Sequence record: OR327751.1
Source of the DNA: Escherichia phage Ecp_YSF
Length of the DNA: 53,268 nucleotides
Reading direction: 5' to 3' (one strand)
A program made the position numbers and the translations under genes. This document shows, one piece after another, positions 1 through 53,268 of this stretch. Positions within the stretch are counted from its first letter, which is position 1; each line of letters begins with the position of its first letter. The notes below the pieces were generated by a model, which did not search any database, was not told the DNA's origin, and saw nothing but the letters and a program-made list of their open reading frames with translations.

Positions 1-141
1 AAGTTCAGGCTTTCGTTTGGGTTACTCCTCATCCCGAAGTTAGCTGGATTCAAAATCCAGACTATGTTCCTATACACATGAAATATGCAAGTCGAGGGTT
101 CTTAATGTTCAAACATGATGCGAGCATTGAGCGGGTTTATA
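1..141. repeat. 141-bp terminal sequence identical to 53128..53268 (direct terminal repeat or circular-assembly overlap)
   Basis: Read directly: bases 1-141 equal bases 53128-53268. Contains the hairpin CTGGATT-CAA-AATCCAG at 44-60. Confidence 0.95.
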
Positions 142-306
142 CTTTTCCCCGATGGTCCCCATAAACAAGGCTGATTCACTTGGGCGGTTCGAATCAAATT
201 TAATAAGTGTCTTGGCCGCAGTGGAAACACCATTTAAGCCAATGTTTTGTAATGTCCGTAATAGTCCACGTCAGGGCACTTACTTAAATTTTAACTGGAG
301 AGAAAC

Positions 307-528
307 ATGAAAACTGCTGAAATTGCCGAAGAGATTTATAAGGCCGTAATAGCCAACCAAATTACCAGTGAAGTCCTGCACTTGGATATTGAAGAAGTTC
401 GCAATGCCTTTGGTGGTTTTGCAATCTTGTCAATAGAAGCTGCGGAAGCACTGACAAACACGTACAATCAACGCGAATATGAAAAGCGTTCTGTACTAAA
501 TGCGTCGCTACAGGCGTCATTAAAATAA
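307..528 (+). CDS. hypothetical protein (73 aa)
   Basis: ATG 307 is preceded by GGAG (297-300). No recognisable motif. Confidence 0.6.
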   Translation: MKTAEIAEEIYKAVIANQITSEVLHLDIEEVRNAFGGFAILSIEAAEALTNTYNQREYEKRSVLNASLQASLK

Positions 529-584
529 TACCATTATCATGGTGCGGAGCTAATTAATCTCCCACCATATGAACCGGAGAGCAA

Positions 585-1235
585 ATGATTACTGCAACAC
601 TCGTTGACCACATGGGCAGCGACCTTACAACTGTTAATGCTGCACGAGTTTCTTACGGTGCAGAATCCCACGAAATGTCGCTTCGTGATGAGAAGCTGAT
701 TGAGTTTCTTGCCAAGCACAAACACATTACGCCGTTCCGTCATGCACAAGTAACTCTTCGTTGCAAAGCTCCAATCTTCATTGCACGTCAGCTTGGCAAA
801 CACCAAACTGGCTTTAGTTGGAATGAGGTAAGCCGTCGTTACAAAGATGGTGAAGCAATTTCAATCGAATGCTTTGTTCCGGAAACCGTGTTTGCACGGC
901 CCCAGAAGTTAATGACCCAGGCTGCACAAGCTGTTGAGCCAGAGGTGGCAAAAGCAATCTCAGAAATTATTGAGTATGCAAACCGTCGGGCTGTCCGAGA
1001 ATATAAATCCTTAGTTGGATTGGGTGTTGCTCCAGAGCAAGCTCGCATGGTGTTGCCACAATCCATGATGACTGAATGGGTTTGGACCGGTTCCCTTTAT
1101 GGCTGGGCATCCATGTATAATCAACGTTCCTCCGAACATGCGCAATATGAAGTTCGCTTGTTTGCGGAAGAAGTGAATAAAATCATGTCAGAACTGTTCC
1201 CAATTTGTTGGAAGGCTCTGACCAACCAGGAATAA
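585..1235 (+). CDS. thyX: FAD-dependent thymidylate synthase ThyX
   Basis: 216 aa. FRHAQ...ARQLGKHQTGFSWNEVSRRY resembles the ThyX RHRxxSxxxxSxRY signature region. RBS GGAGAG lies upstream. Confidence 0.8.
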   Translation: MITATLVDHMGSDLTTVNAARVSYGAESHEMSLRDEKLIEFLAKHKHITPFRHAQVTLRCKAPIFIARQLGKHQTGFSWNEVSRRYKDGEAISIECFVPETVFARPQKLMTQAAQAVEPEVAKAISEIIEYANRRAVREYKSLVGLGVAPEQARMVLPQSMMTEWVWTGSLYGWASMYNQRSSEHAQYEVRLFAEEVNKIMSELFPICWKALTNQE

Positions 1236-1239
1236 ATAA

Positions 1240-3003
1240 ATGAACGTCAAGCAATGTGTGGCTAAGATTAAGCACGATGTACCAGACTGTAAATCCACAT
1301 CTGGCAAGTCTTTACAGGTTTGGTTGAATGTCGATGAAGCTGGTAATAAGAACTTCTCTGGTTACTGCTTTGCGTGTGGCGTTCTAGTACCAAATCCTTA
1401 TGGCAATAATCCGGACAACATTCCAGAGATTAAAGTCAAAACTCCAGAAGAAATTCAGGAAGAAGTTGATGAAATCACTGCTTGTCCTCCGTTTGATTTA
1501 ACCCATCGCAGCATCGAGCCAGACTTCTGGAAAGCTGCTGGTGTTCGACTTCTGTATTCAGAGTATGATGGGAAGACTCCAAATGCTCTGGCACATGGCT
1601 ACACCAAAAATGGTAAACTTGTTCGTTGGAAGATTAAACTTCTGAACAAGAAAGTTATGTGGTCAGTTGGCGACACCCAGGGTAACGACCCTTACAACTG
1701 GATGGCTGCAAAAGCAATTGGCGGTAAGACACTGTTCATCACAGAAGGTGAAGAAGACTGCATCGCATTGCGTCAAATCCTCAAAACTATGAACCGTGGT
1801 GGTGCATACGAAGATTTGGATTTTGCTGTAATTAGTTTGAGTGACGGAAGTGACTCCGTACACAAATGTTTGTCACCAGTTGCAGAAGAAATTAAGCAAC
1901 GTTGGGAGCAGGTTGTTATTGTATTCGATGATGATGAACCTGGACGTAAAGCTGCAAAAGAAGCGTGTCGATTGTTGCCTGGTGCAATGATTGCAACACT
2001 TCCAGCTAACGATGCCAACGATTGTTTGAAGCGTGGCTTGCTCAAAGCTACTCAATCTGCTGTTGTGTTCCGTGCTGCTCGTCCTCTGCCTACAGCACTT
2101 GTCAACAAAGAACTTCTTATGGAAGAGCTTGATGATGAGGTTGAACAGGGTGTGGATTATCCTTGGCCCAAGTTAACCGACTTAATGTTTGGTCAACGTC
2201 GAGCCGAAGTTATTACAATCGGTGGTGCAGAAGGTGGTGGTAAAACTACCCTGTCCCGTCAGATTGTGCATCACAACATTACCAAGCACGATTGGGGAGT
2301 GTTTACTGCATACATGGAGGAAACTCCTACAGAAACACTGCGCCGAATGGCTGGCCTTAATGACAACTTGCCATATTGGGAACCTGCGTTTACTCGTGAA
2401 GACCCTCGATATGATGAAGCTAAGTTCCGTCAAACTGCTGCGAAGATGCTTCGTAACATGGAGATTTGGGACCGCAAGCAAGCTGGAGAAGACCCTTATG
2501 AAACCTGGGATGGGTTAAAGACGATTCTTCGTCAGATTGGACCAGACATTGATATGTTTGTCCTTGATAACTTAACCTACTTATCGGAAGGGATTTCTGC
2601 CTCAGAGAAGAACGACTTCTTAGGTAAGCTGTATGCAGATATTACTAAGCTGGCAGACCAATACCAGTTCCATGTAAATATCTTGTCGCACCTTAACCCT
2701 GTGGCAAAAGGTCAACGACCTCATGAGGATGGTGGACGTATTAAGAAGTCAGACTTTACTGGCTCACGTGCTGCTGCTAAATATTCTCATGGCATGTTCG
2801 GCTTTGAGCGTAATAGCCAGGCAGTTGACCCAAACTGTTCTATCATTCGTTCCATTAAGGCTCGTAAGAGTGGTAAAACAGAAGGCTTCAAGACGTATTA
2901 TGACACCGAATCTGGTCGAATTATTCAACGTTCTTGGGACGACTCGCTGTTCGAAACCAAAGAGATTGTTCAACTTACTAAGAAGAACGGTCCACATCAA
3001 TAA
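1240..3003 (+). CDS. bifunctional DNA primase/helicase (T7 gp4-like)
   Basis: TOPRIM motifs ITEGEEDC and FDDDEPGRKAA. Walker A GGAEGGGKTT and Walker B-like MFVLDNLT in the C-terminal half. Confidence 0.9.
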   Translation: MNVKQCVAKIKHDVPDCKSTSGKSLQVWLNVDEAGNKNFSGYCFACGVLVPNPYGNNPDNIPEIKVKTPEEIQEEVDEITACPPFDLTHRSIEPDFWKAAGVRLLYSEYDGKTPNALAHGYTKNGKLVRWKIKLLNKKVMWSVGDTQGNDPYNWMAAKAIGGKTLFITEGEEDCIALRQILKTMNRGGAYEDLDFAVISLSDGSDSVHKCLSPVAEEIKQRWEQVVIVFDDDEPGRKAAKEACRLLPGAMIATLPANDANDCLKRGLLKATQSAVVFRAARPLPTALVNKELLMEELDDEVEQGVDYPWPKLTDLMFGQRRAEVITIGGAEGGGKTTLSRQIVHHNITKHDWGVFTAYMEETPTETLRRMAGLNDNLPYWEPAFTREDPRYDEAKFRQTAAKMLRNMEIWDRKQAGEDPYETWDGLKTILRQIGPDIDMFVLDNLTYLSEGISASEKNDFLGKLYADITKLADQYQFHVNILSHLNPVAKGQRPHEDGGRIKKSDFTGSRAAAKYSHGMFGFERNSQAVDPNCSIIRSIKARKSGKTEGFKTYYDTESGRIIQRSWDDSLFETKEIVQLTKKNGPHQ

Positions 3004-3010
3004 CAGAGCT

Positions 3011-3042
3011 GCTACGCTGCATGGTTCGCCCACCAGCGTAGC
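3011..3042 (+). promoter_or_regulatory. 9-bp perfect hairpin between the primase-helicase and polymerase genes (possible processing or attenuation site)
   Basis: GCTACGCTG (3011-3019) pairs with CAGCGTAGC (3034-3042) around a 14-nt loop. No U-tract follows. Confidence 0.3.
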
Positions 3043-3068
3043 CCTCACCAATCCATTGGAGCCATACT

Positions 3069-5003
3069 GTGTTGTATCCTTGGGAAAATATGTATGCCAG
3101 TGACATTGAAACAACTGGTCTGTTGGAGCAAATGCGTAAGCAAGCTGCACCACGTCTTCACAACATCGGGTATATCGATGTTCTGACTCGTGAAGAAACT
3201 GTAATAGAGTGGACCGACAGAAAGTCTATCCAGGCATTTCTGGATACAGGCCCAACATTAATCATGCACAACGGCGCAACCTTCGACTTTGAAGCACTGA
3301 GGTTCCTTGGTTACGACGTTTCAAAATGTACACTAATTGATACTTTGTTTATCAGTTGGTATCTGCAACCTCGTCGTGTTAAGCACGGCTTAGAAGGTTA
3401 CGGCGAAGAGTTTGGTGTGCCAAAACCAGTCATTGAAGATTGGGAAAATCAAACTCAAGAAGAGTACAACCATCGTGTGATGGAAGACTGCAAGATTCAG
3501 TTGAAGCTGTGGGAACAGCAATACATTCAACTCTTAAAGATTTATAAATCTCCTGGCGAAGTTAAACGCTTCGTTGAATATCTGATGACAAAAGCTCGTC
3601 AACAGGTTATTCAGCAACGAACTCGCTGGAAGTTAAACATTGAGAAGGCACTGGCATTTAAGGCCAAGCTGGAACCAATGATTAAAGAGAAGACGGACGC
3701 ATTGGAAGCATCAATGCCGCGTGTTCCGGAATATGTTATCAAAACCCGTCCAGCTAAATGCCACAAGATGAACGGGCAACTGTCTGCCACTGGAATTAAG
3801 TGGAAGGCTATTTGTGATGCAAACGGTTTGGACTGGAAAGACCCAGACCTGGCTATAAAAGTTCTTAAAGGCTATAAGAAGCCTAATGCTGGTTCACATG
3901 TTCAAATTAAAGACTGGTTGTTCAGCCTAGGTTGGGAACCAGAAACCTTTAAGTTTGACCGTAATAAGGAAACAGGTGAAACTCGCCAGATTCCACAAAT
4001 CACTGTGAAGGATGAAGATGGCAATCCTGAAATATGTCCGAGCTTGCATAAGCTGGCGGAAAGAAACCCCGACTCTGGTATTCAACATCTTATTGGGATG
4101 GGCGTGTATAAACACCGTCTGTCTGTTGTTAATGGCTTCCTTCGCGACGTCGATGAAGATGGGTTCCTTACTGCACGATGTGGTGGCCTTACCAATACTT
4201 TACGCCTTAAACATCGCGAACTTGTTAACCTCCCTTCTATTCGTGTATTTGGCGGTGAAGAACTGCGTTCAATGTTGGAAGCGTGGCGCGAAGATTACGA
4301 ACAGTTAGGCTCTGACTTGTGCTCACTGGAAGACCGTTGTAAGCACCACTTCCAGTGGATGTATGACCCTGAATACGTTAAGAAGCAGTTGGCACCAGAC
4401 TATGATGCTCACCTTGCAATTGGCGTAATTGGCGGATTTATTACCGAACAGGAATCTCAGGACCACAAGGACGGGATTAAGAAGTGTAAACAACGTCCAA
4501 TGTTTAAGACTACAAACTATGCTTGTCAGTATGGTGCTGGTGTACCAACTGTAGCTCGTTCTGCTGGCTGTGACCAGACTACTGCTGCACGACTGCATAA
4601 AGCATATTGGGACTTGAACTGGTCTATTAAAGAGATTGCTGCCAACACCAAAGTTGTAACAATTGATGGTCAGATGTGGCAACAGAATCCAGTAAACAAA
4701 TTCTGGTATTCGTTGCGTACAGAGAAAGACCGCTTCTCCACATTGTGTCAGGGCACTGGTGCATATGTGTTTGATGTTTGGTGTAACAACATCATTGCAA
4801 TTTGTAATGAACGTTGGGGCTGTGACCCGCTTCTGTCTGGACAATTCCATGATGAATTGATTCTCCAAGTTAAGAAAGGTTTCCGTGATTTGTGGACGGA
4901 CTTGCTTAATGAAGCAATGGACCGGACCAACAAAGAACTTAAACTCAATCGTGATTGTGCATGTGATGTACAATTTGGCGATAACTACGCAGAGATTCAC
5001 TAA
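3069..5003 (+). CDS. family A DNA polymerase with 3'-5' exonuclease (T7 gp5-like)
   Basis: Exo I motif DIETTGL. Polymerase motifs DLCSLEDR (A), KTTNYACQYGAG (B) and QFHDELILQV (C). GTG 3069 has GGAG at 3057-3060. Confidence 0.9.
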   Translation: MLYPWENMYASDIETTGLLEQMRKQAAPRLHNIGYIDVLTREETVIEWTDRKSIQAFLDTGPTLIMHNGATFDFEALRFLGYDVSKCTLIDTLFISWYLQPRRVKHGLEGYGEEFGVPKPVIEDWENQTQEEYNHRVMEDCKIQLKLWEQQYIQLLKIYKSPGEVKRFVEYLMTKARQQVIQQRTRWKLNIEKALAFKAKLEPMIKEKTDALEASMPRVPEYVIKTRPAKCHKMNGQLSATGIKWKAICDANGLDWKDPDLAIKVLKGYKKPNAGSHVQIKDWLFSLGWEPETFKFDRNKETGETRQIPQITVKDEDGNPEICPSLHKLAERNPDSGIQHLIGMGVYKHRLSVVNGFLRDVDEDGFLTARCGGLTNTLRLKHRELVNLPSIRVFGGEELRSMLEAWREDYEQLGSDLCSLEDRCKHHFQWMYDPEYVKKQLAPDYDAHLAIGVIGGFITEQESQDHKDGIKKCKQRPMFKTTNYACQYGAGVPTVARSAGCDQTTAARLHKAYWDLNWSIKEIAANTKVVTIDGQMWQQNPVNKFWYSLRTEKDRFSTLCQGTGAYVFDVWCNNIIAICNERWGCDPLLSGQFHDELILQVKKGFRDLWTDLLNEAMDRTNKELKLNRDCACDVQFGDNYAEIH

Positions 5004-5248
5004 TGGTTGTTGTATCTATATTCGACAAAGTGGACCATTTCCATTTTGTCAAGAAAGGTGAAGACGCACGGGAAGCTGTGCTGTCTGTAATTACCGAGAA
5101 TGCTGAAACATTATTTGGAAGTGGTTCTGCTACCAATTCAGTGTATCAGGCATTCATTAAAACTTTATCTGGTCCTGTCGTCAATGAGCAAGAGTTAATC
5201 TCTTGTATGAACGACCTGGACTTCTCCCTAGTTATCACTCAACTGTAA
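5003..5248 (+). CDS. hypothetical protein (81 aa)
   Basis: TAATG start/stop overlap with the polymerase gene. No motif. Confidence 0.55.
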   Translation: MVVVSIFDKVDHFHFVKKGEDAREAVLSVITENAETLFGSGSATNSVYQAFIKTLSGPVVNEQELISCMNDLDFSLVITQL

Positions 5249-5264
5249 TTTAAAGGTACTCAAA

Positions 5265-6131
5265 ATGGCATTTGCTGCTCCTACACTGGCCTCGAACAAG
5301 ACTCCTTCTGCTGCACCATTACTGGAAGCGGGTGGTTATCCTGCTCGTGTTTGCCGTATTATCGACCTGGGCTTACAGCCTGGTTCTGCTAAATATCCTA
5401 CTCCGTCCTTGAAACTTCTGGTTACTTTCGAACTGCTCGACGAGTACATGAAAGAAGTTGACAGTGAAGGTAAAATGGTCATGGTCCAAGACCCAGACGA
5501 AGATGACGGCATCATGATGGCGAAGAATCTTGAAGACAAGCCGCGTTGGTTTGACTTTGAGTTTACCTATAATGCTGACGGCTTCATGGGTGAGAACTCC
5601 CACATCTACAAATTCGCTAAGGCGATTGATGCACTGGAAGTTAAACCTAATCTGGAACAAGGCATCCAGGGCCATCCTGCCAAGAACCTGCCGGACTGGT
5701 TGGGCGAACCCCTGATTGTTGGCATTGTTCAGTATACCAAGCAGTCAGGTAAGAATGCTGGCCAGGTTGCAAACAAAGTTGCTACCTTCTCTCCGATGAA
5801 ATCTAAGGAGAAGAAAGAAGCTAAAGCTCTGGTTAACCCGACTGTCTTCTTTGACATGTCTGAGCCGGACTTAGAAGTATTCAACAAACTGCCAGGTGGC
5901 GAATCTCCGTATGCAATCAAGAACCGTATTACTTCCGGTGTTGATTTCTACAAGACTAAGCTGTCTGCACTGTTAGGCGGTAAACCTGCCGATGAAGGCG
6001 CTGTACCGAATCAGGCTTCTGATGAAGAAGTTGATGCAGCTATGAAAGCTGAACTGGAAGCACAGGCTGCTGCAAAAGCACAGCGTGAAGCAGAAGGTGG
6101 CGCTGCTGGCGGTACGGGTATGCCGTTCTAA
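5265..6131 (+). CDS. putative ssDNA-binding/annealing protein (T7 gp2.5-like)
   Basis: Lies between the polymerase and exonuclease genes. Strongly biased codon usage and a strong terminator just downstream. Ala/Gly/acidic C-terminal tail ends in an aromatic residue (..GGTGMPF). Function assigned by analogy only. Confidence 0.45.
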   Translation: MAFAAPTLASNKTPSAAPLLEAGGYPARVCRIIDLGLQPGSAKYPTPSLKLLVTFELLDEYMKEVDSEGKMVMVQDPDEDDGIMMAKNLEDKPRWFDFEFTYNADGFMGENSHIYKFAKAIDALEVKPNLEQGIQGHPAKNLPDWLGEPLIVGIVQYTKQSGKNAGQVANKVATFSPMKSKEKKEAKALVNPTVFFDMSEPDLEVFNKLPGGESPYAIKNRITSGVDFYKTKLSALLGGKPADEGAVPNQASDEEVDAAMKAELEAQAAAKAQREAEGGAAGGTGMPF

Positions 6132-6141
6132 TTATAAATAT

Positions 6142-6166
6142 GGCTCCTTCGGGAGCCTTTAATTTT
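6142..6166 (+). terminator. rho-independent terminator
   Basis: GGCTCC-TTCG-GGAGCC followed by TTTAATTTT. Confidence 0.8.
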
Positions 6167-6179
6167 GGAGCTTACCAAA

Positions 6180-7202
6180 GTGAGTAAGAAACGAGTTTTG
6201 TTGCTGGTTGACGGCGACATGGTTGCATTCAGTCACTGTGCTGCTGAGGAATACGGCAAAGATTCAGAAGATATTAACTTTGCTAAGATTCAAATGTCAA
6301 TGGATTCCAAGATGGAATTCCTTGCGAAACGTGTAGGAGCTACAGAAGTAGTTACCTGCATTTCACCATCCAAAACATTCCGTAACGTTCTTGCCGAAAA
6401 TTACAAAGGCAACCGTGATGATGTTTGGCGACCAGAAAACTTGAAGAATGCGAAAGCACATCTTATGGTTGCCTGGAATGGCGTATGGATGAAAGGTTTG
6501 GAAGCAGATGACCTCCTTGCCGTATTCGCACGTCATGAATACGAAATGACAATGGGTAAACGTAATGAGATTAAGAGCCTCAAGCGCATTGGTCCTTGCA
6601 CATATGATGAAGTCTGGATTGCGTCGCTGGACAAAGACTTGCGACAAATCGGGCAGAATGGTGGTGCTGGTCCAGTAATTAAACATTACCAATGGGAACG
6701 AGAAACCCAAAACATTGGCGAGAAGGTTGTAACTCCGCAGGATTACGGCGAACTCAAATTAATCATCAAGGACAATGGCAAATCGAAGAAGAAAGAAGTT
6801 AAAGGCAATGGCCCTAAATTCTTCTTGCACCAATTGCTTATTGGCGACTCAACGGATAACGTTATGGGTTGCGGAGTTCTTGAAGAAAGAATCTACAAAA
6901 CTGGTGCCAAAGCCGGAGAAACTTATTTCCGTCGTGACGGCATTGGTGCAGTCGCTTCATTCGAGATGCTGGATGGTACAACCTCCTATGCAGAAGGTTT
7001 GAAGAAAGTTATTGGTGCATACATTATGCGCTTCGGAGATGGTTGGGAACAAGAGCTACTCAAAGTGGGCCGTCTTGTTTACATGCACCATCAAATTGAA
7101 AAGGGTAATTGTGTTCGCTTATGGCATTACAAGAACATTAACGAATACTTTGACCTTAAAGAGAATCGTATCCTCACTCAAGAAGAGTACCTCCATAAAT
7201 AA
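6180..7202 (+). CDS. 5'-3' exonuclease / flap endonuclease (T7 gp6-like)
   Basis: Acidic FEN/PIN motifs LLLVDGDMVAF and GLEADDLLA. GTG 6180 has GGAG at 6167-6170. The ORF-track start, TTG 6165, lies in the terminator T-tract. Confidence 0.8.
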   Translation: MSKKRVLLLVDGDMVAFSHCAAEEYGKDSEDINFAKIQMSMDSKMEFLAKRVGATEVVTCISPSKTFRNVLAENYKGNRDDVWRPENLKNAKAHLMVAWNGVWMKGLEADDLLAVFARHEYEMTMGKRNEIKSLKRIGPCTYDEVWIASLDKDLRQIGQNGGAGPVIKHYQWERETQNIGEKVVTPQDYGELKLIIKDNGKSKKKEVKGNGPKFFLHQLLIGDSTDNVMGCGVLEERIYKTGAKAGETYFRRDGIGAVASFEMLDGTTSYAEGLKKVIGAYIMRFGDGWEQELLKVGRLVYMHHQIEKGNCVRLWHYKNINEYFDLKENRILTQEEYLHK

Positions 7203-7213
7203 TTGGAGTTGGA

Positions 7214-7738
7214 ATGGCTTACGGTTATTGTGGAACGGAAGCCAAGTTTGTATCTTGGCTCCAATCTGCTATTCGAAGTGTTTGGTCTAAACACCCAAGC
7301 AAACTTGCGCTGATACAATCTCGACGCATTGCATTGAAGGTCGGTGACTCAAAGAAACCAATCTTCCACATTCAATGCTACCATTGCAAGAAGTTGTATA
7401 AGCTCAAAGATATTGAAGTAAACCACAAAGTTCAAGTTGGTGGCCTCCTTAAGTTGGAAGACCTGCACCGCTTTGTGGACAACCTTCTACTGGTTCAGCC
7501 AGAAGATTTGGAATTGCTGTGTAAAGATTGTCACGGCATTATCACATACATGGAACGATATGGTGTATCACGACGTGATGCAGTCATTGAGAAGAAGTGT
7601 ATTGCGTTTGCCAAATTGTCTGACGAAGAGCAAGTTGCCAAGTGCAATCTTGCTAAAATAGAGCCAGTTCCTAAAACCAAAATCGGACGCAAGAATGCTG
7701 TTCGAGAATACCTGAGAAAGAATCTTAATGTCTATTAA
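7214..7738 (+). CDS. HNH endonuclease (free-standing, homing type)
   Basis: CYHCKK...EVNHK...CKDCH zinc/HNH pattern. Confidence 0.75.
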   Translation: MAYGYCGTEAKFVSWLQSAIRSVWSKHPSKLALIQSRRIALKVGDSKKPIFHIQCYHCKKLYKLKDIEVNHKVQVGGLLKLEDLHRFVDNLLLVQPEDLELLCKDCHGIITYMERYGVSRRDAVIEKKCIAFAKLSDEEQVAKCNLAKIEPVPKTKIGRKNAVREYLRKNLNVY

Positions 7739-8483
7739 GCTCCTCGATGATGGTACAAAATACACAAAGGCTCACGCACATGATTGGGAAGACCCAGATT
7801 GCCGTATCAAAGGGCGCTGTGAACTCTTCATCAAGATTGACGGAATTCGAGCTATCCGTAATAAATCAGGTAGTGTCTGGAGTCGTAATTCCAAACCCCT
7901 ACCTCATTTGGACCACTTACAGTTCAGAGATGCTGAGATATTCCGTAATAGTTGGAATGAGACTTCTAGCATCCTCGGACGTATTGACCCACCAAGCGTC
8001 CCTCTAACCCAGGACAATGTGTATGAGTTGAGCGATGGTGCGGTTGACCCACGCTTGTACATCGGCTGGTGCAAAGACCCAAGCAATGAAAACCTTAAGG
8101 CATTGATGGATAAATATCTGGCGCTTGGTCATGAAGGTATCATTGTCCGTGATGCAAAAGGTAAGTGGTGGAAGATTGTACCATATAAATATGCCGATGT
8201 GAAGATTACTGGTATGAAAGAAGGTACTGGTGCTCTTAAAGGTATGTGTGGTTCTATCTCCTCGAACTACGGCAGTGCTGGTTCAATGGTGAAGGATTGT
8301 CTGGCAGACCACGGTATTCCAGAATCTAACACATTGATTCGTAAGTGGTTGTGGGAACATCGCCACGAGCTAATTGGTTCGATTATGCAAGTTCGATATC
8401 GTGAGAAGACAGAAGCTGGCAAGTTCCGGTTCCCGTCACTCGTTCGTTTACGTGCAGACAAAAGTGAGGAAAGTTTTGATTAA
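7728..8483 (+). CDS. ATP-dependent DNA ligase (minimal, 251 aa)
   Basis: Motif I FIKIDGIR (KxDG), motif IV HEGIIVRD, motif V WWKIVPYK. Confidence 0.8.
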   Translation: MSIKLLDDGTKYTKAHAHDWEDPDCRIKGRCELFIKIDGIRAIRNKSGSVWSRNSKPLPHLDHLQFRDAEIFRNSWNETSSILGRIDPPSVPLTQDNVYELSDGAVDPRLYIGWCKDPSNENLKALMDKYLALGHEGIIVRDAKGKWWKIVPYKYADVKITGMKEGTGALKGMCGSISSNYGSAGSMVKDCLADHGIPESNTLIRKWLWEHRHELIGSIMQVRYREKTEAGKFRFPSLVRLRADKSEESFD

Positions 8484-9102
8484 GCGATTAGCTGTTATTC
8501 TCAATGGACCTCCTGGCTGCGGTAAAGATACCATTGCAAATAAGATTGTTGCTGCCGAGGAACCTTACTTTCTTGGCAGGCGCAAATTCATTAAACACCA
8601 GTTTAAGGATGCACTGTATGAGCATACTGCCAAACACTTTCAAGTTGATGTGGACAAGTTTATTCACTACGCTTCGGACCGTGACCTCAAAGACTCTATC
8701 TCCCTTGCAGGTCTTGGTGGCAGAACACCTCGTCAGGCTCTTATTCACGTTAGCGAAGATGTGTATAAGCCTCGCTACGGACAAGACTACTTCGGTAAGG
8801 TTGAAGCTGCTCGTGTTGAAGAACTCGCGGGGCGTATGGGTGGCATTATTAATGTCATTTATCCCGATGGCGGTTTTGGTGATGAAGTCGTTGCCATTGA
8901 GTCTGCTTATGATTTTGTCCTCATTGTGCGTTTGCATCGTGATGGTTTTGATTTCACGGGCGATTCTCGCAGATACATCAACCTCCCAGACACACCTACC
9001 CGCGTAACAGTGGATGAGCATCTAGTTGATGGTAAAGTGGGTGATTCTGTATTCAAAGTGTTCAACTGGATTGAACGCGTAACTTATCAAGTAGAGAAAT
9101 AA
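8476..9102 (+). CDS. putative deoxynucleoside monophosphate kinase (P-loop)
   Basis: P-loop ILNGPPGCGKDT. Start uncertain: TTG 8476 follows GAGGA, and GTG 8464 is an alternative. The ORF-track start 8374 would overlap the ligase gene by 110 nt. Confidence 0.55.
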   Translation: MIKRLAVILNGPPGCGKDTIANKIVAAEEPYFLGRRKFIKHQFKDALYEHTAKHFQVDVDKFIHYASDRDLKDSISLAGLGGRTPRQALIHVSEDVYKPRYGQDYFGKVEAARVEELAGRMGGIINVIYPDGGFGDEVVAIESAYDFVLIVRLHRDGFDFTGDSRRYINLPDTPTRVTVDEHLVDGKVGDSVFKVFNWIERVTYQVEK

Positions 9103-9104
9103 TC

Positions 9105-9626
9105 ATGTCTTGTATGACCCAAGTTGTTGCAGTTAAACGAGTGCATCCTAATGCGAAATTACCTGTGTACGCTACTTCTGGCGCTGCTGCTGCTGATGTT
9201 TGCACTATCTCCGATAGCACTGTTGTTATCAATCCCGGCTGCTCTGCTGTTTTCGATACTGGCCTCCAATTCGAGATTCCAGTTGGATACGAACTCAAAG
9301 TACATAGCCGTTCTGGTCATGGCTTTAAGTCTGGCATTCGCCTGGCAAACTGCACAGGAATTCTGGACTCCGATTATCGTGGCAATCTTATGGTTAAGTT
9401 GCACAACGACTCGGACACAGCCTTTGTGGTTCAGCCAGGTGAACGTATTTGTCAAGTGCAAGTTAGTAAAGCTACTCAACACCATTTCGTCGAAGTTGAC
9501 CGCTTGAATGCAACTGGTCGTGGTGAAGGTGGGTTTGGCTCAACTGGTCGTGTGGAACTCGGTCAACACGAAAGACCACATATTCCAGAAGGCTTGACAG
9601 TCCACAATCACAGTATTGCCAAGTAA
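9105..9626 (+). CDS. dut: dUTPase (trimeric type)
   Basis: Motifs SGAAAADV, HSRSGHG, GILDSDYRGNL, GERICQ and GRGEGGFGSTG. About 25 aa of C-terminal extension. Confidence 0.9.
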   Translation: MSCMTQVVAVKRVHPNAKLPVYATSGAAAADVCTISDSTVVINPGCSAVFDTGLQFEIPVGYELKVHSRSGHGFKSGIRLANCTGILDSDYRGNLMVKLHNDSDTAFVVQPGERICQVQVSKATQHHFVEVDRLNATGRGEGGFGSTGRVELGQHERPHIPEGLTVHNHSIAK

Positions 9627-9665
9627 TATTCGACATTCTCAGTAACCAATTGGAACCTATCTGAA

Positions 9666-9995
9666 ATGAAACTGTCCTCACCTGTTGTAGTAAATAACCG
9701 CAAAGTTAAATTTGCATATCTAAAGTCTAATGTCACCTCCACTGGTGGCGGGACTTATCTCACCCGTGCACTTGCAGTTCGCAACGAAACAGGTGCGGAT
9801 GTTATCGTTTTCATGCTTCCTCATGGTGAAAACACAATCAAGAACGTCGAACGTATCAAGCGTGGGCGCGAAGATTTAATGTCGGCTGTTAAGCCGCTGA
9901 TACTACCATTTAAGATTGTGGTGGTTGTTGGTTCTACCCAAGCATATCTGGAAGATTTCTATAAAGATATGGCCTGGAGCGATATTAAATATTAA
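9666..9995 (+). CDS. hypothetical protein (109 aa)
   Basis: ORF with phage-like codon usage. No motif. Confidence 0.5.
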   Translation: MKLSSPVVVNNRKVKFAYLKSNVTSTGGGTYLTRALAVRNETGADVIVFMLPHGENTIKNVERIKRGREDLMSAVKPLILPFKIVVVVGSTQAYLEDFYKDMAWSDIKY

Positions 9996-10012
9996 GCGAC
10001 ACGCGTAACTAG

Positions 10013-10040
10013 GGAGGCTATCTGGCCTCCTATCTTATTC
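10013..10040 (+). terminator. putative terminator hairpin
   Basis: GGAGGC-TATCTG-GCCTCC followed by TATCTTATTC. Confidence 0.5.
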
Positions 10041-10050
10041 GGAGTCGCTT

Positions 10051-10236
10051 ATGCGCACAATACAATGTCCTAACTGCCATTATGAAATTGCAGAAGATGA
10101 TTTCATAACGCAGCAATGTCCTATCTGTGATTCATACATGCCACTAAACCGCCTGTACTTAAAGGCCGATTCTGGTTTAGGCAGCATCATTCGCATCAAT
10201 CCCGTGCAAACTCAGCCATTAGTGGATTGTGATTAA
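10051..10236 (+). CDS. small zinc-ribbon protein (61 aa)
   Basis: CPNC...CPIC pair of CxxC knuckles. RBS GGAG at 10041-10044. Confidence 0.55.
   Translation: MRTIQCPNCHYEIAEDDFITQQCPICDSYMPLNRLYLKADSGLGSIIRINPVQTQPLVDCD
10211..10233 (+). promoter_or_regulatory. weak phage-promoter-like site ahead of the packaging genes
   Basis: ATTAGTGGATTGTGAT (10218-10233) matches the ATTAGTTGGATGTGAA core at 12 of 16 positions. Confidence 0.3.
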
Positions 10237-12274
10237 AAACAAAGAGAACGAATCAATGTCAAAGACTGATGACCTCGGACCGGAGTTTAATGATACAGTA
10301 GCCTCGTATCTTGCCAAGCACTACGGTGACGTATTAAAAGTCTCAAGAGAAAGATTCTGTATTCTATCTTTGCCATTGCTCCGTCGATATATTTCAGAAA
10401 ATACTGCAATAGTTGACAGCTATGAAGAACAAATTCAAGCAGAGTTAGAAGGCCAGGGTCTTGAAAACGATGCTGTATTGCGTTCCGTTTTCAGAGCACA
10501 ACTTGAGCGTCTTCGCTCTGGCGACAAGAAAGACTCGACTGCCTATGCAGATGAGTTGAAGAAAGGTATTCAAGCAGGTGTTACTGACCGTGTTGCAGGT
10601 TCCACATTAGAGGAGCCAAACTCGGAGCATGATAACACCGAGGAACTTGTAGACAAGATTCTGCATGACCCACATAACGTGGACCCAACTGTAATCCCTG
10701 CCAAGGTTGCAGAACGTGTTCGCAAAATCTTGATGAAAAGTTTCGAAGCCTTTGGTAAATGGCAGTTCCATATTCAGATGGGATTTCCATTTCAAGCACA
10801 AGACTTTCATGATGTAATATTCAGTGTTGGTCAGAAGGTTGTTGATGGTGAGATTGACCGCTTAATAGTGACCATTCCTCCACGACACTCTAAGACTCAG
10901 CTTATGAGTATTGCATTGCCCTTGTATTCATTTTGCCACAATGAATCGAGCCATAACATTATCACCTCGTATGCAGAAGACGTTGTTCTTGAATCGAGTG
11001 GTTACATCCGTGCTGTAATGATGGACCCACTGTTCCAACGAATATTCCCGAAGGTGAGAATCGACCCTAACAAACGTTCACTTGAACGCTGGGGTACAAC
11101 CAAAGCTGGAGTTATGCACGCAGTACCTACTGGTGGTAAGCTAACTGGTAAAGGTGCTGGACTTCTTGTTGCAAAATATTCCGGCTGTTTCGTGGTGGAT
11201 GACGTTATCAAGCCGAAAGATGCCTACTCTGACACAGTTCGAGCAGAAATCAACGACCGATTTGATAACACCTTTATGTCACGTCTTGCCAACGATGGTT
11301 GCATAACTGATTCGTACGGAAACCAAATTAAGTGTGCCCGTACACCAATGGTTATCATCATGCAGCGAGTTCATGACCAGGATTTAGTTGGTTACATACT
11401 CCGTGGTGGCTCTTCTGATAAATACCATTATCTCAATATCCCAGCGATTATTGAGAAAGGAGTTGGAAGTGCTGAGTGGTATGATAAGTTAATCAAGAAG
11501 CAGAACTACACTCATGCTATTCCCATTCTGTATAATTTGAACAGGAAGGAAGAGAAGTCTGCATTATGGCCTTCACGTAAGAGCTTAGAATCCCTGGAGG
11601 CAATGAAAGAGTCTAACCCATACACATACAATTCACAGTATGCTGGCGACCCATCTGCACAAGGCCACGGCCTTATCAAAGAAGATTGGTGGCAAGAGTA
11701 TGAGCCAGACGTTTTCGACAGAAGTCGCATAGTCAGAAGTTTTATTACAGCGGATACGGCATCAACTGCCAAATCCTATTCTGATTATTCGGTCCTTAAG
11801 CATTGGGGCGTGACTAAAGAGCGTGATGTTTATTGTTTAGATATTATGCTCGGTAAGTTTGAAACTCCAGAACTCAAGACTGCTATCATCGACTTCTGGA
11901 ACAAATGCAACAAGTTGGACTTGAAGTGTGTAGGCTGTATTCCTCGTGCATTGTACATGGAAGACAAGTCTGCCGGACAATTCTTGAACCAACAATTTAT
12001 CAGAGATGGGAGTGTCCGAGTTTTACCATTGCCTCGTGATGGGATTAATGGTAATGACAAGGTAACTCGATTCCTTAACGCAATCCCATATTTCTCACAA
12101 AAGAGAATATTCTTCCCTGCTGGTCATGAACACATCGACCACGTTAGACGTGAAATACTTGGATTCACTTCTTTGGGTAGTGGTACTGGACACGACGATT
12201 GTGTCGATAACGTTTCAGATATGGTTGCAATCGAATTCTCAGGCCCAAGTGCCAACTACTCCGCATGGATGTAA
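10229..12274 (+). CDS. terminase large subunit
   Basis: Walker A-like IPPRHSKTQ and Walker B-like CFVVDDVIKP, with a nuclease half. About 190 aa of N-terminal extension. The true start may be ATG 10256. Confidence 0.85.
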   Translation: MIKNKENESMSKTDDLGPEFNDTVASYLAKHYGDVLKVSRERFCILSLPLLRRYISENTAIVDSYEEQIQAELEGQGLENDAVLRSVFRAQLERLRSGDKKDSTAYADELKKGIQAGVTDRVAGSTLEEPNSEHDNTEELVDKILHDPHNVDPTVIPAKVAERVRKILMKSFEAFGKWQFHIQMGFPFQAQDFHDVIFSVGQKVVDGEIDRLIVTIPPRHSKTQLMSIALPLYSFCHNESSHNIITSYAEDVVLESSGYIRAVMMDPLFQRIFPKVRIDPNKRSLERWGTTKAGVMHAVPTGGKLTGKGAGLLVAKYSGCFVVDDVIKPKDAYSDTVRAEINDRFDNTFMSRLANDGCITDSYGNQIKCARTPMVIIMQRVHDQDLVGYILRGGSSDKYHYLNIPAIIEKGVGSAEWYDKLIKKQNYTHAIPILYNLNRKEEKSALWPSRKSLESLEAMKESNPYTYNSQYAGDPSAQGHGLIKEDWWQEYEPDVFDRSRIVRSFITADTASTAKSYSDYSVLKHWGVTKERDVYCLDIMLGKFETPELKTAIIDFWNKCNKLDLKCVGCIPRALYMEDKSAGQFLNQQFIRDGSVRVLPLPRDGINGNDKVTRFLNAIPYFSQKRIFFPAGHEHIDHVRREILGFTSLGSGTGHDDCVDNVSDMVAIEFSGPSANYSAWM

Positions 12275-12489
12275 ATATGGCGGTTATCACTCGTTTAGAT
12301 GCCCGCTCACGCAAGAACAACTCCTTCCAGATTCAAGATTTGGAAGGAAACATTTTATGTGTGATTGAGGCAGTTTCTACCACAGAGAGCGACTGTGTTA
12401 AGTTAAAGCACGAGTCAAATCTGCGACTCCACACCTCCGACAACATTCAAATTGTTAAGGGTAATGGAACTATTCTAAGGAAGAAATAA
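12265..12489 (+). CDS. hypothetical protein (74 aa)
   Basis: Small ORF between the terminase and portal genes. ATG 12277 is an alternative start. Confidence 0.45.
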   Translation: MDVNMAVITRLDARSRKNNSFQIQDLEGNILCVIEAVSTTESDCVKLKHESNLRLHTSDNIQIVKGNGTILRKK

Positions 12490-13805
12490 TGACTTCCAAG
12501 AAGAAAAACAATCTTTCTGTTAAAGTTGCAGATGGGTTAGAAAACCTCGTAACAGGGTTGGGCGGTCAGGCAGATAAGTCCACTTTTAACCAGTGGACTT
12601 TCTCAAACAAGAACGCGAACTATCGCGAACTTATGAACCGCTTCCGTGAGGACTGGGTTGCACAGAAAGTGTGTACCGTCATTCCTCAGGACATGACGCG
12701 TAAGTGGCGACATATTGATACCGAAGAAGGACGCAAAGCGGATAAGAAACTTCGTATCCGTAAGCTGTTCCGTGAAGCATATCAATGGGCCAGATTGTAT
12801 GGTACTTCATTTGTTCTGCTCGACCTGAAAGGTACGGGCAAACTTGATACACCATTGCGACTGGATAACTTGAAGACTGGATGTATTAAATCCATGAGAG
12901 TTATTGACCGCTCGCGCTTATTTGCCGCAGGGACTATGGTTCTGGACCCTATGAGTCCTCACTATGGTTTGCCAGAGTATTACACTTTGGCTGGATATCC
13001 CGGCTATATCCACTACACTCGTTTTCTTCGGTTCGAGGGTACTGAACTGCCGCTGTTCGAATTCCAACGTAACATGTGGTATTCCGATTCGGTACTTATT
13101 CCACTGCTGAAAACGATTGACCAATTCTACACAACTGCCGCTGCTGCTGCCAGCCTTGCCCAAGAAGCCACCATTGATGTGGTAACTGTTGAAGGCTTAC
13201 AATCTCTGCTTACATCACCGGAAGGTGAAGCTGCTGTGATGAAGCGCTTCAAACTTATGAAGCTGGCAAAGAGTATTTATAACGTCTTAATTCTCGACAA
13301 CACTGAGAAGTATGACACCAAGTCAATTGCACTATCTGGTGTGAAAGATTTGATTTGGGAATACTTAAAGATAGTTGCTGCCGCAGTTGGTATTCCGGCT
13401 ACACGTTTCCTTTCTGCATCTCCAGACGGTATGAACGCTACGGGCGAATCTGACCTCGTAAACTATATCGACTTGTTGACAGGCTTGCAGACTTCTGTGT
13501 TCGACCCTCGTTTAGATGTGGTAGACAAGATTGTCCAGGCGCACTTTGGCATCGAAGAATATGACTACGAATGGTTAGATATCTTCCCTGAATCCAATGT
13601 TGAGAAAGCGAAGCGAGCTAAAGATTTGGCATTCGCTGTTGACCTGCTGGTTAACAATGGCACTATAACTACCGAAGTTGCAAACGAAGTCATGTTCCAT
13701 TCGGGCGTGTTCGGAACTTGTGACCTTGGCAAGCCAAATCCTAATCCTCCTAACATCCAAAAGGGTAACGCAAGTGAAGCAAAACCAAAACCTGGTTCAG
13801 CTTAA
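12489..13805 (+). CDS. portal protein
   Basis: 438 aa directly after the large terminase. The pattern resembles the DUF1073-type portal family (from memory). Confidence 0.75.
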   Translation: MTSKKKNNLSVKVADGLENLVTGLGGQADKSTFNQWTFSNKNANYRELMNRFREDWVAQKVCTVIPQDMTRKWRHIDTEEGRKADKKLRIRKLFREAYQWARLYGTSFVLLDLKGTGKLDTPLRLDNLKTGCIKSMRVIDRSRLFAAGTMVLDPMSPHYGLPEYYTLAGYPGYIHYTRFLRFEGTELPLFEFQRNMWYSDSVLIPLLKTIDQFYTTAAAAASLAQEATIDVVTVEGLQSLLTSPEGEAAVMKRFKLMKLAKSIYNVLILDNTEKYDTKSIALSGVKDLIWEYLKIVAAAVGIPATRFLSASPDGMNATGESDLVNYIDLLTGLQTSVFDPRLDVVDKIVQAHFGIEEYDYEWLDIFPESNVEKAKRAKDLAFAVDLLVNNGTITTEVANEVMFHSGVFGTCDLGKPNPNPPNIQKGNASEAKPKPGSA

Positions 13806-13818
13806 CGACGAAGATACC

Positions 13819-14838
13819 GTGAATGAAGTAGTTTTGTTGAACGACAAGGCTACTTTGACGACCCGTCGTTTACGTGACTCTGGCGAGATGATTGCAGAAT
13901 GCACCATCGCTCGTACTGGCATTATGCTGTACAAGGCGAAAGAACTTGGTGAAATCGCAAAACATCTAGACCCAGAATCTATTTGCCGTGTTCGTACCAA
14001 GCCGGAAGTATTATTTGACGAAGCAACCATCGAAGGCTGTCGTTCAATTCCGGTAACTATCGGCCATCCGAAAAATGATGTTAACATCAAGAACAACAAA
14101 GAACTCCAGAAAGGGTTCATCGAAGGGCGTCCAGTTGCAGACGGTTCTTTCTTGGCTGCATCAATCGTTTTGAATGACGAGCAAGCTATTCGATTAGTTG
14201 ATTCTGGTGTTGACCAAATCTCCTTGGGCCATAATGCCGAACTGGCTGTATCAGAAGATGATGAAGCCGACTTCGATAAAGTTCGCATTATCCCTAACCA
14301 TGCTGCAATTGTTGTTCGTGGTCGTGCTCAGACTACTCGCATTGGTGACTCTGGTGAAGAGATTGCCATTGTTGATAAGGCAACCTTTGACGTTGTTGAA
14401 GCAGAGCGTGATGCAGCGCTTGACAAGATTAGCGTCCTTGAACAGAAACTTGCTGATGCAGAAACTGCACGACTATCCGATGAAGCTATCCAGGCTGAGG
14501 TAGACAAACGTGTAGTTGCTCGTACAGCATTGCTTGTTGATGTGGCCCGTCTTGGCGACGAGTTCTCCAACCTCGATTTCTCCGGCAAGACCGATGCGGA
14601 AATTAAGTTGGCTGTAGTTAATAAATTGCATGACAAGGATTTCAGCGATAAGAGCGAAGACTATATCTCCGCCCGTTTCGATGCAGCTCTTGAAGATTGC
14701 GATTCCATTACTTTGGGAGATGCCCTGAATCAGTCTATGCAATTCTCTGCTAAGAAAGATTCAGAAGCTCGTAAACCTAAAGTTTCTATTTCCGAAGAAG
14801 CTAACAAACGTCGTTTAGAACGCTTCAACTCTTTATAA
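13819..14838 (+). CDS. head scaffolding protein (DUF2213-like)
   Basis: Lies between the portal and capsid genes. Coiled-coil, acidic C-terminal half. Start uncertain: GTG 13819, ATG 13888, or the ORF-track start 13678 that overlaps the portal gene. Confidence 0.5.
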   Translation: MNEVVLLNDKATLTTRRLRDSGEMIAECTIARTGIMLYKAKELGEIAKHLDPESICRVRTKPEVLFDEATIEGCRSIPVTIGHPKNDVNIKNNKELQKGFIEGRPVADGSFLAASIVLNDEQAIRLVDSGVDQISLGHNAELAVSEDDEADFDKVRIIPNHAAIVVRGRAQTTRIGDSGEEIAIVDKATFDVVEAERDAALDKISVLEQKLADAETARLSDEAIQAEVDKRVVARTALLVDVARLGDEFSNLDFSGKTDAEIKLAVVNKLHDKDFSDKSEDYISARFDAALEDCDSITLGDALNQSMQFSAKKDSEARKPKVSISEEANKRRLERFNSL

Positions 14839-14847
14839 GGTAAGACA

Positions 14848-15321
14848 ATGCCAAAGCAAGATTGGTCTATTAATACTGGTGAAGCATATGCAGGTGAACA
14901 ATATGGCCTGGCTACCACCAACTCCCAGCGCCTGACCTACGTTGCCGAAGAAGAAATGGCAAACTTTGGTCTGGCTGTTGTTCAAGGTACAGCTTCTAAT
15001 CAGGTTAAACCTGGTATTGGTTCTGATGGCACTGTTCTGGGCATTACCATGCGCCAGATTAATATCGAATCCGCTACTCGTCCTGGTGACGGTACTGTTG
15101 CAATCAAAGTTGGCTGGCCTCTGGGTGTTATGCTGTCTGGCCCAATCATGGTCAAACTGAAAACTGCAATCACCGACAAGAACATTGGCGTATCCACTAA
15201 AGGCGAATTTGGCGGTGTTGGTGCTGGGTATACTAAAGCAACCAACCTGACTGCCCTGCGTTATCCGGCTTCCGCTGGCGATGTTGTCCCGGTCATGATT
15301 AACGTAGTCCCAAAGCCGTAA
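14848..15321 (+). CDS. capsid accessory / putative head decoration protein, short isoform (157 aa)
   Basis: RBS AAGG lies upstream. Highly biased codon usage. Positioned between the scaffold and major capsid genes. Confidence 0.6.
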   Translation: MPKQDWSINTGEAYAGEQYGLATTNSQRLTYVAEEEMANFGLAVVQGTASNQVKPGIGSDGTVLGITMRQINIESATRPGDGTVAIKVGWPLGVMLSGPIMVKLKTAITDKNIGVSTKGEFGGVGAGYTKATNLTALRYPASAGDVVPVMINVVPKP

Positions 15322-15614
15322 CGCCACCTCCAGCCCCTACAGTATCTGCTGTAGCTGGAGTTGTAACGGCTGATGCGTCTTCTACTGATGCCACTGTAAC
15401 TGTAGACAAGCTGTTCAAGTTTGGGAACTCTACAGCAACAGATTATAACTTCGCTGTTACACCTCCTGTGACTGGTGTTTCTGTGGCGGCAAACGGCACT
15501 GTGACTGTCTTGAATGAGACGACCACAGAGACTTCTGCTACAATTAAGGCAACAAACAAAACAACCTCTAGCGTAACTGCGACCAAAGAAATTACCATTA
15601 CGCCGAAGGCTTAA
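14848..15614 (+). CDS. same protein, long isoform made by a -1 frameshift at C CCA AAG (15309-15315), adding a 99-aa Ig-like domain (about 255 aa)
   Basis: The -1 frame is open 15303-15611 and has no start codon. Canonical X XXY YYZ heptamer sits 4 nt before the stop. Hairpin at 15328-15360. The extension shows an Ig-like beta-strand pattern. Confidence 0.55.
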
Positions 15615-15669
15615 GTTGCAATGGCGCAATTAATGGTTGCGCCTCATCAAACAAAACGGATTAATTTAC

Positions 15670-16677
15670 ATGCCTAAGATGATTAAACTGGCGGACGGTT
15701 CTGAATTTGAACTGAACGACGCTATCACCCGTATTCAGGATTCTGGCACTGTTGTCCTGAATGACGACGATGCAGTATTCTTTCAACGCCAGCTTGAGTT
15801 CATTGAAGCTCAAACTTACGACACTCTGTATCCAGAACTGGAAGCTCGTGCTGCTTTCGGTGTGGACACCACTGGTGGCGCTGGCGTAAACACTCTGACC
15901 TACCGTTCCTACAACCATGTTGGCAAAGCCCAGGTAATTAACGCCCGTGCAACCGACCTGCCGAAGTCCAGCATTTCTGGTAAAGAATACAGCATCCCTG
16001 TTAAATCAGTTGGTACTGCATTCGACTACGATATTGACGAAGTAGCGTCTGCTGCTGTTACTGGCCTCCCGCTGGAAACTCGTAAAGCGAATGCTGCTAT
16101 TCGTGGTTACGAGCAGTATGTTAACTCTGCTGCATGGTACGGCGATAAAGCTAACGGCTTTGTTGGCTTCTTCGAAAACCCAGACATTACCAAAGCAACT
16201 GTTGCTCAGGGTGCTGGTGGTTCTACCAAGTGGGCCGAGAAGACCCCGACCGAAGTTATTGCCGACCTGACTGCTGCTGTGTCTGCAATGTATGCTTCTA
16301 CTCTGAAAATTATGCGCCCGGATGAAATCTGGATGCCTGTTGAGCATGAGCAGTACATCTTCAACACTGCACGTTCTGAACAGTCTGATAAGACGATTGG
16401 TCAGTTCTTCATTGACAACAACCAGTTCATCAACTCCCGCGATAAAATCAAGGGTCTGAACGCAATCAAAGGTCACGGCGATTCTGGCTCCGATTGCTTC
16501 GTTGTTGTTTGCCGCAATGCAATGGGCAACCGTACTTTCCGTCTGCGTGAGCCTCTGCCACTGACCTGGCAACCGGTACAGCTTCATGGTCTGGTTTATG
16601 AAGTTCCTGGCCGTGGTCGTTTCGCTGGCTTCCAAGCGATGTACCCGGCAGCAATCTCCATCAACTCCGGCATCTGA
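15670..16677 (+). CDS. major capsid protein
   Basis: About 335 aa with very strong codon bias, in the expected position. The ORF-track start TTG 15637 lies inside the hairpin GGCGCAA/TTGCGCC (15623-15643), so ATG 15670 is preferred. Confidence 0.8.
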   Translation: MPKMIKLADGSEFELNDAITRIQDSGTVVLNDDDAVFFQRQLEFIEAQTYDTLYPELEARAAFGVDTTGGAGVNTLTYRSYNHVGKAQVINARATDLPKSSISGKEYSIPVKSVGTAFDYDIDEVASAAVTGLPLETRKANAAIRGYEQYVNSAAWYGDKANGFVGFFENPDITKATVAQGAGGSTKWAEKTPTEVIADLTAAVSAMYASTLKIMRPDEIWMPVEHEQYIFNTARSEQSDKTIGQFFIDNNQFINSRDKIKGLNAIKGHGDSGSDCFVVVCRNAMGNRTFRLREPLPLTWQPVQLHGLVYEVPGRGRFAGFQAMYPAAISINSGI

Positions 16678-16683
16678 TAAATA

Positions 16684-16703
16684 GGGCGGGACTGTTCTCG
16701 CCC
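16684..16703 (+). terminator. stable hairpin after the capsid gene (partial terminator or RNA stabiliser)
   Basis: GGGCGGGA-CTGT-TCTCGCCC: 8 bp with one G-U pair. No clear U-tract. Confidence 0.4.
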
Positions 16704-16723
16704 ATAACTTAAGAGAAATAGTA

Positions 16724-17164
16724 ATGCAGATTAAGAACAACGAATCACGCAACCTTCAATTCTTCTTCTATAAGAAGGGAAAGTCTGGCAAATCTGAACT
16801 GGACTTTGTTCACATTCCTGGTGGCGCAACTGTAGAAATCGATGACGAAATCTACAAATCTCTTACGGCATCTCTGACGGAAGTTGAAGAACTGCGCGAA
16901 GAAGTGGTTCCGCTTGATGACGAGAATATCGGTGCTTCTGTTAAGACTGGTAAAGAAGCTCTTGTCATTAAAGAGTATTACAGCACTGGCAAAACTCGCA
17001 AAGTCAACCTGGTTAAAGAAGCAATCAAAGCTGGTTCTCTTACCATTGTTGAACGTGTGAAAGTTGGTATGCCTGACATTGATGCTATTCTGACTAAGAA
17101 TGGTATTGATATTAAGGGTATGCCGGAAGACGTTAAACTGGCACTCTACGATAAGTTGGCGTAA
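16724..17164 (+). CDS. hypothetical head-associated protein (146 aa)
   Basis: ORF within the structural module. No motif. Confidence 0.5.
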   Translation: MQIKNNESRNLQFFFYKKGKSGKSELDFVHIPGGATVEIDDEIYKSLTASLTEVEELREEVVPLDDENIGASVKTGKEALVIKEYYSTGKTRKVNLVKEAIKAGSLTIVERVKVGMPDIDAILTKNGIDIKGMPEDVKLALYDKLA

Positions 17165-17554
17165 ATGATAACACTAACCGATTTGGTGAAACGTTATCCG
17201 GCTATGGCTGACATGACCCAAGCACGTTTTGACATTTTAATTGAAGATGCAAAACTTGTGATGGGAACAATCGAATCGCGTTGGTGTGGGTTTTATGACC
17301 CAGCTATGGCATCACTTGTCGCGCACTGGTCTTCAACAATTGATGACTTAATGCCCGGTGATGCCGCAATGCCAGCTATGCCTGTAAGTCGTACTGATGT
17401 AGACGATGTTCAGGTAGAGTTCAGCGACCGAATCATTTCGACTATCCCATATATCGAAGCTGATTTCATGTCAACCGTGTACGGTCAACGTTATTTACAA
17501 TGGCGGCGCATGGCATTTGCTGGGCCGAGGGTAAGCCCTGGGTCACAGTTTTGA
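17165..17554 (+). CDS. putative head-tail adaptor/completion protein
   Basis: Assigned by position. The N-terminal pattern resembles DUF4054-type connector proteins (from memory). Confidence 0.4.
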   Translation: MITLTDLVKRYPAMADMTQARFDILIEDAKLVMGTIESRWCGFYDPAMASLVAHWSSTIDDLMPGDAAMPAMPVSRTDVDDVQVEFSDRIISTIPYIEADFMSTVYGQRYLQWRRMAFAGPRVSPGSQF

Positions 17555-17916
17555 TTAATCAACGCCTAGCTTTCAACAGGTACACAACCACGGGTCGTCC
17601 TACTCTTGCAGTATATGTAGAGGGTCACTACGACAATCTTAATAATTGGGTGGAAGATTCTTGGGAACCTCCAAAGAAATTCCGCTGTACTCCTATCGCA
17701 TATGGGGACAGGGATTCGGGCGTAGCTGGACAACAGCTTAAAGCAACGGATGTTGGCGAGCGTCAACCAGCATTCATGAAGATTCATAGTCGTACTGAGA
17801 TGCCGATGAAATCAATCATCACTGTTTATGGCATTCAGTATAAAGTTATAGCAATAAACGATTATGAAGATGCCGGATTCTTCTCTGTAATTGCTGCCCG
17901 CGTACTGGAGAAGTGA
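17551..17916 (+). CDS. putative head-tail joining protein
   Basis: TTG 17551 overlaps the upstream TGA (TTGA coupling). The ORF-track alternative, ATG 17500, would overlap by 55 nt. Confidence 0.4.
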   Translation: MINQRLAFNRYTTTGRPTLAVYVEGHYDNLNNWVEDSWEPPKKFRCTPIAYGDRDSGVAGQQLKATDVGERQPAFMKIHSRTEMPMKSIITVYGIQYKVIAINDYEDAGFFSVIAARVLEK

Positions 17917-18431
17917 TGGATATTCGACTCGAAGAACTACAATCCATGAAGGAGATTGTAGATGTGTGTGTAGGTATTCCGAAGTTTACCTACAACATGC
18001 AAATTAATGCTCCCAGACCTCATGGCGAGTATGCCGCAATCAAATGTCTATCAAGCACCAATCCGGGCTTTGACGAAAACAGAATAGTAACCATTAACGG
18101 TGAAGAGATGTTTCGTACCCGTGGCGTGCGCATCCTGACGTTTGCAATAATGTTTTCTCGTGAGGGTGATGAATTTATCAAGTTTGATAATTCGTTTTAC
18201 CGTCCCGATGTTCAAGCCAAATTGAAGCAGGAGAAGTTTGCTGCTCTTGGTAAAGAACCTTTAAATCTTGCCACCATACAAATGGAAACCAATTGGGAAG
18301 TTCGCCAAGCGGTTAAAATGCAATTCAATATTATACGTGAAGATTTGAGTCCTATTGGGGTCATGTCTGGCGCATATGTTGGTGGCAACTTCTATGATGG
18401 TAATTCACTCATCACAACCAAAAAGGTTTAA
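17913..18431 (+). CDS. putative tail completion/neck protein
   Basis: ATGA-type overlap with the upstream gene. Lies immediately upstream of the sheath gene. Confidence 0.4.
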   Translation: MMDIRLEELQSMKEIVDVCVGIPKFTYNMQINAPRPHGEYAAIKCLSSTNPGFDENRIVTINGEEMFRTRGVRILTFAIMFSREGDEFIKFDNSFYRPDVQAKLKQEKFAALGKEPLNLATIQMETNWEVRQAVKMQFNIIREDLSPIGVMSGAYVGGNFYDGNSLITTKKV

Positions 18432-18433
18432 TA

Positions 18434-19882
18434 ATGTCAATCCCAATTTCTGACTTAGTTCAGGTTGATATCGCAATCTCCCCGAACGCCATTGCGACTG
18501 ATGGTTTTGGGCCATTGCTCTTCATGAGCAAAGAGTTTGTACCATCTGTTGATATATATCCAGTTCGTTCTTACACCAGTTTGAAAGAAGTTCTGGCAGA
18601 TTTCCCTGGTGGCGAGATTGCCAAAGCTGCTACCACTTGGTACTCGCAGAAACCGACTCCGAAGACTTTCCTGGTCGGCGCTATCAAGAATGATACAATG
18701 ACTCCAGCAACTCCTGCCACTGTTACTGCTGCATCTGCTGGTGTACTGTCAACGATTAAGCTGGAAACTGCTGCAACCCTACAGTTGAGTGTTAGTGGTG
18801 TTCAGTATGTCACTGACCCGATTAACTTCTCTTCTGCCGGAGATTTTGAAGAAGTTGCAACCCTGGTGACTACTGCACTGTCTTCTGTTGGTGCTGGCGT
18901 AACTGTTACTCAAGATGCTGGCAAGTTTAAGCTGACTACCTCTGCAACTGGCGCTAACGCAACTATCAGCAACGTTGGTGGTAAAGTTGGGGAAGTGTTG
19001 AAGCTGCAATCTTCCGACAATGCAGTCACTGTTGATGGCAAGAACGAGTTGTCTATTTCCTCCGACCTGGCTGCCATTGCGGATGCTCCATTTAACTTCT
19101 TCTATGTGGGCCTTGACCGCAAGTATCGTGGCAAGTTTACTCCGGTAGACAACCAAATGTCTGTGGCGAAGTGGTGCGAAGCATCCAGCAAAGTATTTGG
19201 CTGGGGCGACAGCGACAAGAATATTCTTATCAACGGCACTAACAACAGTTTCCGCCGCGCTAAGAACCAGAACCTGCGTAACACTCTGTGTGTTTACGAT
19301 GCTTCTACAAATGGTGACGAATATCCGGAAATTTCTATTCTGGGTCGTGCATCAACTGTCAACTTTAATGTTGCAAACTCTGTCCTCACTCTGGCATATA
19401 AGAAAGGTCCAGGTGTTGCCACTGCTGACTTATCTTCTGGCCAGTTGAGCGCACTACTTTCTTGTGGCGGTAACGCATTCATCTCCGTTGCTGGCAACGT
19501 AATGTTCTACAACGGCCGTATGGCTGACGGTACGTGGTTCGACTCCGTACAAGGTGTTGAATGGCTTACCCAGAAAGTTCGACTGAATGTGTTCAACTTG
19601 TTCTACACCTCCAATACCAAGATTCCTTGGACAGACACTGGTGTAGCAATGGTTAACCAGCAAGTAACCCTGGCGCTCGAACTCGCTAAGACTAACGGCC
19701 TCATTGCCCCTGGCTACGATAACGAAGGCGTCTTCTACCCAGAAGGCTACAAAGTTATCTCCACTCCGTTAGAACTCTTGCAGTCGCAGAAGGGTGAACG
19801 TATTTGGGAAGGTACTTCCTTTATTGCTATCGGTTCCGGTGCAATCCAGGGTGCTGTAATCTCTGGCAACTTCATTCAGTAA
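18434..19882 (+). CDS. tail sheath protein
   Basis: 482 aa directly upstream of a 151-aa tube-sized gene. Strong codon bias. Pattern resembles DUF3383 (from memory). Confidence 0.7.
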   Translation: MSIPISDLVQVDIAISPNAIATDGFGPLLFMSKEFVPSVDIYPVRSYTSLKEVLADFPGGEIAKAATTWYSQKPTPKTFLVGAIKNDTMTPATPATVTAASAGVLSTIKLETAATLQLSVSGVQYVTDPINFSSAGDFEEVATLVTTALSSVGAGVTVTQDAGKFKLTTSATGANATISNVGGKVGEVLKLQSSDNAVTVDGKNELSISSDLAAIADAPFNFFYVGLDRKYRGKFTPVDNQMSVAKWCEASSKVFGWGDSDKNILINGTNNSFRRAKNQNLRNTLCVYDASTNGDEYPEISILGRASTVNFNVANSVLTLAYKKGPGVATADLSSGQLSALLSCGGNAFISVAGNVMFYNGRMADGTWFDSVQGVEWLTQKVRLNVFNLFYTSNTKIPWTDTGVAMVNQQVTLALELAKTNGLIAPGYDNEGVFYPEGYKVISTPLELLQSQKGERIWEGTSFIAIGSGAIQGAVISGNFIQ

Positions 19883-19891
19883 GGGTGAACA

Positions 19892-20347
19892 GTGAAGCAA
19901 TATTCGTTTTATAATACAGACCTCCTGATTGACGGTGCTCGTGTAGACGGTTTTCAGGCAGGGCAATCTGTAATTACGGCACGCTACAACGTGCCACAAC
20001 ATGTTCCTGTAATGGATGCTTACGGCAAACTTGCTGTAGCAACCACTGCTGACCAGTCTGGGGTTATTACTTTCCCTCTGCTGCAAACGGCAGACTGGAA
20101 CGAAATTCTGTATCAACGTGCGCAGCTTACTCGTGCAACTGGCCTGTCTGGTAATAAATCCCTGTGGGAACCTTTGCAGATTCAGTTGGTAGATAAGATG
20201 GGCGACGTTCTGGTTAACGGTGTTAACGGTGCAATCCTGCAACAGCCTGCTATTGTTCGTGGTGTAACCTTTACATCCAACATGTGGGCTATCTTTGTAG
20301 AGCGCCTCACCATCGTAACTGGCCAGTATCCAGAAATCGGCGTATAA
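19892..20347 (+). CDS. tail tube protein
   Basis: 151 aa between the sheath and chaperone genes. GTG start follows GGGTGA. Confidence 0.6.
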   Translation: MKQYSFYNTDLLIDGARVDGFQAGQSVITARYNVPQHVPVMDAYGKLAVATTADQSGVITFPLLQTADWNEILYQRAQLTRATGLSGNKSLWEPLQIQLVDKMGDVLVNGVNGAILQQPAIVRGVTFTSNMWAIFVERLTIVTGQYPEIGV

Positions 20348-20362
20348 CATTAAGGTAAGAGC

Positions 20363-20821
20363 ATGGCTTGTGAACTTCGTCAACGCGAGTTACAAGCCGA
20401 CTCTGGTGATGTAGTCTTGGTTGGTACTCGTCAATTGAGTGCCAGCCAAGCTCTTGACCTACAAGTCGAGCTTGTTCAGAAACTTGGAACTTCAATCTTC
20501 CCATTCGTTGAGAATAAATATAACTTTGCAGACATTATTTATTTAATGCAGCAAGGTGGGACGAGTAACGAAGTAACAGAATTAATTAAACGTGTAGTGT
20601 GTATGGCAACCATTGATGGTGTCGAAGTTACTCCACGCACTATGCAAATGAAATACAACGGCAACTTGATGCTTATGCACCATGTGTTTGCATTTGTTTT
20701 GGAATCGAACTTCCTTGATTTTTTCAAGCAAGGGCTCGAACTCAACGAACGCAGACGATTGGAGGCGGTGGAAGCATCCAAGATGGCCGAGCAGAAGAAT
20801 TCGAGTCCGGAAACGATTTAA
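20363..20821 (+). CDS. tail assembly chaperone, short form (152 aa)
   Basis: Lies just upstream of the tape-measure-position gene. Confidence 0.6.
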   Translation: MACELRQRELQADSGDVVLVGTRQLSASQALDLQVELVQKLGTSIFPFVENKYNFADIIYLMQQGGTSNEVTELIKRVVCMATIDGVEVTPRTMQMKYNGNLMLMHHVFAFVLESNFLDFFKQGLELNERRRLEAVEASKMAEQKNSSPETI

Positions 20822-20997
20822 CTGCAAAGTTCCCGGAAATAAAATACTTCTTGCACCGTCCTGTAATAGAGGACAGTTCACTCTGTTCTCTTAAAGAGTT
20901 ACAAGATGGGACCTACTCTATTATGGATTTGTTGACCTTCCACGCAATACTCGATTTGCGTAACGAATTAAAACCTAAAGAAGAAGACAATGGCTAA
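20363..20997 (+). CDS. tail assembly chaperone, -1 frameshift long form (slip at T TTT TTC, 20719-20725; about 211 aa)
   Basis: The -1 frame is open 20719-20994 and ends at TAA 20995-20997, overlapping the ATG of the next gene. No start codon of its own. Confidence 0.55.
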
Positions 20998-23900
20998 TAA
21001 CATAAAAGATTTGATGAGAATGTCCGAAGCCGAATTGATTGGCTTAGGCGCTCAATATGGTCTGTCGTTCAATCCAGGTATGCGCAAACGAGATATGGCA
21101 CAGCAACTTGAATCAAGTGCTGCATCTGGTTGGATGGAAACAAATTCGCAGCTTATGGAAGAAACCCATACAGAAGATGATGGCATCTCTTATGGCACTT
21201 CCGACATGATTTCAGACTCAGCCCACATTGCACAGATGATTTCTGGCGCTGGGCTGACTGAAACATTCCATGCTGCAATGAACGGTCCAAGTCACCATGT
21301 AGAAGCTATTCATGCCTACATGGAGAAATTAGGTGTATCCGCCGATGATGTGTGGATGCACATGCCCAAAGCAAACCCGAACAAACCGGAAGGTCATTGG
21401 GGAATGCTTAATGCGTACATGCGTGATACGCTGACAGGCCATCAAGATATAATGCCAGAGCTTCCTGGACATTATTCGGGCGACATTATGGGCGAGTATT
21501 CCACAAACCGTGGAGATATTGCCAAGTCGTTCGGCTATCTTGCCCACATGTATGTTGACCGTGAACAATACGACAACCCAGACCGCTATGCACGAGATGT
21601 TTATCGTGTAGCCAAACGTTTAGAATCAGAATTGCCGCAAAACTTCCGAGAAGTTGCTGCGGTATCTGCAATGAATGTAGGAAATAAGTCGGGGCCAAAA
21701 CTTTCATACATGGATTCATTGCCTAAACTTGGCTCTGAATCAATTGTTAGTGGTATCCAACACCCTCGACAGCCACTTAACGCATCTGGTTTACCACTTG
21801 GTTCATTTGGCAGCGGTATTAATGCCGAATACTCATTATCTGCATCCTTGTCTGGCTCGCCAGGCTGGTCTGATGTAAGTAGGACTCTGTACCAAGATGT
21901 TTCTAGCGTAGTTAAGTCTGCGGCAAAGGTCTATTCTGGTGATTCTGAAAGAGGAATGAACGCGTACCGCACTCAATCTTCTGACAGAGATTTGATTCTT
22001 GATTCTGCTTCCCGCTATGCAGACATTATAGATGTTCGTTCTGGGTATGAGAATCTTAAGAAAGATATTGGTGACGACCCTCGCTACTCTGGTGCATCCA
22101 TCCGTGGCGTACTTGAGAATGCTCACCAATATAATGAGGCAGAGGTAAGCAAGACATTTGACCCTGCTGAACGCTTAAGAAACACTGAACCTGCCGAACT
22201 AAGCCCTTCAACAGAGTTTATTACGCAACTCGATTCACCAACGAGTTGGAACTCTGCTCGCGCTCGTCGTGAGAGTATTGCTATATCTAACTTGGACTCT
22301 GCTCCACAACCAGCTCCGAAAGAAGGCCCAATCCATTATCACAACATGGAACAGGGAACTCAGGAATGGTTGGACTTCCGCAAACAATACGACATTACTG
22401 GCTCCACTGTTGGTTCGTTTCTTGGTAACAATGAATACACCCGACCTTGGGCTGCAATGATTGATAAAATTGGCCTACAACGCGGAAAGGGGCCAAGTGA
22501 ATTTACTAAAAGAATGTTCGAAGCAGGTCATCGGACGGAAGAAATTGCTCGTAACCGTGTCGCCAAAGAGTTTGGATTCGATATCGAGCAAGCTGGCGCA
22601 ATAACAAATGACAATTATCCGTCGTTCATGTATTCTCCAGATGGCCTTATCGGTGATGACGCGATTTGGGAACACAAGAATCCTGAAAGGGCTAAAAAGT
22701 TTTCTAATCTCTCTGCTGGCGAGCATAAGGACTATTTCGACCAAATTCAATTTGGCTTGCTTGTATCTGGCCGTAGTCGTGCACTGTTCTCTCAGACAAT
22801 CGGGGACAAGACGGTATCTGAGTGGATTGAGAAAGACGAGGGATGGTACGAGCGCAACAAAGATAAGATTGATTCTACTATTGGGCGTCTCAATGCTGGT
22901 CGAAAGTTTGTTGAAGATAATCCAGACTTACCTAATGATGAGTTAATCAAGGGTGCTCGTGCTGCAATGACTGGCGATGGCATCTGGAAAGATGTTAAGC
23001 AAAGGTCGACTCGTGGATATTCTGCCGCAGCTGGAACACCTGATGACCCATTCATAGGCAACCGCACTGATGCTGGAATTGGCGAGGCCACGACTTCTGC
23101 CGTAGGCTCTGACAGCACGACTGGCAATGACTCGATGGCAGTATCTGTCAAGAAAGGTATTCTTGCTGCACAGGAAGAAAACAAACTGCGCGGACAAGAT
23201 GCCGACTTTGGTGGAAATGATGGTCGTGGTGGCGGTGGTGGCTTCTGGGATACATTTGATGCCAGCAGTTATGGTATCAGCGGAGGTGGTTCTGGTGGCG
23301 GTGGTCGTGGTGGTTGGAGAGTTGGCGGTAGCTTCTCAGATGACTTCGGTCGTGCTGGTGGGGCATTGGCTGCTGGCGTAGCTGGTGGCAGTATTGGTTC
23401 ATTATCCAATGGCGCAATGAATGCCCTCATGATGACTCCTTGGGGTCGTGTAGCTGGCATGGCTATTGGTGCTGCCCAGATTGGAAACGAAGCTCTGGAA
23501 GGTCTGAACGACTTCTATGGCAATTCTTTAGATGCTGGTGTTAATAATCCTAACGAGTATTCTTCCATGACTCAGGGCATGGAAATGTTGGGACTTAACT
23601 CACAACAAGCCAATCGACTCAATCAAACCACACATAGTGCCTATAACACCCTCCTAAATGGCGACCCCAGCGGCGCTGTGAACATCGTTCAGGGAACCCG
23701 TGGTCTTATCACAATTGGCGACATTCGTGCGGCACAGGGCGACCCTGTGGCCCTAGCGCGGATAATGCGTGAGCGTGGTCAGGAACGGGGTTGGAGTCAG
23801 GCCCGTATTGCTGGTGCAATGCAAATGGCTGGTCTGGATGGTATGGCTCGTGCCTATGACCGTACAGAATACAGCATGGGCGAGGCTGAGGCGAACGTTA

Positions 23901-24661
23901 AGCGCGGAGCCGACTCAAACTATGCCGAAGGCGTTGCACAGCTAGGAATCGCGCAGACGGAGCGTGCTGGCGTACTGCCTGGATACGCTGTTCCGCAAGC
24001 TGCAATTTCATACGGCAGCACCTTTATTGAGGCAGGTGGTGACGCAGCCAGAGTGATGCGTATGACCTCCAACGGTACAGCCGATGCAGCACGTAATGTT
24101 TATGACTTTATCGCGGGAGAAGAGTCAGGGAACCGCGATTTTAACGCAGATGGTTCGGTAGTTACATCGCCAACTGGTGCTAAAGGTCGTATGCAAGTTC
24201 TTGATTCAACTTCTCGTGACCCTGGCTTTGGTGTTCGTCCTGCCAAAGATAACTCACTTGAAGAACGTGCTCGTGTTGGTCGTGATTATTACGATGCAAT
24301 GCTTAAGCGATATAATGGTGACGCTGAGAAGGCTATGGCGGCGTATACAGATGGTGCCGGGACTGTTGATGATGCTATCAACAAACATGGAACCGACTGG
24401 CTGAACGCTGTTCCACTACAGGCACAGAACCGTGTCAAGAAGTACCGCGAATGGGCTTCTCAGGGAGATTCTATTGCAGAAGGTGCAACTGGATTCACCA
24501 GAAACGGACTGTCCTATGGTCAGACACAGCCCACCATAGTTAACGTTGAAGTCAAAGCTACCGTAAACAACAAACAAGCGTCTGCAACCGTGTCAACTCC
24601 GAACGGTCAAACTGTTACCCAAACAATCAACATGGGTAATGGTGCAATGGAACGCAGATAA
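20990..24661 (+). CDS. tape-measure-position multidomain protein: HeH/Rho_N-like N-terminus, YqaJ-type PD-(D/E)XK nuclease domain, Gly-rich/hydrophobic segment, C-terminal lytic transglycosylase
   Basis: HeH pattern LMRMSEAELIGLGAQYGLSFNPGMRKRDMAQQL. YqaJ pattern QGTQEWLDFRKQYDITGSTVG...YSPDG...WEHK, with D551, E561 and K563. SLT pattern EESGNRDFN...GAKGRMQVLDST...AAYTDGAG. Confidence 0.7.
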   Translation: MANNIKDLMRMSEAELIGLGAQYGLSFNPGMRKRDMAQQLESSAASGWMETNSQLMEETHTEDDGISYGTSDMISDSAHIAQMISGAGLTETFHAAMNGPSHHVEAIHAYMEKLGVSADDVWMHMPKANPNKPEGHWGMLNAYMRDTLTGHQDIMPELPGHYSGDIMGEYSTNRGDIAKSFGYLAHMYVDREQYDNPDRYARDVYRVAKRLESELPQNFREVAAVSAMNVGNKSGPKLSYMDSLPKLGSESIVSGIQHPRQPLNASGLPLGSFGSGINAEYSLSASLSGSPGWSDVSRTLYQDVSSVVKSAAKVYSGDSERGMNAYRTQSSDRDLILDSASRYADIIDVRSGYENLKKDIGDDPRYSGASIRGVLENAHQYNEAEVSKTFDPAERLRNTEPAELSPSTEFITQLDSPTSWNSARARRESIAISNLDSAPQPAPKEGPIHYHNMEQGTQEWLDFRKQYDITGSTVGSFLGNNEYTRPWAAMIDKIGLQRGKGPSEFTKRMFEAGHRTEEIARNRVAKEFGFDIEQAGAITNDNYPSFMYSPDGLIGDDAIWEHKNPERAKKFSNLSAGEHKDYFDQIQFGLLVSGRSRALFSQTIGDKTVSEWIEKDEGWYERNKDKIDSTIGRLNAGRKFVEDNPDLPNDELIKGARAAMTGDGIWKDVKQRSTRGYSAAAGTPDDPFIGNRTDAGIGEATTSAVGSDSTTGNDSMAVSVKKGILAAQEENKLRGQDADFGGNDGRGGGGGFWDTFDASSYGISGGGSGGGGRGGWRVGGSFSDDFGRAGGALAAGVAGGSIGSLSNGAMNALMMTPWGRVAGMAIGAAQIGNEALEGLNDFYGNSLDAGVNNPNEYSSMTQGMEMLGLNSQQANRLNQTTHSAYNTLLNGDPSGAVNIVQGTRGLITIGDIRAAQGDPVALARIMRERGQERGWSQARIAGAMQMAGLDGMARAYDRTEYSMGEAEANVKRGADSNYAEGVAQLGIAQTERAGVLPGYAVPQAAISYGSTFIEAGGDAARVMRMTSNGTADAARNVYDFIAGEESGNRDFNADGSVVTSPTGAKGRMQVLDSTSRDPGFGVRPAKDNSLEERARVGRDYYDAMLKRYNGDAEKAMAAYTDGAGTVDDAINKHGTDWLNAVPLQAQNRVKKYREWASQGDSIAEGATGFTRNGLSYGQTQPTIVNVEVKATVNNKQASATVSTPNGQTVTQTINMGNGAMERR

Positions 24662-24666
24662 GAAAG

Positions 24667-24695
24667 TGCCGGGATTAATCTCGGCATTCTTCTTT
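24667..24695 (+). terminator. rho-independent terminator
   Basis: TGCCGGGA-TTAA-TCTCGGCA followed by TTCTTCTTT. Confidence 0.7.
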
Positions 24696-24736
24696 AACAT
24701 TATTTGAATATGTATTAATTTCAATAGGTGTATAAC

Positions 24737-25834
24737 ATGCCGTGGATGCGTGGTATAGAGATAGTTGTCTCAAGAAAGGATGACCCAGAAACCAAGTCTG
24801 TGTTTAAAGCACACAAGATTGATTTCACCATCCGGTCAACTGTTGGTTGGCCAGCAGATACTGCCGATATTACTCTATACAACCTGGGCGTCGATGAAGT
24901 TAAATTCCTTCAAGACAAGTCCTATGGTGATATGTATATTGAAATTCGTGCAGGATATTACGAAGACGAGCGTGTCGTTAATGCTGGTCATAATAAGTAT
25001 CAAAGCCCAGGTCAGATGGATTCGGAAGTAAGGGTTGAGATTGGCCAAGTCCTTCCAACAATCTTCTCTGGCATCGTAACAAACGCAGTGGGATTCAGAC
25101 GCCCTCCAGAACACATAACACAATTGTTTTGTATCTCCAAAGCCTATGGTGCATCTACTGAGTTTACTCAGATGAGGGACATTCCAAATGGGGCAACCTT
25201 GGAAGATGCCATTCGTTCTATGTGTGCTGACTATGGCTTCTCAACCATTTCATCTTTTGGTGTTGAAGAATCTGTATTCAAAACCAAGTTGAAGTTAGGT
25301 CGAGTATTCCATGACACATTCTTGGAAGAATTTCGGGCCTTGCTTGGGGAATATAATTTACTATTCTCAGTAACAACTGGTGAGATTCAAATCTTTCCAG
25401 ACACCTACGGCAATAAAGATGCTGTAGACAGAATGTCAAAAGACCGTGAACCAATCAAGCTGGATGCCAATCAGGTTATTGGGAACCCTATTGCTGGAAT
25501 TGCAACATACTCCTTGAATACATTTCTTAACGCCAGCTATCAGCCAGGAATGATTCTGGATGTATCTCCTTTGTTGGGAGAACAATTGCTGGCTAATGGC
25601 GTTACTTCGGTAAATGGAAAAGGTGTTGTATTAAACACAGACCAAAGCGTGTTCCGTTGGGCGATGGAAGATAAATACTTCATCACAGAAGTTGTCCATC
25701 ATGGCTCAACCCATGAAACTGTTTTCCAAACATCCATCACTGCAATGCTTGGTGGCAATACTGCAATGGGCGGTAAAGAAGCGGCTTGGCAGCAAGCCTA
25801 CTTAAACAGTGGAATGGCTATGGAGTCTTTCTAA
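24737..25834 (+). CDS. putative baseplate hub / tail protein
   Basis: ATG 24737 lies 6 nt after AGGTG. The ADITLYNLG-type motif recalls gpD/XkdQ-like hub proteins (from memory). Confidence 0.4.
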   Translation: MPWMRGIEIVVSRKDDPETKSVFKAHKIDFTIRSTVGWPADTADITLYNLGVDEVKFLQDKSYGDMYIEIRAGYYEDERVVNAGHNKYQSPGQMDSEVRVEIGQVLPTIFSGIVTNAVGFRRPPEHITQLFCISKAYGASTEFTQMRDIPNGATLEDAIRSMCADYGFSTISSFGVEESVFKTKLKLGRVFHDTFLEEFRALLGEYNLLFSVTTGEIQIFPDTYGNKDAVDRMSKDREPIKLDANQVIGNPIAGIATYSLNTFLNASYQPGMILDVSPLLGEQLLANGVTSVNGKGVVLNTDQSVFRWAMEDKYFITEVVHHGSTHETVFQTSITAMLGGNTAMGGKEAAWQQAYLNSGMAMESF

Positions 25835-26736
25835 TGGCATTAATTGATACAAGTCTTATTGGGGATGGATTATCATCCCTATCGAAAGCATTTAGTTATG
25901 GGCATAACCCGTCTGTGATTATGTGGTCTAATGGCCCATCGGTCCAGAAAGAAGACGAAGGATTGTTTGGTAAAGCCTTTGGTGGCATTGCTAAGACAAT
26001 GGAACCTCTTGTTACATCTTCGGCCCCAGAGAGTTTCAACTCTTTTAAGTTCGATGCAATTGTTAGTGAAGAGCACGATGCTCAGTCGGTCGTTACCAAG
26101 TTCCCTGTAAGTTCTGGCTTCATGGTTAGTGACCACATTATCAAACAAAACCGAATCTTAAAACTAACTGCTGTTGCAACAAACATGCAGAACGCTGCAA
26201 TGTGGACTGCTTCTGTTCAGGGTTTATCTGTTGCCACTGGTGCAATCTTTAACAACCCAATCATTCCCATCATCGGTGCTGCTGCTGGTGCTGTTGCCTC
26301 TGCATTTGAAACGAGCAATCGAATCCAGTCTACCTACGATTTGTTCAACAACTTTCGCTCAACCGGAACCAAGCTGTACATCTCCACTATCATCGGCCCT
26401 TATTTGAATTGTGTAGTAACTGGCATTCGAACTAAGACTGACAAAATGACTTCTGCAATTCTGGCTGTTGAAATTACACTGGAAGAGCTGCAAGTTATTG
26501 GTGAAGATGTTCTGGCAATCGAGGCTCGTAAAGCAATGCAGTCTATGACAGATTATTCAGAATTTGGGAAGATTGCTCAAAGTGCTGGTATAGGTGCTCT
26601 TGGCGGTGCTGGCGTAACTCTCCCAGGTCTGGGTGCAGTTGGCGCTACGGCAGTGAGTCAGCTTGGTACGTTAAAAGATAAACTTGCCAAACTGGAATCT
26701 CCTCTGTCCTCGGTTAAAGGGAAGCTGTTCAAATGA
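25834..26736 (+). CDS. tail/baseplate protein with Gly/Ala-rich hydrophobic segments
   Basis: TAATG overlap with the upstream gene, and GGAG at 25822-25825. The ORF-track start is 25786. Confidence 0.5.
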   Translation: MALIDTSLIGDGLSSLSKAFSYGHNPSVIMWSNGPSVQKEDEGLFGKAFGGIAKTMEPLVTSSAPESFNSFKFDAIVSEEHDAQSVVTKFPVSSGFMVSDHIIKQNRILKLTAVATNMQNAAMWTASVQGLSVATGAIFNNPIIPIIGAAAGAVASAFETSNRIQSTYDLFNNFRSTGTKLYISTIIGPYLNCVVTGIRTKTDKMTSAILAVEITLEELQVIGEDVLAIEARKAMQSMTDYSEFGKIAQSAGIGALGGAGVTLPGLGAVGATAVSQLGTLKDKLAKLESPLSSVKGKLFK

Positions 26737-27095
26737 CAGAACAACAAGCTATGCAAGAGATATTATCACTACTCCCACCAGGATATGTGAAGACTGTCCC
26801 ATACGATACCTCAAAGGATGTATCTTTCGAGTTTCGTGGTGTCACAGTTAAAATGTCTGCATTGTATTTAAACGAGTATTTAAACTGCTACATGTTTGAC
26901 CTTGCTTGGGGTTCATCTGAAAAGATTTATGGAATCCCTATTCGCGGAGGTGTTGATATTCTTAAGCAATACAGCACACCACTGCCAAACATGTACGTTA
27001 CGAATACTGTAAGTCCAGGAGAAGAGGTCTACACTTGGCGACAAATGTTCCTCTTCATTGTAGATGCGAGTGTACTTGAACGTGGCGAGTCATAA
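26733..27095 (+). CDS. baseplate-module hypothetical protein (120 aa)
   Basis: ATGA overlap with the upstream gene. Confidence 0.5.
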   Translation: MTEQQAMQEILSLLPPGYVKTVPYDTSKDVSFEFRGVTVKMSALYLNEYLNCYMFDLAWGSSEKIYGIPIRGGVDILKQYSTPLPNMYVTNTVSPGEEVYTWRQMFLFIVDASVLERGES

Positions 27096-27855
27096 CAACG
27101 ATGTAAAGTCTGCAACTGTTAATACAGGATACCCAGGCCATATTTATAACTTCGATGCTGTAACTCAAACCTGTGAGGTGCAGCTTGCAATCGAAAACCT
27201 ATTTACAGGCTACACCAATGCCTACACCTTAGAGAAGAAGAAGCGGCTCAGAAATGTTCCTGTGCAGTTCATCCAAGGTGGCGGCTGGAGTCTAACACAT
27301 CCGGTTCCAGATGGTACTCCTTGCTATGTTCATTTTGCTCAGCGCGGGATTGAACATTGGTTGGCAGAGAATAGAGACTCTGCTGGCATGATTGGTGGAA
27401 GACCTGCCCCAGCATTCAGTCAGTTGTTCTCCCACAACTCTGCTGTGTGCATTATTGGGATACAACCAATTCCAGGTGCAATACCAGGATTTAATGCAGG
27501 AGTTACTGAACTCCGAAATGCAAGTCGTGACCAACGTCTGACTCTTCATGGTGACGGAAAGGTAGAACTTATTACTGGTGCTGCAAAGATTACAATCACG
27601 AAAGATTCGGAGATAGTAATTGAAGCGACAGAAAAAGCGTCTGTTATCTCGCCGCAAATCCTTTTGGATGGCGACACCACAGTTACAAAATCGCTCACCG
27701 TTCTCGGAGGAATGTCAGTGTCAGGTGGCAGTGGTGGAACAATGTCAATTACGGGCGATATGGTTCAACAGGGTACGTTCACCATTAACGGAGTCACGGT
27801 TAACGAACACACCCACACTAACCCAGAAGGCGGCGATGTAGGGCCGATGAAATAA
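27064..27855 (+). CDS. baseplate central spike protein (P2 gpV / Mu gp45-like)
   Basis: C-terminal VNEHTHTNPEGGDVGPM motif is typical of gpV/gp45 spikes. Start uncertain. Confidence 0.55.
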   Translation: MRVYLNVASHNNDVKSATVNTGYPGHIYNFDAVTQTCEVQLAIENLFTGYTNAYTLEKKKRLRNVPVQFIQGGGWSLTHPVPDGTPCYVHFAQRGIEHWLAENRDSAGMIGGRPAPAFSQLFSHNSAVCIIGIQPIPGAIPGFNAGVTELRNASRDQRLTLHGDGKVELITGAAKITITKDSEIVIEATEKASVISPQILLDGDTTVTKSLTVLGGMSVSGGSGGTMSITGDMVQQGTFTINGVTVNEHTHTNPEGGDVGPMK

Positions 27856-28226
27856 TGGCTGGAAACTTACTGTTAGATTCTAACCACGATATTATTATTG
27901 GTCGTGGTGCAACCAGGGTCGGTGGTGTAGAAGAGGTTGCTCAAATAGTTAAGTGCAGATTACTAACAGTGTTCGGAGAATGGAAACATGACACGACCAC
28001 TGGCCTCCCTTGGTTCGAGGGAATCTTCACTAAGACTGTCAGAACTGCTGATATTGAAGCAGCCATCGCCAACGTCATTCGAAGCACCCCAGGTGTTCAA
28101 CAACTTATCTCTATAAATATTGATGCTGACTTCCGTGAGCGTGAAGTAAGAGTTTCATTCATTGCTATCTCAGATTATGGAAGTCTTGAGGATTACTTAA
28201 CATGGCAACAATCCAGTACGGCGTGA
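27855..28226 (+). CDS. baseplate wedge protein (gpW/gp25- or Mu gp46-like)
   Basis: 123 aa. LLTVFGEWKHDTTTGLPW pattern. TAATG overlap with the upstream gene. Confidence 0.5.
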   Translation: MAGNLLLDSNHDIIIGRGATRVGGVEEVAQIVKCRLLTVFGEWKHDTTTGLPWFEGIFTKTVRTADIEAAIANVIRSTPGVQQLISINIDADFREREVRVSFIAISDYGSLEDYLTWQQSSTA

Positions 28227-29356
28227 CTGAAAACGGGTTCGTACAGAAGCCTGTTCAAGAAATCGTGTCACACATTAATAGCAGATTCCGTAGCGTGTTC
28301 GGTGCCAACTTCGACATTAGTCCAGAAGGCCCAGATGGACAGGTTATTGGAATTATTTCAGAAGAAATTTCTAAGTGTTGGCAACAGGCTGAAATGGTAT
28401 TCAATGCCTATCGTCCTGGTGCAATGCAGAAGGTTGGTCTGGACAACATCTGCGAGCTAACCTTCACAAAGCGATTAGTCAATTGGCCATCTCGTGTTGG
28501 TGTTCGTTGTGCTGGTCAGGCTGGCACTCTTGTCCCTGCTGGCTCTATTGTCAGTGACGGGACGATGAACTTCAAAACACAGTATGATTGTATTATTCCA
28601 GGAACTGTTACGGCAGTAGCAACTGAGTCTGGCGAATATTACATTGCTGCTAACACTGTTAATAAAATTGTTACCACAGTCGCAGGTTGGGAATCAGTTA
28701 ACAACCCAGAGATTGGGCAAACAGGTGTGGATTATGAGTCTGACCCAGCACTTCGTATCCGCCGTGACAGAACTACTGCGCACAGCGGTTCAGCATTTGT
28801 TGAAGCTATTTACGCTGCACTCGCTGACCTTAATCTTTCTTACATTCGTATTCGTGATAATGATACCGGCGCTCCTATTGGGACTCAGCCTCCGGGTACA
28901 GTATTTGTTGTCGTAGAGGGTGGAACAGAGGACGAAATTGCTCGTCGAATTTACTCCTCCAAAACAGGCGGTGTTCCTACCCATGGTACTACATCCGTAT
29001 CTATCTACGATAGTAAAGGCTATCCGCACGAAATTAAGTTCAGTCGTCCAGAAGATGCAACCATTTATGTAACTGGTACATTCAAGCGTCGCCCTGGTTC
29101 TAATATTAGTTCCAACGATGCGGCACGCCAGTTGCAAACGGCTATGATGGAGTATATCAACTCCCTGAACCCAGGTGATTCTGTTATCTGGTCAGAATGT
29201 TTCAAGCCTATCATGGACGCTACTAACGGTGTTCAGGTTGATTCATTATTCATTGGTACTTCTGCAAGTCCAACTGGAATTGCTACAATCGAGCTGGACA
29301 TTGACAAGAAGGCTGTAGCCACATCTGCGTCTGTAGTTTTCACTGAAACACCATAA
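28202..29356 (+). CDS. baseplate J-like protein
   Basis: 384 aa following the W-like gene, in the canonical W-J-I order. Confidence 0.55.
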   Translation: MATIQYGVTENGFVQKPVQEIVSHINSRFRSVFGANFDISPEGPDGQVIGIISEEISKCWQQAEMVFNAYRPGAMQKVGLDNICELTFTKRLVNWPSRVGVRCAGQAGTLVPAGSIVSDGTMNFKTQYDCIIPGTVTAVATESGEYYIAANTVNKIVTTVAGWESVNNPEIGQTGVDYESDPALRIRRDRTTAHSGSAFVEAIYAALADLNLSYIRIRDNDTGAPIGTQPPGTVFVVVEGGTEDEIARRIYSSKTGGVPTHGTTSVSIYDSKGYPHEIKFSRPEDATIYVTGTFKRRPGSNISSNDAARQLQTAMMEYINSLNPGDSVIWSECFKPIMDATNGVQVDSLFIGTSASPTGIATIELDIDKKAVATSASVVFTETP

Positions 29357-29364
29357 GGTTAATA

Positions 29365-30009
29365 ATGGCTGGTAAATCTGGTTTAGATATGCTGCTAATG
29401 CAGTATAGCGATTCTCCAAACTTACGGGCGTACATTCAGATTTTCTTGGACGAGTTAAAGCTCGTCCAGAATGCTCAAGAAGAGTCTGTTAAATACCGAT
29501 ACCTTGCCGATTCATTTGGCGTTATGGTTGATGATATTGCATACCTCGTTGGTGCCAGCCGTACTATCTATGGTGCAGCACCACTTGGGTACTTCGGTTT
29601 CTATTCTGACCCAAGTGCATTCCCTGCCGGAGATGATAATAATCCTGGCGTTGGTGGCATTTTGAAATCAGATGGCGACCGGGACTCTGGTGACTTTGTT
29701 CGTACCGATACTCAACTTAAAGATGCAATACGTGCACGTATCCGCAAGGTTGTAGGAAGCTGCACAATCGAAGAACTGATTGTTTATGTGGACCTTGTTC
29801 TTGGTCGTAGCCTGAATCTTGAAATCATTGAAGGATTCCAGACTCTACATTACCAAGTGCATAACACGCTGTCAGTTGCAGAGAAAGTGTTGTTGGCTTA
29901 CATGCTTCCAGACTTTAAGCCTGTTGGCATCTCCATAACTCTTTCGGACAATGGTGGTGCTATTGAACTCCCATATGTTTCTAAAGTTTATCCACCGGAG
30001 AACCGATGA
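29365..30009 (+). CDS. baseplate/tail-fibre adaptor (gpI / DUF2612-like)
   Basis: N-terminal LLMQYSDSPNLRAYIQ...VGASR pattern and position. Confidence 0.5.
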   Translation: MAGKSGLDMLLMQYSDSPNLRAYIQIFLDELKLVQNAQEESVKYRYLADSFGVMVDDIAYLVGASRTIYGAAPLGYFGFYSDPSAFPAGDDNNPGVGGILKSDGDRDSGDFVRTDTQLKDAIRARIRKVVGSCTIEELIVYVDLVLGRSLNLEIIEGFQTLHYQVHNTLSVAEKVLLAYMLPDFKPVGISITLSDNGGAIELPYVSKVYPPENR

Positions 30010-31205
30010 CAAATCGTTTGAATTACGCAGAATATTGGGCGCAGGATGGCGAAGCACTTGACCCCGACTTGGATACGACTGCACCATCCTATATCCCAGA
30101 CCGATACGAAAATGTCGGCTGGGAAGCCGAAAAGCCTCCCGAACAATGGCAGAACTTCTTAACTCAAATCACTGACGTTAAGATTCGAGATATGTTGGTT
30201 GGTGGGATATTGCAATGGTGTGATACCGTAACATATTCGCTTGGCGCTTTTGCAATAGTTGATGGTAAGATTTATCAGAAGCGGGAAGAAGTTCCTGGCA
30301 ATATAAATCCTCCAACTTCTGGAAGTGGTTGGCAAGAGGTTCTTGAGACAAACCTTATTAAGTTTAATGAAAAGGTTCAATATCTCAAGAATGTGTTCAA
30401 TGCTCATATGGCAGAACAGAACCCTCACAAAGATACTGTAGACACAATTGTTGATGGGACATACCTTCAAGAATATGTGTACGACAGATTTGCCAGCGAC
30501 GAACGAGTTACAACAATCCCATACCACATCTCCAGAACCGGCGCATCTGTCCACAGGGTAACTCCAGAACAGCTTGGAACACTCCCAACATCTGGTGGGA
30601 CTTTCACAGGACCGATAACTTTCACCGAAGAAGCGTATGCTGGTGGTGGTGTTTCACAATATGTACACCGAAATGATTCGACTGGCATATTCGAATTGGT
30701 TAATGGAACCACTGCAATTGGTGTGGACAGCAGTGGTCATGCGTGGTTCATCAACTCCGCTGGTGCTTTTGAAATCATTACAGAAGCAAACTACAACAAG
30801 TTCAACATTAAGTATGGAAACCAGTTTGCACTCCCTGTGCCAATGCTTCGTGCTGACTTTCATGAAGACATTAATGATGCGGAGTCTGTTGGTTTATGGA
30901 CTGTTGAGACAACCGCTGCCCCAGAATTTTGGTATGGCGGATTTAACATCTCCAACAATGGGTTGAAGTTCTTTGGACCAACCTTTAATATCCCAACCAC
31001 AGTTGTTGTTGTAGTTACTACCGATGAAGTTGATGTAGTTATGCGAACTTCTAATGAAGATTCTTTCAGCTTTCCAGACGGACTTGACCTGAAAGACTAC
31101 ATTGATAACAAACTCTTTGCAGATAAGAATGTAATGGCCCTAAGATTCTTTGAGGTATATCCAAGACTTTCTGCTAACCAAATCTCTATGCTTGCGAGAC
31201 GATAA
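30006..31205 (+). CDS. tail fibre protein (proximal)
   Basis: Contains the NPHK fibre-repeat motif and GGTFTGPITF. Confidence 0.6.
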   Translation: MTNRLNYAEYWAQDGEALDPDLDTTAPSYIPDRYENVGWEAEKPPEQWQNFLTQITDVKIRDMLVGGILQWCDTVTYSLGAFAIVDGKIYQKREEVPGNINPPTSGSGWQEVLETNLIKFNEKVQYLKNVFNAHMAEQNPHKDTVDTIVDGTYLQEYVYDRFASDERVTTIPYHISRTGASVHRVTPEQLGTLPTSGGTFTGPITFTEEAYAGGGVSQYVHRNDSTGIFELVNGTTAIGVDSSGHAWFINSAGAFEIITEANYNKFNIKYGNQFALPVPMLRADFHEDINDAESVGLWTVETTAAPEFWYGGFNISNNGLKFFGPTFNIPTTVVVVVTTDEVDVVMRTSNEDSFSFPDGLDLKDYIDNKLFADKNVMALRFFEVYPRLSANQISMLARR

Positions 31206-32596
31206 TGTTAAGACCAAAACTTAATAGAGTCTGGACTTCAAACAATGCCAACCTGCGGCGTGACCCTGGGGATGCCAAGTATCTTCAAGGGTGGATTGCA
31301 GAAATCCCAACCTTCCAGGTTCTTAACTATTTGCAGTATAAGGTTGACACTACTCTCCTAGCACTGGCTGAGCGTGGTGTCTTCGAATGGGGAACCGATG
31401 TTCAGTATGGACTTGGTTCCCTCGTGTGGGATGATGCAACTCGAACTGTTTATGTTGCAACTGTTGGTTCTCCTAGCCGTACTTTACGTCCTAGTGAGAA
31501 CTTGGGGCAGTGGGCTGCAAGTGCTATTCAAGTATCTCGTTACGACTACGATGATATTGTTAGCAAGATTTCTGCACACATCGCAGATACCACTTCCAAC
31601 CCACATCGACTGACAGCCAACATGATTGGTGCATACAACAAAGCACAAATCGATTCGCTGATTTCTCAGTATAATGCCCTTGTTGCAAGTCATGCCAATG
31701 ACCGAAACAATCCGCACAAAGTAACTGCTGCCCAGGCAGGTGCTGTTCCTGTCACTGGTGGTACTTACACCGGACCTGTTACATTCCAGCAAGGTATGCT
31801 GTTTGATGTAAGCGGAACTTCTAAGTTGTCGTTTGGTCCTGCTGGCCTTTATATGCAGTCAGGTGACGAACGTATTGGGCTGGATGCCAGTGGTGTTCCG
31901 GTTGTTGGCAAGGCATCAACAAACACCAACTCCCGAATTATTACTGATGCAACATTTGCAGAAGTTAAGGCGCGAGAAGAGCCAAAGTATGCAGTACCTG
32001 CACCAAATTTCTGTCAGCACTTGATTGGTGATTTTAATATCAACTCTGGCAAGGGTGCAATCAATGCCTCCGACAGTCTATATTTTAACAACAATTATGG
32101 TGGCGCTCTGTACAGAACTGCCGGGCAGGATGTTCGAGAAACTCTTTACGAAGGTGCGGGATATGGATTTACAGACTGCACAATCTGTGTAGATGTTCTT
32201 TCCAACTCACCTCGTGCGCCGAGCAGTGACGACTCTGTTGGCGTATTCTTCTCCTTAAATGGATTGAATAGTGAGAACATAGACTTCTATTTGCAGAACA
32301 AGGGGCAGCTTAACCTTAACCGAAATGCCTCTGGTGCTAGTGACTGGATTTACTATAATCTCCCTAACCGAGTGAATCGCTGGTATCGTATTGCTGCAAC
32401 CCTAAGTACTACCACTGGACTTGAAATATACGTTGATGGTGTTCGTGTGGCTTCTGATGCCTCGCAGAATGGTGCGGCTGCATGTGTTGGCAGGTATCCT
32501 CAGATTCATTTCCAGCCAACATCAAGAAACTATGCTGTTCGCAACTTCCGAGTTTGGGATTTCAAAATGACACCAAACCAAATCTCTACTTTATAA
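31205..32596 (+). CDS. tail fibre protein with C-terminal lectin/LamG-like domain
   Basis: Repeated NPH(R/K) motifs and GGTYTGPVTF. C-terminal WYRIAATL...IYVDGVRV...FRVWD pattern. Confidence 0.6.
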   Translation: MLRPKLNRVWTSNNANLRRDPGDAKYLQGWIAEIPTFQVLNYLQYKVDTTLLALAERGVFEWGTDVQYGLGSLVWDDATRTVYVATVGSPSRTLRPSENLGQWAASAIQVSRYDYDDIVSKISAHIADTTSNPHRLTANMIGAYNKAQIDSLISQYNALVASHANDRNNPHKVTAAQAGAVPVTGGTYTGPVTFQQGMLFDVSGTSKLSFGPAGLYMQSGDERIGLDASGVPVVGKASTNTNSRIITDATFAEVKAREEPKYAVPAPNFCQHLIGDFNINSGKGAINASDSLYFNNNYGGALYRTAGQDVRETLYEGAGYGFTDCTICVDVLSNSPRAPSSDDSVGVFFSLNGLNSENIDFYLQNKGQLNLNRNASGASDWIYYNLPNRVNRWYRIAATLSTTTGLEIYVDGVRVASDASQNGAAACVGRYPQIHFQPTSRNYAVRNFRVWDFKMTPNQISTL

Positions 32597-32605
32597 GGTA
32601 ATGTA

Positions 32606-33958
32606 ATGGCTAAAGGTTGGTCATTTGGCGGCTTAATTGCCGCCTTAAAGTCTGCTGCATTCTTAAATGCAGGTACTGCTCGTGGTGAAGTAATCACTGT
32701 TGGACAAAAGAATGCCCAGATTCCAACCACAGCATTTGTAACAAACTTCAATTTCAATACATACACATTCACCAATGGTGAAGTTCTATATGTTGAGATG
32801 AACTCTGCTGTAAACGTTCCACCAGAGTTACAGAAGTGGGACCTTGGGAAGTTCAGTGGGGCATGTGTAATTATAACTGTGCTTGGAATTTCTGATAACA
32901 GCAATGCCTCCATCCTCGTAACGCATGGTGAGGCAGCACGACCTCCAATCATGTACTATTCTCGCGGACCGTCTGGTGGCAGGTCGTACACAGCGCAACC
33001 CCTAATGTCTTGCAAGGATGCCGGAAGCGCGAACATTAACCTGTTTACAGGTGCGTCAGATGTTGGTGTTTATTATCAAGAGTCTGATGCTGTTGCTGGC
33101 TCTGCTGGTGGCTATCCAGCAGCACATGCTGGCACACTGGAAGTTTTGCCAACTGCATATGGTGTACAGCAACGCTATACATCCATATATGGTAACGTTT
33201 GGGTTCGTAGTCGTACGCTTGATTCCTCGCAGAATTGGGCTGATTGGAGAGAGCTTGCACGAGTAAATCAGCGCGACCGCATCACAGAAGTTGGTGCAAT
33301 GGAGTTGTATAACGATATTCCATACATCGACTTCCACTATGCAAACTCTGGTTTAGACTACACTGCACGTATTATCGCAGAAGGATACAATCAGTTAGCT
33401 TTACGTGGAACTGGCACAGACTTCAAGCTGTTCCTGAATGGGCAGTATCGCGGCGTAACTTGGGGCCGTGGTTGGGGTCAAGAGACAGATGGGCACGTCC
33501 CTTATGGAGTGTACAACTGTGAAGTTGGTCCAGATGCCTGGGTCCCAATCTTGACACTCCAAACTGTAACATCTGGTCAAGGGTATGGAACTCATATTTC
33601 GTTTGGTGCGTACAGCAGAAATAATGATTTCTCAAATCCTGTAATCTCACGACGTGGTGATAATGGTGCTGTACATAACTGGACATTCCAGAATGACGGC
33701 AACATTGACTACACTGGCAATGGTGGTCCATTCCGTTTTGCACGGGAGAATTGGGTAAACGCTTCTTTCATGAGCGATATTCGCCTGGCCTCCTACCAAG
33801 AGACTACAACATGGCGTGGCTACGGGTATCGAGATGAATCTGGTTGGGTAATCACTGCTGTAATCAACCAAACTGCTGACGAATTCATCGACTACGTTGG
33901 TCGTCGTAAACTCCAGAAATATATGAATGGAACATGGTATGACAGCTATTCTGTGTAA
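32606..33958 (+). CDS. distal tail fibre / receptor-binding protein
   Basis: 450 aa directly upstream of a fibre assembly gene. Confidence 0.5.
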   Translation: MAKGWSFGGLIAALKSAAFLNAGTARGEVITVGQKNAQIPTTAFVTNFNFNTYTFTNGEVLYVEMNSAVNVPPELQKWDLGKFSGACVIITVLGISDNSNASILVTHGEAARPPIMYYSRGPSGGRSYTAQPLMSCKDAGSANINLFTGASDVGVYYQESDAVAGSAGGYPAAHAGTLEVLPTAYGVQQRYTSIYGNVWVRSRTLDSSQNWADWRELARVNQRDRITEVGAMELYNDIPYIDFHYANSGLDYTARIIAEGYNQLALRGTGTDFKLFLNGQYRGVTWGRGWGQETDGHVPYGVYNCEVGPDAWVPILTLQTVTSGQGYGTHISFGAYSRNNDFSNPVISRRGDNGAVHNWTFQNDGNIDYTGNGGPFRFARENWVNASFMSDIRLASYQETTTWRGYGYRDESGWVITAVINQTADEFIDYVGRRKLQKYMNGTWYDSYSV

Positions 33959-34469
33959 GTATGAAGGGTTTGTTGAGAATACGAACCTGACTGAAAGCCA
34001 ACAAGTGCTCAGGGACGAGCACAAGATTCTATTCGGATGCGATAAGAATGGAACATGTTGGTATAAAATTCGTGAGTCTTTAAAGGACGGTACAGCCAAA
34101 GTTGTATACGAAAATGATGGGACTATTCGACACATTGACTTTGGTCCTGGCGATACTGTGGCTACACCGCTGGGTGGAAACATAGTTGAGCTGGAGTCAC
34201 TGCCAGAGGGTGTCGAAGAAAACAGACACTTTTGGAAGTTTGATGGTGAGAAGTTTGTCGAGCATAAAGAAAACCGTGTGAAATATAACGAGTTTATGCG
34301 TAAGAAGAAACTTGCACCATTGACGGAAGAAATTGGCATTCTCACCGACATGGTTGAGCTTGGTATGGCCAAGAAGTCTGACAACGAACTGCTTGTTAAA
34401 CTTAAGAAGAAGCGTATCAAACTGTCTCAACTCGACCTAACCGAAACAATCGACTGGAATGAATTCTAA
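33927..34469 (+). CDS. tail fibre assembly protein
   Basis: The C-terminal region EFMRKKKLAPLTEEIGILTD...KLSQLDLTETIDW is typical of Tfa chaperones. ATG 33939 is an alternative start. Confidence 0.6.
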   Translation: MEHGMTAILCKYEGFVENTNLTESQQVLRDEHKILFGCDKNGTCWYKIRESLKDGTAKVVYENDGTIRHIDFGPGDTVATPLGGNIVELESLPEGVEENRHFWKFDGEKFVEHKENRVKYNEFMRKKKLAPLTEEIGILTDMVELGMAKKSDNELLVKLKKKRIKLSQLDLTETIDWNEF

Positions 34470-34810
34470 TGGATAGACAAACTTTCCAGATGATTTGGGA
34501 AGCAATGCACCAATACGGCGTTTGGCATGGGCTGTTGGCTGGACTGACAGCCTTAATCCGTGGTGCATATGAGAGTGAGGGTTTAAGCAAAGCGTTGCTG
34601 GATGCGACGCTATGCAGCTTAATCGGCCTGTTTGCATTTCAGGTCGCAGGTACATTTGAAACTTTCACAACTAACGTCACTATGCAGTTGGTGTTAGCTA
34701 TTGTGATTGGCGTCATTGGTGCCAACCTCATTATCACAACTGTCAGGGAAAGTTTCTCTGGCGCAATCAAACAACTTAATCCTTTGACGTGGTTCAAGAA
34801 GGCACGATGA
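34469..34810 (+). CDS. holin (three predicted TM segments)
   Basis: 113 aa with hydrophobic segments and a charged C-terminus. Lies immediately upstream of the endolysin gene. Confidence 0.55.
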   Translation: MDRQTFQMIWEAMHQYGVWHGLLAGLTALIRGAYESEGLSKALLDATLCSLIGLFAFQVAGTFETFTTNVTMQLVLAIVIGVIGANLIITTVRESFSGAIKQLNPLTWFKKAR

Positions 34811-34827
34811 AATGGTAAGGAACTCGA

Positions 34828-35382
34828 ATGTTATCATTCAAAGTCCTTGCACTTCTGACAGCTTTAGTTCACATCAACGCCCCAGCTTCGGTTGGGGCAG
34901 TGAATTCTGCTATTACAGATTTTGCAAGTCACTCTTATTTAAATGGAAGTCTGAAACTATCTTCTTCACAACGCAAAGAGCTAGAATGCTATACTAAAGT
35001 TATCTGGTATGAAGCTCGCGGAGAAGACAAACATGGAAAGATTCTGGTAGCTAATGTCGTCCGTAATAGAACTAAGTTCGGGAAGCCATTCGCTAACACC
35101 GTTTGTGATGTTGTCTATCAACGCAATCAATTTGCATGGACACGAGAAGCAAAGAAGAAGAATGCTCAATGGAAGCATGTAGCAAAGATTAATTATGCCA
35201 CAGAACAACAACAAGTTCTGGACACCATTAATGTTGCAATCTCTTTTGTACTATTCAATCAACCCTCTGTCACCAAAGCAACCCACTTTTGTACAGCATC
35301 GGAGAAGTGCAACTTCAAGAATGTTAAAGGTTTGGGACGTTATGGTGGCCATAAATTCTATGAGTATCTAGGAAATCTGTAA
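34828..35382 (+). CDS. SleB-type cell-wall hydrolase endolysin with N-terminal signal/SAR sequence
   Basis: [24 protein letters not shown]...[15 protein letters not shown] is the Hydrolase_2/SleB pattern. N-terminus [24 protein letters not shown]. Confidence 0.8.
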
Positions 35383-36482
35383 TGGCTTACACTACCTTTT
35401 CACAAACCAAGAATAACCAACTATTAGAACCAATGTTCTTTGGTCAGAACGTTAACGTTGCTCGATATGACCAACAGAAGTACAGCATCTTCGAGAAGTT
35501 AATCGAGAAGCAGTTATCTTTCTTTTGGCGACCTGAGGAGGTTGATGTTAGCCAGGACCGAATTGACTATGCTGGTCTTCCTGAGTGTGAGAAACACATT
35601 TTCACCAGCAATTTACGATACCAAATCCTGCTTGATTCCATTCAGGGGCGTGGACCAACTACAGTTTTGCTACCAATTGTGAGCATTCCTGAGCTTGAAA
35701 CTTGGATTGAAACTTGGTCATTCTCAGAGACAATTCATTCTCGTTCTTACACGCATATTATTCGTAATATCGTGACAGACCCAAGCGTAATTTTCGATGA
35801 AATTGTGGAGAATGAGCATATTAAAATGCGTGCAATTGGCATCTCCCAATATTATGACGAGCTTCAACACCTAACTTCCATGTGGCATCTGCATGAAGAC
35901 AAAGTTTCTCTTCGTGAGCTTAAGAAGAAGCTGTATTTATGCCTCATGTCTATCAATGCATTGGAAGCAATCCGCTTTTATGTCAGCTTTGCTTGCTCAT
36001 TTGCCTTCGCTGAACGCAAGTTAATGGAAGGAAATGCCAAGATTATTCGCTTAATTGCTCGTGATGAAGCACTCCATTTGACTGGAACTCAACACATGCT
36101 GAACCTTCTTGCAAGCGGTGTTGATGACCCAGAAATGGCCGAAATTGCTAAAGAATGCCGCCAAGAATGCCAAGAAATGTTCGAAAATGTGGCCCAACAA
36201 GAGAAAGATTGGGCTGATTATTTGTTCAAAGATGGCTCAATGATTGGCTTAAATAAGCAAATTCTGTGCGGATATGTGGAATATATCACGAATATTCGTA
36301 TGCAAGCAGTTGGATTGGATGCTCCATTCAAAGGTGCTACTAACCCGATTCCTTGGATTAACGCATGGTTGAATTCGGATGCTGTACAAGTCGCTCCACA
36401 AGAAACGGAGATTAGTTCGTACCTTGTCGGGCAGATTGATTCCGAAGTGGACACCAATGCTCTTGGCGGATTTGAGCTTTAA
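35382..36482 (+). CDS. nrdB: class Ia ribonucleotide reductase beta subunit
   Basis: Near-collinear with E. coli NrdB as I recall it ([11 protein letters not shown]...), including the C-terminal tail [11 protein letters not shown]. Confidence 0.95.
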
Positions 36483-36495
36483 CGATTATATGCGA

Positions 36496-36529
36496 GAAGA
36501 GATTCGATGCGTTAGCGTCGTTTCTCTTT
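36496..36529 (+). terminator. putative terminator after nrdB
   Basis: Two-part hairpin (GAAGAGA..CGATGC-GTTA-GCGTCG..TCTCTTT) whose 3' arm is T-rich. Confidence 0.5.
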
Positions 36530-36571
36530 GAGCTAGAATAAGACAAGTAAATTAAATATTTATTTATTCCC

Positions 36572-36588
36572 AATATTGCTACAATATT
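36572..36588. promoter_or_regulatory. operator-like near-palindrome AATATTGCTACAATATT
   Basis: Belongs to the AATATTGTGACAATATT family that recurs at 39.6-40.2 kb. Confidence 0.4.
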
Positions 36589-36627
36589 AAGAGTAATATT
36601 AGGAATGCGTAAAGTTAAAACCAAATG

Positions 36628-36651
36628 GTACATGGTCGGTCAACTGTACCT
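36628..36651 (+). repeat. 24-nt element GTACATGGTCGGT-N5-GTACCT (copy 1; copy 2 at 40113-40136)
   Basis: 19 of 24 positions identical, with identical spacing, between the two copies. Copy 1 forms the hairpin GGTACA/TGTACC. Confidence 0.6.
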
Positions 36652-36721
36652 AGACATAGACTTGTTCACAATCGGTCAGCTGTATCTAGCCGGAATTTGT
36701 TCGAACAGAAGTCCGACTATG

Positions 36722-36761
36722 TTATAAAAATTTTTATATAATTTTTTTTAATTTAAATATT
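36722..36761. other. 40-nt tract of pure A/T (candidate DNA-unwinding element)
   Basis: Read directly: no G or C between 36722 and 36761. Confidence 0.6.
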
Positions 36762-36855
36762 GTTACGGAATTAATGAGACTCAAATTGTTTCAATATTAA
36801 TGAGACTAGAATTGTAACGATATTGACGAGACTAGAATTGTGGCAATATTATAAT
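36759..36855 (+). repeat. four tandem 26-bp repeats (ATTGTnnCnATATTnAnGAGACTAG), iteron-like
   Basis: Units start at 36759, 36785, 36811 and 36837 with an exact 26-bp period. Confidence 0.8.
36823..36852 (+). promoter_or_regulatory. possible sigma70-type promoter upstream of the RNA polymerase gene
   Basis: TTGACG (36823-36828), an 18-nt spacer, then TATTAT (36847-36852). Confidence 0.3.
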
Positions 36856-37026
36856 TTTTATTTTGGGCCAGCGGGGGAGGGGAAGCCCAACGTCCTATCG
36901 GACTTAAATACGGTCCCTACTCCAACTTTTTCCTACAGCCTATCGGCTTTCAAACAACACCAAGTTAGGCGCTTCGCTTATGGGTCAAGGTCAAAGTCTC
37001 CGTGCTGTTGTAACAATGGCACAGGT

Positions 37027-37049
37027 TTGTGATATTAGTTGGTTGTGAA
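37027..37049 (+). promoter_or_regulatory. phage RNA polymerase promoter P1
   Basis: Core ATTAGTTGGTTGTGAA matches the family consensus at 15 of 16 positions. Lies 67 nt upstream of the RNA polymerase ATG. Confidence 0.65.
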
Positions 37050-37115
37050 TTGTGTAATGGCTACGCTATTATAATCCGTTTCAGTTAAATCATACACAAT
37101 CTTGGAGACTTACAA

Positions 37116-39056
37116 ATGATTACTATCACCACTCAAACTATCAAATCTGTTGTTCCTGCTATCACTGCTCTGGTATACCGTGCCAAAGAGAAGCAGAACT
37201 ATATGCAGCCTCAGACTTGTGCTATTGCTGCCCTAGCCATATTCAAGATGATGACGTCTTTCACTCGTGATGACGTTGTTCCTGCCATTGCGATGGTTGA
37301 GCTGGCTTCTGCTTCTATTGCTGATGCCAACCGCTACAACAACGATTTGAAAGCAATGCACTATGTTGACCCAGCTATCAACCTCATTGGTTTGGCTAAG
37401 CACTTTGGCTTCATCACCATGAACGAAGACAAGTCATTCCAGCAAACTGACACATGGGTTGAACTGGTTACAACCAAAGACACAGCAGTGCCATTCACTG
37501 AGCGTGTTACATCTGAATCTCGTCGCAAGCCTTTCGTTAAAGGTGGCAAAGTTAAGCCATCCAAAACTCTGAAAGCTGCAATCGAATTCCTGCAAGATAC
37601 TGAGTACCATGTGGAGACTGAGATGGTTCGCATCATCCAGTCCATGCTTGAGCAACGTACTTATGGTGGCTTGCAGATGCCAGAAGCAATCCAAACTGAA
37701 CTCCATGTTTGGAACAATGCTGTAGCAATGATGAATCAGGATAAGCTGTATTCTGACTACTTTGCTGATAACCGTGGTCGTCTGTATCATGTAGCATGTG
37801 CTGGTCCTAACCCACAATCCTCTGACTTTGCTCGTTGCTTGTATTCTCACAATGTTGAGAACATCGTTAAGAAGTTTAACGAAGATGGTTCTACTACCAT
37901 TGCATACAACATGTTCATGGCAGAGCTGGAAGATATTTCCGGTGGTGAATGGTGCAGTGCTAAGCGTTTAACTTATGTTGCTCAGAATCCAGCTGGTTCA
38001 CTTGCTCGCATGATGAACATGCCTAAAGCTGAGCGTCCTTCTAAGCCATTCACTTATGTTCGTCTGGCTCTGGATTGGTTCAAGTTTGAGACTACAGGTG
38101 AATGCGATTCTCGTGTAGGCTTTGGCTTAGATGCTAAATGTTCTGGTACTCAATATCTGGCATTCATTGCTGGTAACATGGAAATGGCTCGTGCAACAGG
38201 TCTGGTTGATTCTGAGACTAAAGCATCTGACCCATACCAGTTGAGTCTTCGTGAACTGTTGAAGCTGCTGGACAAGTCTTCAATGAAACCATCTCCTGAA
38301 ATTATGGATGAATTCTTGAATCCGAAAGCTGGTCGTAAGTTTATCAAAACTCCATACATGGCTATCCAATATGGTGGTGGTAAAGCTGCACTAACTGGTT
38401 CTTCTGACTTTATCTCCTACATGACAGAAGCTCTCCAGATTCCTATGGAGAAAGCTGAGGCATTTGCTGAACTGTGTGTAGAAGCAATCCATAACGCATT
38501 GGGTGCTAAGATTAACATGTTCATTGAGAAAGCTGCTGATGCTGCATACAACCGTTGTGTTGAACTTGGTAAAGAGTACATCACATACCGTCACACTGAT
38601 GGTCAGGTTGTAATGAAGCCTTGCTTCCCATCTCGTGAAATCTGTGAGGCATTCAGCATTCGTGTTGACTCCCAAACTCGTGTTATCTTTGGTCAGATTC
38701 AGGAGAATAAGCCTTGGACCATTCGTGAATCCAATCCAACTAAAGAAGAATTCAAGCGTACTTTCGTTGTTAACTACATTCAAGGTATTGACGCACTGGT
38801 TGCTCGTACTGTTGCAGTTAAAGCTAAAGAAGCTGGTCTTCGTGGCTTTACTTCAATTCACGATTGTTTCCGTTGCTGCTTAGCTGATGCTCCACGTATG
38901 ATGGAAGTTATTCGTGCAGCATATGTTGAAATCTTCGTAACCAACAATCAATTCGAGAATCTGTCTAAGCAACTCGGTGGCATTCAGATGTATCATGAGA
39001 ACATCGTAACCGAAGAGCTTCTGATGAGCGAACACGCTTACTACTTCTGTCAATAA
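37116..39056 (+). CDS. single-subunit DNA-directed RNA polymerase (T7-like, compact, 646 aa)
   Basis: Motif A-like GLDAKCSGTQYLA, motif B-like KFIKTPYMAIQYGGG, motif C FTSIHDCF. RBS GGAG upstream. Confidence 0.9.
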   Translation: MITITTQTIKSVVPAITALVYRAKEKQNYMQPQTCAIAALAIFKMMTSFTRDDVVPAIAMVELASASIADANRYNNDLKAMHYVDPAINLIGLAKHFGFITMNEDKSFQQTDTWVELVTTKDTAVPFTERVTSESRRKPFVKGGKVKPSKTLKAAIEFLQDTEYHVETEMVRIIQSMLEQRTYGGLQMPEAIQTELHVWNNAVAMMNQDKLYSDYFADNRGRLYHVACAGPNPQSSDFARCLYSHNVENIVKKFNEDGSTTIAYNMFMAELEDISGGEWCSAKRLTYVAQNPAGSLARMMNMPKAERPSKPFTYVRLALDWFKFETTGECDSRVGFGLDAKCSGTQYLAFIAGNMEMARATGLVDSETKASDPYQLSLRELLKLLDKSSMKPSPEIMDEFLNPKAGRKFIKTPYMAIQYGGGKAALTGSSDFISYMTEALQIPMEKAEAFAELCVEAIHNALGAKINMFIEKAADAAYNRCVELGKEYITYRHTDGQVVMKPCFPSREICEAFSIRVDSQTRVIFGQIQENKPWTIRESNPTKEEFKRTFVVNYIQGIDALVARTVAVKAKEAGLRGFTSIHDCFRCCLADAPRMMEVIRAAYVEIFVTNNQFENLSKQLGGIQMYHENIVTEELLMSEHAYYFCQ

Positions 39057-39097
39057 CATTAATTGGGTCAAGGATGACCACAAACTTGGAGACTACA

Positions 39098-39298
39098 ATG
39101 AATACCATGCAAATCAATCAAATCGAAAACTGTTTCAATCCTCATCACACCTGTGACATGAGTGATTTATCTCGTCCTACGGTGGAGGAGACTAAAGACT
39201 TCTTAGAATTGTTATCAGAATATAAGCAAGAGTCGCATGTATTATTGCACGCATTCTTGCATAATTCTGGATTCTTTGATACAGAAATACCGTTCTGA
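39098..39298 (+). CDS. small acidic protein ending in ..FFDTEIPF (66 aa)
   Basis: ATG 39098 lies 6 nt after GGAG (39088-39091). The ORF-track start ATG 39074 has no spaced RBS. Confidence 0.55.
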   Translation: MNTMQINQIENCFNPHHTCDMSDLSRPTVEETKDFLELLSEYKQESHVLLHAFLHNSGFFDTEIPF

Positions 39299-39303
39299 TA
39301 CTT

Positions 39304-39329
39304 GGGAGCTTCGGCTCCCTATTTTTGTT
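39304..39329 (+). terminator. strong rho-independent terminator after the RNA polymerase operon
   Basis: GGGAGC-TTCG-GCTCCC followed by TATTTTTGTT. Confidence 0.85.
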
Positions 39330-39367
39330 CTAATTAATCTTAGAGCTGGCTTCAATATTGTAGCCAG

Positions 39368-39390
39368 TTGTAACATTAGTTGGATGTGAA
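39368..39390 (+). promoter_or_regulatory. phage RNA polymerase promoter P2
   Basis: Core ATTAGTTGGATGTGAA matches at 16 of 16 positions. The hairpin AGCTGGC..GCCAGTT lies immediately upstream. Confidence 0.7.
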
Positions 39391-39633
39391 GTAACAGAAT
39401 ACGGAGAAGTATTCCGCATGTCATGTTGAAATCATTCTAGAAACATTTCAGCATGTCAACTAAACATACAGCGTTGTAATGATGTGGCAATCATTGAACT
39501 CCCTGTCTTTGGCCGGACAAAGTTCCAGCAACCATGTGTGAAGTAGGAATATCATTCGAAACTGTTCTTCAAATAAACATGACTTATCCCTAAAGAAGCT
39601 GGGACAGCTCATGTAGTACCAGCATGTTCAATT

Positions 39634-39661
39634 GTGACAATATTGCTCCATCTCCTATTAT
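39634..39661 (+). promoter_or_regulatory. possible sigma70-type early promoter
   Basis: GTGACA (39634-39639), a 16-nt spacer, then TATTAT (39656-39661). Confidence 0.35.
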
Positions 39662-40058
39662 AAAGGCCCACCCACAAGCCGGGAGATAACTTTGGTAATA
39701 TTGGAACTTTTGGACATGCTTCTTTCTTTCAATCAGAATTCGAAAGAAGAGAAGAGTCGGAGCAAAGCCGCGAAACTAATCCCGTAGCCCGCCCCGATTT
39801 TGAGCAACAAATATTGTGACAATTTTGTCGCAGTATGGCATGTAAATATTGCTACAAATTGGCATGTTGGAATGTGGCAGAATTGTTAGAGGACTAATCC
39901 CCTCGAAGATACAATCGTCTACCAATCTGGCATGTTATTTTTGTAACAGTATTTGTGCCAATTTCGCATGTATTAGCTGTATCAGTATTAACCCAATATT
40001 CTTGCAACCCGCATGAATACTGGCTTCCAGCCAAGCGAAGGCTTTATCATCGCATGTA

Positions 40059-40075
40059 AATATTGTGACAATATT
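40059..40075. promoter_or_regulatory. perfect 17-bp palindrome AATATTGTGACAATATT (operator-like)
   Basis: Read directly. Related sites lie at 39629-39645, 39810-39826, 39845-39860, 39937-39953 and 40207-40221. Confidence 0.6.
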
Positions 40076-40112
40076 GGGATAAAACCCTTTATTTAATTAG
40101 TTTTATTATGCT

Positions 40113-40136
40113 GTACATGGTCGGTTTTCCGTACCT
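40113..40136 (+). repeat. 24-nt element GTACATGGTCGGT-N5-GTACCT (copy 2)
   Basis: Matches 36628-36651. Confidence 0.6.
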
Positions 40137-40262
40137 GCTTGCTCCAATCTTAATGTGCCAAATACGTTAAGTATGGGAGTAAACCTGTAATTAATGGTGC
40201 ATGTTTAATTGTGACAAAATTCGTCTATTTGGCAGATGAATTAGTTGCAATTAAGCATGTTC

Positions 40263-40285
40263 ATTTATCATTAGTTGCATGTGAA
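40263..40285 (+). promoter_or_regulatory. phage RNA polymerase promoter P3
   Basis: Core ATTAGTTGCATGTGAA matches at 15 of 16 positions. A weaker copy, ATTAGTTGCAATTAAG, lies at 40240-40255. Confidence 0.6.
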
Positions 40286-40484
40286 TAAGACCAAATCTCT
40301 GTAAATTCTGCCGAAATTGTGTGACAGATTTTAGAGAGATTATGTCTCCAAGCTAATCATTGCAGTTTTTCGACACTTTGTGTGTCACATATAGCCTGTG
40401 AAAAACGTGTGGTATATTGCTGGATTGCGACGCGCCCACCAGACTAGGAAGTCACTGACGGCGGCACACACAGGAATACTATAT

Positions 40485-40555
40485 AACTCCCTACAACTTT
40501 AAGGTGGATTGAGGTAAGACAAGACCTCCACAATCGTTCTGTAGGGAGTTCTTTT
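40485..40555 (+). promoter_or_regulatory. structured leader element (11-bp basal stem plus T-run) just upstream of the first early gene
   Basis: AACTCCCTACA (40485-40495) pairs with TGTAGGGAGTT (40540-40550), followed by CTTTT. Confidence 0.35.
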
Positions 40556-40571
40556 AACTCAGGAGAATAAA

Positions 40572-40790
40572 ATGACTCGTTTTAAAGATTTGGTAGATGG
40601 TGCAATCTTCTTTACGCGTGGTGGGGAACATCTGCAAAAGGTTTTGGAAGATGACATTAATGTAAATGCTGTATTCGTTGGTGATTCTAACATTGGTGTT
40701 TTATTAAATGACAATGAAAGGACTTTTACCGAGGAGGAGTTTAAAGAAATCTCAGCCTCTGATTTAGTTCAAGAGCCAATTGAAGTTTAA
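40572..40790 (+). CDS. early hypothetical protein (72 aa)
   Basis: RBS AGGAG upstream of the ATG. Confidence 0.65.
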   Translation: MTRFKDLVDGAIFFTRGGEHLQKVLEDDINVNAVFVGDSNIGVLLNDNERTFTEEEFKEISASDLVQEPIEV

Positions 40791-40833
40791 TGCGTGGGAG
40801 GGGGAGTAAACCCTCCAAATTTGGAGAGCAGAA

Positions 40834-41064
40834 ATGAATTATGCACTGTATTGTTATTTAAACAAGCAAGGCTTTGTTAAGCACGCCCTAGTTAACATTA
40901 AAACTAAGGAAGTATTATTGGCCGACCAATCAATTGTTGATTTCAGATTGGTATGGAAGAAAGCAATGCATCCTGGACATGTTTGGGAAACAATTCAGTT
41001 GGATAAGCACCACAAAATTGTGGCAACTGCTACTCGTCCAGACCATATTCTACCAAGAGGTTAA
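40834..41064 (+). CDS. early hypothetical protein (76 aa)
   Basis: RBS GGAGAG. Confidence 0.6.
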   Translation: MNYALYCYLNKQGFVKHALVNIKTKEVLLADQSIVDFRLVWKKAMHPGHVWETIQLDKHHKIVATATRPDHILPRG

Positions 41065-41066
41065 TC

Positions 41067-41255
41067 ATGGACTTCATCGTCTACTTTAAGTTAAATGGTG
41101 TGGAGCAAAGATTGTACTTCAATTCTTTACTTCGTCTGCAACAGTGGGCGGAGAAGTTTGTTGGGTATGACTTTGAATACATCAACGCATGTACACCTGA
41201 CGAACATGAGGAAATCGTGTTCAGTTCATTGAGCCAAATTCTGGAGGCAAAATGA
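41067..41255 (+). CDS. early hypothetical protein (62 aa)
   Basis: Tightly packed ORF with RBS AGAGG. Confidence 0.6.
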   Translation: MDFIVYFKLNGVEQRLYFNSLLRLQQWAEKFVGYDFEYINACTPDEHEEIVFSSLSQILEAK

Positions 41256-41500
41256 CGCAGTTTAAATTGAAGGCCGACTTAATAGAGTTGGCCTCTTATG
41301 AAGAAAAGATTGAGTTCATACAAGAGCGTCTTGTTGTCAACTTTAATAATTGGATACACCTTCCAGTAAGTGATGTAGTTAAAGAAGTTAAAAATGATTT
41401 CGGCATCGAAATCACAAAAAGACAATTCAATAAAGATGTTATGACTGACCGAATCATGGACAGTTTGATTAACAACTTTATGTCCTACAAAGGTATGTGA
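41252..41500 (+). CDS. early hypothetical protein (82 aa)
   Basis: ATGA overlap with the upstream gene. Confidence 0.6.
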   Translation: MTQFKLKADLIELASYEEKIEFIQERLVVNFNNWIHLPVSDVVKEVKNDFGIEITKRQFNKDVMTDRIMDSLINNFMSYKGM

Positions 41501-41502
41501 TA

Positions 41503-41676
41503 ATGAACGACCAGCAATTCAACACATTCATGCAGCAAATTAATCATCAAGAATTGATGGACACTCTCAAAGGCAAGAAGCCAGTCGAACGTCAATATCG
41601 TAAAATTGATAATTATATGCCAACCATTATTGCATGTGTTGGATTTCTAATTGTTCTCTACTTCCTGGTGAAATAG
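41503..41676 (+). CDS. small membrane protein (57 aa, C-terminal TM; not in the ORF track)
   Basis: My own translation: MNDQQFNTFMQQ...PTIIACVGFLIVLYFLVK. It fills the gap exactly. Confidence 0.45.
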   Translation: MNDQQFNTFMQQINHQELMDTLKGKKPVERQYRKIDNYMPTIIACVGFLIVLYFLVK

Positions 41677-41760
41677 ATGGATATTGTAAAGAAACTAGTA
41701 TTCTGTATTATGATGTTCCCACTTGTGCTACTTGTTGTTGGCGCATTCATGTACTTTTAA
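41677..41760 (+). CDS. possible 27-aa hydrophobic peptide
   Basis: MDIVKKLVFCIMMFPLVLLVVGAFMYF. The ATG abuts the preceding stop codon. Confidence 0.25.
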   Translation: MDIVKKLVFCIMMFPLVLLVVGAFMYF

Positions 41761-41773
41761 TGCCGGAGTTATT

Positions 41774-42037
41774 ATGGCTACCAGAACAGGCATGATGATT
41801 GTCCCAAGCCGTAATAACTCTTTAAGCGGCTTTACACCATATAAAATCTATGAAGTGATTTCTGGCACTGGTGAAGCAAACCTGTCAGAAGTTGCTTTGA
41901 AGTTGGGCCGTATGGTCCATTCCGAAATCTCCTGTAACGTAGTTGATGATGAAGGTAAAATCCGTTTTGTAACAATGGATTTCTTTCGTGAATTTAACCT
42001 CAAATCTGAGATAGGTGTTTTATATCATGAAATTTAA
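41774..42037 (+). CDS. early small protein, paralog family member (87 aa)
   Basis: ATG 41774 follows GGAG. The ORF-track start is 41723. Confidence 0.6.
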   Translation: MATRTGMMIVPSRNNSLSGFTPYKIYEVISGTGEANLSEVALKLGRMVHSEISCNVVDDEGKIRFVTMDFFREFNLKSEIGVLYHEI

Positions 42038-42254
42038 ATGTGTTGCTTCAACCAAAGATTATGTTCCAGTTGGCTTCATCGTTGAGGGTGAAGCTATCTC
42101 GCCTTTGGAATTTAAAGTGACTAAATCTGCTGAGAATGTGTCTCCAGCATTTCGTAAAGGTGCTGTAGTGCCTATGAATGGTGCATTCTGGACATGGCAG
42201 CGTGACCATGAAGCAGAATTTGCAGATATTTGTGAACAAGGGTTATTGCAATGA
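42027..42254 (+). CDS. early small protein, paralog family member (75 aa)
   Basis: Begins MKFKCVAST.., similar to the next gene's MTKFKCVKST... Confidence 0.55.
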   Translation: MKFKCVASTKDYVPVGFIVEGEAISPLEFKVTKSAENVSPAFRKGAVVPMNGAFWTWQRDHEAEFADICEQGLLQ

Positions 42255-42481
42255 CAAAGTTTAAGTGCGTGAAATCGACCTCTTCATCTGAATACTCTCC
42301 GAAAGTTGGAGATGTGATTGAGGGGAGGATTATGCACGTAGAGCGGAGAGGCAAAATCGAGCCTCGCATACTCCTTTCAAAAGTCAGTGACCGTAAAGAT
42401 GCCAATGGCAATCCATACTTTGGTGAAGGAGAAAATATTCCTTTAGAGGGTGGAATCTGGTCCTGGGAAGAAGTTAAATAA
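42251..42481 (+). CDS. early small protein, paralog family member (76 aa)
   Basis: ATGA overlap with the upstream gene. Shares the KFKCV / G.V.EG / W.W pattern. Confidence 0.6.
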   Translation: MTKFKCVKSTSSSEYSPKVGDVIEGRIMHVERRGKIEPRILLSKVSDRKDANGNPYFGEGENIPLEGGIWSWEEVK

Positions 42482-42544
42482 TTTCCTCAACCATTCTTAT
42501 AATGAGAGTGGTTGCTGAATATTATTAATTAACTTGGAGCATTT

Positions 42545-42835
42545 ATGAAACAACGTACTCGTTTACAGCGTGACCCCGCCACAGGCCGCTTGTTACCAGC
42601 ATATTTGAAAGTTGGTGACTTAGTTTACACTCGTGACTTTGCTTTTGATATTTGCCCAAGCAAAGCATATGAAGTTCTCGCCACCAGCTTGTCTGGTCCT
42701 AAAGTAATATTTGGTGCTCTTGAGCCAATCCAGTTAACTGGAACTCAGTTTGTCATTAAAGATGAATCTGGTTGCAATCGTATCTTCAATCTCGAAGGTG
42801 GATTATCCAAATGGGAGAAGGTGAAGCGTGGGTAA
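42545..42835 (+). CDS. early small protein, paralog family member (96 aa)
   Basis: RBS GGAG. Confidence 0.6.
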   Translation: MKQRTRLQRDPATGRLLPAYLKVGDLVYTRDFAFDICPSKAYEVLATSLSGPKVIFGALEPIQLTGTQFVIKDESGCNRIFNLEGGLSKWEKVKRG

Positions 42836-43061
42836 GAATTATATCGAAATGTTTAAACGACTGACCGTCAATGGGCAGGAGTTCTTGCTGAATGATGCAA
42901 GGCAAGATATCGAATTGTCTGACAAGTATTCTTATTTTGACCAAAAGACAATTGTGAAGTGGACATTCTCTTACATGTCCGCCAATACTCCCGGAGAAAC
43001 GCTTGTGATTAGCGGCTCTGGTGATTCCGTATTATCCGCTTTGGAGAAACTAAAGCAATGA
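42828..43061 (+). CDS. early hypothetical protein (77 aa)
   Basis: GTG start follows GGGAGAAGG. Confidence 0.5.
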   Translation: MGKNYIEMFKRLTVNGQEFLLNDARQDIELSDKYSYFDQKTIVKWTFSYMSANTPGETLVISGSGDSVLSALEKLKQ

Positions 43062-43345
43062 ACAAGAATTCAGTCTTACGTTATGTTGGTAAAACAAATT
43101 ACAACTTTACCAACGGTAAGAAATACAAAATCGTCGCAGGTCGTGGTGACGGGGTTCCTCGCAACAACGGTACACTCGGTGCGTATATTCAATCTCCTTT
43201 GGGTTTTGTCGTTAATGACGATAACCGCAATTTATGTTATCGCACATTCTCCGATAATTGGGAACTTGTGAAAGATTCTGGTGAAGTTAGTTGGTATAAA
43301 CCTGAATCAAACATTGACCCAATTCCTGTATCGAAGGTGATGTGA
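43058..43345 (+). CDS. early small protein, paralog family member (95 aa)
   Basis: ATGA overlap with the upstream gene. Confidence 0.6.
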   Translation: MNKNSVLRYVGKTNYNFTNGKKYKIVAGRGDGVPRNNGTLGAYIQSPLGFVVNDDNRNLCYRTFSDNWELVKDSGEVSWYKPESNIDPIPVSKVM

Positions 43346-43470
43346 GGATTGAATATTAAATACCTAATACTGACACTTACTATTAGCGTTGTTATACTTA
43401 CGATTGTTATAGGCTTTGCCAACCTGCTGCTATTACAAGCAGGAATATAAACTGGCGCGTTAAATTAACA

Positions 43471-43493
43471 AGGAGCATTCATTGAGTGTTCCT
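43471..43493 (+). terminator. conserved hairpin immediately upstream of promoter P4 (terminator or processing site)
   Basis: AGGAGCA-TTCATTGAG-TGTTCCT. Covaries with the hairpin at 44071-44092. Confidence 0.4.
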
Positions 43494-43498
43494 GATTA

Positions 43499-43521
43499 AT
43501 CTGACATTAGTTGCGTGTGAA
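43499..43521 (+). promoter_or_regulatory. phage RNA polymerase promoter P4
   Basis: Core ATTAGTTGCGTGTGAA matches at 14 of 16 positions. Confidence 0.6.
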
Positions 43522-43542
43522 TAACAACTTTTGGAGGTATTT

Positions 43543-44064
43543 ATGTTTTACACTGGTGTGGGAAGTCGTGAAACTCCCGAGCATATTTGCGAACTGCTGA
43601 CTAAAGTAGCTTCCAAACTGGCCAGGCTTGGCTGGGTAGTTCGTACGGGAGGTGCTCAAGGTGCTGACGAAGCATTCCTGGCTGGCTGCAACGGAAGGAC
43701 AGAGAACTTTATACCTTGGAATGGTTTTGGAAGTTATGGTGGCGTAGTACCGGACCTGAATCGAAATTGGGAATACCTGCAAAGTGTTGAAAACGTAAAC
43801 CCGCTAATTCACAAGAAAGAAACCAGAAACCTCGACAAATACAGAGGATTTTGGAAACTGCAGGCACGAAATGTTAGTCAGGTACTTGGGCTTAACTTAG
43901 ACACTCCATCCAAGTTCTGTATCTTGTACGCTCTGACAACATCAACTGGTGTGAGCGGAGGCACCAACACTGCATATCAGGTTGCAGTGCAGTCTGGAAT
44001 ACCTTGTTTTAACCTGTTTGACCCTGCTGTAGTAGCAAGGTTTGAGAAATTTGTATCTGAGTGA
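43543..44064 (+). CDS. DprA/Smf-like Rossmann (SLOG superfamily) domain protein
   Basis: YTGVGSRETP...LARLGWVVRTGGAQGADEAF matches the GSR...sGGa.G.D..a pattern. ATG 43543 follows GGAGG. Confidence 0.5.
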   Translation: MFYTGVGSRETPEHICELLTKVASKLARLGWVVRTGGAQGADEAFLAGCNGRTENFIPWNGFGSYGGVVPDLNRNWEYLQSVENVNPLIHKKETRNLDKYRGFWKLQARNVSQVLGLNLDTPSKFCILYALTTSTGVSGGTNTAYQVAVQSGIPCFNLFDPAVVARFEKFVSE

Positions 44065-44070
44065 TTATCA

Positions 44071-44092
44071 GGGTGCATTTACGAGTGTACCC
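44071..44092 (+). terminator. conserved hairpin immediately upstream of promoter P5
   Basis: GGGTGCA-TTTACGAG-TGTACCC. Confidence 0.4.
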
Positions 44093-44095
44093 GAA

Positions 44096-44118
44096 TAATC
44101 CAATTAGTTGGATATGAG
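44096..44118 (+). promoter_or_regulatory. phage RNA polymerase promoter P5
   Basis: Core ATTAGTTGGATATGAG matches at 14 of 16 positions. Confidence 0.6.
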
Positions 44119-44189
44119 GGACAAAGCTATTCCGTGGTTAGCAATGTCACTGAAACTTAAACTGTAATTAACTTAAGAGAATCTTAATC

Positions 44190-44564
44190 ATGGCACAATA
44201 TTCAGATGTAAACACTGGCATTATCGGTCCTAACGGCTTCAAGAAAGACCCAAAACATCCTGACATTCGTGGGCGTATTAACGTTGACGGAATCTGGTAT
44301 TGGGTATCTGGCTGGAATAAGCAAGCAAATGGTAATGAATTTACCTCACTTGCATTAACCATCATGACCCAAGAACAGGTTGATGAAATGATGCGTAAGC
44401 GTGAAGAGAAAGCTAAAGCCAAAGCTCAACCTCAAGCTGCCGCTCAACAGCAACAGCAACGCCAGCAACCTTCTGCGCAACAGCAAGCTCCTACTCAACA
44501 ACAGCAGCAGAGCAACTATAACCCGAACGAGCCGAAAGATTTCGACGACGACATTCCGTTCTAA
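44190..44564 (+). CDS. small protein with a Gln-rich linker and an E. coli SSB-type C-terminal tip (DFDDDIPF)
   Basis: The last 8 residues, DFDDDIPF, equal the E. coli SSB C-terminus as I recall it. They follow the low-complexity stretch QPQAAAQQQQQRQQPSAQQQAPTQQQQQ. Confidence 0.65.
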   Translation: MAQYSDVNTGIIGPNGFKKDPKHPDIRGRINVDGIWYWVSGWNKQANGNEFTSLALTIMTQEQVDEMMRKREEKAKAKAQPQAAAQQQQQRQQPSAQQQAPTQQQQQSNYNPNEPKDFDDDIPF

Positions 44565-44576
44565 TGGAGATGCCCT

Positions 44577-44696
44577 ATGAAAATTCTATGTTTTATGGGG
44601 CTACATAATTGGGAAATTTCACACGAAAACGATTATGTAACCATTTGGGTTTGCAAACACTGTGCAGTAATGCGTGAGGAATATCATGGGAGCTAG
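44577..44696 (+). CDS. 39-aa zinc-ribbon-like peptide (not in the ORF track)
   Basis: MKILCFMGLHNWEISHENDYVTIWVCKHCAVMREEYHGS. GGAG lies 8 nt upstream. Confidence 0.4.
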   Translation: MKILCFMGLHNWEISHENDYVTIWVCKHCAVMREEYHGS

Positions 44697-45411
44697 AATC
44701 TTCGAAATTCCAGTAAATCTGGTTAAGAATGGTGATACACTTTGGTATGGAAATAAAGAGTATCCAATCGTAAATGTAGTACGTCTACGAGACTGCACAA
44801 CACTTAACTACTTATTGGGAAAAGACCAGAGCGGATACTTTAACTTCGAAAACAGTCGAATTGTTAAACTCATCGACAAACAAAATGAATTCAATATTCC
44901 TTACACTGCGGTGTCACCAACAATTGAGTTCCCTAATCAAATAAAACCAGCATTCCTTCCTGTGGAGGAGTTCAAGAAGCAGGAAATATCCGATGAAGAA
45001 GATGTTCTCGGAAAAGATGTGGAAGTTGGTGACGTTATTTGGTACAACGCCAATTGGGCAACTGTTACAAATGTGTACAAACATCCAAACTCGCCATACA
45101 ACAAAGTCAATATTGACTACGATGGTGTAAAAGGTTTGCAAGTACGACTAACGTTAACCGGAACTTACTCAAGAAAGGTAAGAGCAGTAATGGAAACATT
45201 AAATATTCAAAATGCAATCGAAGCACAACGAATTCTTCTGCAAAAGCTGGAGCAAATGCTGGAAGCAATCCTACTTGAGCCAGGAGAAGATGGCAAGATT
45301 GCGGTAGTAAACACATCGTTTCGTGTTGATAAGGCAACAGTTGTTAAAGTAACGCGAGATGAAATGAAAGCTGCCGCAAACAAATCCGCAGAGCTTATCA
45401 AGAAGCTGTAA
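44686..45411 (+). CDS. early hypothetical protein (241 aa) with two SH3-like GD.(L/I)WY segments
   Basis: ATG 44686 follows TGAGGA. The ORF-track start is 44674. Confidence 0.6.
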   Translation: MGARIFEIPVNLVKNGDTLWYGNKEYPIVNVVRLRDCTTLNYLLGKDQSGYFNFENSRIVKLIDKQNEFNIPYTAVSPTIEFPNQIKPAFLPVEEFKKQEISDEEDVLGKDVEVGDVIWYNANWATVTNVYKHPNSPYNKVNIDYDGVKGLQVRLTLTGTYSRKVRAVMETLNIQNAIEAQRILLQKLEQMLEAILLEPGEDGKIAVVNTSFRVDKATVVKVTRDEMKAAANKSAELIKKL

Positions 45412-45417
45412 TTAACA

Positions 45418-45443
45418 GAGGCCATTCCACTTCGAGTGGCCTC
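45418..45443 (+). terminator. putative terminator hairpin
   Basis: GAGGCCATTC-CACTTC-GAGTGGCCTC (10 bp) followed by GATTAATTATT. Confidence 0.5.
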
Positions 45444-45463
45444 GATTAATTATTGGAGGATTT

Positions 45464-45595
45464 ATGTGGGATATTTATCTTGAAGGTGTTGACGAGCCAA
45501 TTTCAACACTTAATACACAATTTATTGCAGTTGGGTGTGCAATTCTTTATAAAGGTAAGTTACACACTGTATCTAAAATCGTTCAGAGGTTTTAA
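45464..45595 (+). CDS. 43-aa hypothetical protein (not in the ORF track)
   Basis: A strong GGAGG lies 4 nt upstream of the ATG. Translation begins MWDIYLEGVDEPIS... Confidence 0.5.
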   Translation: MWDIYLEGVDEPISTLNTQFIAVGCAILYKGKLHTVSKIVQRF

Positions 45596-45597
45596 TT

Positions 45598-45957
45598 GTG
45601 AAACTTAAGTACATTATTATTTATACTTTAGCATTAATTGTTTTGGCATTCTTTAGCTTTGAGTCTAAAGCGTCAACAAAGAACTTCAAATGTGGAGCGT
45701 ATACTCTTGTAGTTGATAACATCGGAGACAGCCAACCTCTGATTGCGTCAATAATTCCTGAAGCTGGTGTTTGGATAGAGGTTCCAAGTGATGAACCCAA
45801 TCCTGCAACAGTTTTATTTTACAACATTAAAGATAGCAGGTTTGCTGCACTGTTTATAAATCATGAAGATAAACTTGTGCTACAGATTTTCCGTGATGGG
45901 GATTTCCTCAAAGCAAACTATCCTGTCTTGTCCACCAGCTGTACGGAGAAGAAATGA
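45598..45957 (+). CDS. secreted/periplasmic hypothetical protein (signal peptide)
   Basis: N-terminus MKLKYIIIYTLALIVLAFFSFESKAS. Confidence 0.55.
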   Translation: MKLKYIIIYTLALIVLAFFSFESKASTKNFKCGAYTLVVDNIGDSQPLIASIIPEAGVWIEVPSDEPNPATVLFYNIKDSRFAALFINHEDKLVLQIFRDGDFLKANYPVLSTSCTEKK

Positions 45958-46187
45958 CTTCAACAGAATTTATTATTGATGGGGTTCAATACCTGCTGGA
46001 ATCCAATTGCGAGTATCGCCATTGGGCAGTAATTCACGACCGAGTTGTAAAATACTTGGAACGTGTAGGGAAGGAAACTGCTAAATCTATGCTGTTTGAG
46101 GCAACAGTTCTTGGAACAACCTCAATCAATAAAGAATTAGTGTCTTTCAAATTAACCATTCACCCTAGTGGGAATAGCTTTCAATGA
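45954..46187 (+). CDS. hypothetical protein (77 aa)
   Basis: ATGA overlap with the upstream gene. Confidence 0.55.
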   Translation: MTSTEFIIDGVQYLLESNCEYRHWAVIHDRVVKYLERVGKETAKSMLFEATVLGTTSINKELVSFKLTIHPSGNSFQ

Positions 46188-46459
46188 TTTCAATAGACCA
46201 AGTTCCAGTTGAACTAAGTAAGGCAAAAGGTAAGCTAGATGATGCCAAATCTGACTTATCTACCTTTGATTTAAATGCTCCGGCCGATAAAGTTAAGGTT
46301 TTCATCGACTGTATTGATGGATGGGTGCTTATTGAGCATGGAGTCCTTCGAGCATTACTTGTTGATGAAGTTGCCAAGGCTCAGGAAGCATTTGACGAGA
46401 TTGATAACCTCAACACACTGTTAAACAACACTTTAAGCGATGCGCTAAAGGATAAGTAA
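46184..46459 (+). CDS. hypothetical protein (91 aa)
   Basis: ATGA overlap with the upstream gene. Confidence 0.55.
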   Translation: MISIDQVPVELSKAKGKLDDAKSDLSTFDLNAPADKVKVFIDCIDGWVLIEHGVLRALLVDEVAKAQEAFDEIDNLNTLLNNTLSDALKDK

Positions 46460-46854
46460 TGAATGTTAAGCTCGGTCAACGTTCTTTGGACCGACTTAAG
46501 GGAGTAAATCCTTCATTAGTTGCAGTTTTCAAACGTGCATGTGAAACGATGCCTTTTGATGTGACTGTTTTGGAAGGTTTACGCTCTTATGAACGTCAAC
46601 AAGAACTATTAAAACAGGGTGCAACCAAAGTTTCAGTTAGCCGACACATGTCAGGCAACGCTTTGGACATTGCGCCGTACCCAATTGACTGGAATGACCT
46701 TGAACGATTCCAAATTGTGGCTGAACACATGTTCAAAGCCGCAGAAGAGCTTGGAGTTGTTATTCGCTGGGGCGGAACATGGGAACGAACCTTCACTAAG
46801 CCAGTGAAATGGGCCAAGTTCCTTGATGCACCGCACTTCGAACTTCCGGCATAA
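46459..46854 (+). CDS. peptidase M15 (VanY / T5 L-alanyl-D-glutamate endopeptidase-like) peptidoglycan hydrolase
   Basis: Zinc-ligand pattern SRHMSGNALDIAP...DAPHFE (H..D...H). Confidence 0.8.
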   Translation: MNVKLGQRSLDRLKGVNPSLVAVFKRACETMPFDVTVLEGLRSYERQQELLKQGATKVSVSRHMSGNALDIAPYPIDWNDLERFQIVAEHMFKAAEELGVVIRWGGTWERTFTKPVKWAKFLDAPHFELPA

Positions 46855-46862
46855 CTTCATCA

Positions 46863-47153
46863 ATGGAGCATCCGATGGAATATCAGGAAATACCGAAAGA
46901 GTTAGAGCGTATGCAATCTCGCACATATCGTGCAGGGGCAGAACTCCACCAGCATTTGTCAAACTATGTGAACGATTCTCGAAATCTCAGGTCCGAAATT
47001 GCGGTTGATGGTTGTTGCTATCTGGTAACATACGACGAGAAGACCGCCATACTAGACATGCTAGTAAAGGGTGGAAAAGAGCGAATTGAACAGCTCAAAA
47101 TCCTTAATGCGGAACTTCAAGGCATGTGGGAGAAACTCAATGCAAAACGATAA
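46863..47153 (+). CDS. hypothetical coiled-coil protein
   Basis: ATG 46875 follows GGAG and is an alternative start. Confidence 0.5.
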   Translation: MEHPMEYQEIPKELERMQSRTYRAGAELHQHLSNYVNDSRNLRSEIAVDGCCYLVTYDEKTAILDMLVKGGKERIEQLKILNAELQGMWEKLNAKR

Positions 47154-47688
47154 CATTGCTCAAGCAGTAGAACAGCTTAAGTCCTGGCGTAGAGATGAAA
47201 CCTTATTGGTTCGTTTCTACACAGGCGAAACTAATTCTGAATTTGTAGATGCGTGGATTGATGGCCTGTCTTGGCGTCATTATGATTTCGACATGCGGGA
47301 GTATTTGCATGAAGAATATGGCATCGAGTATCCAGAATCCGGTACATACGACGTAATTGAATCGAATGAGGAAGATGTTACCGAAGTTTGCTTTGTTGAC
47401 GGGCTGTTCAGCATTCGTAAATATGACAAGTTCAACGAACTGCTTGTTGATACTGACTTGGACGTAATTCTTGCGGCATTCCGTAGCGGTGATATCGACA
47501 TTTTCACTGTAGACGATTTGAATGACAAGGTTATTTGCCGATGTGATTCAATTGCGGATTATTTCCAGCAATATGATGGCATAGAAGTTCCAGACCATCT
47601 TCGTCCATATATCGATTGGGATGCAGTTGCGAGAGATTACGGAAGTGATTACACTTTCTCCGAAGGGATACTATTCTCAAATGCGTGA
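47140..47688 (+). CDS. ArdA-like antirestriction protein
   Basis: Very acidic. The C-terminal VPDHLRPYIDWDAVARDYGSDYTFSEGILF matches the ArdA P....YxDyeAyARD....f pattern. ATG 47140 follows GGGAGA. Confidence 0.65.
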   Translation: MQNDNIAQAVEQLKSWRRDETLLVRFYTGETNSEFVDAWIDGLSWRHYDFDMREYLHEEYGIEYPESGTYDVIESNEEDVTEVCFVDGLFSIRKYDKFNELLVDTDLDVILAAFRSGDIDIFTVDDLNDKVICRCDSIADYFQQYDGIEVPDHLRPYIDWDAVARDYGSDYTFSEGILFSNA

Positions 47689-47920
47689 TTTAAATATCGC
47701 TGAACTTGAGGCTGGATTGATTGTCCACCACCAGCCTCGAAACACTTTCTATCGTATTCTTGGGCCTACAAAGATTAAAACTCATTGCGGAAGTTGGGTA
47801 GATGGGTTTGCTTACCAAGAAGTTAAGAAGTACGGGGACCATACTTTCTTAAGTATTGATTCTTCTACTATCTACACACGACCGAAAGAGTTATTTGACT
47901 CAGATTGGAAAACGCTATAG
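47681..47920 (+). CDS. DUF1653-like small protein
   Basis: Pattern HHQPRNTFYRILGP...YTRPKELF. Confidence 0.5.
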   Translation: MRDLNIAELEAGLIVHHQPRNTFYRILGPTKIKTHCGSWVDGFAYQEVKKYGDHTFLSIDSSTIYTRPKELFDSDWKTL

Positions 47921-47943
47921 TTCCAGGCGGGTTTCTTCGAAGT

Positions 47944-47971
47944 GCCAAGCGGGTTTTGTACTCGCATTGGC
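47944..47971 (+). terminator. hairpin between the early gene and promoter P6
   Basis: GCCAAGCGGG-TTTTGTA-CTCGC(A)TTGGC: 10 bp with one bulge. Confidence 0.35.
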
Positions 47972-47984
47972 CTTCGGCTTTAGT

Positions 47985-48007
47985 CTGAAACATTAGTGGG
48001 ATTTGAT
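47985..48007 (+). promoter_or_regulatory. phage RNA polymerase promoter P6
   Basis: CTGAAACATTAGTGGGATTTGAT. Confidence 0.5.
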
Positions 48008-48124
48008 TCTGACCACTTAGGGAAGAAAGGCATTATACACTTATCGCCAAATGGGTGTCAAGCACTTTCTTCATTTATTTAATTTATTCTTATTATTCTT
48101 TTTGTTTGGAATATTGGAATAATC

Positions 48125-48147
48125 CTGAAACATTAGTTGGAATTGGA
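48125..48147 (+). promoter_or_regulatory. phage RNA polymerase promoter P7
   Basis: CTGAAACATTAGTTGGAATTGGA, which abuts ATG 48148. Confidence 0.55.
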
Positions 48148-48324
48148 ATGATTAAAGTTCTGGAAAAAGATAACGTAACCTTCGCACGTCAGTGTGGAGG
48201 ATGTTTCTCTGTAGTATCTTACGTGTTCTCTGACTTAAAGATGTACACAGGAAAGAATGACCGAGGATACTTCGCATACAGATTCATTACTTGTCCTGTT
48301 TGCAAGAAGAGTATTCGGCATTAG
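48148..48324 (+). CDS. zinc-ribbon protein (58 aa)
   Basis: CGGC...CPVC. The ORF-track start 48055 gives an AT-rich, low-complexity extension. Confidence 0.5.
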   Translation: MIKVLEKDNVTFARQCGGCFSVVSYVFSDLKMYTGKNDRGYFAYRFITCPVCKKSIRH

Positions 48325-48335
48325 TTGGAATTGAA
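48313..48335 (+). promoter_or_regulatory. phage RNA polymerase promoter P8
   Basis: Core ATTAGTTGGAATTGAA matches at 14 of 16 positions. It overlaps the stop codon of the preceding gene. Confidence 0.6.
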
Positions 48336-48348
48336 ACAACATCAGATA

Positions 48349-48420
48349 AGAGCTTTGTAACTAGGTAGTCCGTCTGGTACCAAGACGTGTGAGAACGTTC
48401 GATTCGTTCTACAAAGCTCT
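48349..48420 (+). ncRNA. tRNA-like RNA element TL1 (acceptor/T-arm intact, reduced D arm, non-decoding anticodon-like loop)
   Basis: 11-bp stem 48349-59/48410-20. T arm GAACG-TTCGATT-CGTTC (48393-48409). Arm CGTCT-GGTACCA-AGACG (48371-48387). Lies 14 nt downstream of P8. Confidence 0.45.
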
Positions 48421-48969
48421 TTTCGATGGAATGTTTCCATCATATACATTTATCTTTTAACATAGGCCAAAGGGCCGGAATACTTATTCGCAGAAAAGCT
48501 ATTCACTTGTTATAGGCGATGTATTGGGATGAATTAGAACTAAATAAGCAAGCTGTTAGGGCTGAATAATTAGAGGGTTGTGCCTCATGCTTATGTTAGT
48601 CATTCGAAAATAGGTTTGTGCCACAAGCTGCTGGTGCTCTGAGGAAGTCGGACAAACAGGGCTTAGAGTGGCATAATCCGCACAAAACCGCGCCACCAGC
48701 TATGCCAAAGCAGGTGGATTGGGTGAATGTATTGGGAAGGGTTGCAAAGCCTCTGCGAGCACGGTATCGCGTATAATAAGTGACGTCTGCGCTGCGTGTA
48801 TCGCACCCTAACGGGAGTAACCCTTCGCCAATGCAGTTATCCAGAATTGACACAAACGGTAGGCAGTGGCCCGATTTTCGGCCTTCCTGTGCTACCCTGT
48901 GGCCTGTTTCATGGGCCAAAAGATGAGAAGAGAAGTCACAAACCCCGAATCGAAAATTGGAGAGTTCCT

Positions 48970-49260
48970 ATGATTCGCAAACATTCTATCCGGGTAATTA
49001 AGGCCCGTAATATTCACACAGGAGAGATGGAAGCATTCGCTTTCTTGGGTGGAAAGTTTTATTTATTTGGTTGGGAAGGAAGTGATTTAAAGTTTGAATT
49101 CTTTATGAATATGTACTCGATTAAAGAGTTGTTAAACAATGCGACCTACGGACCATCCTACATGGAATATTGTTTCGGCAAGCCAGTCGAGCATCTTCTG
49201 TCCAAATCTTTCATTTACAGCTGGACAACAAACCAACCAGTTTACGGAGTTCCATTTTGA
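48970..49260 (+). CDS. hypothetical protein (96 aa)
   Basis: ATG 48970 lies 7 nt after GGAG. The ORF-track start 48796 extends into ORF-free structured sequence. Confidence 0.55.
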   Translation: MIRKHSIRVIKARNIHTGEMEAFAFLGGKFYLFGWEGSDLKFEFFMNMYSIKELLNNATYGPSYMEYCFGKPVEHLLSKSFIYSWTTNQPVYGVPF

Positions 49261-49547
49261 ACTTACAAGACAAATCTAAAGAAGAGTTGATTGAGATTAT
49301 CCAGAAAGAGCACGAACTCGCTGGCATCACAATCAACTATGAACTCCGGGCAATGCAAGCTGTTGCTTTGGGTCATGGTCTAATGGCTACACTCATTCAT
49401 GCCAAGAATGTGTTAGGCATTGACAACGAAAAATACCAAATTCTGGAGAAAGCTGCGCAAGAGCGGATTTCGCAGTGCTTGGTGACATTAGTTGATTTGG
49501 GAATCGACGCAGAAACTGCGAACAAACGTATCCTACAAGGCCACTAA
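49257..49547 (+). CDS. hypothetical protein (96 aa)
   Basis: TTG 49257 shows TTGA coupling with the upstream stop, and GGAG (49246-49249) lies 7 nt upstream. Confidence 0.5.
   Translation: MNLQDKSKEELIEIIQKEHELAGITINYELRAMQAVALGHGLMATLIHAKNVLGIDNEKYQILEKAAQERISQCLVTLVDLGIDAETANKRILQGH
49480..49502 (+). promoter_or_regulatory. weak promoter-like site inside coding sequence
   Basis: GTGACATTAGTTGATTTGGGA. The core matches at 11 of 16 positions. Confidence 0.25.
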
Positions 49548-49548
49548 A

Positions 49549-50223
49549 ATGTCTTATCATGATGATGACAAAGAGATTGCACTATCAACGTGTAAGCAAT
49601 GGCTCAATGATAATGATGCCGTCTATCTTGCCAAGGAAGATGTTATCATTATGTGGGTCCATTTTAATCCAGAATCGAAGCGCGGTGAGTGGCAACGCTA
49701 CAAGATGAAAGAGGCTTGTCGCATAATTAAAGCCACACGCGCTGGCTTCTCTGCTATGAAATACATCAAGCCAGAGATGCTGATGCTTGCTGCACAGGAA
49801 GAAGAACGTGCATATAAGCAAGCTGTTAAATCTCGTTCAACTGTTCCTCCAGAGTTCTTTAATTTGGAGCGCGCTGGACACTTCAACAATTTAGAAATGT
49901 TGACACTGTGCCTGTTGCAAGAATTAGTTGGAAGAGGACAAAACATTGAAGCTGTTTGTCTTGGAGAACTTATGAAAGAGTTGTTCTCGGCAAAGGGCTT
50001 TGCTGTGCCAAATCGAACTTTACGCTGGAAATTGTTGCGAGCAGTCGCTCAAGAAGCTGGTGTAGTTGTTCGTGACAGAACAAACCGACTCACTGTAACT
50101 GGAGTTGGGCGTTTTGTAGCAATCCAGATTGAGGGTTATGACGAATCAATCATCACTGAACTCACTGTCGATGAGACAAAGGATTTAGTAAATAAAACAC
50201 TAGAACGATTCAATAGATACTGA
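49549..50223 (+). CDS. hypothetical protein (224 aa)
   Basis: First ATG after the upstream stop codon. Confidence 0.55.
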   Translation: MSYHDDDKEIALSTCKQWLNDNDAVYLAKEDVIIMWVHFNPESKRGEWQRYKMKEACRIIKATRAGFSAMKYIKPEMLMLAAQEEERAYKQAVKSRSTVPPEFFNLERAGHFNNLEMLTLCLLQELVGRGQNIEAVCLGELMKELFSAKGFAVPNRTLRWKLLRAVAQEAGVVVRDRTNRLTVTGVGRFVAIQIEGYDESIITELTVDETKDLVNKTLERFNRY

Positions 50224-50247
50224 GTCGTTTGACGAATCAGAGCAGTT

Positions 50248-50270
50248 CTGAAACATTAGTTGGATGTGGA
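50248..50270 (+). promoter_or_regulatory. phage RNA polymerase promoter P10
   Basis: CTGAAACATTAGTTGGATGTGGA, with the core matching at 15 of 16 positions. Hairpin at 50220-50240 just upstream. Confidence 0.7.
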
Positions 50271-50346
50271 AAGAGAAAGGCTCTTTAATTTTATCTAAGT
50301 CACGTCATCGTGGCGTGCAAAACTATTCAATATAAGGTATATACAA

Positions 50347-50685
50347 ATGGCTAAGATTGTAACCGTAACTCAGTACGAAGCTAACGATGGTTCCCTGTTC
50401 CTGACCGAAGCAGAGTGTAATGCACACGACTTCAAACTGGAAAACGGTGCTAAAATTGAGAAAGCTGCCGAAGCGTACCTGAACACCGTTGGCGCTATCG
50501 ACCGTTCTCGCTCCATGCAGAAGAACACCATCGAGCAGTTCCTGGCATTCTACCTGCCGTGGGTTGAAGCTGGTGAGCCGGAAGTTGAGCGTACTAAGTT
50601 CGATACTCCGAAAGAAGCCAAAGTTGCTGACGCAAGTGTTGCCGAAGCTGCCGAAGCTGCTGTTGAAGAAGCTCCGGTATTCTAA
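50347..50685 (+). CDS. abundantly expressed acidic protein of unknown function (112 aa; tail ..EEAPVF)
   Basis: Strongly biased, capsid-like codon usage. Has its own promoter, P10. Confidence 0.65.
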   Translation: MAKIVTVTQYEANDGSLFLTEAECNAHDFKLENGAKIEKAAEAYLNTVGAIDRSRSMQKNTIEQFLAFYLPWVEAGEPEVERTKFDTPKEAKVADASVAEAAEAAVEEAPVF

Positions 50686-51583
50686 GTTGCCGATGGCAAA
50701 CTTGAGAGACTAAGCTAAATCGATCTGGCATGCACTGGGAGATCTGCCAGTGCTGCCTTGAATCCCATTCCAGAGTGAGTGGGCTTCAATGAGCATTCTT
50801 GTGATTAGAGTTGGGAGGTAGGCCGATGCCCAAGCTCGTGGCCCAGACAAGAGTGTTCATTGAAGTAGTTTTCTGAGTCTTACGACGGGCCTAAACTGCC
50901 TGGAGTTATTGCGACTGTTTTATTCATTTAAAATAAATGCAAATGATTCTGAAATGCGAGTTGCGGCTTAATTAAATTTAAGTCCTCTCCGTGGTCTTCC
51001 AATCCCACGTAACCAAATTTGGCGCATTGTGGCTTCGAGATGTGATTAATAAATCGGAGCAATAATTAATTTGTATTCTGCGATGCAAAGCAGGCTTAAG
51101 TCCTCCAGTGCGCGTGGGGATGTGACAGAGTACAAACTTAATTATGCAGTTGGATATTTCTAGAGGACGGACGAGCACACTGGAATGTCTTCAATTGGTT
51201 TAGTGTGAGAAGCTATGCCAATTTGAAACGTAACTCCTTGGGGAAGTGCTCCTCTGGATTTCCCTCCACACAGGAATCTCAAGCCTGTGGCAGCGACTTC
51301 GAAGCTGCACTGCGTAACCTAATTCACCCTAAAGTGAGTTGCCCTGAGCATGGAAATAAACTGCTCTAACCGATGGTATCTACAAAGGTAGATTAAATCA
51401 GGTTGCCTGTTGGTACTTGGGTTCAACACCTGCTTGCACTCGCAAAGTAGTGCCTCGTACCTGAGATGAAGTGAGTCGGGACCATCAATCCCACGTTATG
51501 TCAAAACACAGTAGGCGACTCACAGATTCTACAAGCCTCGCAGTTCGGGAAAACCTGCGTTATCAAAACCCCCCCCTCAATTT

Positions 51584-51679
51584 GGACGAGTAGCTCAGAA
51601 GGTCTGCTCCAGAGCTTAGTCAGGTAGAGCAATCTGTTCGACAGATGTGTCGTTGGTTCGAATCCAACCTCGTCCACCA
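51584..51679 (+). tRNA. aberrant tRNA (probable anticodon UCG, Arg) with a 19-21-nt hairpin insertion in the D loop and encoded CCA
   Basis: Acceptor GGACGAG/CTCGTCC. T arm GTTGG-TTCGAAT-CCAAC. D stem GCTC/GAGC enclosing the extra hairpin 51599-51617. The anticodon arm is only 15 nt. Confidence 0.6.
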
Positions 51680-51706
51680 ACTCTCAATAATAAACATGGA
51701 GTCCTT

Positions 51707-51847
51707 ATGGACATTGATGCACTAGACAATTTGGACTTCGGTGCTGCCGAAGAAGCAATTGAAGAACTCAAGAAAAAGCAGGACGAAGAAGCAATCGTTC
51801 CTGGTGCTGGCGATAACGACTGCTCAAGTGGTGCGTGCGCCATCTAA
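51707..51847 (+). CDS. 46-aa acidic peptide with a Cys-rich end (..DCSSGACAI)
   Basis: ATG 51707 lies 5 nt after GGAG. The ORF-track start 51647 lies inside the tRNA. Confidence 0.4.
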   Translation: MDIDALDNLDFGAAEEAIEELKKKQDEEAIVPGAGDNDCSSGACAI

Positions 51848-51855
51848 GGTGATTT

Positions 51856-52092
51856 ATGCAACAGCTTAAATCAATAATTCTTGGCGTCCTGACTGCATTT
51901 GGTATTATCATTGCAGTGTTCCTCAAAGGCAAAAGCTCAGGCAAAGCCGAGGAGCGTCAGGAAGCCACAGAGAAGCAACTAGATTCATTAAAAGAATCTA
52001 TCGAGATTAAATCGCATGTTCAGAAAGAAGTGTCTAGCAGTTCTGATAGCAATGTCGATAGTGAGTTGCTCTCAAAGTGGGTTCGTAAGTGA
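51856..52092 (+). CDS. i-spanin (Rz-like)
   Basis: N-terminal TM segment IILGVLTAFGIIIAVFL followed by charged coiled-coil sequence. Confidence 0.6.
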   Translation: MQQLKSIILGVLTAFGIIIAVFLKGKSSGKAEERQEATEKQLDSLKESIEIKSHVQKEVSSSSDSNVDSELLSKWVRK

Positions 52093-52225
52093 TTATTGCT
52101 TAATTGCACAACCAATCTATTTGGATGTTGCAGAAGTGAAAATCTTATCACGCGAAACCAAAACACAGATTTTAGTCCACAATGAAACGTGGGCACAAAA
52201 GTGTTCGAAACTTACCCGACAGTGA
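52016..52225 (+). CDS. o-spanin (Rz1-like lipoprotein), overlapping the i-spanin gene in another frame
   Basis: Signal sequence plus lipobox LAVLIAMSIVSC. Confidence 0.6.
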   Translation: MFRKKCLAVLIAMSIVSCSQSGFVSDYCLIAQPIYLDVAEVKILSRETKTQILVHNETWAQKCSKLTRQ

Positions 52226-52239
52226 GTGAACATGGCCTA

Positions 52240-52255
52240 GCTAGTTGGTGGTGTA
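52240..52255 (+). promoter_or_regulatory. weak promoter-like site P11
   Basis: GCTAGTTGGTGGTGTA matches the core at 11 of 16 positions. Confidence 0.3.
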
Positions 52256-52546
52256 AAGACTGACCAAGGTGACGACAGCCAAAGTCGAGGGAGTGCGCGA
52301 CTTTAAATAACGAGACTCTAGCCACTTGTGGTATGGCAGGTGTAACTCCTGCAATTGCTCTGGGCATAACAATTAAAATTGCTGCCTCGTATTGAACGCG
52401 AGAAAGTTCAGGTGGTCACTTCCTAGAACAGTGTCCGAGAACACACTCGCCAAAGTGCTTGAGAACGTTAGCTCTGTCTTGCCAGCATTAATGGCACGTT
52501 GGCCGCGTAAAGGCCGCAACCTCAATCATATATAAGGTAGTCTTCT

Positions 52547-52747
52547 ATGGACAAAATTAGCATTCGTGCAATCATTCGTAACGCAATCATTAATAATGAG
52601 GTGCGTACATATCAGTATCAAGAAATTCAGGTAGCTCTAGGTTGTAGCCGACATAAGGCAAAGCAACTTTATTACGCATTTCTGTATAACGCAGGGGATG
52701 CATTTCTTCGCAAGAAGTTGACAGAACCTGATAGCGACCCTTGTTAA
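52547..52747 (+). CDS. hypothetical protein (66 aa)
   Basis: RBS AAGG upstream. Confidence 0.5.
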   Translation: MDKISIRAIIRNAIINNEVRTYQYQEIQVALGCSRHKAKQLYYAFLYNAGDAFLRKKLTEPDSDPC

Positions 52748-52789
52748 TCATCACAGCGTCTGGCCAACGTATCGGCCGCCAAATTCAAT

Positions 52790-52857
52790 GGGATTTTCGT
52801 ATGTACGGGCTTGACCGTGGTGAAACGACCTGACTGGTTCGATTCCAGTGAATCCCA
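52790..52857 (+). ncRNA. tRNA-like element TL2 (acceptor stem plus canonical T arm, degenerate lower half)
   Basis: GGGATTT (52790-96) pairs with GAATCCC (52850-56). T arm ACTGG-TTCGATT-CCAGT (52833-49). The middle 36 nt do not form canonical D or anticodon arms. Confidence 0.4.
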
Positions 52858-53127
52858 CGAACAATGGATTCGTAGAGTTAATTAAACCTGCACGATGGGA
52901 TAGGGATGAAGCATCCGAGGCCGACTGTGTAATTGTGAACTTATCGTTCACCGAATCCACCAAATACCCGGGAGAAAGTGCTGTGGACGATATTGTATCG
53001 TAGGTGGTCGCATTCCACCCTCCCAACTCTTACCAAACAGTTATGCCTCTGTTCAAAAGGCTCAAGAGAGCGTCTGGCATACCGTAGCGATACGGCTTAG
53101 TTGCGCTGATTGTGTTGTGCAGAAAGA

Positions 53128-53268
53128 AAGTTCAGGCTTTCGTTTGGGTTACTCCTCATCCCGAAGTTAGCTGGATTCAAAATCCAGACTATGTTCCTAT
53201 ACACATGAAATATGCAAGTCGAGGGTTCTTAATGTTCAAACATGATGCGAGCATTGAGCGGGTTTATA
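53128..53268. repeat. second copy of the 141-bp terminal sequence
   Basis: Identical to 1-141. Confidence 0.95.

Follow-up and report, generated by a model that had tools for sequence, protein, structure and literature searches.

A probable programmed -1 frameshift predicted to attach an Ig-like domain to the capsid cement protein of phiEcoM-GJ1-like phages

The attachment of Ig-like domains to phage structural proteins by frameshifting is said to have been described by Fraser et al. in 2006. Such frameshift-attached domains are found on the coat and major tail proteins of phage T3, Lactobacillus phage A2 and the Listeria phages A118, A500 and PSA, and are mobile between phages (PMC5009743). 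In the 10A/10B pairs, the extension of the T3 10B protein is Ig-like, while that of the T7 10B protein is not (PMC5009743). Among the 64 heptamers tested in E. coli, C_CC.A_AA.G was the most efficient of all, with 54% frameshifting in combination with the IS3 pseudoknot, and it was also among the motifs yielding >0.10% frameshifting without a stimulator (Sharma et al., PMC4066793). The word frameshift does not occur in a 2020 review of decoration proteins (PMC7602432), and a literature search on Chaseviridae or phiEcoM-GJ1, or on decoration proteins combined with frameshifting, returned nothing on the cement locus described here. Frameshift-attached Ig-like extensions are well established on coat and major tail proteins, and we found no report of one on a cement or decoration protein.

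We analysed a stretch of 53,268 nt from Escherichia phage Ecp_YSF (OR327751.1; hereafter the window), which constitutes a complete or near-complete genome of a phiEcoM-GJ1-like myophage (Chaseviridae, Cleopatravirinae, Carltongylesvirus-like), with Shigella phage vB_Shi_2KOFFS as its best DNA match (98.5% identity). A preliminary description of this sequence had proposed that a 157-aa gene upstream of the capsid gene is extended by -1 frameshifting. The upstream stop codon and the absence of a conventional gene before the capsid gene, both noted in that description, were confirmed from the sequence; this stretch measures 348 nt, and the major capsid gene starts 55 nt past the stop codon of the extension. 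The features of the head module and of the locus are as follows.

10229-12274: large terminase, first in the order of the head module
12489-13805: portal, following the large terminase
ending at 14838: DUF2213 protease/scaffold, following the portal
14848-15321, + strand: gene for the cement (decoration) protein, 157 aa, 16.3 kDa, directly 5′ of the major capsid gene (PF22758, PHROG 563)
15309-15315, + strand: slippery heptamer C CCA AAG (X XXY YYZ register), at which tandem -1 slippage of two tRNAs is proposed
15315-15338, + strand: Pro-rich linker AVTPPPAP, the first 8 codons in the -1 frame
15316-15369, + strand: downstream RNA stem-loop found with RNAfold, a possible frameshift stimulator
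15319-15321, + strand: 0-frame stop codon TAA, one codon past the heptamer
15339-15611, + strand: Ig-like (Big_2/Hoc-like) beta-sandwich domain in the -1 frame, a predicted structure
15612-15614, + strand: -1 frame stop codon TAA, the end of the predicted 255-aa trans-frame product
15670-16677, + strand: gene for the major capsid protein (Pfam PF09950, E = 1.5e-48)

The same genome also contains a candidate -1 site for the tail chaperone (T TTT TTC at 20719).

The 157-aa protein matched the Pfam family PF22758 (Phage_cement), which carries the title Structural cement protein (E217 gp24/Pam3 gp6), over residues 4-152 of 157 with an E-value of 2.5e-17 and a score of 63.8 bits (cut-off, 27), and it also matched PHROG 563 (virion structural protein). 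E217 gp24 is a beta-tulip trimer located at the threefold and quasi-threefold axes of the capsid, and a search of the E217 paper found no mention of an Ig extension or of recoding for gp24 (PMC10329688). A PDB sequence search with the 255-aa fusion gave zero matches because sequence identity is too low, and an AlphaFold2 model of the full fusion, calculated from the single sequence without an alignment, was unusable (pLDDT 37). The best 120 cement homologs of the clade are all 145-177 aa in length, with no in-frame cement-Ig fusion among these 120, so the module was never fused in frame in this clade. Additional in-frame or inserted domains were seen only in distant members of the Phage_cement family, in none of which Pfam assigned an Ig domain.

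The 157-aa ORF ends in GTC CCA AAG CCG TAA, and direct reading of its 0-frame codons GTC CCA AAG confirmed that the heptamer pointed out in the preliminary description lies in the X XXY YYZ register. Copies of the heptamer are not enriched in the genome (6 observed versus 6.9 expected), and the plain genome-wide count was replaced by a significance test combining register, position and open frame. Only two of the 122 ORFs of at least 80 aa have an in-register heptamer at most 60 nt from their stop codon together with a -1 frame that is open for at least 50 codons; one is the cement locus, and the second has a poor T TTG GGA motif. The other + strand copy of CCCAAAG, at 21365, was not accepted as a slip site, since the tape-measure ORF reads it out of register, as CCC.AAA.G.

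Past the candidate slip site, the -1 frame remains open for 99 codons. Translation reproduced the peptide given in the preliminary description and bore out its statement that this frame has no stop codon between 15303 and the TAA at 15612-15614, and also that it lacks a usable start codon, as the first start-like codon, the GTG of extension codon 52 (15468), is not preceded by a Shine-Dalgarno sequence. The coding sequence of the trans-frame product would consist of 14848-15315 joined to 15315-15614, and the two products predicted earlier were computed at 157 aa (16.3 kDa) and 255 aa (26.1 kDa). When the whole extension was compared between length-matched relatives, 54% of the codon differences were synonymous in the -1 frame, versus 14% and 4% in the other frames, with 38, 30 and 83 variable sites at the first, second and third position of the -1 codons, respectively, and with zero stop codons in the -1 frame versus 4-10 in the other frames. 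The signal was strongest in extension codons 1-30, where 67% of the differences were synonymous in the -1 frame, versus 16% and 1% in the others. This pattern of substitution indicates that the -1 frame is under strong purifying selection from the first codon past the slip site.

With a 12-sequence alignment, AlphaFold2 predicted the extension to form a nine-strand all-beta domain (pLDDT 94.5), and Foldseek matched this model to T5 pb6, to phi29 gp8 and to proteins from other phages described as BIG2 or 'bacterial Ig-like'. The extension also matched PHROG 13745 (Ig domain containing protein; E = 1e-7); as this PHROG is probably composed of these same ORFs, it is the structural result that lends independent support. 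The extension had been described earlier as an Ig-like domain of the Big_2 type, and the fold part of that description is supported by AlphaFold2, Foldseek and PHROG 13745, while membership of the Pfam Big_2 profile (PF02368) is not. The Pfam search of the 99-aa extension, which had been suggested as a check, gave no significant match to an Ig family in the window, with only a sub-threshold Rpf1_C, and the variant in the related locus L028 reached an E-value of 0.051 against Big_2, which is below threshold. The extension is thus Ig-like by fold, and Big_2 membership at the sequence level is not established. We conclude that the extension is confidently predicted to adopt a Big_2/Hoc-like Ig fold of approximately 90 aa.

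In the public records of the relatives, the extension is treated as a small gene in its own right or is overlooked. In 10 of the 13 annotated GenBank records it forms an ORF of its own, 45-164 aa long and labelled 'hypothetical', 'Ig protein' or 'Ig domain containing protein'; nothing is called in the other three, and none of the 13 has a joined CDS. These annotations correspond to a reading in which the extension is expressed independently, from its own GTG or TTG start codon or by reinitiation past the cement stop codon, and would yield a free Ig-like protein. A GTG at extension codon 10, which in principle could initiate translation, is indeed present in four of the 17 relatives (BSBP01, PYps23T, EaPF9 and Y2), without a Shine-Dalgarno sequence. 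However, there is no conserved start: the window has none before codon 52, PM1 offers only the TTG of codon 32, and in Fifi451 none occurs ahead of codon 80, while the gene callers have picked at least six different starts, with the database proteins beginning at six alignment columns. None of the candidate starts is preceded by a Shine-Dalgarno sequence. Starting at those positions would cost more than half of the beta-sandwich, and as five of the nine predicted strands of the window domain precede codon 52, a product begun at codon 52 would not fold. Furthermore, the -1 coding signal peaks in codons 1-30, and most of the starts chosen by annotators lie further downstream. Independent expression also leaves unexplained why an invariant heptamer is locked in register where the extension is present and is absent where the extension is absent, and a free Ig domain would have no evident means of binding the capsid. 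We therefore consider an independent gene quite unlikely, and favour expression of the extension as a frameshift product of the cement gene.

The locus was gathered from GenBank phages, IMG/VR and metagenomes, which gave 41 distinct sequences, 27 with and 14 without the extension. The extension-bearing sequences represent at least six genera as well as metagenomic lineages, and have -1 extensions of 93-192 codons, whereas the sequences without an extension come from Nefertitivirinae of Shewanella, Aeromonas and Vibrio and from several metagenomic lineages. Conservation in relatives had been proposed as a check on the frameshift, and both the heptamer and the open -1 frame were found to be retained in 26 of the 27 distinct extension-bearing sequences. 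An in-register X XXY YYZ heptamer was present in only one of the 14 sequences lacking the extension (Fisher p = 1e-8, with phylogeny ignored). The 26 heptamers comprise 24 CCCAAAG, one CCCAAAA and one GGGAAAA, and in 13 distinct 37-nt contexts the heptamer is the only block that is fully invariant. The codon preceding it varies between GTC, GGC, ATC, CTC, GCC and TCC, encoding V, G, I, L, A and S, and always has C as its third base; since the encoded amino acid varies and the final C is constant, the constraint acts at the nucleotide level. A natural control is provided by L030, which has no extension and has kept the Pro-Lys dipeptide, but as the non-slippery CCG AAA.

A stop codon directly adjacent to a slip site may help slippage (a 'shifty stop'). 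The 0-frame stop codon adjoins the heptamer directly in Y2, Orgeat, Fifi451 and SSEM1 and is located one codon later in the other sequences. This arrangement would also suit recoding by slippage of a single A-site tRNA-Lys on A AAG, aided by the closeness of the stop codon, in which case the CCC would only be tolerated. Proteus phage Myduc argues in this direction and against a universal heptamer, as it has only G GCA AAG followed by TAA, thus an A AAG tetramer only, and yet has a -1 extension of 111 codons. The A_AA.G motif is the best tetramer in E. coli (PMC4066793), although tetramers fall approximately 10-fold short of the best heptamer in efficiency and depend on a strong stimulator (Sharma et al., PMC4066793). 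The C at the third position of the otherwise variable preceding codon is invariant in the 24 CCCAAAG sequences, and only tandem slippage needs this C. Single-tRNA slippage is therefore very unlikely to be the general mechanism, and tandem slippage of two tRNAs on the heptamer remains our preferred reading.

A further sequence that could be held against frameshifting is L026, which has kept the heptamer while its -1 frame closes 13 codons past the slip site. Here the downstream region contains an unrelated 214-aa ORF with its own AGGA-N5-ATG, and we take the module in L026 to have been replaced recently, so that this sequence would not be a counter-example. The persistence of the heptamer next to a disrupted module is also the one observation that would fit an artefact or a relic, i.e. 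a sequencing indel in what is truly an in-frame fusion, or a decaying and untranslated remnant. Against this, the same arrangement of frames recurs in over 25 genomes and metagenomic contigs that were sequenced independently, and the region shows strong purifying selection and no stop codons, so that we regard the likelihood of an artefact or relic as negligible. With a run of just three A residues, slippage during transcription is unlikely. On the combined sequence evidence of register, conservation and coding signal, we consider it highly probable that programmed -1 slippage on C CCA AAG yields a minority 255-aa cement-Ig fusion next to the 157-aa cement protein, and the same slippage very probably takes place in almost the whole subfamily.

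The domain located behind the slip site differs between the relatives. The type found in the window is shared by the coliphages and by the Yersinia phages, Erwinia phages Y2 and EaPF9, and the Faunus and 4HA13 phages, with a more distant form of it in PM1 and L028. Orgeat, L027 and L043 contain a classical Ig_3/Hoc-like type, with matches to Hoc-like and major-tail Ig PHROGs at 1e-21 to 1e-26, a third type is present in Fifi451 and L029, and a fourth in Myduc. Two tandem copies of the domain are found in flopper, SA91KD and L022. The most divergent arrangement is that of L056, in which the cement protein is only ~40% identical and G GGA AAA is followed by a Gly/Ser linker and by another beta-rich type of domain, with weak similarity to He_PIG, PKD and invasin. 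Orgeat and Y2 have different domains despite sharing the same species label. The Pro-rich linker is kept even when the downstream domain is unrelated, and is Gly/Ser-rich in one lineage. Judging from these comparisons, the same putative slip site and linker are followed by four or more types of domain, which are unrelated or related only distantly. A tentative extension of this finding, which we regard as possible rather than probable, is that the slip site and linker form a conserved 'display port' of the Cleopatravirinae, a natural display cassette working at sub-stoichiometric levels, in which domains are swapped or duplicated and in which a low efficiency of frameshifting would spare the assembly of the lattice.

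The hairpin reported in the preliminary description at 15328-15360, 12 nt past the heptamer, does exist, and RNAfold gave it 13 base pairs (7+6) with a 3-nt bulge, enclosed by an outer helix in which 15316-15323 pairs with 15362-15369. In the window its predicted stability is -22.1 kcal/mol (z = -3.2), with none of 200 shuffled sequences being as stable. Its folding is also significant in GJ1, Faunus and Fifi451, whereas its z-score was above -1 in eight of the 16 relatives (BSBP01, UViG33, PYps23T, PM1, 4HA13, Y2, Orgeat and Myduc). In TH26 and UViG33 the inner stem shows a single compensatory pair, a hint that is thin as evidence. A search across the family found neither a conserved stimulatory RNA structure nor an upstream Shine-Dalgarno-like element, and the hairpin was rejected as a family-wide stimulator; since its structure is not conserved, it cannot be claimed as a required stimulator, and with no conserved stimulator, the efficiency of frameshifting could be low. 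The annotation of the stem-loop as a rho-independent terminator in the SA91KD record is unsupported in the window, where there is no U-tract.

We propose the following course of events. Most ribosomes would terminate at the TAA codon at 15319-15321 and release the 157-aa cement protein, while a minority would slip back one nucleotide at 15309-15315, where the tRNAs in the P and A sites would pair anew with CCC AAA, and would then read the Pro-rich linker and the Ig-like domain up to the TAA codon at 15612-15614, giving the 255-aa fusion. The fusion retains 156 of the 157 cement residues; as the cement domain is thus essentially complete in either isoform, each should assemble on the capsid, where by homology with E217 gp24 they are expected to be located as trimers at the threefold and quasi-threefold axes. 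Slippage is presumably a minority event; the trimeric cement lattice may not tolerate a domain on every subunit. The fusion would display the Ig-like domain on a fraction of the subunits, and its function would most plausibly be weak adhesion to surface glycans. We infer that slippage occurs, what its efficiency may be, that the fusion is incorporated into the capsid and that the role of the domain is adhesive. The proposal makes predictions for virion proteomics: trypsin cleavage between K and A at the junction should release the diagnostic peptide AVTPPPAPTVSAVAGVVTADASSTDATVTVDK, which begins at the first -1 codon, where there is no start codon, and the junction-spanning Asp-N peptide predicted from the fusion is DVVPVMINVVPKAVTPPPAPTVSAVAGVVTA. 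Virion mass spectrometry is absent from the papers on ST32, PP101, the PYps phages and SKA49.

If this interpretation is correct, the annotation would need to be amended throughout a phage subfamily in which the extension is currently listed as 'hypothetical' or 'Ig protein' or is not called at all, including phages that are candidates for biocontrol or therapy, such as the Erwinia Y2-like phages, coliphages, and Yersinia and Pectobacterium phages. Cement or decoration proteins would then join the carriers that receive Ig-like domains by recoding, and a single gene would provide both decorations of the capsid, a structural cement for all subunits and a putative adhesin for a small number of them. 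In that case the slip site and linker, which are conserved while the domain behind them is exchanged in nature, would also represent a ready-made site for low-copy display on the capsid.

The preliminary description compared the locus with the 10A/10B proteins of T7, and this analogy holds for the mechanism, whereas T3 10B is the closer precedent because the T7 extension is not Ig-like (PMC5009743). As proposed for the cement gene, -1 slippage in T3 and T7 takes place in the last codons of a capsid structural gene, and results in two isoforms that both have the whole assembly domain, with the longer one in the minority. In T3 and T7 it is the major capsid gene that is recoded, in contrast to the cement/decoration gene here, where the putative slip site is C CCA AAG. 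Phages A2, A118, A500 and PSA are similar in that recoding adds a C-terminal Ig-like domain to a fraction of the structural subunits, but their carriers are coat or major tail proteins, whereas the combination of slip site and linker described here is conserved throughout the subfamily, with the domain being exchanged or duplicated. The likeness to E217 gp24 and Pam3 gp6 is in the N-terminal 156 residues, which match PF22758 well above the cut-off. The lambda G/GT slip heptamer is G GGA AAG, and the lambda tail chaperone resembles the cement locus in that -1 slippage on a heptamer of the X XXA AAG type yields a fusion as the minority product, but it concerns another gene and another function, while the product predicted here is presumed to be a component of the virion. 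Finally, Hoc of T4, pb10 of T5 and gp17 of N4 are separate, conventionally translated proteins, which are monomers with a dedicated capsid-binding domain; in contrast, the anchor of the Ig-like domain described here would be the cement protein, and the level of display would be set by the efficiency of frameshifting.

Three sequences, flopper (L003), SA91KD (L062) and OWJB01000229.1 (L022), carry a two-copy extension of 193 codons in the -1 frame behind the cement gene, with the Ig-like domain repeated in tandem and a second PPAPT linker connecting both copies. Behind the same slip site, Orgeat (L016) and Y2 (L017) have unrelated extension domains, which are Hoc-like/Ig_3 in Orgeat versus the type of the window's own extension in Y2. 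The species label Loessnervirus Y2 stands on both of these records. What looks like a replacement of the module was present in the metagenomic relative L026 (OGVK01000246.1, 1965-2640), where the CCCAAAG heptamer is retained and the Pro-rich linker persists for 13 codons before a stop codon. The place of the Ig module is taken by a 214-aa ORF that is read in the 0 frame and has an AGGA-N5-ATG of its own; this ORF had no Pfam match.

The record PP952070.1 (hits H24 and H62) is named 'Staphylococcus phage Pel53', with S. hyicus given as host. Its cement-extension locus shares 90% DNA identity with these enterobacterial phages, and the host label looks doubtful.

The window contains the following features downstream of the extension:

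15615-15669, GC-rich hairpin (GGCGCAA...TTGCGCC) between the extension stop and the start of the capsid gene
20363-20997, candidate tail-assembly-chaperone -1 frameshift
20363-20821, 152-aa ORF with an in-register T TTT TTC at 20719-20725
20990-24661, tape-measure ORF of 1223 aa

The hairpin lacks a clear U-tract in the window, and the terminator scan made no call there; in the SA91KD record, a rho-independent terminator is annotated at the equivalent position. [quoted passage not shown] The ORF at 49170-49547 has an in-register T TTG GGA at 49496, near its stop, with the -1 frame open for 54 codons. Apart from the cement gene, no ORF in the window but this one combines an in-register X XXY YYZ near the stop with an open -1 frame, and since the motif is poor, this probably reflects either chance or the gene that follows.

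A different heptamer was found in the distant lineage L056 (IMGVR_UViG_3300036796_000019, 1962-2297), in which the cement protein shows an identity of about 40%. Here G GGA AAA is located 5 codons 5′ of the stop codon, with a Gly/Ser linker downstream and a -1 extension of 104 codons. This suggests an older origin for the arrangement of slip site and extension, or that it originated repeatedly; the L056 extension itself displays weak similarity to He_PIG, PKD and invasin domains.

Follow-up and report, generated by a model that had tools for sequence, protein, structure and literature searches.

A predicted lambda-Exo/YqaJ-type exonuclease module within the putative tape-measure/ejection protein of phiEcoM-GJ1-like phages

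T5 pb2 is a tape measure with an enzymatic module. The Pa193 tape measure (gp41, which carries a putative transglycosylase) forms a trimer whose C-termini sit at the tail tip; in the proposal of the Pa193 authors, it stays unfolded within the tube and folds upon release. In phage 812, the N-termini of the trimeric tape measure are touched by the genome end inside the tube, and the tape measure of mycobacteriophage TM4 is reported to carry a peptidoglycan-hydrolase motif. The cargo enzymes of Pa193 gp41, TM4 and T5 pb2 act on the cell wall, whereas the predicted cargo in Escherichia phage Ecp_YSF is a DNA exonuclease of the lambda Exo, LHK-Exo and YqaJ (PF09588) type. Enzymes of the lambda-Exo family act on double-stranded DNA ends carrying a 5' phosphate. 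The Ecp_YSF domain resembles them in its whole fold, catalytic D-E-K residues and 5'-phosphate arginine, but instead of being a soluble enzyme of ~200–230 aa, it forms a central domain of a 1223-aa virion protein specified by a late structural operon, and no Bet, RecT or ERF annealase adjoins it.

The window analysed (OR327751.1; 53,268 nucleotides) is the complete 53.1-kb genome of Ecp_YSF, a phiEcoM-GJ1-like (Chaseviridae) myophage. By PHROG profile search, the tail genes were ordered as sheath (18434–19882, phrog_205), tube (19892–20347, phrog_280), assembly chaperone (20363..20821, phrog_11820, E=2.7e-58), the 1223-aa ORF with an ATG start (20990..24661, PHROG 19855) and, directly downstream, the baseplate hub (24728..25834, phrog_196), whose ortholog in 4HA13 is listed as a homolog of T4 gp27; all features given here are on the plus strand. 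Frame analysis of the 152-aa chaperone ORF, which specifies the G-like product, located a –1 slippery heptamer T_TTT_TTC (20719–20725) and an open –1 frame of 92 codons for the GT-like frameshift product (20719..20994), ending where the 1223-aa ORF starts (20994 vs 20990). A small ORF equivalent to this –1 frame is annotated in ST32 and is also present in the remote relatives L005 and L007, in which a homolog of the 1223-aa protein occupies the same slot with a frameshifted chaperone upstream. Both the PHROG gene order and the slippery site bear out the first-pass annotation, which had assigned the ORF to the tape-measure slot after a frameshifted chaperone and before the baseplate genes. The slot and a peptidoglycan-cleaving module are shared with Pa193 gp41, and among the ORFs of the window no alternative in the tail module was able to serve as tape measure.

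The same annotation had proposed a YqaJ/lambda-Exo domain with an intact PD-(D/E)XK triad at aa ~450–640. Profile, PDB and fold searches concurred in placing it at aa 449–662 (22334..22975). Pfam PF09588 matched aa 459–595 (E=2.2e-12; 47.9 bits, gathering score 22; profile positions 1–149 of 150), a PHROG of RecE-like exonucleases matched aa 438–628 (E=4e-19), and the NCBIfam lambda-exonuclease family TIGR03033 gave E=2e-12 at 47.5 bits, below its 68-bit cutoff. In the PDB, LHK-Exo 3syy was matched by sequence (E=2.5e-6), and the family profile recovered both 3syy (E=1.9e-16) and lambda Exo 1avq (E=5.6e-7). The AlphaFold model of the domain, with pLDDT above 90, was aligned by Foldseek to lambda Exo 3slp over 215 of 226 residues (E=6e-7) and to LHK-Exo with a TM score of 0.77. 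Among free-standing proteins, its nearest kin are recombination exonucleases of phages, which act as Exo partners to Bet, RecT or ERF recombinases.

Alignments to homologs and to lambda Exo placed the active-site motif YSPDGLIGDDAIWEHK at aa 548–563 (22631..22678), and the numbering of D551, E561 and K563 proved correct, these residues corresponding to lambda D119, E129 and K131 in the profile alignment. R464 (22379..22381) is aligned with R28 of the 5'-phosphate pocket in 1avq. Together with Y582 and Q585, these four residues are invariant in 62 homologs (43–92% identity). Among 11 remote giants (~1200–1500 aa, 27–40% identity), the active-site residues are kept at every aligned column, in an alignment where P0109 and P0138 lack N-terminal columns and P0108 is unaligned; R464 is retained in 10 of the 11, nothing of P0109 being aligned at that column. 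The dN/dS of the nuclease module is 0.078, low like that of the SLT enzyme domain, and the module is under strong purifying selection. It is highly likely that, in this contractile-tailed phage, the ORF specifies a virion protein of the tape-measure slot and that its nuclease is functional and selected.

At the N-terminus, a Rho_N/HeH-like helix-extended-helix motif (aa 5–46; 21002..21127), a putative nucleic-acid contact already noticed in the first reading, gave weak but concordant signals, and is followed by a conserved, mostly helical domain (aa 74–381; 21209..22132) with D76, H124, H161, D203, E221 and others invariant. Beyond the nuclease lies a Gly-rich low-complexity stretch leading into a Gly/Ala-zipper segment at aa 791–832 (together aa 741–832; 23210..23485; low pLDDT). 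The Gly-rich stretch previously marked at aa ~740–800 was upheld (33% Gly over aa 745–835); the hydrophobic segment said to follow it is present but only moderately hydrophobic, since its best 19-residue Kyte-Doolittle mean of 1.0 (aa 792–831) points to a Gly/Ala zipper instead of a classical transmembrane helix. A conduit-like segment of this kind also occurs in enzyme-bearing tape measures, which, like this protein, lie in the virion lumen and presumably leave ahead of the DNA. Predicted structure and conservation define a compact all-helical domain at aa 839–994 (23504..23971; pLDDT 88–97 over most of it and ~72 at the C-terminal edge), and conservation along the protein is highest at aa 836–960 (mean identity 0.70).

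An SLT (GH23) lytic transglycosylase domain, expected at aa ~1040–1150, was identified at aa 1039–1160 (24104..24469) by Pfam, PDB profile and Foldseek, with E1045 (24122–24124) as the catalytic residue. Pfam PF01464 matched aa 1058–1134 above its gathering score (E=1.2e-6), at least 90% of the homologs keep E1045–S1046, and structural matches of the region included Slt, MltD and T7 gp16; the helical and SLT domains align jointly to Slt-type transglycosylases in Foldseek. The T7 core protein 9jyy_I was a weak structural match through the SLT domain. T7 gp16 is likewise a virion protein of more than 1200 aa that contains an SLT domain and is ejected as a trans-envelope conduit, but it is stored in a podovirus head and has no nuclease, while the Ecp_YSF gene belongs to the tail module of a myovirus. 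A conserved beta-rich tail with three predicted strands at low pLDDT (aa 1185–1223; 24542..24658) is presumed, by likeness to the C-termini of the Pa193 tape measure, to be the anchor at the hub or tip.

Searches with Pfam and NCBIfam profiles gave no match of the 1223-aa protein to any tape-measure profile, and the AF2 model predicts beads on a string, different from the canonical coiled-coil tape measure. Tails of this Chaseviridae-type family are 117–132 nm long, corresponding to 0.97–1.06 Å per residue against 1.5 in Pa193; accordingly ~360–430 residues are surplus to the need of an alpha-helical ruler. In agreement with a virion location, the ortholog AC4HA13_0067 was detected in purified 4HA13 virions with 64–67% coverage, which by itself does not prove peptides from the nuclease module, and it is listed second in the high-abundance peptide figure of the 4HA13 paper; the preparation was not perfectly clean, as the proteome included the non-structural SSB.

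The nuclease-bearing architecture is common to all of the ~80 cultured phiEcoM-GJ1-like/Chaseviridae records, and is also found in remote metagenomic and apparent prophage relatives. The arrangement is thus family-wide and not peculiar to Ecp_YSF. Among the papers searched in full text, none describing this arrangement was found, in line with the first-pass annotation, which did not recognise it as described; databases already contain it, however, in PHROG 19855 and among precomputed pairs of Pfam domains, and 'putative endonuclease' is the label given to the protein in one record. Judged from sequence, a complete lambda-Exo/YqaJ-type 5'→3' dsDNA-end exonuclease is predicted to be a permanent module of the tape-measure/ejection protein. 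Sliding identity against MLP1 and P0005 delimited a segment comprising the nuclease domain and both linkers (aa ~397–689; 22178..23056) that departs from its flanks (99% vs 59% identity). The segment falls into at least four deep classes of alleles; MLP1 8968–10022 was not alignable to TH29 at the DNA level, and pS reached 0.86 within the segment against ~0.4 in the flanks. These comparisons show the nuclease module to be a recombining cassette, which is a new observation. Despite the swaps, total protein length is held at ~1190–1300 aa across homologs.

As an overall explanation, we tentatively favor an ejected tape-measure exonuclease that processes the incoming genome end. By analogy with the solved phages, three copies would lie in the tail lumen with C-termini anchored at the hub and Rho_N-like N-termini abutting the genome end descended into the tube. 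Three folded ~24-kDa domains side by side exceed the ~3–4 nm lumen, so storage would have to be unfolded or staggered. Upon sheath contraction, the protein would be expelled C-terminus first, the SLT domain opening the peptidoglycan and the Gly zipper and helical part helping to form an inner-membrane conduit; the N-terminal half with the nuclease would exit last, beside the leading DNA end, and refold in the cell. We know of no myophage precedent for entry of the N-terminal half of a tape measure into the cytoplasm, and give an even chance to action of the nuclease after ejection. Three neighbouring nuclease domains could then form a lambda-Exo-like ring and resect the 5' strand of the linear genome as it enters. 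Resection may leave the genome end ill suited to end-dependent attack by the host (RecBCD type), or may uncover the ~3-kb terminal repeat and so permit annealing and recombination-primed replication; the two effects could also combine. A direct terminal repeat of 3,120 bp is predicted in 4HA13; the Ecp_YSF assembly is circular, and the physical genome ends are not readable from it.

That the enzyme acts on the genome end of the phage itself is possible, at somewhat below even odds: given the family's specificity for ends with 5' phosphate and the retained equivalent of R28, the phage genome is the obvious end at entry. Only about three copies of the protein are expected per virion, which counts against genome-end processing. 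For recombination and replication, Ecp_YSF has separate genes for a T7 gp6-type FEN exonuclease, an SSB and a DprA-like protein, which count against a need for the tape-measure nuclease, and no annealase partner was recognisable among the ORFs scanned. Mu gpN and T4 gp2, virion proteins that accompany the genome end and decide its fate, would be functional analogs only; they are not nucleases, and the likeness is one of presumed function.

The intact, selected active site and the time-zero action offered by virion delivery would suit an injected weapon on non-self DNA (host, plasmid, prophage, co-infecting phage or defence-system DNA), an anti-competitor or counter-defence effector delivered ahead of phage gene expression. 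The cassette with its deep, flank-discordant alleles has the pattern typical of conflict-interface proteins, and host systems fight exactly at this step, SNIPE being associated with tape measures during injection. The allelic diversity is, however, explained just as well if the tape measure evades a host sensor or inhibitor; chromosomes and plasmids that are circular and intact lack the 5'-phosphorylated dsDNA ends needed, no endonuclease partner is fused, and some three molecules per infection are very few for bulk degradation. Such a role is considered unlikely.

It is slightly more doubtful that the nuclease acts inside the cell that makes the virions, the abundant late cytoplasmic precursor serving as a recombination or maturation exonuclease, for instance in processing concatemers or branched DNA ahead of packaging, with its presence in virions incidental. 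The domain is free to fold in the cytoplasm, its nearest free-standing relatives are recombination exonucleases, annotation and a PHROG scan found no other lambda-Exo/RecE-type gene in the Ecp_YSF genome, and alkaline nucleases of the same superfamily serve genome maturation in herpes- and baculoviruses. Such roles are nevertheless already filled by the gp6-type exonuclease and a second endonuclease ('endonuclease VII' in the PO103-1 annotation, HNH endonuclease in PHROGs), and tape measures are normally chaperone-coated in the cytoplasm. If delivery were irrelevant, there would be no obvious reason for keeping the fusion in every lineage, including the remote and apparent prophage ones, and the Rho_N-like N-terminus and head-proximal half fit contact with a DNA end.

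Similarly improbable is a non-catalytic role, as a DNA-end clamp or plug in the tail or as a structural spacer adding bulk or length. Lambda-Exo rings encircle DNA, injected end-binding proteins exist in Mu gpN and T4 gp2, the domain belongs to the half of the protein that should point towards the genome end, and the tightly kept total length would agree with a spacer. A pure binder or spacer, however, usually loses catalytic residues, while the triad, the 5'-phosphate arginine and the Y582/Q585 motif are invariant across the alleles and remote relatives, an invariance that catalysis would predict, and the dN/dS is as low as that of the SLT enzyme domain. Lastly, that the ORF is a tail fiber or an artefactual fusion of neighbouring genes is scarcely credible: many GenBank records label homologs 'tail fiber', 'tail tube initiator' or 'virion structural protein', and the missing profile matches and globular beads would fit, but the ORF is unbroken in ~80 independent genomes and many metagenomes, its order between tube with frameshifted chaperone and hub is invariable, its SLT and Gly-zipper modules are typical of tape-measure/ejection proteins, the tail module holds no other candidate, and fiber genes are present separately, downstream.

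A predicted DNA exonuclease as cargo sets this protein apart from the known tape measures, whose cargo enzymes act on the cell wall. Altogether, the conserved nuclease module suggests that the phage may ship a DNA-end-processing enzyme together with its genome.

The ORF at 20990-24661 on the plus strand encodes a protein of 1223 aa that carries, at aa ~449-662, a nuclease module of the lambda-Exo/YqaJ type. This domain had been proposed from the sequence alone in the first-pass annotation, and was recovered by Pfam, PHROG, PDB-profile and fold searches alike. Pfam YqaJ (PF09588) was matched at aa 459-595 over profile positions 1-149 of 150, with an E-value of 2.2e-12 and 47.9 bits against a gathering score of 22, and the PHROG family "RecE-like recombination exonuclease" was matched at aa 438-628 (E=4e-19); the NCBIfam lambda-exonuclease model TIGR03033 gave E=2e-12, with a score under that model's own cutoff. 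By comparison of the family profile with the PDB, LHK-Exo (3syy, E=1.9e-16) and lambda exonuclease (1avq, E=5.6e-7) were identified, and in the alignment to 1avq the residues R464, D551, E561 and K563 correspond to R28, D119, E129 and K131 of lambda, of which we take R28 to form the 5'-phosphate pocket and the other three to be catalytic. The PD-(D/E)XK triad had been numbered correctly as D551/E561/K563 and is intact, as judged from this alignment and from its invariance among homologs. An AlphaFold model built on 62 homologs was predicted with pLDDT >90 across aa ~449-689, and Foldseek matched the model to lambda Exo (3slp, E=6e-7, 215 of 226 residues) and to LHK-Exo (3sz4, TM 0.77); the three-dimensional fold of lambda Exo is present in the predicted domain. 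At the level of sequence profiles and modelled structure, the identification of the nuclease is solid.

In the alignment of 62 full-length homologs (43-92% identity), D551, E561, K563 and R464 never vary, nor do the motifs TGS, YSPDG, WEHK and Y..DQ.Q, and the nuclease region is among the best-conserved parts of the protein, with variable linkers on its flanks. The codon-level comparison with phage TH29 gave a dN/dS of 0.078 for the nuclease and 0.05-0.15 for the other modules. The nuclease-bearing protein was found in all the phiEcoM-GJ1-like/Chaseviridae records recovered, so that the architecture is not peculiar to Ecp_YSF. In Aeromonas phage phiA050 (3138-6935 of the stretch analyzed), an uninterrupted frame of 1266 codons retains the active-site motif; the record of this phage annotates the frame only as two small fragments.

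A HMMER search with the domain alone detected a second tier of remote proteins, 960-1530 aa in length, which carry the domain internally, and four of the seven scanned with Pfam also possess an SLT domain. Eleven of these remote relatives keep the equivalents of D551, E561, K563 and R464 wherever the columns align; R464 is kept in 10 of the 11, the remaining one (P0109) having no aligned residue at that column. Three of the remote proteins were compared with those of the Chaseviridae and share 25-33% identity with them across 44-70% of their length. Two of the large relatives could be placed on contigs, both between a terminator-sheath-tube-chaperone block and the baseplate genes. The YqaJ+SLT protein occupies the same tail slot at 8001-11567 in the remote stretches L005 and L006 and at 8001-12341 in L007, a small ORF being called between the chaperone and the large protein in L005 and L007. 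One remote protein probably belongs to a prophage, since it lies inside bacterial contigs of 4.8 Mb and 1.6 Mb, and given such probable prophage relatives the YqaJ+SLT architecture probably reaches beyond the lytic Chaseviridae. The neighbours of the remote proteins fall into Pfam families that take their names from Pseudomonas phages E217 and Pa193. The tape measures of Pbunavirus were considered as natural homologs lacking the insert and were rejected: no homology to them is detectable at the BLAST level, and the Pseudomonas matches listed for the remote relative P0094 are all free-standing exonucleases.

The exact 141-nt direct repeat of 1-141 and 53128-53268, detected by comparison of the end with the start, indicates that the window is the whole of a genome of 53,127 bp, assembled as a circle. 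The assembly being circular, with the 141-nt overlap and without terminal-repeat information, the physical termini cannot be read from it. The DNA of the 20990-24661 ORF is 98% identical to that of Shigella phage vB_Shi_2KOFFS and Escherichia phage PO103-1, and those relatives with a family assignment in their records belong to the Chaseviridae, subfamily Cleopatravirinae. A T7-like RNA polymerase is present in these phiEcoM-GJ1-like myoviruses; the single-subunit RNA polymerase ORF of the window (37116-39056, 646 aa) covers positions 155-816 of the PHROG RNA polymerase profile, its N-terminus being much shorter than that of the profile, and the ORF of phage MLP1 is equal in length.

The genes for tail sheath (18434-19882), tail tube (19892-20347) and tail assembly chaperone (20363-20821), all on the plus strand and assigned by PHROG, precede the large ORF. 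Within the chaperone ORF a -1 slippery heptamer, T_TTT_TTC, is located at 20719, and the -1 frame is open to 20994, at the start of the large ORF. A frameshifted chaperone at this place is the G/GT signature of the tape-measure slot, and downstream of the large ORF follows the baseplate hub gene (24728-25834, plus strand, PHROG). The tape-measure position assigned in the first-pass annotation is thus borne out by the frameshift, by the gene order and by the hub downstream. No other ORF suitable as a tape measure was found within the tail module of the window, and the slot between frameshifted chaperone and baseplate hub is kept also in phage 4HA13 and in the remote relatives.

The presence of the protein in virions is established for the 4HA13 ortholog only. 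AC4HA13_0067 (128 kDa) was detected by LC-MS/MS in particles banded twice in CsCl, and is the second entry in the figure of high-abundance peptides in the 4HA13 paper. Since its coverage of 64-67% exceeds the C-terminal 43%, the N-terminal half must be at least largely present in the 4HA13 virions, this coverage being no proof of peptides from the nuclease module and the preparation containing also the non-structural SSB.

The protein includes several modules besides the nuclease. The SLT lytic transglycosylase recognised at first reading was confirmed by Pfam (PF01464, GH23; 28.5 bits against a threshold of 21.3), by the PDB profile and by the predicted structure; the region matches Slt and MltD both by sequence profile and by structure, and 90% or more of the homologs keep the catalytic Glu-Ser motif, E1045-S1046. 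On the N-terminal side of the SLT domain lies a compact domain, helical throughout (aa 839-994), which is the most conserved stretch of the protein. A Gly-rich stretch followed by a hydrophobic segment had also been described: the former is real (33% Gly), but the latter is only moderately hydrophobic, and a classical transmembrane helix was rejected because the Kyte-Doolittle maximum for a 19-mer is only 1.0. Being rich in small-xxx-small motifs, this segment looks like a Gly/Ala zipper. The HeH/Rho_N-like pattern at the N-terminus gave no match to PF07498 in a Pfam search with the Ecp_YSF protein itself, DUF7722 alone appearing at E=0.21, but the family profile and the structure model lend it weak support; PF07498 matched 10 of 27 relatives weakly (best E 0.0035, at an E-value limit of 10 irrespective of the curated bit cutoff). 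Between this N-terminus and the nuclease lies a conserved, mostly helical domain (aa ~74-381, 21209-22132) with invariant D76, H124, H161, D203 and E221. No relatives of this domain outside the family were found in Pfam, PDB or BFVD, and it could serve as an additional enzyme or bind DNA or protein.

The position, the frameshifted chaperone, the SLT domain and the Gly-zipper altogether argue for a tape-measure identity. No tape-measure family profile of Pfam or NCBIfam was matched, and the AF2 prediction consists of globular domains joined by disordered linkers, not of a long coiled coil; for these reasons we call the product a tape-measure-slot ejection protein with a putative ruler role. Tail lengths agree with this: the ratio of tail length to protein length is 0.97 Å per residue in 4HA13 (116.5 nm, 1204 aa) and 1.06 Å in phage ST32 (132 nm, 1241 aa), whereas the tape measure of Pa193 (tail ~130 nm, 858 aa) reaches 1.5 Å, the value expected of a long alpha-helical ruler. 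By this difference ~360-430 residues are in excess, a number close to that in the additional globular modules, which is arithmetic rather than proof.

As a new finding, the nuclease module and the linkers beside it behave as a cassette exchanged horizontally, at odds with the remainder of the gene. The Ecp_YSF protein is only 57-58% identical to MLP1 (P0006) and to the metagenomic homolog P0005 within the nuclease module, and 85-99% identical to them in every other module. The divergent segment has sharp boundaries at aa ~397-689 (22178-23056). At the DNA level this stretch of MLP1 is unalignable to TH29 while the remaining gene is similar, and synonymous sites are saturated inside the cassette only (pS 0.86 versus ~0.4 in the flanks). 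Among the 62 homologs the module falls into four or more classes, whose members share at least 70% identity, against ~55-60% from one class to another. The discordance runs in both directions: the homologs P0002 and P0006 have flanks 99% identical and nucleases 59% identical, while P0079 and P0085 have flanks 44% identical and nucleases 84% identical. The active site is kept in all the classes, and the enzyme is therefore retained while its surface is repeatedly replaced. Earlier authors remarked only on the unusually high divergence of the tape-measure-slot gene between close relatives. The pattern suggests either a conflict with a host factor or an adaptation to a variable partner.

For a search of such a partner, MLP1 and TH29 were compared genome-wide, and from several divergent islands of the early region the most suggestive gene, the 245-aa ORF next to SSB (44674-45411), was taken for a co-variation test. 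It was rejected as a co-varying partner, being 57-72% identical between phages despite nuclease modules 99-100% identical. This early gene, for which no informative Pfam match was obtained, is hypervariable in its own right, with protein identity of 57-72% where the DNA of the tape-measure gene is 94-98% identical to the window; the MLP1 version is longer (301 aa). An annealase partner (RecT, Bet or ERF) was not recognised in ten additional ORFs of the window, eight of them replication or early ORFs, a scan that leaves three proteins of 243-288 aa without assigned function; the proteins of recombination type among the ten are only SSB, a DprA-like protein and a FEN-type exonuclease. The gene for the DprA-like recombination mediator (43531-44064), with weak Pfam support and strong PHROG support, is located in the early region just upstream of that for the short SSB (44190-44564).

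Lambda-Exo-type enzymes work on dsDNA ends bearing a 5' phosphate, and the end of the entering phage genome is the only obvious end of this kind in the cell at the time of entry. Since the family needs 5'-phosphate dsDNA ends, the arginine R464 is invariant and no other end is obvious, the model that we prefer has the leading end of the phage's own genome as the substrate of the nuclease. The tail tip of Pa193 binds the C-termini of three tape-measure chains, and the authors of that work proposed an unfolded state in the lumen, with the protein folding once it has been released. The genome of phage 812 reaches down into the tube, where its end abuts head-on the N-termini of the tape-measure trimer; the tape measure of lambda assists passage of the genome across the inner membrane. 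Setting beside these systems the observed anatomy and conservation of the protein and the observed virion association of its 4HA13 ortholog, a course of ejection may be proposed. The C-terminal tail would, by analogy, be anchored at the hub; upon contraction the SLT domain and conduit-forming parts would be expelled first, and the Rho_N-like N-terminus and the nuclease, nearest the DNA end, would leave last, beside that end. The nuclease module might then resect or capture the leading genome end. Such processing could shield the genome from end-dependent host nucleases, and resection could expose a terminal repeat, predicted to be ~3 kb in 4HA13, for annealing or for recombination-primed replication. 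In its full form, which we put forward tentatively and consider rather doubtful, the proposal is that three lambda-Exo modules, tethered to the end of the genome through the Rho_N-like N-terminus, enter with the DNA, form a ring on that end and resect it within seconds. The protein would then be the first end-processing exonuclease of an injection machinery, and the rapid exchange of cassettes would be the trace of an arms race with host systems, of the RecBCD or SNIPE type, by which the entering DNA end or the tape measure itself is sensed or attacked.

The same cassette diversity is also what would be expected of a weapon injected against foreign DNA, but the requirement for a dsDNA end as substrate and the low copy number speak against this use. 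The nuclease may alternatively play its role in the producing cell. A reading of the domain as a non-catalytic clamp or spacer is disfavoured by the invariance of the catalytic residues, and the view that the product is not a tape measure at all is essentially excluded.

Tape-measure and ejection proteins are known with cell-wall hydrolases, and to our knowledge no such protein with a DNA nuclease has been known. Enzyme-bearing tape measures as such are not novel; the DNA-exonuclease cargo is. The first-pass annotation had not recognised the arrangement as a described one: this stands for the papers searched, as full-text searches, with many subscription papers outside their reach, found none naming a nuclease in this or any tape measure, the two nearest co-occurrences of the terms having no bearing on the matter, but the family itself was already in databases, as PHROG 19855, as precomputed Pfam YqaJ+SLT pairs and in one record under the name "putative endonuclease". 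The gene is inconsistently named across about 80 GenBank records, with "tail fiber", "tail tube initiator" and "hypothetical" among the labels. Several records give the tape-measure name to an unrelated 73-aa ORF; in those of PO103-1 and MLP1, this "tail tape measure protein" lies next to thymidylate synthase (36344-36565 and 39216-39437, respectively, of the stretches analyzed), and the gene that does occupy the tape-measure slot goes under "tail tube initiator" or "hypothetical". The record PP952070.1, "Staphylococcus phage Pel53" (host Staphylococcus hyicus), contains a phiEcoM-GJ1-like tape-measure gene and an early gene resembling those of E. coli phages, and its host label looks doubtful.

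The proposal is readily testable with the cultured coliphages phiEcoM-GJ1, ST32, PO103-1 and 4HA13, the catalytic residues being unambiguous and the cassettes providing natural alleles. If the module is active after ejection, the view of the first seconds of infection would change: the phage would bring its own DNA-end-processing enzyme, with no reliance on early gene expression. This would bear on the survival of linear genomes against RecBCD and nucleases associated with the membrane, and on the way in which genomes with terminal redundancy form circles or begin to replicate by recombination.

Follow-up and report, generated by a model that had tools for sequence, protein, structure and literature searches.

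The region upstream of the RNA polymerase gene of Escherichia phage Ecp_YSF (OR327751.1) contains a long stretch of pure A/T that runs into a set of 26-bp tandem repeats. The initial annotation read this arrangement either as a replication origin, with an unwinding element beside iterons, or as an operator array controlling early transcription of the polymerase gene, and the question is which of these readings, or what other function, the locus best fits. We examined it within a window of 53,268 bp, the whole stretch of DNA analysed, in which all coordinates given here are positions. Ecp_YSF is a Carltongylesvirus (Chaseviridae, Cleopatravirinae) of the phiEcoM-GJ1 group, and the 4.5 kb around the array are 90-97% identical to the corresponding DNA of ~40 Escherichia, Yersinia and Shigella myophages, flopper being the best match (95.9% over this region). 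In the Chaseviridae a contractile tail is found together with a T7-like RNA polymerase. The genomes are non-permuted and carry the polymerase gene within direct terminal repeats of ~2.3-3.2 kb (PMC12842549; PMC8762354); according to the ICTV profile, the promoters used by the phage polymerase itself have yet to be identified (PMC12842549). In the literature accessible to us we found no paper describing these repeats, parts of which are already flagged as a bare repeat_region in flopper and as a promoter feature in phiEcoM-GJ1.

The array is located in a 633-bp gap between nrdB and the polymerase gene (Table 1), in a genome in which all genes lie on the + strand and the replication genes are annotated as T7-like (helicase-primase, family A polymerase and SSB). 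The terminator hairpin that follows nrdB is kept in 15 of 15 aligned relatives. Two small open reading frames in the gap (36605-36727 and 36823-37032) were taken as non-coding because they have no family matches and are disrupted in relatives, and a search of the entire window with Rfam at gathering thresholds returned no families. Upstream of the polymerase gene, the phage-promoter-like motif ATTAGTTGGTTGTGAA belongs to a type that has 12 matches against 2.8 expected, all on the + strand, and that agrees with the phage promoters annotated in GJ1 and SA91KD.

The distal A/T tract, which is exactly where the initial annotation had placed it, is the longest G/C-free run in the window; composition predicts only 2e-6 runs of at least 40 nt. 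The next-longest G/C-free runs, of 21 nt (36548-36568) and 20 nt (the proximal A/T run), lie in the same intergenic gap, and 36718-36817 forms the most A/T-rich 100 bp of the genome (84%). The repeat units start at 36759, 36785, 36811 and 36837, and Tandem Repeats Finder describes 36759-36841 with a period of 26, 3.2 copies, 80% matches and a score of 103. The reported starts and exact period therefore hold, but the count of four full units does not: three are complete, with 19-21 of 26 bases common to any pair (73-81%), and a truncated fourth shares only 11-15 of 26 bases with the others. The unit consensus first proposed also needs qualification, since unit 1 has CGGAATT in place of CnATATT.

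Table 1. Features of the gap upstream of the polymerase gene, the repeat flanks and the termini mapped from relatives (window positions; offsets in bp from the repeat boundary).
Feature	Position	Strand	Details
nrdB	35382-36482	+	Pfam Ribonuc_red_sm match
Terminator-like hairpin and T-run ending the nrdB (late) unit	36505..36531	+	Stem 36505-36520, then TTTCTCTTTG
Distal 17-bp palindrome CCC-AATATTGCTACAATATT	36569..36588	.	Best left-arm copy; 0 mismatches to AATATTGnnnCAATATT
Two 36-bp tandem units carrying TGGTCGGTCAnCTGT	36628..36687	+	Third copy at 40113-40136, right arm
Distal 40-nt G/C-free tract	36722..36761	.	Includes TATAAT at 36737-36742
Three full 26-bp units	36759..36836	+	Dyad (A/G)AATTGnnnC(A/G)ATATT, then spacer (A/G)A(T/C)GAGACT(A/C)(G/A)
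Sigma70-like promoter TTGACG-18-TATTAT	36823..36855	+	10/12 consensus; alternative -10 TATAAT at 36850-36855
Truncated fourth site ATTGTGGCAATATT, 14 nt	36837..36850	+	Fused to proximal A/T run
Proximal 20-nt A/T run AATATTATAATTTTTATTTT	36845..36864	.	A/T-only sequence
G-rich block and mini-hairpin GTCC-TATC-GGAC	36865..36904	+	Inferred left terminus 36899-36904 inside
Phage-promoter-like motif ATTAGTTGGTTGTGAA	37034..37049	+	Upstream of RNA polymerase gene
Single-subunit RNA polymerase gene, 646 aa	37116..39056	+	Pfam RNA_pol E = 3.7e-18; so annotated in relatives; inside terminal repeat
Right boundary of direct terminal repeat, inferred	39754..39758	.	Mapped from Mangalitsa position 3234 and JL1 record end
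Right-arm palindrome cluster	39628..40221	.	Sites 39628, 39810, 39845, 39937, 39984, 40059, 40207
Left-arm dyads			Offsets -328, -144, -118, -92, -66 from nearer boundary
Left-arm TGGTCGGT			Offset -266
Right-arm dyads			Offsets +51, +86, +178, +225, +300, +449
Right-arm TGGTCGGT			Offset +359
Terminus, JL1	left 36899, right 39758		Left cut between CCTAT and CGGACTTAAATACGG; exact 2995-bp duplication in record
Terminus, Y2	left 36901		Between TGTCG and GAC; exact 2608-bp repeat in record
Terminus, PM1	left 36901		Between TATCG and GGAG; exact 2665-bp repeat in record
Terminus, Mangalitsa	left 36904, right 39754		PhageTerm; record begins TTAAAATACGG
Terminus, 4HA13	left 36904		PhageTerm; record begins TTAAATACGG
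Terminus, Myduc	left ~36899		Record ends at CCTCCCTAT

Each 26-bp unit holds an imperfect 17-bp dyad, AATTGnnnCAATATT, and the four array sites show mismatches at 2-3 of 14 specified positions while keeping the 26-bp period. A scan for AATTGTNNCAATATT with up to two mismatches gave 16 matches against 3.2 expected, a number that none of 100 shuffles reached. Thirteen of the 16 fall within 36572-36850 or 39630-40221, with a looser scan in agreement, which bears out the proposal that the units belong to the palindrome family at 39.6-40.2 kb. Outside the two large non-coding regions on either side of the polymerase operon, the dyad is essentially missing. In the right arm the palindromes are interleaved with about a dozen GCATGT repeats, and a 54-nt inverted repeat joins 36535-36588 to 40059-40112. 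The single-strand fold of the array is not significant (z = -0.62), and the dyads are for this reason more sensibly regarded as duplex binding sites than as hairpins. A hairpin or cruciform as the driver of the array was rejected on the same value. Hairpin promoters of the N4 type (7-bp stem, 3-nt loop) were also rejected: the stems are all A/T bar one closing pair, nothing conserved lies 3' of the right-arm dyads and no fold signal is seen. We also set aside a structured RNA or DNA element 3' of the array, for which RNAalifold on nine genomes gave only a weak consensus (-13.7 kcal/mol) with a covariation term of +0.5 and compensatory changes at 3 pairs.

The position of the array became clearer when the genome termini of relatives were mapped onto the window. 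The left termini of six phages from five genera agree within six bases and fall in the 3' half of the mini-hairpin GTCC-TATC-GGAC, which together with the G-rich block before it is the most conserved block of the intergenic region. By homology, Ecp_YSF would have a direct terminal repeat of ~2.86 kb extending from 36899/36904 to 39754/39758. The boundaries of PYps23T, the subject of a wet-lab study, differ: its exact 2339-bp repeat corresponds to window positions 37044 and 39384 and is bounded on both sides by phage-promoter-like ATTAGTTGGA followed by (C/T)GTGAA, the boundary lying between the two. By either mapping the repeat would exclude the A/T tract and the units, its left boundary falling 40-184 bp downstream of them, and by the mapping from six relatives the array lies 40-140 bp outside the left terminus. 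Being outside the repeat, the array would occur once per virion, beside the right-hand repeat copy, and since the promoter described below would also be outside it, the polymerase gene copy at the left end would have neither array nor promoter.

Viewed from these boundaries, the dyads, the TGGTCGGT motif and A/T-rich stretches flank both ends of the terminal repeat on the outer side. This two-arm layout is kept in Y2 (Erwinia) and PM1 (Pectobacterium), with element order and spacing retained in phages whose polymerases are only ~71% identical to that of Ecp_YSF. Right-arm dyads lie at +73/+188 in Y2 and +60/+199 in PM1, right-arm TGGTCGGT at +356 and +364, and the right-arm phage-promoter-like motif at +511 in Ecp_YSF, +490 in Y2 and +517 in PM1; TGGTCGGTCAnCTGT is conserved on both flanks in Y2 and PM1. 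The dyad motif persists across phages of Escherichia, Yersinia, Erwinia and Pectobacterium. In IMG/VR, multiple copies of the exact dyad occur only in Chaseviridae contigs, with scattered single matches elsewhere, and an anchor-sequence scan recovered only three known isolates. In an informal comparison with consensus sequences, the dyad did not fit a CRP, FNR, Fur, LexA, ArgR, Fis, IHF or DnaA site. Searches of PHROGs (30 small or unknown frames) and Pfam (10 mid-size frames; 33 distinct frames, mainly from the early region) found no regulator, initiator, helix-turn-helix protein or small terminase, and a 61-aa frame upstream of the large terminase gave sub-threshold zinc-ribbon matches only.

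A new transcription unit must start in the gap, because the nrdB terminator lies 200 bp upstream and the downstream genes are all on the same strand. The best sigma70-like match in the region is TTGACG-18-TATTAT (36823-36852, 10 of 12 consensus positions), with an inferred start near 36859. It overlaps the last two units, as first reported, and corresponds to a site annotated as a putative host promoter in phiEcoM-GJ1; the regional count of promoter-like matches is at shuffle level (12 between 36.3 and 40.7 kb, against 11.8 expected). A second promoter-like site lies at 39632-39661, where the dyad overlaps the -35 in Carltongylesvirus and the -10 block, CCTATTATAA(A/T)GGCCC, is nearly invariant across three genera. 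The literature searched yielded no transcript-mapping data for the Chaseviridae.

The best reading of the locus, which we advance tentatively, is that of tandem operator-like sites over a host-type promoter directed into the RNA polymerase gene. We infer that the 26-bp units are tandem sites for a sequence-specific, probably dimeric, DNA-binding protein, placed on a promoter region for host RNA polymerase whose transcripts would run through the concatemer junction and on into the polymerase gene. Because the -35 and the -10 of TTGACG-18-TATTAT/TATAAT are covered by the last two of these sites, occupancy of the array would turn off or tune host-polymerase transcription of this gene, while the two A/T runs would surround the promoter with DNA that melts or bends easily. 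The array would then be the left arm of a two-armed palindrome set situated just outside both boundaries of the ~2.9-kb repeat. In the virion, promoter and array would be found only beside the right-hand polymerase copy, and once genomes are joined they would be present at every junction.

Several observations speak for sites of this kind. The 17-bp dyads with variable central bases have the usual form of dimer operators, and across 22 genomes the interval between the -10-like TATTAT/TATAAT with its T-run and the conserved block that follows is fixed. The confinement of the motif to the flanks of the polymerase operon, its persistence in phages of four host genera, the overlap of the last two sites with the promoter match and the lack of a strand fold point the same way. 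Others speak against them. The sequence TTGACG is present as the -35 only in Ecp_YSF, GJ1 and TH29; in most of the 15 close relatives it is weaker, TTAACG or TTAATG, whereas the -10 (TATTAT/TATAAT) is retained in most. No match of at least 9/12 is found at the promoter position in flopper, 2KOFFS, JL1 or TH33, and the -35/-10 spacing is not retained in PM1. The 40-nt tract, at ~-98 to -138 from the inferred start, is too far upstream for a UP element, which would be expected at ~-40 to -60; in Y2 the equivalent A/T run lies at ~-45 to -72. No DNA-binding regulator was recognised among the 33 scanned frames, mostly of the early region. The shuffle-level count of promoter-like matches, the variability of the sites in relatives and a promoter position outside the terminal repeat also weigh against this reading. 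Of the two readings in the initial annotation, control of early polymerase transcription is still the one that fits best, as a possibility short of probable.

Comparison with relatives, which the initial annotation had recommended, shows how loosely the array is held. We aligned 15 close relatives and added two, giving 17 Carltongylesvirus genomes. A distal A/T run is present in all 17 (32-48 nt, in two sequence variants), arrays have 2-3 GAGACT spacers, and the dyad half-sites and GAGACT spacer are kept in most units of the 17 genomes and of Faunus. Unit spacing is 26 bp in most of them, 24 in JL1 and Mangalitsa, 36 in ST32 and 47 in GJ1, and relatives show gains or losses of exactly 26 bp. 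Unit 2 is degenerate, having lost its right half-site, in SA91KD, 2KOFFS and BSBP01, and site 2 of GJ1 and site 4 of Bp10 are each interrupted by an insertion of ~20 bp, CTCACTTCG(T/C)TCG.... Since sites are lost, degenerate or split by insertions, individual sites must be dispensable. Nearby, a 36-bp repeat and a 45-bp module also vary in copy number, the 36-bp TGGTCGGTCAnCTGT unit being single in TH24 and BSBP01. Copy number, unit length and sequence of the array differ from phage to phage, which is largely the outcome that the initial annotation had named as telling against its proposals.

Beyond the close relatives, Faunus keeps two units, with a small open reading frame between them and the proximal A/T run; in PM1, whose units measure 25 and 35 bp, the dyads come with a different spacer, AACGGCTC; in Y2 and Nougat the place of the 26-bp array is taken by ~five GATTCGA repeats with a period of 12; Myduc has its own ~25-bp repeats; 4HA13 has no array, only one dyad-like last site fused to the proximal A/T run; and one metagenomic relative is without the array. 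Other elements of the gap are far more stable. The distal palindrome is invariant in 15 of 15 relatives and has counterparts in Y2, PM1, Faunus and 4HA13; the G-rich block and mini-hairpin after the proximal A/T run are likewise invariant. The proximal A/T run (16-26 nt), which usually includes TATAAT or TATTAT, starts 51-58 bp upstream of the terminus in 22 of 22 genomes across genera, whereas the distance from array to terminus varies from -65 in Ecp_YSF to ~-110 where a 45-bp insertion is present and ~-180 in Faunus. The array is real and non-random, yet evolutionarily plastic and only loosely constrained, and the 26-bp repeats look as if an ancestral unit, made up of the last site and the A/T run, had expanded in this lineage by duplications in steps of 26 bp.

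Such a history could account for the whole array if it were a slippage product with little function of its own: 26-bp duplications of the last site, TATAAT and T-run would have arisen in a junction region that is A/T-rich and prone to recombination, and the copies would have been tolerated. The exact 26-bp gains and losses, the 2-3 spacers, the unit lengths of 24, 36 and 47 bp, the degenerate unit 2, the ~20-bp insertions inside sites in GJ1 and Bp10, the copy-number variation of the neighbouring 36-bp repeat and 45-bp module, and the retention in 4HA13 of the last site and A/T run alone are all consistent with this. It sits less well with the retention of half-sites and GAGACT in most units of 17 genomes and Faunus at a period that is mostly 26, with the dyad-plus-spacer units kept by PM1 despite its different spacer, and with a motif that is strongly non-random and conserved elsewhere, and we consider it quite improbable as the full explanation.

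The proximity of the array to the mapped terminus points to another possibility, that the locus is a concatemer-junction or packaging element, in which the repeats and A/T runs would be recognised by, or shape the DNA for, the machinery that cuts at the left boundary and duplicates the repeat, by analogy with the pac region and short-repeat arrays found around the terminal repeat of T7. This machinery might be the terminase, or an accessory protein that nicks or bends DNA, and the right-arm palindromes would serve the other boundary. In keeping with this, the array ends ~40 bp from the terminus inferred through six relatives of five genera, the palindromes and TGGTCGGT lie outside both boundaries at similar offsets in three genera, and the 54-nt inverted repeat links the two arms. 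A/T runs lie upstream of the terminus in every genus examined, the proximal one at its fixed 51-58 bp in 22 genomes. In most genera, moreover, short tandem repeats peculiar to the lineage are found there (with periods of 12 in Y2, 25 in Myduc and 25-35 in PM1), as would be expected if the sites co-evolved with a cognate protein. Against this, the array-terminus distance is variable, 4HA13 and the metagenomic relative do without the array, and more than 10 sites over ~1.5 kb are unlike known pac or cos sites. The small terminase subunit is not recognisable by annotation or profile searches, the lack of a significant strand fold means that hairpin-primed models gain nothing, and the termini themselves are inferred from relatives, with the PYps23T wet-lab study placing them elsewhere. 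On balance we regard a packaging role for the array as doubtful, although it comes next after the operator-like sites.

In a broader version, which we consider unlikely, the two palindrome arms would act with TGGTCGGT and the A/T runs as one dedicated cis-module, setting the limits of the ~2.9-kb terminal repeat and bringing about its duplication. The dyads of both outer flanks would be occupied by a protein that positions the cuts, at the conserved hairpin (GTCC-TATC-G^GAC) and at the purine-rich right boundary, and end formation would be coupled to transcription from the flanking host-type promoters, just as T7 couples it to transcription from phage promoters. If true, a system that sets the boundaries of a long terminal repeat would be defined for the first time in a myovirus with a T7-type polymerase.

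The replication origin, with the A/T tract as unwinding element and the 26-bp units as initiator-bound iterons, fared worst of the proposals. Its appeal lies in shape: the most A/T-rich 100 bp of the genome includes a 40-nt G/C-free run beside 3-4 dyad-containing direct repeats, much as the lambda origin has four dyad-containing iterons beside a ~40-bp A/T-rich region. No initiator-like protein was found, however, among the 33 scanned frames, and none is annotated in SA91KD; TTATCCACA, the DnaA box, has no match with up to one mismatch in 35812-40280; and cumulative GC skew rises monotonically through the site with no inflection. The would-be iterons also differ between relatives in number, spacing and sequence, and sister lineages do without the array. 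Origins of the T7 type consist of phage promoters followed by A/T-rich DNA, and given the T7-like replication genes a better candidate lies at 47.99-48.34 kb, within ~1.2 kb of poorly coding DNA: three phage-promoter-like motifs are found there, along with the 100 bp that rank second in the genome for A/T content. An origin at the array is, in our estimation, very unlikely.

We therefore rank operator-like sites over the polymerase promoter first, followed in turn by a junction or packaging element, slippage and an origin. The analysis places the array at the concatemer junction, defines a 17-bp dyad restricted essentially to the terminal-repeat flanks in several genera, and narrows the left terminus, in six relatives, to a span of ~six bases within the conserved mini-hairpin. 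Taken alone the array is a modest finding, and the wider module that brackets the terminal repeat is the more interesting lead.

Three known systems offer parallels. Lambda operators are 17-bp dyads spaced 23-24 bp apart, and the array shares with the lambdoid OR1-3 and OL1-3 its imperfect 17-bp dyads, three or four in tandem, its A/T-rich spacers and the overlap with promoter hexamers, at a centre-to-centre spacing of 26 bp rather than 23-24. Unlike the lambdoid phages, Ecp_YSF is strictly lytic and has no recognisable repressor gene; its sites are much less conserved between relatives, lie at a terminal-repeat junction and have a second, dispersed motif cluster 3 kb away. With the lambda origin and plasmid oriV the array has in common dyad-containing direct repeats that adjoin a ~40-bp A/T-rich stretch, but in Ecp_YSF no initiator was recognised among the frames scanned, the array is without DnaA or IHF boxes, its repeat number and spacing are unconstrained, and sister genera do not have the array. 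The third parallel is the T7 concatemer junction, where SRL and SRR arrays reportedly flank the 160-bp repeat, with pac and end-proximal promoters. The terminal repeat of the Chaseviridae is 2.3-3.2 kb and holds the polymerase gene, compared with 160 bp in T7, the units are 26 bp with 17-bp dyads in Ecp_YSF rather than 7 bp, and the putative junction promoter of Ecp_YSF is, unlike that of T7, of host type. Common to both are a single-subunit RNA polymerase, T7-like replication genes and non-permuted direct terminal repeats, assigned to Ecp_YSF by homology and present as exact terminal duplications in the JL1, Y2, PM1 and PYps23T records, together with lineage-specific short repeats outside both boundaries (-328 to -66 in the left arm and +51 to +449 in the right arm of Ecp_YSF) and a promoter reading across the junction.

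The right boundary of the inferred terminal repeat is spanned by a non-coding region of about 1.2 kb, which contains approximately 12 GCATGT repeats, the dyads (imperfect 17-bp palindromes), TGGTCGGTTTTCCGTACC and two phage-promoter-like motifs. In the Erwinia phage Y2 and the Pectobacterium phage PM1 the blocks follow one another in the same order and at the same spacing, even though polymerase identity is only ~71%, which amounts to strong constraint. Within it, the sigma70-like -10 element CCTATTATAAAGGCCC-N6-CAAGCCGGGA is almost unchanged in Carltongylesvirus, Y2 and PM1; it lies within the repeat, ~95 bp from the right-hand end, and is directed towards the early genes.

Positions of features in the window and in related phages
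Feature	Sequence	Position
~20-bp insertion	GJ1 (L002)	318-337; 2941-2960
~20-bp insertion	Bp10 (L016)	~4340
~20-bp insertion	Mangalitsa (L003)	2918
~20-bp insertion	2KOFFS (L012)	7019
Site equivalent to 45-bp insertion	window	~36875
Small reading frame	Faunus (L019)	4047-4187
Small reading frame	4HA13 (L054)	562-666
Mini-hairpin GTCC-TATC-GGAC	window	36892-36903
Mini-hairpin AGCC-TATC-GGCT	window	36937-36948
TGGTCGGT motif, left flank	window	36628-36687
TGGTCGGT motif, right flank	window	40113-40136
Phage-promoter-like motif ATTAGTTGGA|(C/T)GTGAA	window	37034-37049; 39375-39390
Non-coding region	window	39300-40560
CCTATTATAAAGGCCC-N6-CAAGCCGGGA, sigma70-like -10	window	39654-39686
Three phage-promoter-like motifs	window	47992; 48132; 48320
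Candidate T7-style origin	window	47990-48340

The terminal repeat of phage PYps23T (L009/L010), experimentally derived as 2339 bp, carries the phage-promoter-like motif ATTAGTTGGA|(C/T)GTGAA at both boundaries, and 2341 bp separate the two copies of this motif in the window. These boundaries differ by ~140 and ~370 bp from the ends in six other phages. The termini may vary from phage to phage; alternatively, the PCR/ligation mapping in PYps23T may have crossed over at the shared motif. The left genome terminus inferred from the other phages falls inside the first of two mini-hairpins that have the loop TATC in common. Their stems show compensatory changes in Faunus (ATCCC...GGGAT) and PM1 (CTCCC...GGGAG), and the consensus given by alifold is weak.

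A recurrent ~20-bp insertion in relatives, (A/G)CTCAC(T/G)T(C/T)G(T/C)TCG..., is preceded by ATT in every case, and may represent a very small indel of mobile or templated origin. Within the array of 26-bp iterons it interrupts site 2 in GJ1 and site 4 in Bp10; in GJ1, Mangalitsa and 2KOFFS it also occurs a short distance downstream of the promoter of the 39375 type. The window lacks it. A 45-bp insertion, GTTGTGACATTATTATTTTAAAATTTTTATCTCCGAGGAGGGGAAG, is present in TH33, MLP1, EcoM1 and Bp10 (L013, L014, L015 and L016, respectively); it resembles a diverged second copy of the module that consists of a half-dyad, TATTAT, an A/T run and a G-rich block, and it re-creates an A/T run at position -52 relative to the terminus. 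In two genera, a small reading frame (MKPDYKK... in Faunus; MKPNYV... as read from the sequence of 4HA13) separates the distal repeats from the proximal A/T run; this frame is absent from Carltongylesvirus. Over the region around the array, the record of Staphylococcus phage Pel53 (PP952070.1; stated host Staphylococcus hyicus) has 90% identity to E. coli Chaseviridae, and its host assignment looks doubtful.

The conserved TGGTCGGT motif is found on both flanks in identical orientation in all genera examined, the left copy being a 36-bp tandem with a copy number of 1 to 2. This motif includes TGGTC, a strong recognition sequence of the T7 primase. Near 48 kb, three further phage-promoter-like motifs surround the 100-bp segment that ranks second in the genome for A/T content, within a poorly coding stretch of ~1.2 kb, making this location a candidate T7-style origin.

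Follow-up and report, generated by a model that had tools for sequence, protein, structure and literature searches.

Genes and motif copies at the locus

The window analysed here, record OR327751.1 (53,268 nt), is a Carltongylesvirus genome (family Chaseviridae), complete and permuted, with ~95% identity to phage flopper. All of its genes are oriented on the + strand, and the non-coding share amounts to 11% under generous ORF calls. A gene encoding a 646-aa single-subunit T7-like RNA polymerase lies at 37116..39056 on the + strand (Pfam PF00940, E 3.7e-18). The AlphaFold2 model of this protein, with a mean pLDDT of 91.7, gave T7 RNA polymerase (3e2e, E 6e-19) and mitochondrial RNA polymerases as its best Foldseek matches, and residues D339, K411, Y419 and H582-D583 are invariant among 62 homologues. 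The protein is thus a genuine T7-fold enzyme with intact catalytic motifs, as the preliminary description of this DNA had assumed. Upstream of the gene, a sigma-70-like promoter (TTGACG-18-TATTAT; 36823..36852, + strand) is found inside three tandem 26-bp repeats (36759-36851). The homologous site in phage GJ1 is annotated as a 'putative host sigma70 promoter', and the site is likely to be the host-polymerase start for the polymerase gene.

A repeated unit of 17-22 bp with the core (C)ATTAGTTGGATGTGAA recurs in the window. When up to three mismatches are allowed, ATTAGTTGGATGTGAA has 10 matches against 0.78 expected, a count reached in 0 of 100 shuffles. The strong matches lie at 37034, 39375 (16/16), 40270, 43506, 44103, 47992, 48132, 48320, 49923 and 50255 and are called P1 to P10; all 10 are on the + strand, and eight of them fall in the non-coding 11% (binomial P ~8e-7). 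A weight-matrix scan with a listing threshold of 8 bits added + strand matches at 5110, 10218 and 24699 and still weaker ones at 27356, 49487 and 1010, together with a single marginal match on the - strand (38752, within the polymerase gene). The preliminary description had already listed every strong site except 49923 and had placed the family on the + strand and mostly between genes, in agreement with these counts. Its weaker sites fared unevenly: 10218 and 49487 were recovered, whereas 52240 falls below 8 bits and 40240 is only a partial copy. The 5' extension CTGAAAC, which it had described as shared by several copies, is present at 47992, 48132 and 50255, and also in the weak copy at 5110.

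P1 (37034..37049, +; ATTAGTTGGTTGTGAA) lies 66 nt ahead of the start codon of the polymerase gene and is kept in SA91KD, GJ1, flopper, TH53, ST32, 4HA13 and PA_03. The perfect copy P2 (39375..39390, +) is followed by an ORF-free, repeat-rich stretch of roughly 1.2 kb, with no gene behind it, and P3 (40270..40285, +; ATTAGTTGCATGTGAA) precedes the first early gene (40572) by 286 nt. The ATG (43543) of a 173-aa DprA-like ORF lies 21 nt downstream of P4 (43506..43521, +; ATTAGTTGCGTGTGAA), and the ssb gene (44190) 71 nt downstream of P5 (44103..44118, +; ATTAGTTGGATATGAG). P6 (47992..48007, +; CTGAAAC-ATTAGTGGGATTTGAT) is followed by P7 (48132..48147, +; CTGAAAC-ATTAGTTGGAATTGGA), which adjoins the ATG (48148) of a 58-aa CxxC...CPxC ORF, and by P8 (48320..48335, +; ATTAGTTGGAATTGAA), which overlaps the stop codon of the same ORF. 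P9 (49923..49938, +; ATTAGTTGGAAGAGGA) lies within a 243-aa ORF (49492-50223) and is kept in 4HA13 and Y2; its conservation may be that of coding sequence only, or the copy may serve as an internal promoter. Finally, P10 (50255..50270, +; CTGAAAC-ATTAGTTGGATGTGGA) is located 76 nt before the gene at 50347.

The copies in the late region are weak. Among the weaker matches, that at 5110..5125 (+; CTGAAAC-ATTATTTGGAAGTGGT) lies within the small ORF that follows the DNA polymerase gene and 139 nt ahead of the gene at 5265; TH28 has a copy resembling it (CATTATTTGGAAGTGAT), not placed relative to genes. The copy at 10218..10233 (+; ATTAGTGGATTGTGAT) lies partly within the end of a 61-aa ORF, 22 nt ahead of what is probably the terminase ATG (10256), and is kept in GJ1, flopper, TH53 and TH28. 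That at 24699..24714 (+; ATTATTTGAATATGTA) has a 1223-aa tail gene on one side and the baseplate-hub gene on the other. The copies at 10218 and 24699 are candidate late promoters of the weak kind. The earlier statement that the 10-36 kb region has no strong copy is literally correct, but because of these weaker conserved copies the late region would not be promoter-free. Against a promoter reading, P9, 5110 and 10218 lie within ORFs and could owe their conservation to the coding sequence.

Hairpins adjoining the motif

A hairpin precedes seven of 13 motif sites, about half of the copies being without one. A canonical intrinsic-terminator hairpin (39304..39319, +; GGGAGCTTCGGCTCCC then TATTTTTGTT) follows the polymerase gene and a 74-aa ORF, and the equivalent SA91KD site is annotated as a terminator. 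A further hairpin (39344..39369, +), which has no U-tract, ends 5 nt from P2; hairpins are found at the same place in relatives with different or unrelated sequence, and compensatory changes are seen between GJ1 and SA91KD. The long hairpin before P3 (40197..40262, +; -27.7 kcal/mol) lies 7 nt from the motif, and the partial copy at 40240 is its 3' arm. The hairpin before P4 (43464..43500, +) consists of a 10-bp upper stem, a 2x2 internal loop and a 5-bp lower stem without a U-tract, and the hairpin before P5, upstream of ssb (44063..44100, +), is its paralogue. The hairpin before P6 (47937..47977, +; -23.6 kcal/mol; 14 nt from P6) and the two before P10 (50203-50230 and 50237-50251, +; no U-tract) correspond to terminator annotations in SA91KD. 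Directly past the 1223-aa tail gene, a terminator-like hairpin is followed by CTTCTTT (24665..24688, +). Only the hairpins at 39304 and 24665 carry the U-tract of a classical terminator; most promoter-proximal hairpins lack it and so do not satisfy the usual definition.

The hairpins previously described before P2, P4, P5, P6 and P10 (39375, 43506, 44103, 47992 and 50255) were all found again, and 40270 and 24699 join them. Both compensatory changes noted between the P4 and P5 hairpins were likewise confirmed, as was their conserved G-U pair, and the homologue from Erwinia phage Y2 extends the covariation: across the three hairpins all 15 pairs are kept (100% paired), with five changed on both sides and two conserved as G-U, which would read as A-C mismatches on the opposite strand. 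The compensatory changes and conserved G-U pairs argue that a hairpin of the P4/P5 type acts in RNA, and RNA-level action of the hairpins is thereby supported.

Conservation and drift among relatives

Within the subfamily, the motif occupies syntenic positions in GJ1, SA91KD, flopper, TH53, TH28, ST32 and PYps23T (four genera overall) and is present in 4HA13 and Y2, whose polymerases are 76% and 71% identical, respectively. Proteus phage PA_03 (66%) has ATTAGTTGAGTGTGAA, a relative with a 52% identical polymerase has six copies of ATTAGTAGGYTTTGRA, and a relative at 44% has six copies of ATTAGTTG-N-ATGGAGAATAA, these last two each including copies on both sides of the polymerase gene. A Vibrio relative (35%) has another repeated candidate instead, and no clear motif was found in relatives with ~40% identical polymerases. 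The motif drifts as the polymerase diverges.

Proposed transcription scheme and alternatives

Orientation, placement, shape, conservation and the fold of the polymerase together support the promoter family proposed in the preliminary description: the 646-aa T7-type RNA polymerase encoded by the phage is presumed to read the motif (CTGAAA)CATTAGTTGGATGTGAA, which is almost certainly its promoter. The explanation as a whole, in which phage-polymerase promoters are combined with hairpin modules, is considered highly probable. We infer promoter function, and with it the binding of the motif by the polymerase, the start position and the role of the hairpins. Host polymerase would start near 36823, at the sigma-70-like site, and produce the first polymerase mRNA; the phage enzyme would then fire from P1, the position of which upstream of the polymerase gene would create positive feedback, and also from P2-P10, across the first ~16 kb of the true gene order, while read-through along the single coding strand would bring transcription to the replication and structural genes. 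Those genes may also be served by the weaker copies, at 5110, at 10218 ahead of terminase and at 24699 ahead of the baseplate genes. Transcription would probably start on the near-invariant TG (core positions 13-14) or directly downstream of it, as conservation stops two bases further on, and the start is uncertain because the base directly after the core is variable. The conserved G5 of the core is replaced by T in the window copies 5110 and 24699. The hairpins 5' of many copies would fold in the upstream transcript and define or protect its 3' end through termination, pausing or processing, so that each intergenic module would close one transcription unit and open the next.

The motif could instead be the binding site of a phage or host DNA-binding protein, such as an activator, a repressor or a sigma-like factor, that steers or blocks host polymerase. 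The protein that binds the motif is indicated only indirectly, many of the small early genes lack an assigned function, and TTGGAT within the motif is loosely like a -35 hexamer. However, among 31 sites from four genera the information content is limited to positions -5 to +16, the region downstream is A-rich, and no conserved -10-like element at a fixed downstream distance was found, which sets the motif apart from sigma-70 promoters. The motif is moreover non-palindromic and strictly oriented, it changes in step with the divergence of the polymerase, and every relative examined has one copy before and one right behind the polymerase gene, which makes a separate binding protein very improbable.

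We regard as very improbable an action of the motif in RNA, as a nuclease cleavage site or a 5'-UTR element in long read-through transcripts, with hairpin and motif forming a processing module instead of a terminator paired with a promoter. The hairpins evidently act in RNA, all copies are on the transcribed strand, and T7 has its RNase III sites near phage promoters in the gaps between genes; however, a translation or UTR element fits poorly because the next start codon follows the motif at anything from 0 to 286 nt and no gene lies behind P2. An RNA site of 17 bp that is sequence-specific, free of structure and shared across genera would also be unusual, whereas the size and shape of the motif are typical of single-subunit polymerase promoters.

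A primary role of the motif as a DNA site in recombination or in forming the genome ends, with promoter activity secondary, is barely credible: the measured PYps23T terminal repeat (PMC8762354), deposited with 2,339 bp, does span exactly the stretch from inside P1 (GGA/CGTGAA, the slash marking the boundary) to inside P2 (GGA/), the window P1-P2 spacing is 2,341 bp and two insertion/deletion cassettes are flanked by motif copies, but the repeats of Y2 (2,608 bp), 4HA13 (3,120 bp) and Mangalitsa (3,234 bp; PMC6753284) start about 125-200 nt before P1, the repeat extends about 400 nt beyond P2 in Y2 and 4HA13, and the motif is absent at the Y2 repeat boundaries. Most copies are also distant from genome ends, and a PCR artefact between two near-identical copies could account for the PYps23T junction.

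Comparison with known systems

The motif read here as the promoter of the phage polymerase was reportedly predicted for phiEcoM-GJ1, closely related to the window phage, by Jamalludeen and colleagues in 2008 (Appl Environ Microbiol 74:516). In the phiEcoM-GJ1 record (NC_010106) it is annotated nine times as 'putative phage promoter', and it was re-annotated in vB_EcoM_SA91KD (OL960574). The motif family is therefore already known and ordinary rather than new. The promoter reading was also reached independently for PP101 (PMC6989608); in the searchable literature, no experimental validation (a mapped transcription start or in vitro transcription) was found for any family member. On the basis of the GenBank annotations, the sequence family nnACATTAGTTGGATGTGAA and its interpretation are identical in phiEcoM-GJ1 and SA91KD, and SA91KD likewise has neighbouring hairpins, annotated as rho-independent terminators. 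GJ1 promoters 1 ('putative phage promoter 1'), 2, 4, 6 and 7 correspond one to one to P2, P3, P6, P9 and P10, and 'putative phage promoter 9' is the positional homologue of 24699. At GJ1 promoter 3 a single module joins the upstream flank of P4 to the downstream flank of P5, and promoter 5 joins those of P7 and P8 in the same manner; compared with GJ1, the window has two duplicated modules, each with an extra ORF inside. GJ1 promoter 8 has no exact counterpart: it lies in the small gene homologous to the 5110 ORF, whereas the window copy is weaker and at a different offset. P1 and 10218 carry no promoter annotation in the GJ1 and SA91KD records.

The promoters of the T7 group (T7, T3, SP6 and K11) are about 23 bp in length, from -17 to +6, and were reportedly described by Dunn and Studier in 1983 and in later work. 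Like the window motif, they are compact, non-palindromic, strictly oriented and present in many copies per genome, and their reader is a single-subunit polymerase whose gene lies early in the genome that carries them. In its 5' half, CATTAG, the window motif resembles AATTAG of K11 and ATTTAG of SP6, although the sequences are otherwise unrelated. The window polymerase is ~240 aa shorter than that of T7, its motif A aspartate being residue 339 where the T7 enzyme presumably has 537. In contrast to the T7 group, the window phage is a myovirus, a motif copy precedes its own polymerase gene, and the best matches cluster early with the late copies weakest, the reverse of the T7 class III promoters.

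In T7-like phages, intergenic hairpins serve as RNase III sites next to promoters, and a T-phi terminator is present. The window similarly has conserved RNA hairpins between genes, adjoining phage promoters, and the P4/P5 hairpin resembles RNase III substrates in having two stems with an internal loop between them. The two modules that enclose optional genes recall the 'moron', which is said by Hendrix and colleagues to be a promoter-gene-terminator unit. Unlike the hairpins of T7-like phages, those of the window lie upstream of the promoter and would therefore belong to the preceding transcript.

Distribution and form of the motif

The preliminary description had proposed a family of 16-nucleotide motifs, all on the + strand and nearly all between genes, as the promoters of the encoded T7-like polymerase. 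With up to three mismatches allowed, the 16-mer gives ten matches in the whole window against 0.78 expected, so that the family is real; all ten are on the + strand, at 37034 (P1), 39375 (P2), 40270 (P3), 43506 (P4), 44103 (P5), 47992 (P6), 48132 (P7), 48320 (P8), 49923 (P9) and 50255 (P10). A weight matrix built from these sites and run over both strands added + strand copies at 5110, 10218 and 24699 and still weaker ones at 27356, 49487 and 1010, and its lone match on the − strand is marginal and lies within the polymerase gene. Eight of the ten strong copies fall in the 11% of the genome outside generous ORF calls (P of about 8 × 10^-7), between genes and upstream of genes or operons, in keeping with the placement first described. 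The strong sites listed initially were otherwise sound, with that at 49923 overlooked and a weak one at 52240 now dropped, as its weight-matrix score is under the listing threshold.

In an alignment of 31 sites from four genera the conserved block extends from −5 to +16, and the information is limited to ~17–22 bp, consisting of a T at −5, CATTAGTTG, a variable patch and TG-A-A. Directly 3′ of the block conservation drops to background and the sequence is A-rich. The extension CTGAAAC is common to the copies at 47992, 48132, 50255 and 5110. The motif thus has the form of a single-subunit-polymerase promoter, being compact and non-palindromic, with ten strong and three weaker copies that all have the same orientation as the genes. 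Since the TG at core positions 13–14 is nearly invariant in all of the lineages compared and conservation stops two bases further on, transcription probably starts at G14 of the core or within the next few bases.

Conservation and drift with the polymerase

Copies are kept at syntenic places, among them both sides of the polymerase gene and the sequences preceding ssb and the gp29 homologue, in phiEcoM-GJ1 (GJ1), SA91KD, flopper, TH53, TH28, ST32 and PYps23T, as well as in 4HA13 and Y2, the polymerases of which are 76 and 71% identical to that of the window. Proteus phage PA_03 (66%) also carries the motif at syntenic places, with the consensus ATTAGTTGAGTGTGAA, and the motif is therefore kept over 66–100% polymerase identity. 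A metagenomic relative with a 52% identical polymerase has ATTAGTAGGYTTTGRA six times, a relative at 44% has ATTAGTTG-N-ATGGAGAATAA six times, and in both of these the polymerase gene is flanked by the drifted copies; the repeated candidate seen in a Vibrio chasevirus at 35% is a different one. The consensus is thus kept where the polymerases are similar and changes as they diverge, in a series that is incomplete because a repeated-word search of two relatives with ~40% identical polymerases (L023 and L024) gave no convincing motif. De novo counting of 12-mers was swamped by codon-bias words except in the window and 4HA13; longer words worked.

The motif is absent from the other chasevirus subfamily (pAh6-C and VPs20). 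Aeromonas phage pAh6-C (L011, ~18850–32600) carries six small + strand hairpins, GGCTC-TNC-GAGCC followed by AAAG, which begin just downstream of its polymerase gene, and Vibrio phage VPs20 (L010, 2478–8258) carries four copies of CTCGCCCACTAGAATTTGGTA; both are candidate regulatory elements for the respective polymerases.

The encoded polymerase

The 646-aa polymerase (37,116–39,056, +) matches Pfam PF00940. A sequence search against solved structures gave no match, so that a fold search was needed; the structure model is of high confidence (pLDDT 91.7), and its best matches, at E of about 10^-18, are T7 RNA polymerase (E = 6 × 10^-19) and mitochondrial polymerases. None of the residues matching motifs A (D339), B (K411 and Y419) and C (H582-D583) varies among 62 homologues. 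By family, fold and catalytic motifs the genome thus encodes a cognate single-subunit polymerase, and the placement, conservation and drift of the motif together with this fold support, as far as sequence analysis reaches, its assignment as the promoter of the phage's own enzyme.

Homologues of this small polymerase (L020, 18330–19304; L022, 151–1035; P0073, P0074, P0079, P0107 and P0116) also occur on contigs bearing integrase genes and in records named as bacterial, from Hafnia alvei (a 4.8-Mb contig), Pseudomonas brenneri (a 6.3-Mb contig), Lelliottia and Symbiopectobacterium, which suggests temperate or integrated relatives with a T7-type polymerase.

Genome layout and late transcription

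The early region of the window is ~95% identical to that of Escherichia phage flopper and 88–94% identical to those of ST32, SA91KD, PO103-1, MLP1 and Yersinia phage PYps23T, all of which are members of the Chaseviridae, subfamily Cleopatravirinae, and for the most part of the genus Carltongylesvirus. The 53,268 bases are the entire genome in a permuted orientation, and every plausible gene is on the + strand: replication genes at 0.5–10 kb, terminase, head, tail and lysis genes at 10–36.5 kb, the polymerase gene at 37,116–39,056 and small early genes at 40.5–52 kb. The true gene order begins with the polymerase gene, which places 37–52 kb in the left-hand, early portion. A search of the whole window detected no tRNA gene, whereas the early regions of phiEcoM-GJ1 and ST32 contain a tRNA-Arg.

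How the late region is driven had been left open, and two weak but conserved copies of the motif now provide part of the answer. The copy at 10218, which four relatives also conserve, lies 22 nt before the probable ATG of the terminase gene and shares sequence with the end of a small ORF. The copy at 24699 is in the gap between the gene for a 1223-aa tail protein and the baseplate-hub gene, directly after a terminator-like hairpin, and is the positional homologue of annotated promoter 9 of GJ1. With a single coding strand, the late genes are also likely to be reached by read-through from promoters further upstream.

Hairpins beside the motif copies

Stable hairpins end 2–14 nt before the motif at seven of 13 sites, comprising P2, P4, P5, P6 and P10, where they had been described previously, together with P3 and 24699. 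Three sequence versions of the hairpin upstream of ssb were compared, the P4 and P5 types of the window and the Y2 type. Each of the 15 proposed pairs is formed throughout their alignment; in five of them both bases change, and two G-U pairs are conserved. As a control, displacing the partners by 1–3 columns lowers the pairing to 34–43%. On the opposite strand a G-U pair becomes an A-C mismatch, and the structure is therefore selected in the + strand transcript, which bears out the initial reading of the P4 and P5 hairpins as RNA-level structures from their compensatory changes and conserved G-U pairing. The covariation comes from a small sample of three independent sequence types, since a scan of IMG/VR with the SSB protein returned seven loci that were mostly from the same isolates. 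At the position before P2 different phages have hairpins of unrelated sequence, and those of GJ1 and SA91KD differ by compensatory changes.

A clear U-tract, as in intrinsic terminators, follows only the hairpins at 39304–39319 and 24665–24688, whereas those next to P2, P3, P4, P5 and P10 are followed by mixed sequence and fall outside that definition. The P4 and P5 hairpins, the pairing of which is supported by covariation, have 15–16 bp in two stems with a 2 × 2 internal loop. RNase III sites are imperfect duplexes of ~20 bp with an internal loop. For the hairpins without a U-tract, weak termination or pausing of the phage enzyme, RNase III-type processing and protection of 3′ ends are all candidate functions. 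No Rfam family was matched in the whole window, and neither the hairpins nor the ORF-free stretch at 39300–40570 therefore belong to known RNA families.

Possible alternative roles of the modules and the motif

It seems improbable that the hairpin/promoter modules do more than punctuate transcription, whether as recombination joints for optional genes or, in the case of P2, as a polymerase-primed replication origin or end-processing element. The former role, in which optional genes would be gained or lost between near-identical modules, is suggested by two such cassettes visible in the window (43464–44118 and 48132–48335), each formed by duplicated modules around an optional gene. P4 and P5 enclose a 173-aa DprA-like ORF (a weak Pfam match, annotated in flopper), which is common to flopper and ST32 and absent from GJ1, SA91KD, TH53, TH28 and PYps23T; relatives without it have a single module that joins the upstream flank of P4 to the downstream flank of P5. 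P7 and P8 enclose a 58-aa ORF, and GJ1 has one hybrid copy at this place. Relatives without these genes have one hybrid module, and the modules thus mark break points of gene gain and loss. The 58-aa ORF (48148–48324), which terminates within the CATTAG of P8, encodes a zinc-ribbon-like CxxC...CPxC pattern; it matches no Pfam family and is unannotated in the relatives examined. P7 abuts its ATG (48148), and an mRNA from P7 would be almost leaderless.

The latter role concerns P2, a perfect copy directly behind the polymerase gene that points into a repeat-rich stretch of ~1.2 kb without an ORF (39300–40570, between P2 and P3). This stretch is conserved, has no annotated gene in relatives either and lies within the terminal repeat or at its border. 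It contains GCATG(T) words every ~50–60 nt as well as AATATTG(T)GACAA and CAATATTG words; the same repeat (GCATGTAATATTGTGA, seven copies) occurs at the equivalent place in Proteus phage PA_03 and in metagenomic relatives with 55 and 44% identical polymerases. If P2 were an origin or end-processing element, it would resemble the phi1.1A/B origin or phiOL of T7. The location of the stretch, next to the 3′ end of the polymerase gene and following the best copy of the motif, recalls the T7 primary origin.

In the deposited genome of PYps23T (L007, 1–2345; L025) a 2,339-bp terminal repeat extends from CGTGAA in P1 to CATTAGTTGGA in P2, that is, between the same position of the two motif copies, and in the window P1 and P2 are separated by 2,341 bp. 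This repeat was measured by PCR and run-off sequencing (PMC8762354). The terminal repeats of Y2 (2,608 bp) and 4HA13 (3,120 bp), in contrast, start ~125–200 nt before P1 and end ~400 nt past P2, with no motif at the boundaries in Y2 and boundaries likewise away from motifs in 4HA13, and that of Mangalitsa is 3,234 bp. Genome ends at the motif are thus contradicted as a general rule, and the coincidence in PYps23T may be an artefact that arose because the two copies of the motif are nearly identical; should P2 be an origin or end-processing element, the coincidence could be a real clue. The region preceding the polymerase gene has certain words in common with that 3.2–3.5 kb downstream, namely GTACATGGTCGG..GTACCT (36628–36687 and 40113–40136) and CCCAATATTGCTACAA (36569–36588 and 39810–40075), near where the boundaries of a terminal repeat would be expected by analogy with 4HA13 and Mangalitsa.

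An N4-type DNA hairpin promoter, in which every copy has a hairpin at a fixed position that is able to form in the template DNA strand, is rejected: a hairpin accompanies only seven of the 13 copies, at a variable spacing of 2–14 nt, and the conserved G-U pairs would be A-C mismatches in the other strand. A σ70 promoter, with −35 and −10 hexamers separated by 16–18 bp, is dismissed, as the 31 aligned sites have no −10 element and nothing conserved downstream, and σ70-like matches in the motif region are no commoner than in shuffled sequences. A σ70-like promoter upstream of the polymerase gene lies within three tandem 26-bp repeats (ATTGT..ATATT.A.GAGACT..A, 36759–36851), which may be a small array of host promoters.

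Comparison with known systems

The motif was already known as a putative phage promoter, a prediction that dates from 2008 both in print and in GenBank, and the window is therefore one more genome for a known pattern. In this comparison, which is based on GenBank annotations for phiEcoM-GJ1 and Y2, the GJ1 record lists nine 'putative phage promoters', the 20-mers of which (for example CGACATTAGTTGGATGTGAA) are the motif of the window, and the window copies match them in sequence at homologous genome positions. The same annotation appears in the SA91KD record with reference to Jamalludeen et al. (2008), where the hairpins directly 5′ of the promoters are entered as rho-independent terminators. 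For Pectobacterium phage PP101, eight consensus promoters have been proposed for the polymerase of this phage group (PMC6989608). No mapping of start sites or in vitro work on these promoters was found in the literature searched. The cross-genus conservation, the drift of the motif with the polymerase and the covariation of the hairpins are added here, and they strengthen the prediction without changing it.

Confirmation by experiment would define the promoter of a naturally small (~640-aa) T7-type polymerase that is carried across the whole myovirus family Chaseviridae, could provide an orthogonal transcription system and would also fill a gap still listed as open in the ICTV profile. Compared with T7 RNA polymerase, the enzyme of the window is ~240 aa shorter, mostly at the N-terminus.

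Follow-up and report, generated by a model that had tools for sequence, protein, structure and literature searches.

A family-conserved array of two-part repeats at the terminal-repeat junction 3′ of the RNA polymerase gene in a chasevirus, a candidate control region

In phage T7, the DNA directly 3′ of the RNA polymerase gene (gene 1) carries the promoters phi1.1A and phi1.1B and the AT-rich primary origin, and leads into the next gene class. In the same phage, short direct repeats (SRL and SRR) stand outside both edges of the terminal repeat, strand-specific along the direction of transcription, together with a concatemer pause site. Other described systems offer further terms of comparison. 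Among them are the SP6/K11-type promoters of about 23 bp, the three-site operators OL and OR of lambda, and the two polymerases of N4, one of which (polymerase II) is a minimal T7-like enzyme served by the DNA-binding helper gp2, and the other, the virion polymerase, reads promoter hairpins. To these may be added, with no sequence relationship to the DNA described here, the injection-stop region of T5, which is large, non-coding, repeat-rich DNA at the inner end of a long terminal repeat, and the ori/crr regions of P4, two short-repeat arrays a few kb apart that one protein reads. In the Chaseviridae, the promoters of the phage polymerase have not yet been identified according to the ICTV (PMC12842549). 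Our literature search for transcriptome or 5′-end data on any chasevirus found none, and a search for the motif strings or the region treated here, outside whose scope lay the genome papers of phiEcoM-GJ1 (2008) and Y2 (2011), found no mention of them.

The window that we analysed is the whole 53,268-nt stretch of Escherichia phage Ecp_YSF (OR327751.1), a genome of the genus Carltongylesvirus, family Chaseviridae. A gene-free island of 1242 nt sits 3′ of the phage's own RNA polymerase gene, in the following setting (a dot stands in place of the strand where none applies):

37116..39056, +, single-subunit RNA polymerase of 646 aa (Pfam RNA_pol E = 3.7e-18; so annotated in relatives)
39304..39329, +, intrinsic terminator that closes the polymerase operon
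36899..39758,., direct terminal repeat of 2860 bp, mapped by homology
39758..39759,., inner repeat edge ..GAGTC/GGAGC.. (slash at the edge; in JL1 ..GAAGTC/GGACAAAG)
40486..40549, +, leader stem-loop with a perfect 11-nt inverted repeat, just 5′ of the ribosome-binding site of the first early gene (ATG 40572)

The initial annotation had placed the island between a strong terminator at 39304-39329 and the first early gene, without any credible ORF. The terminator is indeed there and the island does fill that interval, but it also reaches over the point where the direct terminal repeat has its inner edge. Its longest ORF reaches 55 aa, from a TTG start; hidden small genes were rejected on account of this size (≤55 aa) and of frame-breaking indels that run throughout the island between genera. 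The leader stem-loop folds as RNA at -26.7 kcal/mol (z = -2.06). A known structured RNA was also discarded, the sole Rfam match being to a model of a plant microRNA, which at E = 0.26 stays well short of the threshold of that model.

The most enriched hexamer of the island is GCATGT, with 11 copies against 0.3 expected (Poisson P = 3e-14). All 11 lie on the + strand within 39416-40282, each at the position first reported. Since the whole-window total on both strands (39 copies) matches expectation (38.9), this excess is purely local. Two copies can be added to the earlier list: an inverted one at 39714 (-) and one at 39235 (+), just upstream of the island and within a 74-aa ORF.

Furthermore, the word is part of a larger unit, GCATGT-AATATTGTGACAATATT-G, in which it is followed by a directional core, (T)TGTGAC(A), with AT-rich arms on both sides. 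The distance from word to core is 11-12 nt, that is, one helical turn, or sometimes two (22-23 nt). At least 10 such units lie co-oriented in the island; they are spaced by 22-25, 34-37, 55-60 or 67-69 nt, with a minimum of 22-26 bp, and are not in helical phase. The elements of the island are these (PWM, score of the weight matrix):

39374..39390, +, gene-proximal motif CATTAGTTGGATGTGAA (family A) at the island start, with a TGTAACA core abutting upstream; annotated 'promoter' in SA91KD
39416..39456, +, two GCATGT words 35 nt apart, without an adjacent core; pair kept in Y2, PM1 and 4HA13
39622..39645, +, unit GCATGT-TCAATTGTGACAATATT-G, whose core also supplies the -35 in the one sigma70-like pair (39634-39661)
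39653..39685, +, near-invariant block TCCTATTATAAAGGCCC..CACAAGCCGGG, made up of an element resembling a -10 and a short stem (GGC/GCC)
39697..39720, -, degenerate unit in inverted orientation (- strand sequence AGCATGTCCAAAAGTTCCAATATT); inverted repeat, TTGGAAC invariant
39804..39826, +, unit with variant word, GCAACA-AATATTGTGACAATTTT; kept in other genera
39838..39861, +, unit GCATGT-AAATATTGCTACAAATTG; GCATGT invariant in six phages
39862..39885, +, unit GCATGT-TGGAATGTGGCAGAATT-G; GCATGT and AATGTG.C invariant in six phages
39930..39953, +, unit GCATGT-TATTTTTGTAACAGTATT; AATCTGGCATGT almost invariant
39966..39989, +, unit GCATGT-ATTAGCTGTATCAGTATT
40052..40079, +, best unit GCATGT-A-AATATTGTGACAATATT-GGGA; PWM 26.5, 17/17, TTGTGAC invariant in six phages
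40080..40112,., AT-rich tract 3′ of the best unit; AT-rich in every genus, the sequence itself not conserved
40199..40222, +, unit GCATGT-TTAATTGTGACAAAATT; GCATGT and GTGAC invariant in six phages
40240..40285, +, partial family-A copy ATTAGTTGCA, GCATGT at 40255, and full family-A copy at 40269-40285, which contains the GCATGT at 40277
40308..40331, +, last unit, with variant word, GCCGAA-ATTGTGTGACAGATTT; PWM 19.0

Seven copies of GCATGT had been said to precede an AT-rich site. A TGT[GA][GAT]CA core begins 11-12 nt downstream of six copies (39622, 39862, 39930, 39966, 40052 and 40199); the copy at 39838 has TGCTACA in place of the core, and the site at 39810, counted in the same series, comes after GCAACA rather than GCATGT. 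When the proposed spacing statistics were run on five genera pooled, 18 pairs of GCATGT and core were found at 11-12 nt against 0.66 expected, a number reached by none of 2000 randomisations.

The second module had been described as a palindrome family. The sequence AATATTGTGACAATATT at 40059-40075 is a perfect palindrome (8+1+8), and related 17-mers exist at 39628, 39810, 39937 and 40205 (13-16 of 17 matches) and, weaker, at 39845 and 39972. The core, however, is directional, TGTGACA being far commoner than TGTCACA, and the arms decay independently, without compensatory pairing. Of the cores, 39 are on the + strand and 15 on the - strand; GCATGT precedes 18-20 of the former at 11-12 nt and 4 more at 22-23 nt, and none of the latter. 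Moreover, the base directly 3′ of the right arm is G for 17 of 39 cores, where G makes up 20% of the island, and the mirror position is C in just 3 of 39. The unit is thus asymmetric, as a start site would be. With arms of 7 bp and a centre of 3 nt it mimics the hairpins of the N4 virion polymerase, but a hairpin requirement is not supported: an N4-type hairpin or cruciform was rejected after 104 arm pairs were counted against 97 with arms permuted (P = 0.11), and the most conserved unit can form only 2 of 7 stem pairs.

As had been recommended, conservation in relatives was checked, and the same array was found 3′ of the RNA polymerase gene in five genera. GCATGT is there the top or joint-top hexamer, with 9-14 copies and 0-1 on the opposite strand, and several words and cores are invariant across the five; outside GCATGT and TGTGAC the units are degenerate. 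Across all six phages of the alignment the block at 39653..39685 is almost identical, PA_03 having exchanged G/C for C/G, and it is flanked on both sides by units, forward at 39622 and inverted at 39697..39720. In the distant subfamily the architecture is retained with different words (GTATGA, GTGTGA), the polymerases of the two subfamilies being about 34% identical. Recent tandem duplication was rejected as a trivial cause: the units are 63-94% identical over 18-32 nt only, between unrelated spacers, and the same units occupy orthologous positions in the five genera. Altogether, the comparison supports the view of the island as a functional, non-sigma70, non-coding cis element common to the family.

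A different signal, the family-A motif CATTAGTTGGATGTGAA, has 9 copies against 0.5 expected and occurs in 7 intergenic gaps ahead of middle genes. One further member must be placed outside the island:

37033..37049, +, family-A motif TATTAGTTGGTTGTGAA, located 5′ of the RNA polymerase gene

A motif of this type is found 5′ of the polymerase gene in all genera aligned. It is in CATTAGTTGGATGTGAA, and not in the units, which differ from it, that a near-identical sequence of about 23 bp is repeated ahead of gene clusters, and CATTAGTTGGATGTGAA is the more conventional promoter candidate. The idea that GCATGT is a mere core of CATTAGTTGGATGTGAA was discarded, given that the GGATGT part of the motif is variable (GCGTGT, GGATAT, GGAATT).

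The terminal repeat, whose ends were placed from homologous start and end points in JL1, Y2, PM1 and 4HA13, extends over the whole RNA polymerase gene, the 74-aa ORF and the terminator, and through the first third of the island. Exact repeats measure 2995 bp in JL1, 2608 bp in Y2 and 2665 bp in PM1, and the PhageTerm repeat of 4HA13 measures 3120 bp; in the distant ZPAH14, an exact repeat of 3373 bp likewise ends within its island. The inner edge lies 46 bp before the main unit cluster (39804), and the units inside the repeat are 3 of 11 here and 5 of 7 in ZPAH14. That repeat edges fall on a CATTAGTTGG motif as a general rule was rejected; PYps23T had suggested it, but in four other phages the edges lie at other points. 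Upstream of the polymerase gene, a second palindrome array (array 1, 36572-36851) ends 48 bp before the repeat start:

36572..36588, -, lone palindrome AATATTGCTACAATATT; PWM 22.4 on the - strand, 15/17 match
36750..36851, +, tandem of four 26-bp units, GAGACT-N4-TTGTNNC(A/G)ATATT

The lone palindrome has an outward flank of GGGA followed by AT-rich DNA and is kept in PYps23T, JL1, Y2, PM1 and Faunus, although its distance to the repeat start varies between genera (about 150-310 bp). Only array 1 shows the regular 26-bp period, and in PM1 it has CGGCTC as the partner word. Inverted relative to each other, the two best palindromes lie some 300-310 bp outside the two repeat edges.

These comparisons mark the island as a cis-acting control region, conserved in the family, where the left direct terminal repeat meets unique DNA. 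Its possible role must be seen in the light of the polymerase. In alignment with T7 and SP6, residues D537, R627, K631, Y639, H811 and D812 are invariant. In a low-identity alignment, the enzyme of 646 aa has no counterpart of the N-terminal segment on which the AT-rich recognition loop of T7 is located, which makes a helper factor and a two-part site plausible. The specificity-loop region is not alignable with confidence at 16-17% identity, and a PDB sequence search with the polymerase returned no match. We tentatively favour, as a possibility still well short of even chances, that the units are a loading or promoter array for this short polymerase, perhaps assisted by a helper factor and serving at the same time as an origin in the manner of T7. 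The T7-type polymerase, encoded just upstream within the repeat, would bind the units, and a phage helper factor would probably read one of the two modules. The array would then load the polymerase rightward, through the leader into the early genes, and the strongest unit (40052-40079, with its GGGA and AT-rich tract) would play the part that the 'promoter plus AT-rich' primary origin has in T7. We infer that the polymerase, with or without a helper, would be the reader, and that transcripts or primers would start at the array.

Several observations argue for such docking. All units are oriented along transcription; units as close as 22-26 bp would fit a single-subunit polymerase of small size, or a small factor, rather than the host enzyme; between subfamilies with diverged polymerases the word is a different one, the architecture being kept; and a second array lies upstream of the polymerase gene itself. 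The units share with SP6/K11-type promoters a length of about 23 bp: in the T7-group register, with the 17-mer as -17..-1 and the next base as +1, GTGACA matches the SP6 promoter at -11..-6, TAT falls at -4..-2 and G at +1 (GGGA in the best unit). This resemblance is modest and post hoc: the best unit matches the K11 promoter at 14 of 21 positions (shuffle P = 0.017, post hoc), and at 12 of 21 promoter matches 22% of shuffles equal it. A minimal T7-like polymerase with a DNA-binding helper, as in N4, would represent a similar need, although no gp2-like helper was identified.

Against docking, another motif, CATTAGTTGGATGTGAA, sits ahead of the middle genes, and it is rare for a single polymerase to recognise two consensus sequences that are unrelated. 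Unlike typical T7-group promoters, SP6 and K11 included, the units are degenerate outside GCATGT and TGTGAC, are clustered and carry an extra upstream word. They are confined to the two arrays, with none ahead of late genes, and their modules stand one or two helical turns apart, at variance with a rigid 23-bp promoter. Each array also includes one inverted unit.

The initial annotation had left three options, an origin, an operator array or a second promoter class; the evidence supports their shared premise. If the units were operators, one or more phage DNA-binding proteins would repress or roadblock transcription of the polymerase gene and the early genes, for example in an early shut-off. 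We regard this as doubtful. The geometry speaks in its favour, since a 17-bp pseudo-palindrome with an odd centre and a minimum spacing of 22-26 bp is also that of lambda-type operators, and in both cases promoters are overlapped: here cores cover the upstream edge of three promoter-like elements (the -35 at 39634-39661, and family-A 39369/39374 and 37039/37033). Forward and inverted units flank the invariant -10-like block, there is one array upstream of each first transcription unit, and the units are strictly local. Nevertheless, 10 or more units here contrast with three sites at OL or OR, a directional core with independently decaying arms would be unusual for a symmetric dimer, and the invariant one-sided GCATGT would need a second reader. 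Some 40 proteins, early, middle and flanking, were examined without a helix-turn-helix or other regulator being recognised, and no gene for a repressor was found; a regulator encoded beside the island was rejected, the two small flanking proteins (74 and 72 aa) being acidic and without a DNA-binding signature.

An iteron-type origin, in which an initiator or a primase-helicase would bind sites by an AT-rich unwinding tract activated by flanking phage promoters, with array 1 as auxiliary after the manner of ori and crr in P4, appears unlikely. The analogy with the T7 origin drawn in the initial annotation holds for the geometry, that is, the place 3′ of the polymerase gene with promoter-like phage motifs on both sides (CATTAGTTGGATGTGAA at 39374 and 40269), the AT-rich tract and the passage into the next gene class. 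The AT-rich tract comes right after the best unit in every genus; the non-coding region is long and conserved, and it includes two repeat arrays about 3 kb apart. In addition, the - strand of the core reads TTGTC, a recognition sequence of T7-type primases. The island differs from the T7 primary origin in its at least 10 two-part units, distinct from the gene-proximal motif, and in that its role as an origin is putative; it differs from the T7 gene 1 region in that the polymerase gene and a third of the island are within a terminal repeat of 2.9 kb. The unit spacings are out of helical phase, no initiator gene was recognised with Pfam or PHROGs, and we know of no need for iterons in T7-like replisomes. 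Skew cannot locate the origin because all genes are on one strand.

It is likewise improbable, to about the same degree, that the arrays are a signal for repeat processing or packaging, where array-bound proteins, or pausing of the polymerase at the strand-specific words, would mark the edges for terminase cutting and repeat duplication. The inner repeat edge falls within the island in JL1, Y2, PM1, 4HA13 and the distant ZPAH14, the arrays stand 48 bp (array 1) and 46 bp (main cluster) outside the repeat edges, and the best two palindromes form the inverted pair outside those edges. Precedents exist in the short-repeat arrays by the T7 terminal repeat and the sequence-specific pausing of T7 polymerase at the concatemer junction, as well as in the hexamer arrays that flank the pac cut of P1. 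In comparison with SRL and SRR, however, the units are of 23 bp and two parts, not heptamers, the repeat is much longer and some units are inside it. They extend over 900 bp on both sides of the inner edge, in proportions that vary between this phage and ZPAH14; the distance from the lone palindrome to the repeat start is inconstant; and no small terminase was recognised. As a separate observation, a 109-aa ORF precedes TerL.

That the units are clustered early promoters for host sigma70, comparable to A1-A3 of T7 and perhaps of the extended -10 type, is very improbable: one + strand unit does form a 10/12 pair, as first noted (39634-39661), with a -10 invariant across genera, and TGTGnCAnnnT preserves TG together with the A of -11 and the T of -7, but a consensus scan (-35/-10, spacing of 16-18 nt) gives no excess (7 pairs found, 6.6 expected), in agreement with the initial view that the array is not simply a set of host promoters, and units 22-36 bp apart stand too close together for the host enzyme. 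The extended -10 (TGnTAnnnT) was rejected in both registers, that of GCATGT, where T stands at -12 in just 9 of 53 units, and that of the core, where -12 is the C of GTGAC, invariant across genera; these departures from consensus are themselves conserved across genera, and the Aeromonas word GTATGAG has G at -7.

Returning to the loading of the phage polymerase, a more far-reaching version can be proposed, although we consider it improbable: a hitherto undescribed two-part recognition for a minimal polymerase, with the array placed over the inner repeat edge, in which loading would drive transcription, replication priming and end marking at once. The word (GCATGT, or GTATGA/GTGTGA in the other subfamily) would be recognised either by a helper or by a polymerase domain of a new kind, at a distance of one or two helical turns from a core like that of SP6. 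To our knowledge, a link of polymerase loading to transcription, replication and end formation is known only rudimentarily, at the T7 concatemer junction.

The early control region has practical value as well, several such phages being in development for the biocontrol of E. coli, Erwinia and Pectobacterium. Should the units mark the repeat edges instead, they would bear on how long exact terminal repeats arise. If they do load the polymerase or a helper, they would represent a new promoter architecture and possibly an orthogonal expression tool. For the Chaseviridae, myoviruses with a T7-like RNA polymerase, the array and CATTAGTTGGATGTGAA constitute two conserved candidate signal classes, and the polymerase gene, the inner edge of a 3-kb repeat and the start of the early genes are placed within one control region.

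The GCATGT word accumulates in the 1242-nt gene-free island that separates the terminator at 39304-39329, whose identification was confirmed, from the first early gene (ATG at 40572). Its eleven + strand copies lie where the initial annotation had placed them, a single inverted copy being present at 39714, and they make it the most enriched hexamer of the island (11 against 0.3 expected, P = 3e-14). This excess is local, since the count over both strands of the whole window is at chance level (39 against 38.9 expected). The island is indeed devoid of a credible ORF, the longest reaching 55 aa; given also the six-phage alignment, a coding sequence was rejected, as were a known RNA family and a recent duplication artefact.

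Two independent alignments, one of 53 GCATGT sites from five genera and the other of 39 cores, led to the same two-part unit: GCATGT, followed by a directional core TGT[GA][GAT]CA between AT-rich arms (full form GCATGT-AATATTGTGACAATATT, often with a G next). The proposed coupling of the word to an AT-rich site is borne out by spacing statistics, with 18 pairs at 11-12 nt against 0.66 expected, a number reached in 0 of 2000 randomisations; four more pairs lie at 22-23 nt, that is, one additional helical turn. Cores number 39 on the + strand and 15 on the - strand, and none of the latter carries an upstream GCATGT. Furthermore, the base next to the right arm is G in 17 of the 39 cores, in an island of 20% G, and the mirror position ahead of the left arm is C in just 3. 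The directional core, the strand bias and the one-sided G thus render the "palindrome" asymmetric. Among the 17 palindrome-like 17-mers of the window (at least 13 of 17 matches), 12 fall in the island or in 36572-36851. The arms are no more complementary than after permutation of the right arms among sites (104 pairs against 97, P = 0.11), and the most conserved unit can form only 2 of 7 arm pairs. The conserved feature is not a DNA or RNA hairpin, and hairpins of the N4 type were rejected, the arms being without compensatory pairing.

The island and its flanks share 88-94% identity with the Carltongylesvirus (Chaseviridae) phages phiEcoM-GJ1, ST32, SA91KD and PYps23T, from Escherichia and Yersinia hosts; the same query matched 78 phage records, 47 of them with at least 80% coverage. 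Beyond this genus, the GCATGT array is present after the polymerase gene in four further genera, represented by 4HA13 (Sabourvirus), Y2 (Loessnervirus), PM1 (Suwonvirus) and Proteus phage PA_03 (Myducvirus). There, a 1.1-1.5 kb island that lacks credible genes (the ORFs annotated in some records are small and non-conserved) has GCATGT as its top or joint-top hexamer, with 9-14 copies on the + strand and 0-1 on the - strand. The larger island of PA_03 (1.5 kb) and its 14 copies are due to a 207-bp direct duplication (2791-2860 and 2998-3067) bearing copies of a unit and of the invariant block described below. In the six-phage alignment, GCATGT at 39838, 39862, 39930 and 40199 and the cores at 39870-39879, 40063-40069 and 40211-40215 are invariant, and the spacers drift. 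Word and core are conserved independently; in the unit at 40052, GCATGT is lost in Y2 and PM1 and TTGTGAC is kept.

A distant subfamily and its relatives, with a polymerase about 34% identical, possess a 1.0-1.3 kb island with a different strand-specific word: GTATGA in Vibrio phage VPs20 and Aeromonas phage ZPAH14 (7 copies each; extended form in ZPAH14, CATAGGTATGAGACA) and GTGTGA in Shewanella phage MSO-5 (9 copies), with zero copies on the - strand of the three islands. Across the complete genome of ZPAH14, the extended word is specific to the island, apart from one more intergenic copy, in the gap that precedes the polymerase gene. Since the host order changes along with the phage subfamily, word covariation alone cannot separate a host from a phage reader. 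Three gene-proximal gaps of ZPAH14 (5253-5329, 8855-8922 and 10967-11069) have in common a terminator hairpin with TCTATGGTA after it; this sequence differs from the island word GTATGAGAC and is a candidate for a promoter motif of the lineage.

Directly upstream of the island, ORF 37116-39056 encodes a single-subunit RNA polymerase (Pfam RNA_pol, E = 3.7e-18; annotated thus in relatives) of 646 aa, against 883 aa in T7 and 718-845 aa in the distant subfamily. The catalytic residues of T7 are invariant in it, and its specificity-loop region gives no confident alignment with T7-type polymerases. In T7 RNA polymerase, the AT-rich recognition loop is located in the N-terminal domain. An alignment of low identity leaves the first ~130 residues of T7 and two other segments of the N-domain without a counterpart here, the protein beginning C-terminal to the part bearing this loop.

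Records with both copies give exact terminal repeats of 2995 bp in JL1 (polymerase 99.4% identical to that of the window), 2608 bp in Y2 and 2665 bp in PM1; PhageTerm gives 3120 bp in 4HA13 and 3234 bp in Mangalitsa. In JL1, Y2, PM1 and 4HA13 the repeat start is homologous (CGGACTTAAATACGGTCCC, window 36899) and the end falls inside the island, between window positions 39758 and 39759. By homology, 36899-39758 would be the direct terminal repeat of the window, about 2860 bp, and thus contain the polymerase gene in full and the island's first third, with GCATGT at 39416, 39451 and 39622 and the inverted copy. Each virion genome would then carry two polymerase genes, the left one with just 217 bp of DNA upstream. 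The inner edge is separated by 46 bp from the main cluster, which has eight units. ZPAH14 likewise has an exact 3373-bp repeat ending inside its own island. The sole exception is PYps23T, whose repeat was published on experimental grounds as 2339 bp (PMC8762354), with both edges at the same position within copies of one sequence (slash, edge):

37033-37049 and 39374-39390 in the window, 1 and 2339/2340 in PYps23T: copies of CATTAGTTGGN/TGTGAA, repeat edges of PYps23T

The discrepancy is real or stems from a ligation/PCR jump from one of the identical 10-mers to the other; the Mangalitsa repeat, unlike that of PYps23T, fits the longer version.

A second array (36572-36851) consists of a lone inverted AATATTGCTACAATATT and four 26-bp tandem units GAGACT-N4-TTGTNNC(A/G)ATATT, ends 48 bp ahead of the repeat start, and is conserved in PYps23T, JL1, Faunus, Y2 and PM1 (partner word CGGCTC in PM1). 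The last gene before it is nrdB-like (35382-36482). In a concatemer, the order would be second array, repeat with the polymerase gene, island array and early genes. The best two palindromes form a 20-bp inverted pair, 36569-36588 (- strand, CCCAATATTGCTACAATATT) and 40059-40078 (+ strand, AATATTGTGACAATATTGGG), about 310 and 300 bp outside the repeat edges, with AT-rich DNA outward of each; in Y2 and PM1 these distances show less regularity.

Other elements accompany the units. The 33-nt block 39653-39685 (TCCTATTATAAAGGCCCACCCACAAGCCGGG), which hardly varies among six phages from five genera, lies inside the repeat about 75 bp ahead of its inner edge. It comprises a -10-like TATTAT/TATAAA and then a GGC..GCC stem, in which PA_03 shows a compensatory change of G/C to C/G; the block may act as an early promoter of host type, giving a transcript with a 5' hairpin. 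Of the six phages in the alignment, only the window and PYps23T have the segment 40395-40470; it contains an extended -10 element that is almost perfect, TGTGGTATATT, some 150 nt ahead of the first early gene. Directly upstream of the ribosome-binding site of that gene, 40486-40549 holds a perfect 11-nt inverted repeat around a second stem (-26.7 kcal/mol, z = -2.06), placed like the RNase III site that precedes gene 0.3 of T7.

A separate, gene-proximal motif was found in nine copies (at most 3 mismatches; 0.5 expected):

37033, 39374, 40269, 43505, 44102, 47991, 48131, 48319 and 50254, all + strand: copies of CATTAGTTGSATGTGAA, extended form TCTGAAACATTAGTTGGATGTGAAG

They are distributed over seven intergenic gaps, from 37 to 50.3 kb; the polymerase gene is preceded by a copy, others stand directly before the DprA-like and SSB genes or before further middle genes, and the SA91KD annotation labels the motif a phiEcoM-GJ1-type promoter. 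Its conserved portion is CATTAGTTGG; the GGATGT portion varies, and GCATGT as its simple core was therefore rejected. ICTV lists the polymerase promoters of chaseviruses as unidentified (PMC12842549), and this motif is the best candidate for the general phage promoter. In 1-36482, the genes for replication, structural proteins and lysis follow one another with hardly a gap (at least 70 nt only at 15322-15636 and 20822-20989), and the late region (1-36.4 kb) has neither this motif nor island units, which implies transcription by very long read-through.

Which factor would read the units? In the canonical register of T7-group promoters, the unit core corresponds to -11 to -6 of the SP6 promoter, with TAT at -4 to -2 and G at +1, and the best unit matches the K11 promoter at 14 of 21 positions (post hoc, with a shuffle P of 0.017). 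No resemblance of this kind is seen in the CATTAGTTGG family. This likeness is a lead. We tentatively rank first an array of polymerase-loading sites or promoters, possibly with a helper factor, in which the best unit with its AT-rich tract might also be an origin in the style of T7. In its favour are the direction of the units, their two-part phased geometry and tight spacing, the asymmetric G, the likeness to SP6 and K11 promoters, the truncation of the polymerase and the presence of an array upstream of its gene; the main objection is that CATTAGTTGGATGTGAA is a better general promoter candidate. An operator array for a putative regulator is a somewhat weaker possibility, suggested by the overlap of cores with three promoter-like elements, at their upstream edges, and by a forward and an inverted unit bracketing the -10-like block 39653-39685; no DNA-binding regulator was recognised among the ~40 proteins scanned, and both small proteins flanking the island are acidic. 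Processing or packaging at the repeat edges, to which the 46-48 bp symmetry of both arrays about these edges would point, is unlikely (the same scan recognised no small terminase), and an iteron-type origin is just as doubtful. Host promoters are very improbable: as the initial annotation had held, only one + strand sigma70-like pair (39634-39661) was found, such sites show no excess over shuffles (7 against 6.6), and at position -12 only 9 of the 53 units have a T in one register, the other register placing a conserved C there; these conserved departures from consensus argue for a different reader.

A literature search found no description of the island, of which the 2008 phiEcoM-GJ1 and 2011 Y2 genome papers may hold a brief mention. 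As a class, it belongs to a known kind of element, control regions rich in repeats close to an end of a phage genome.
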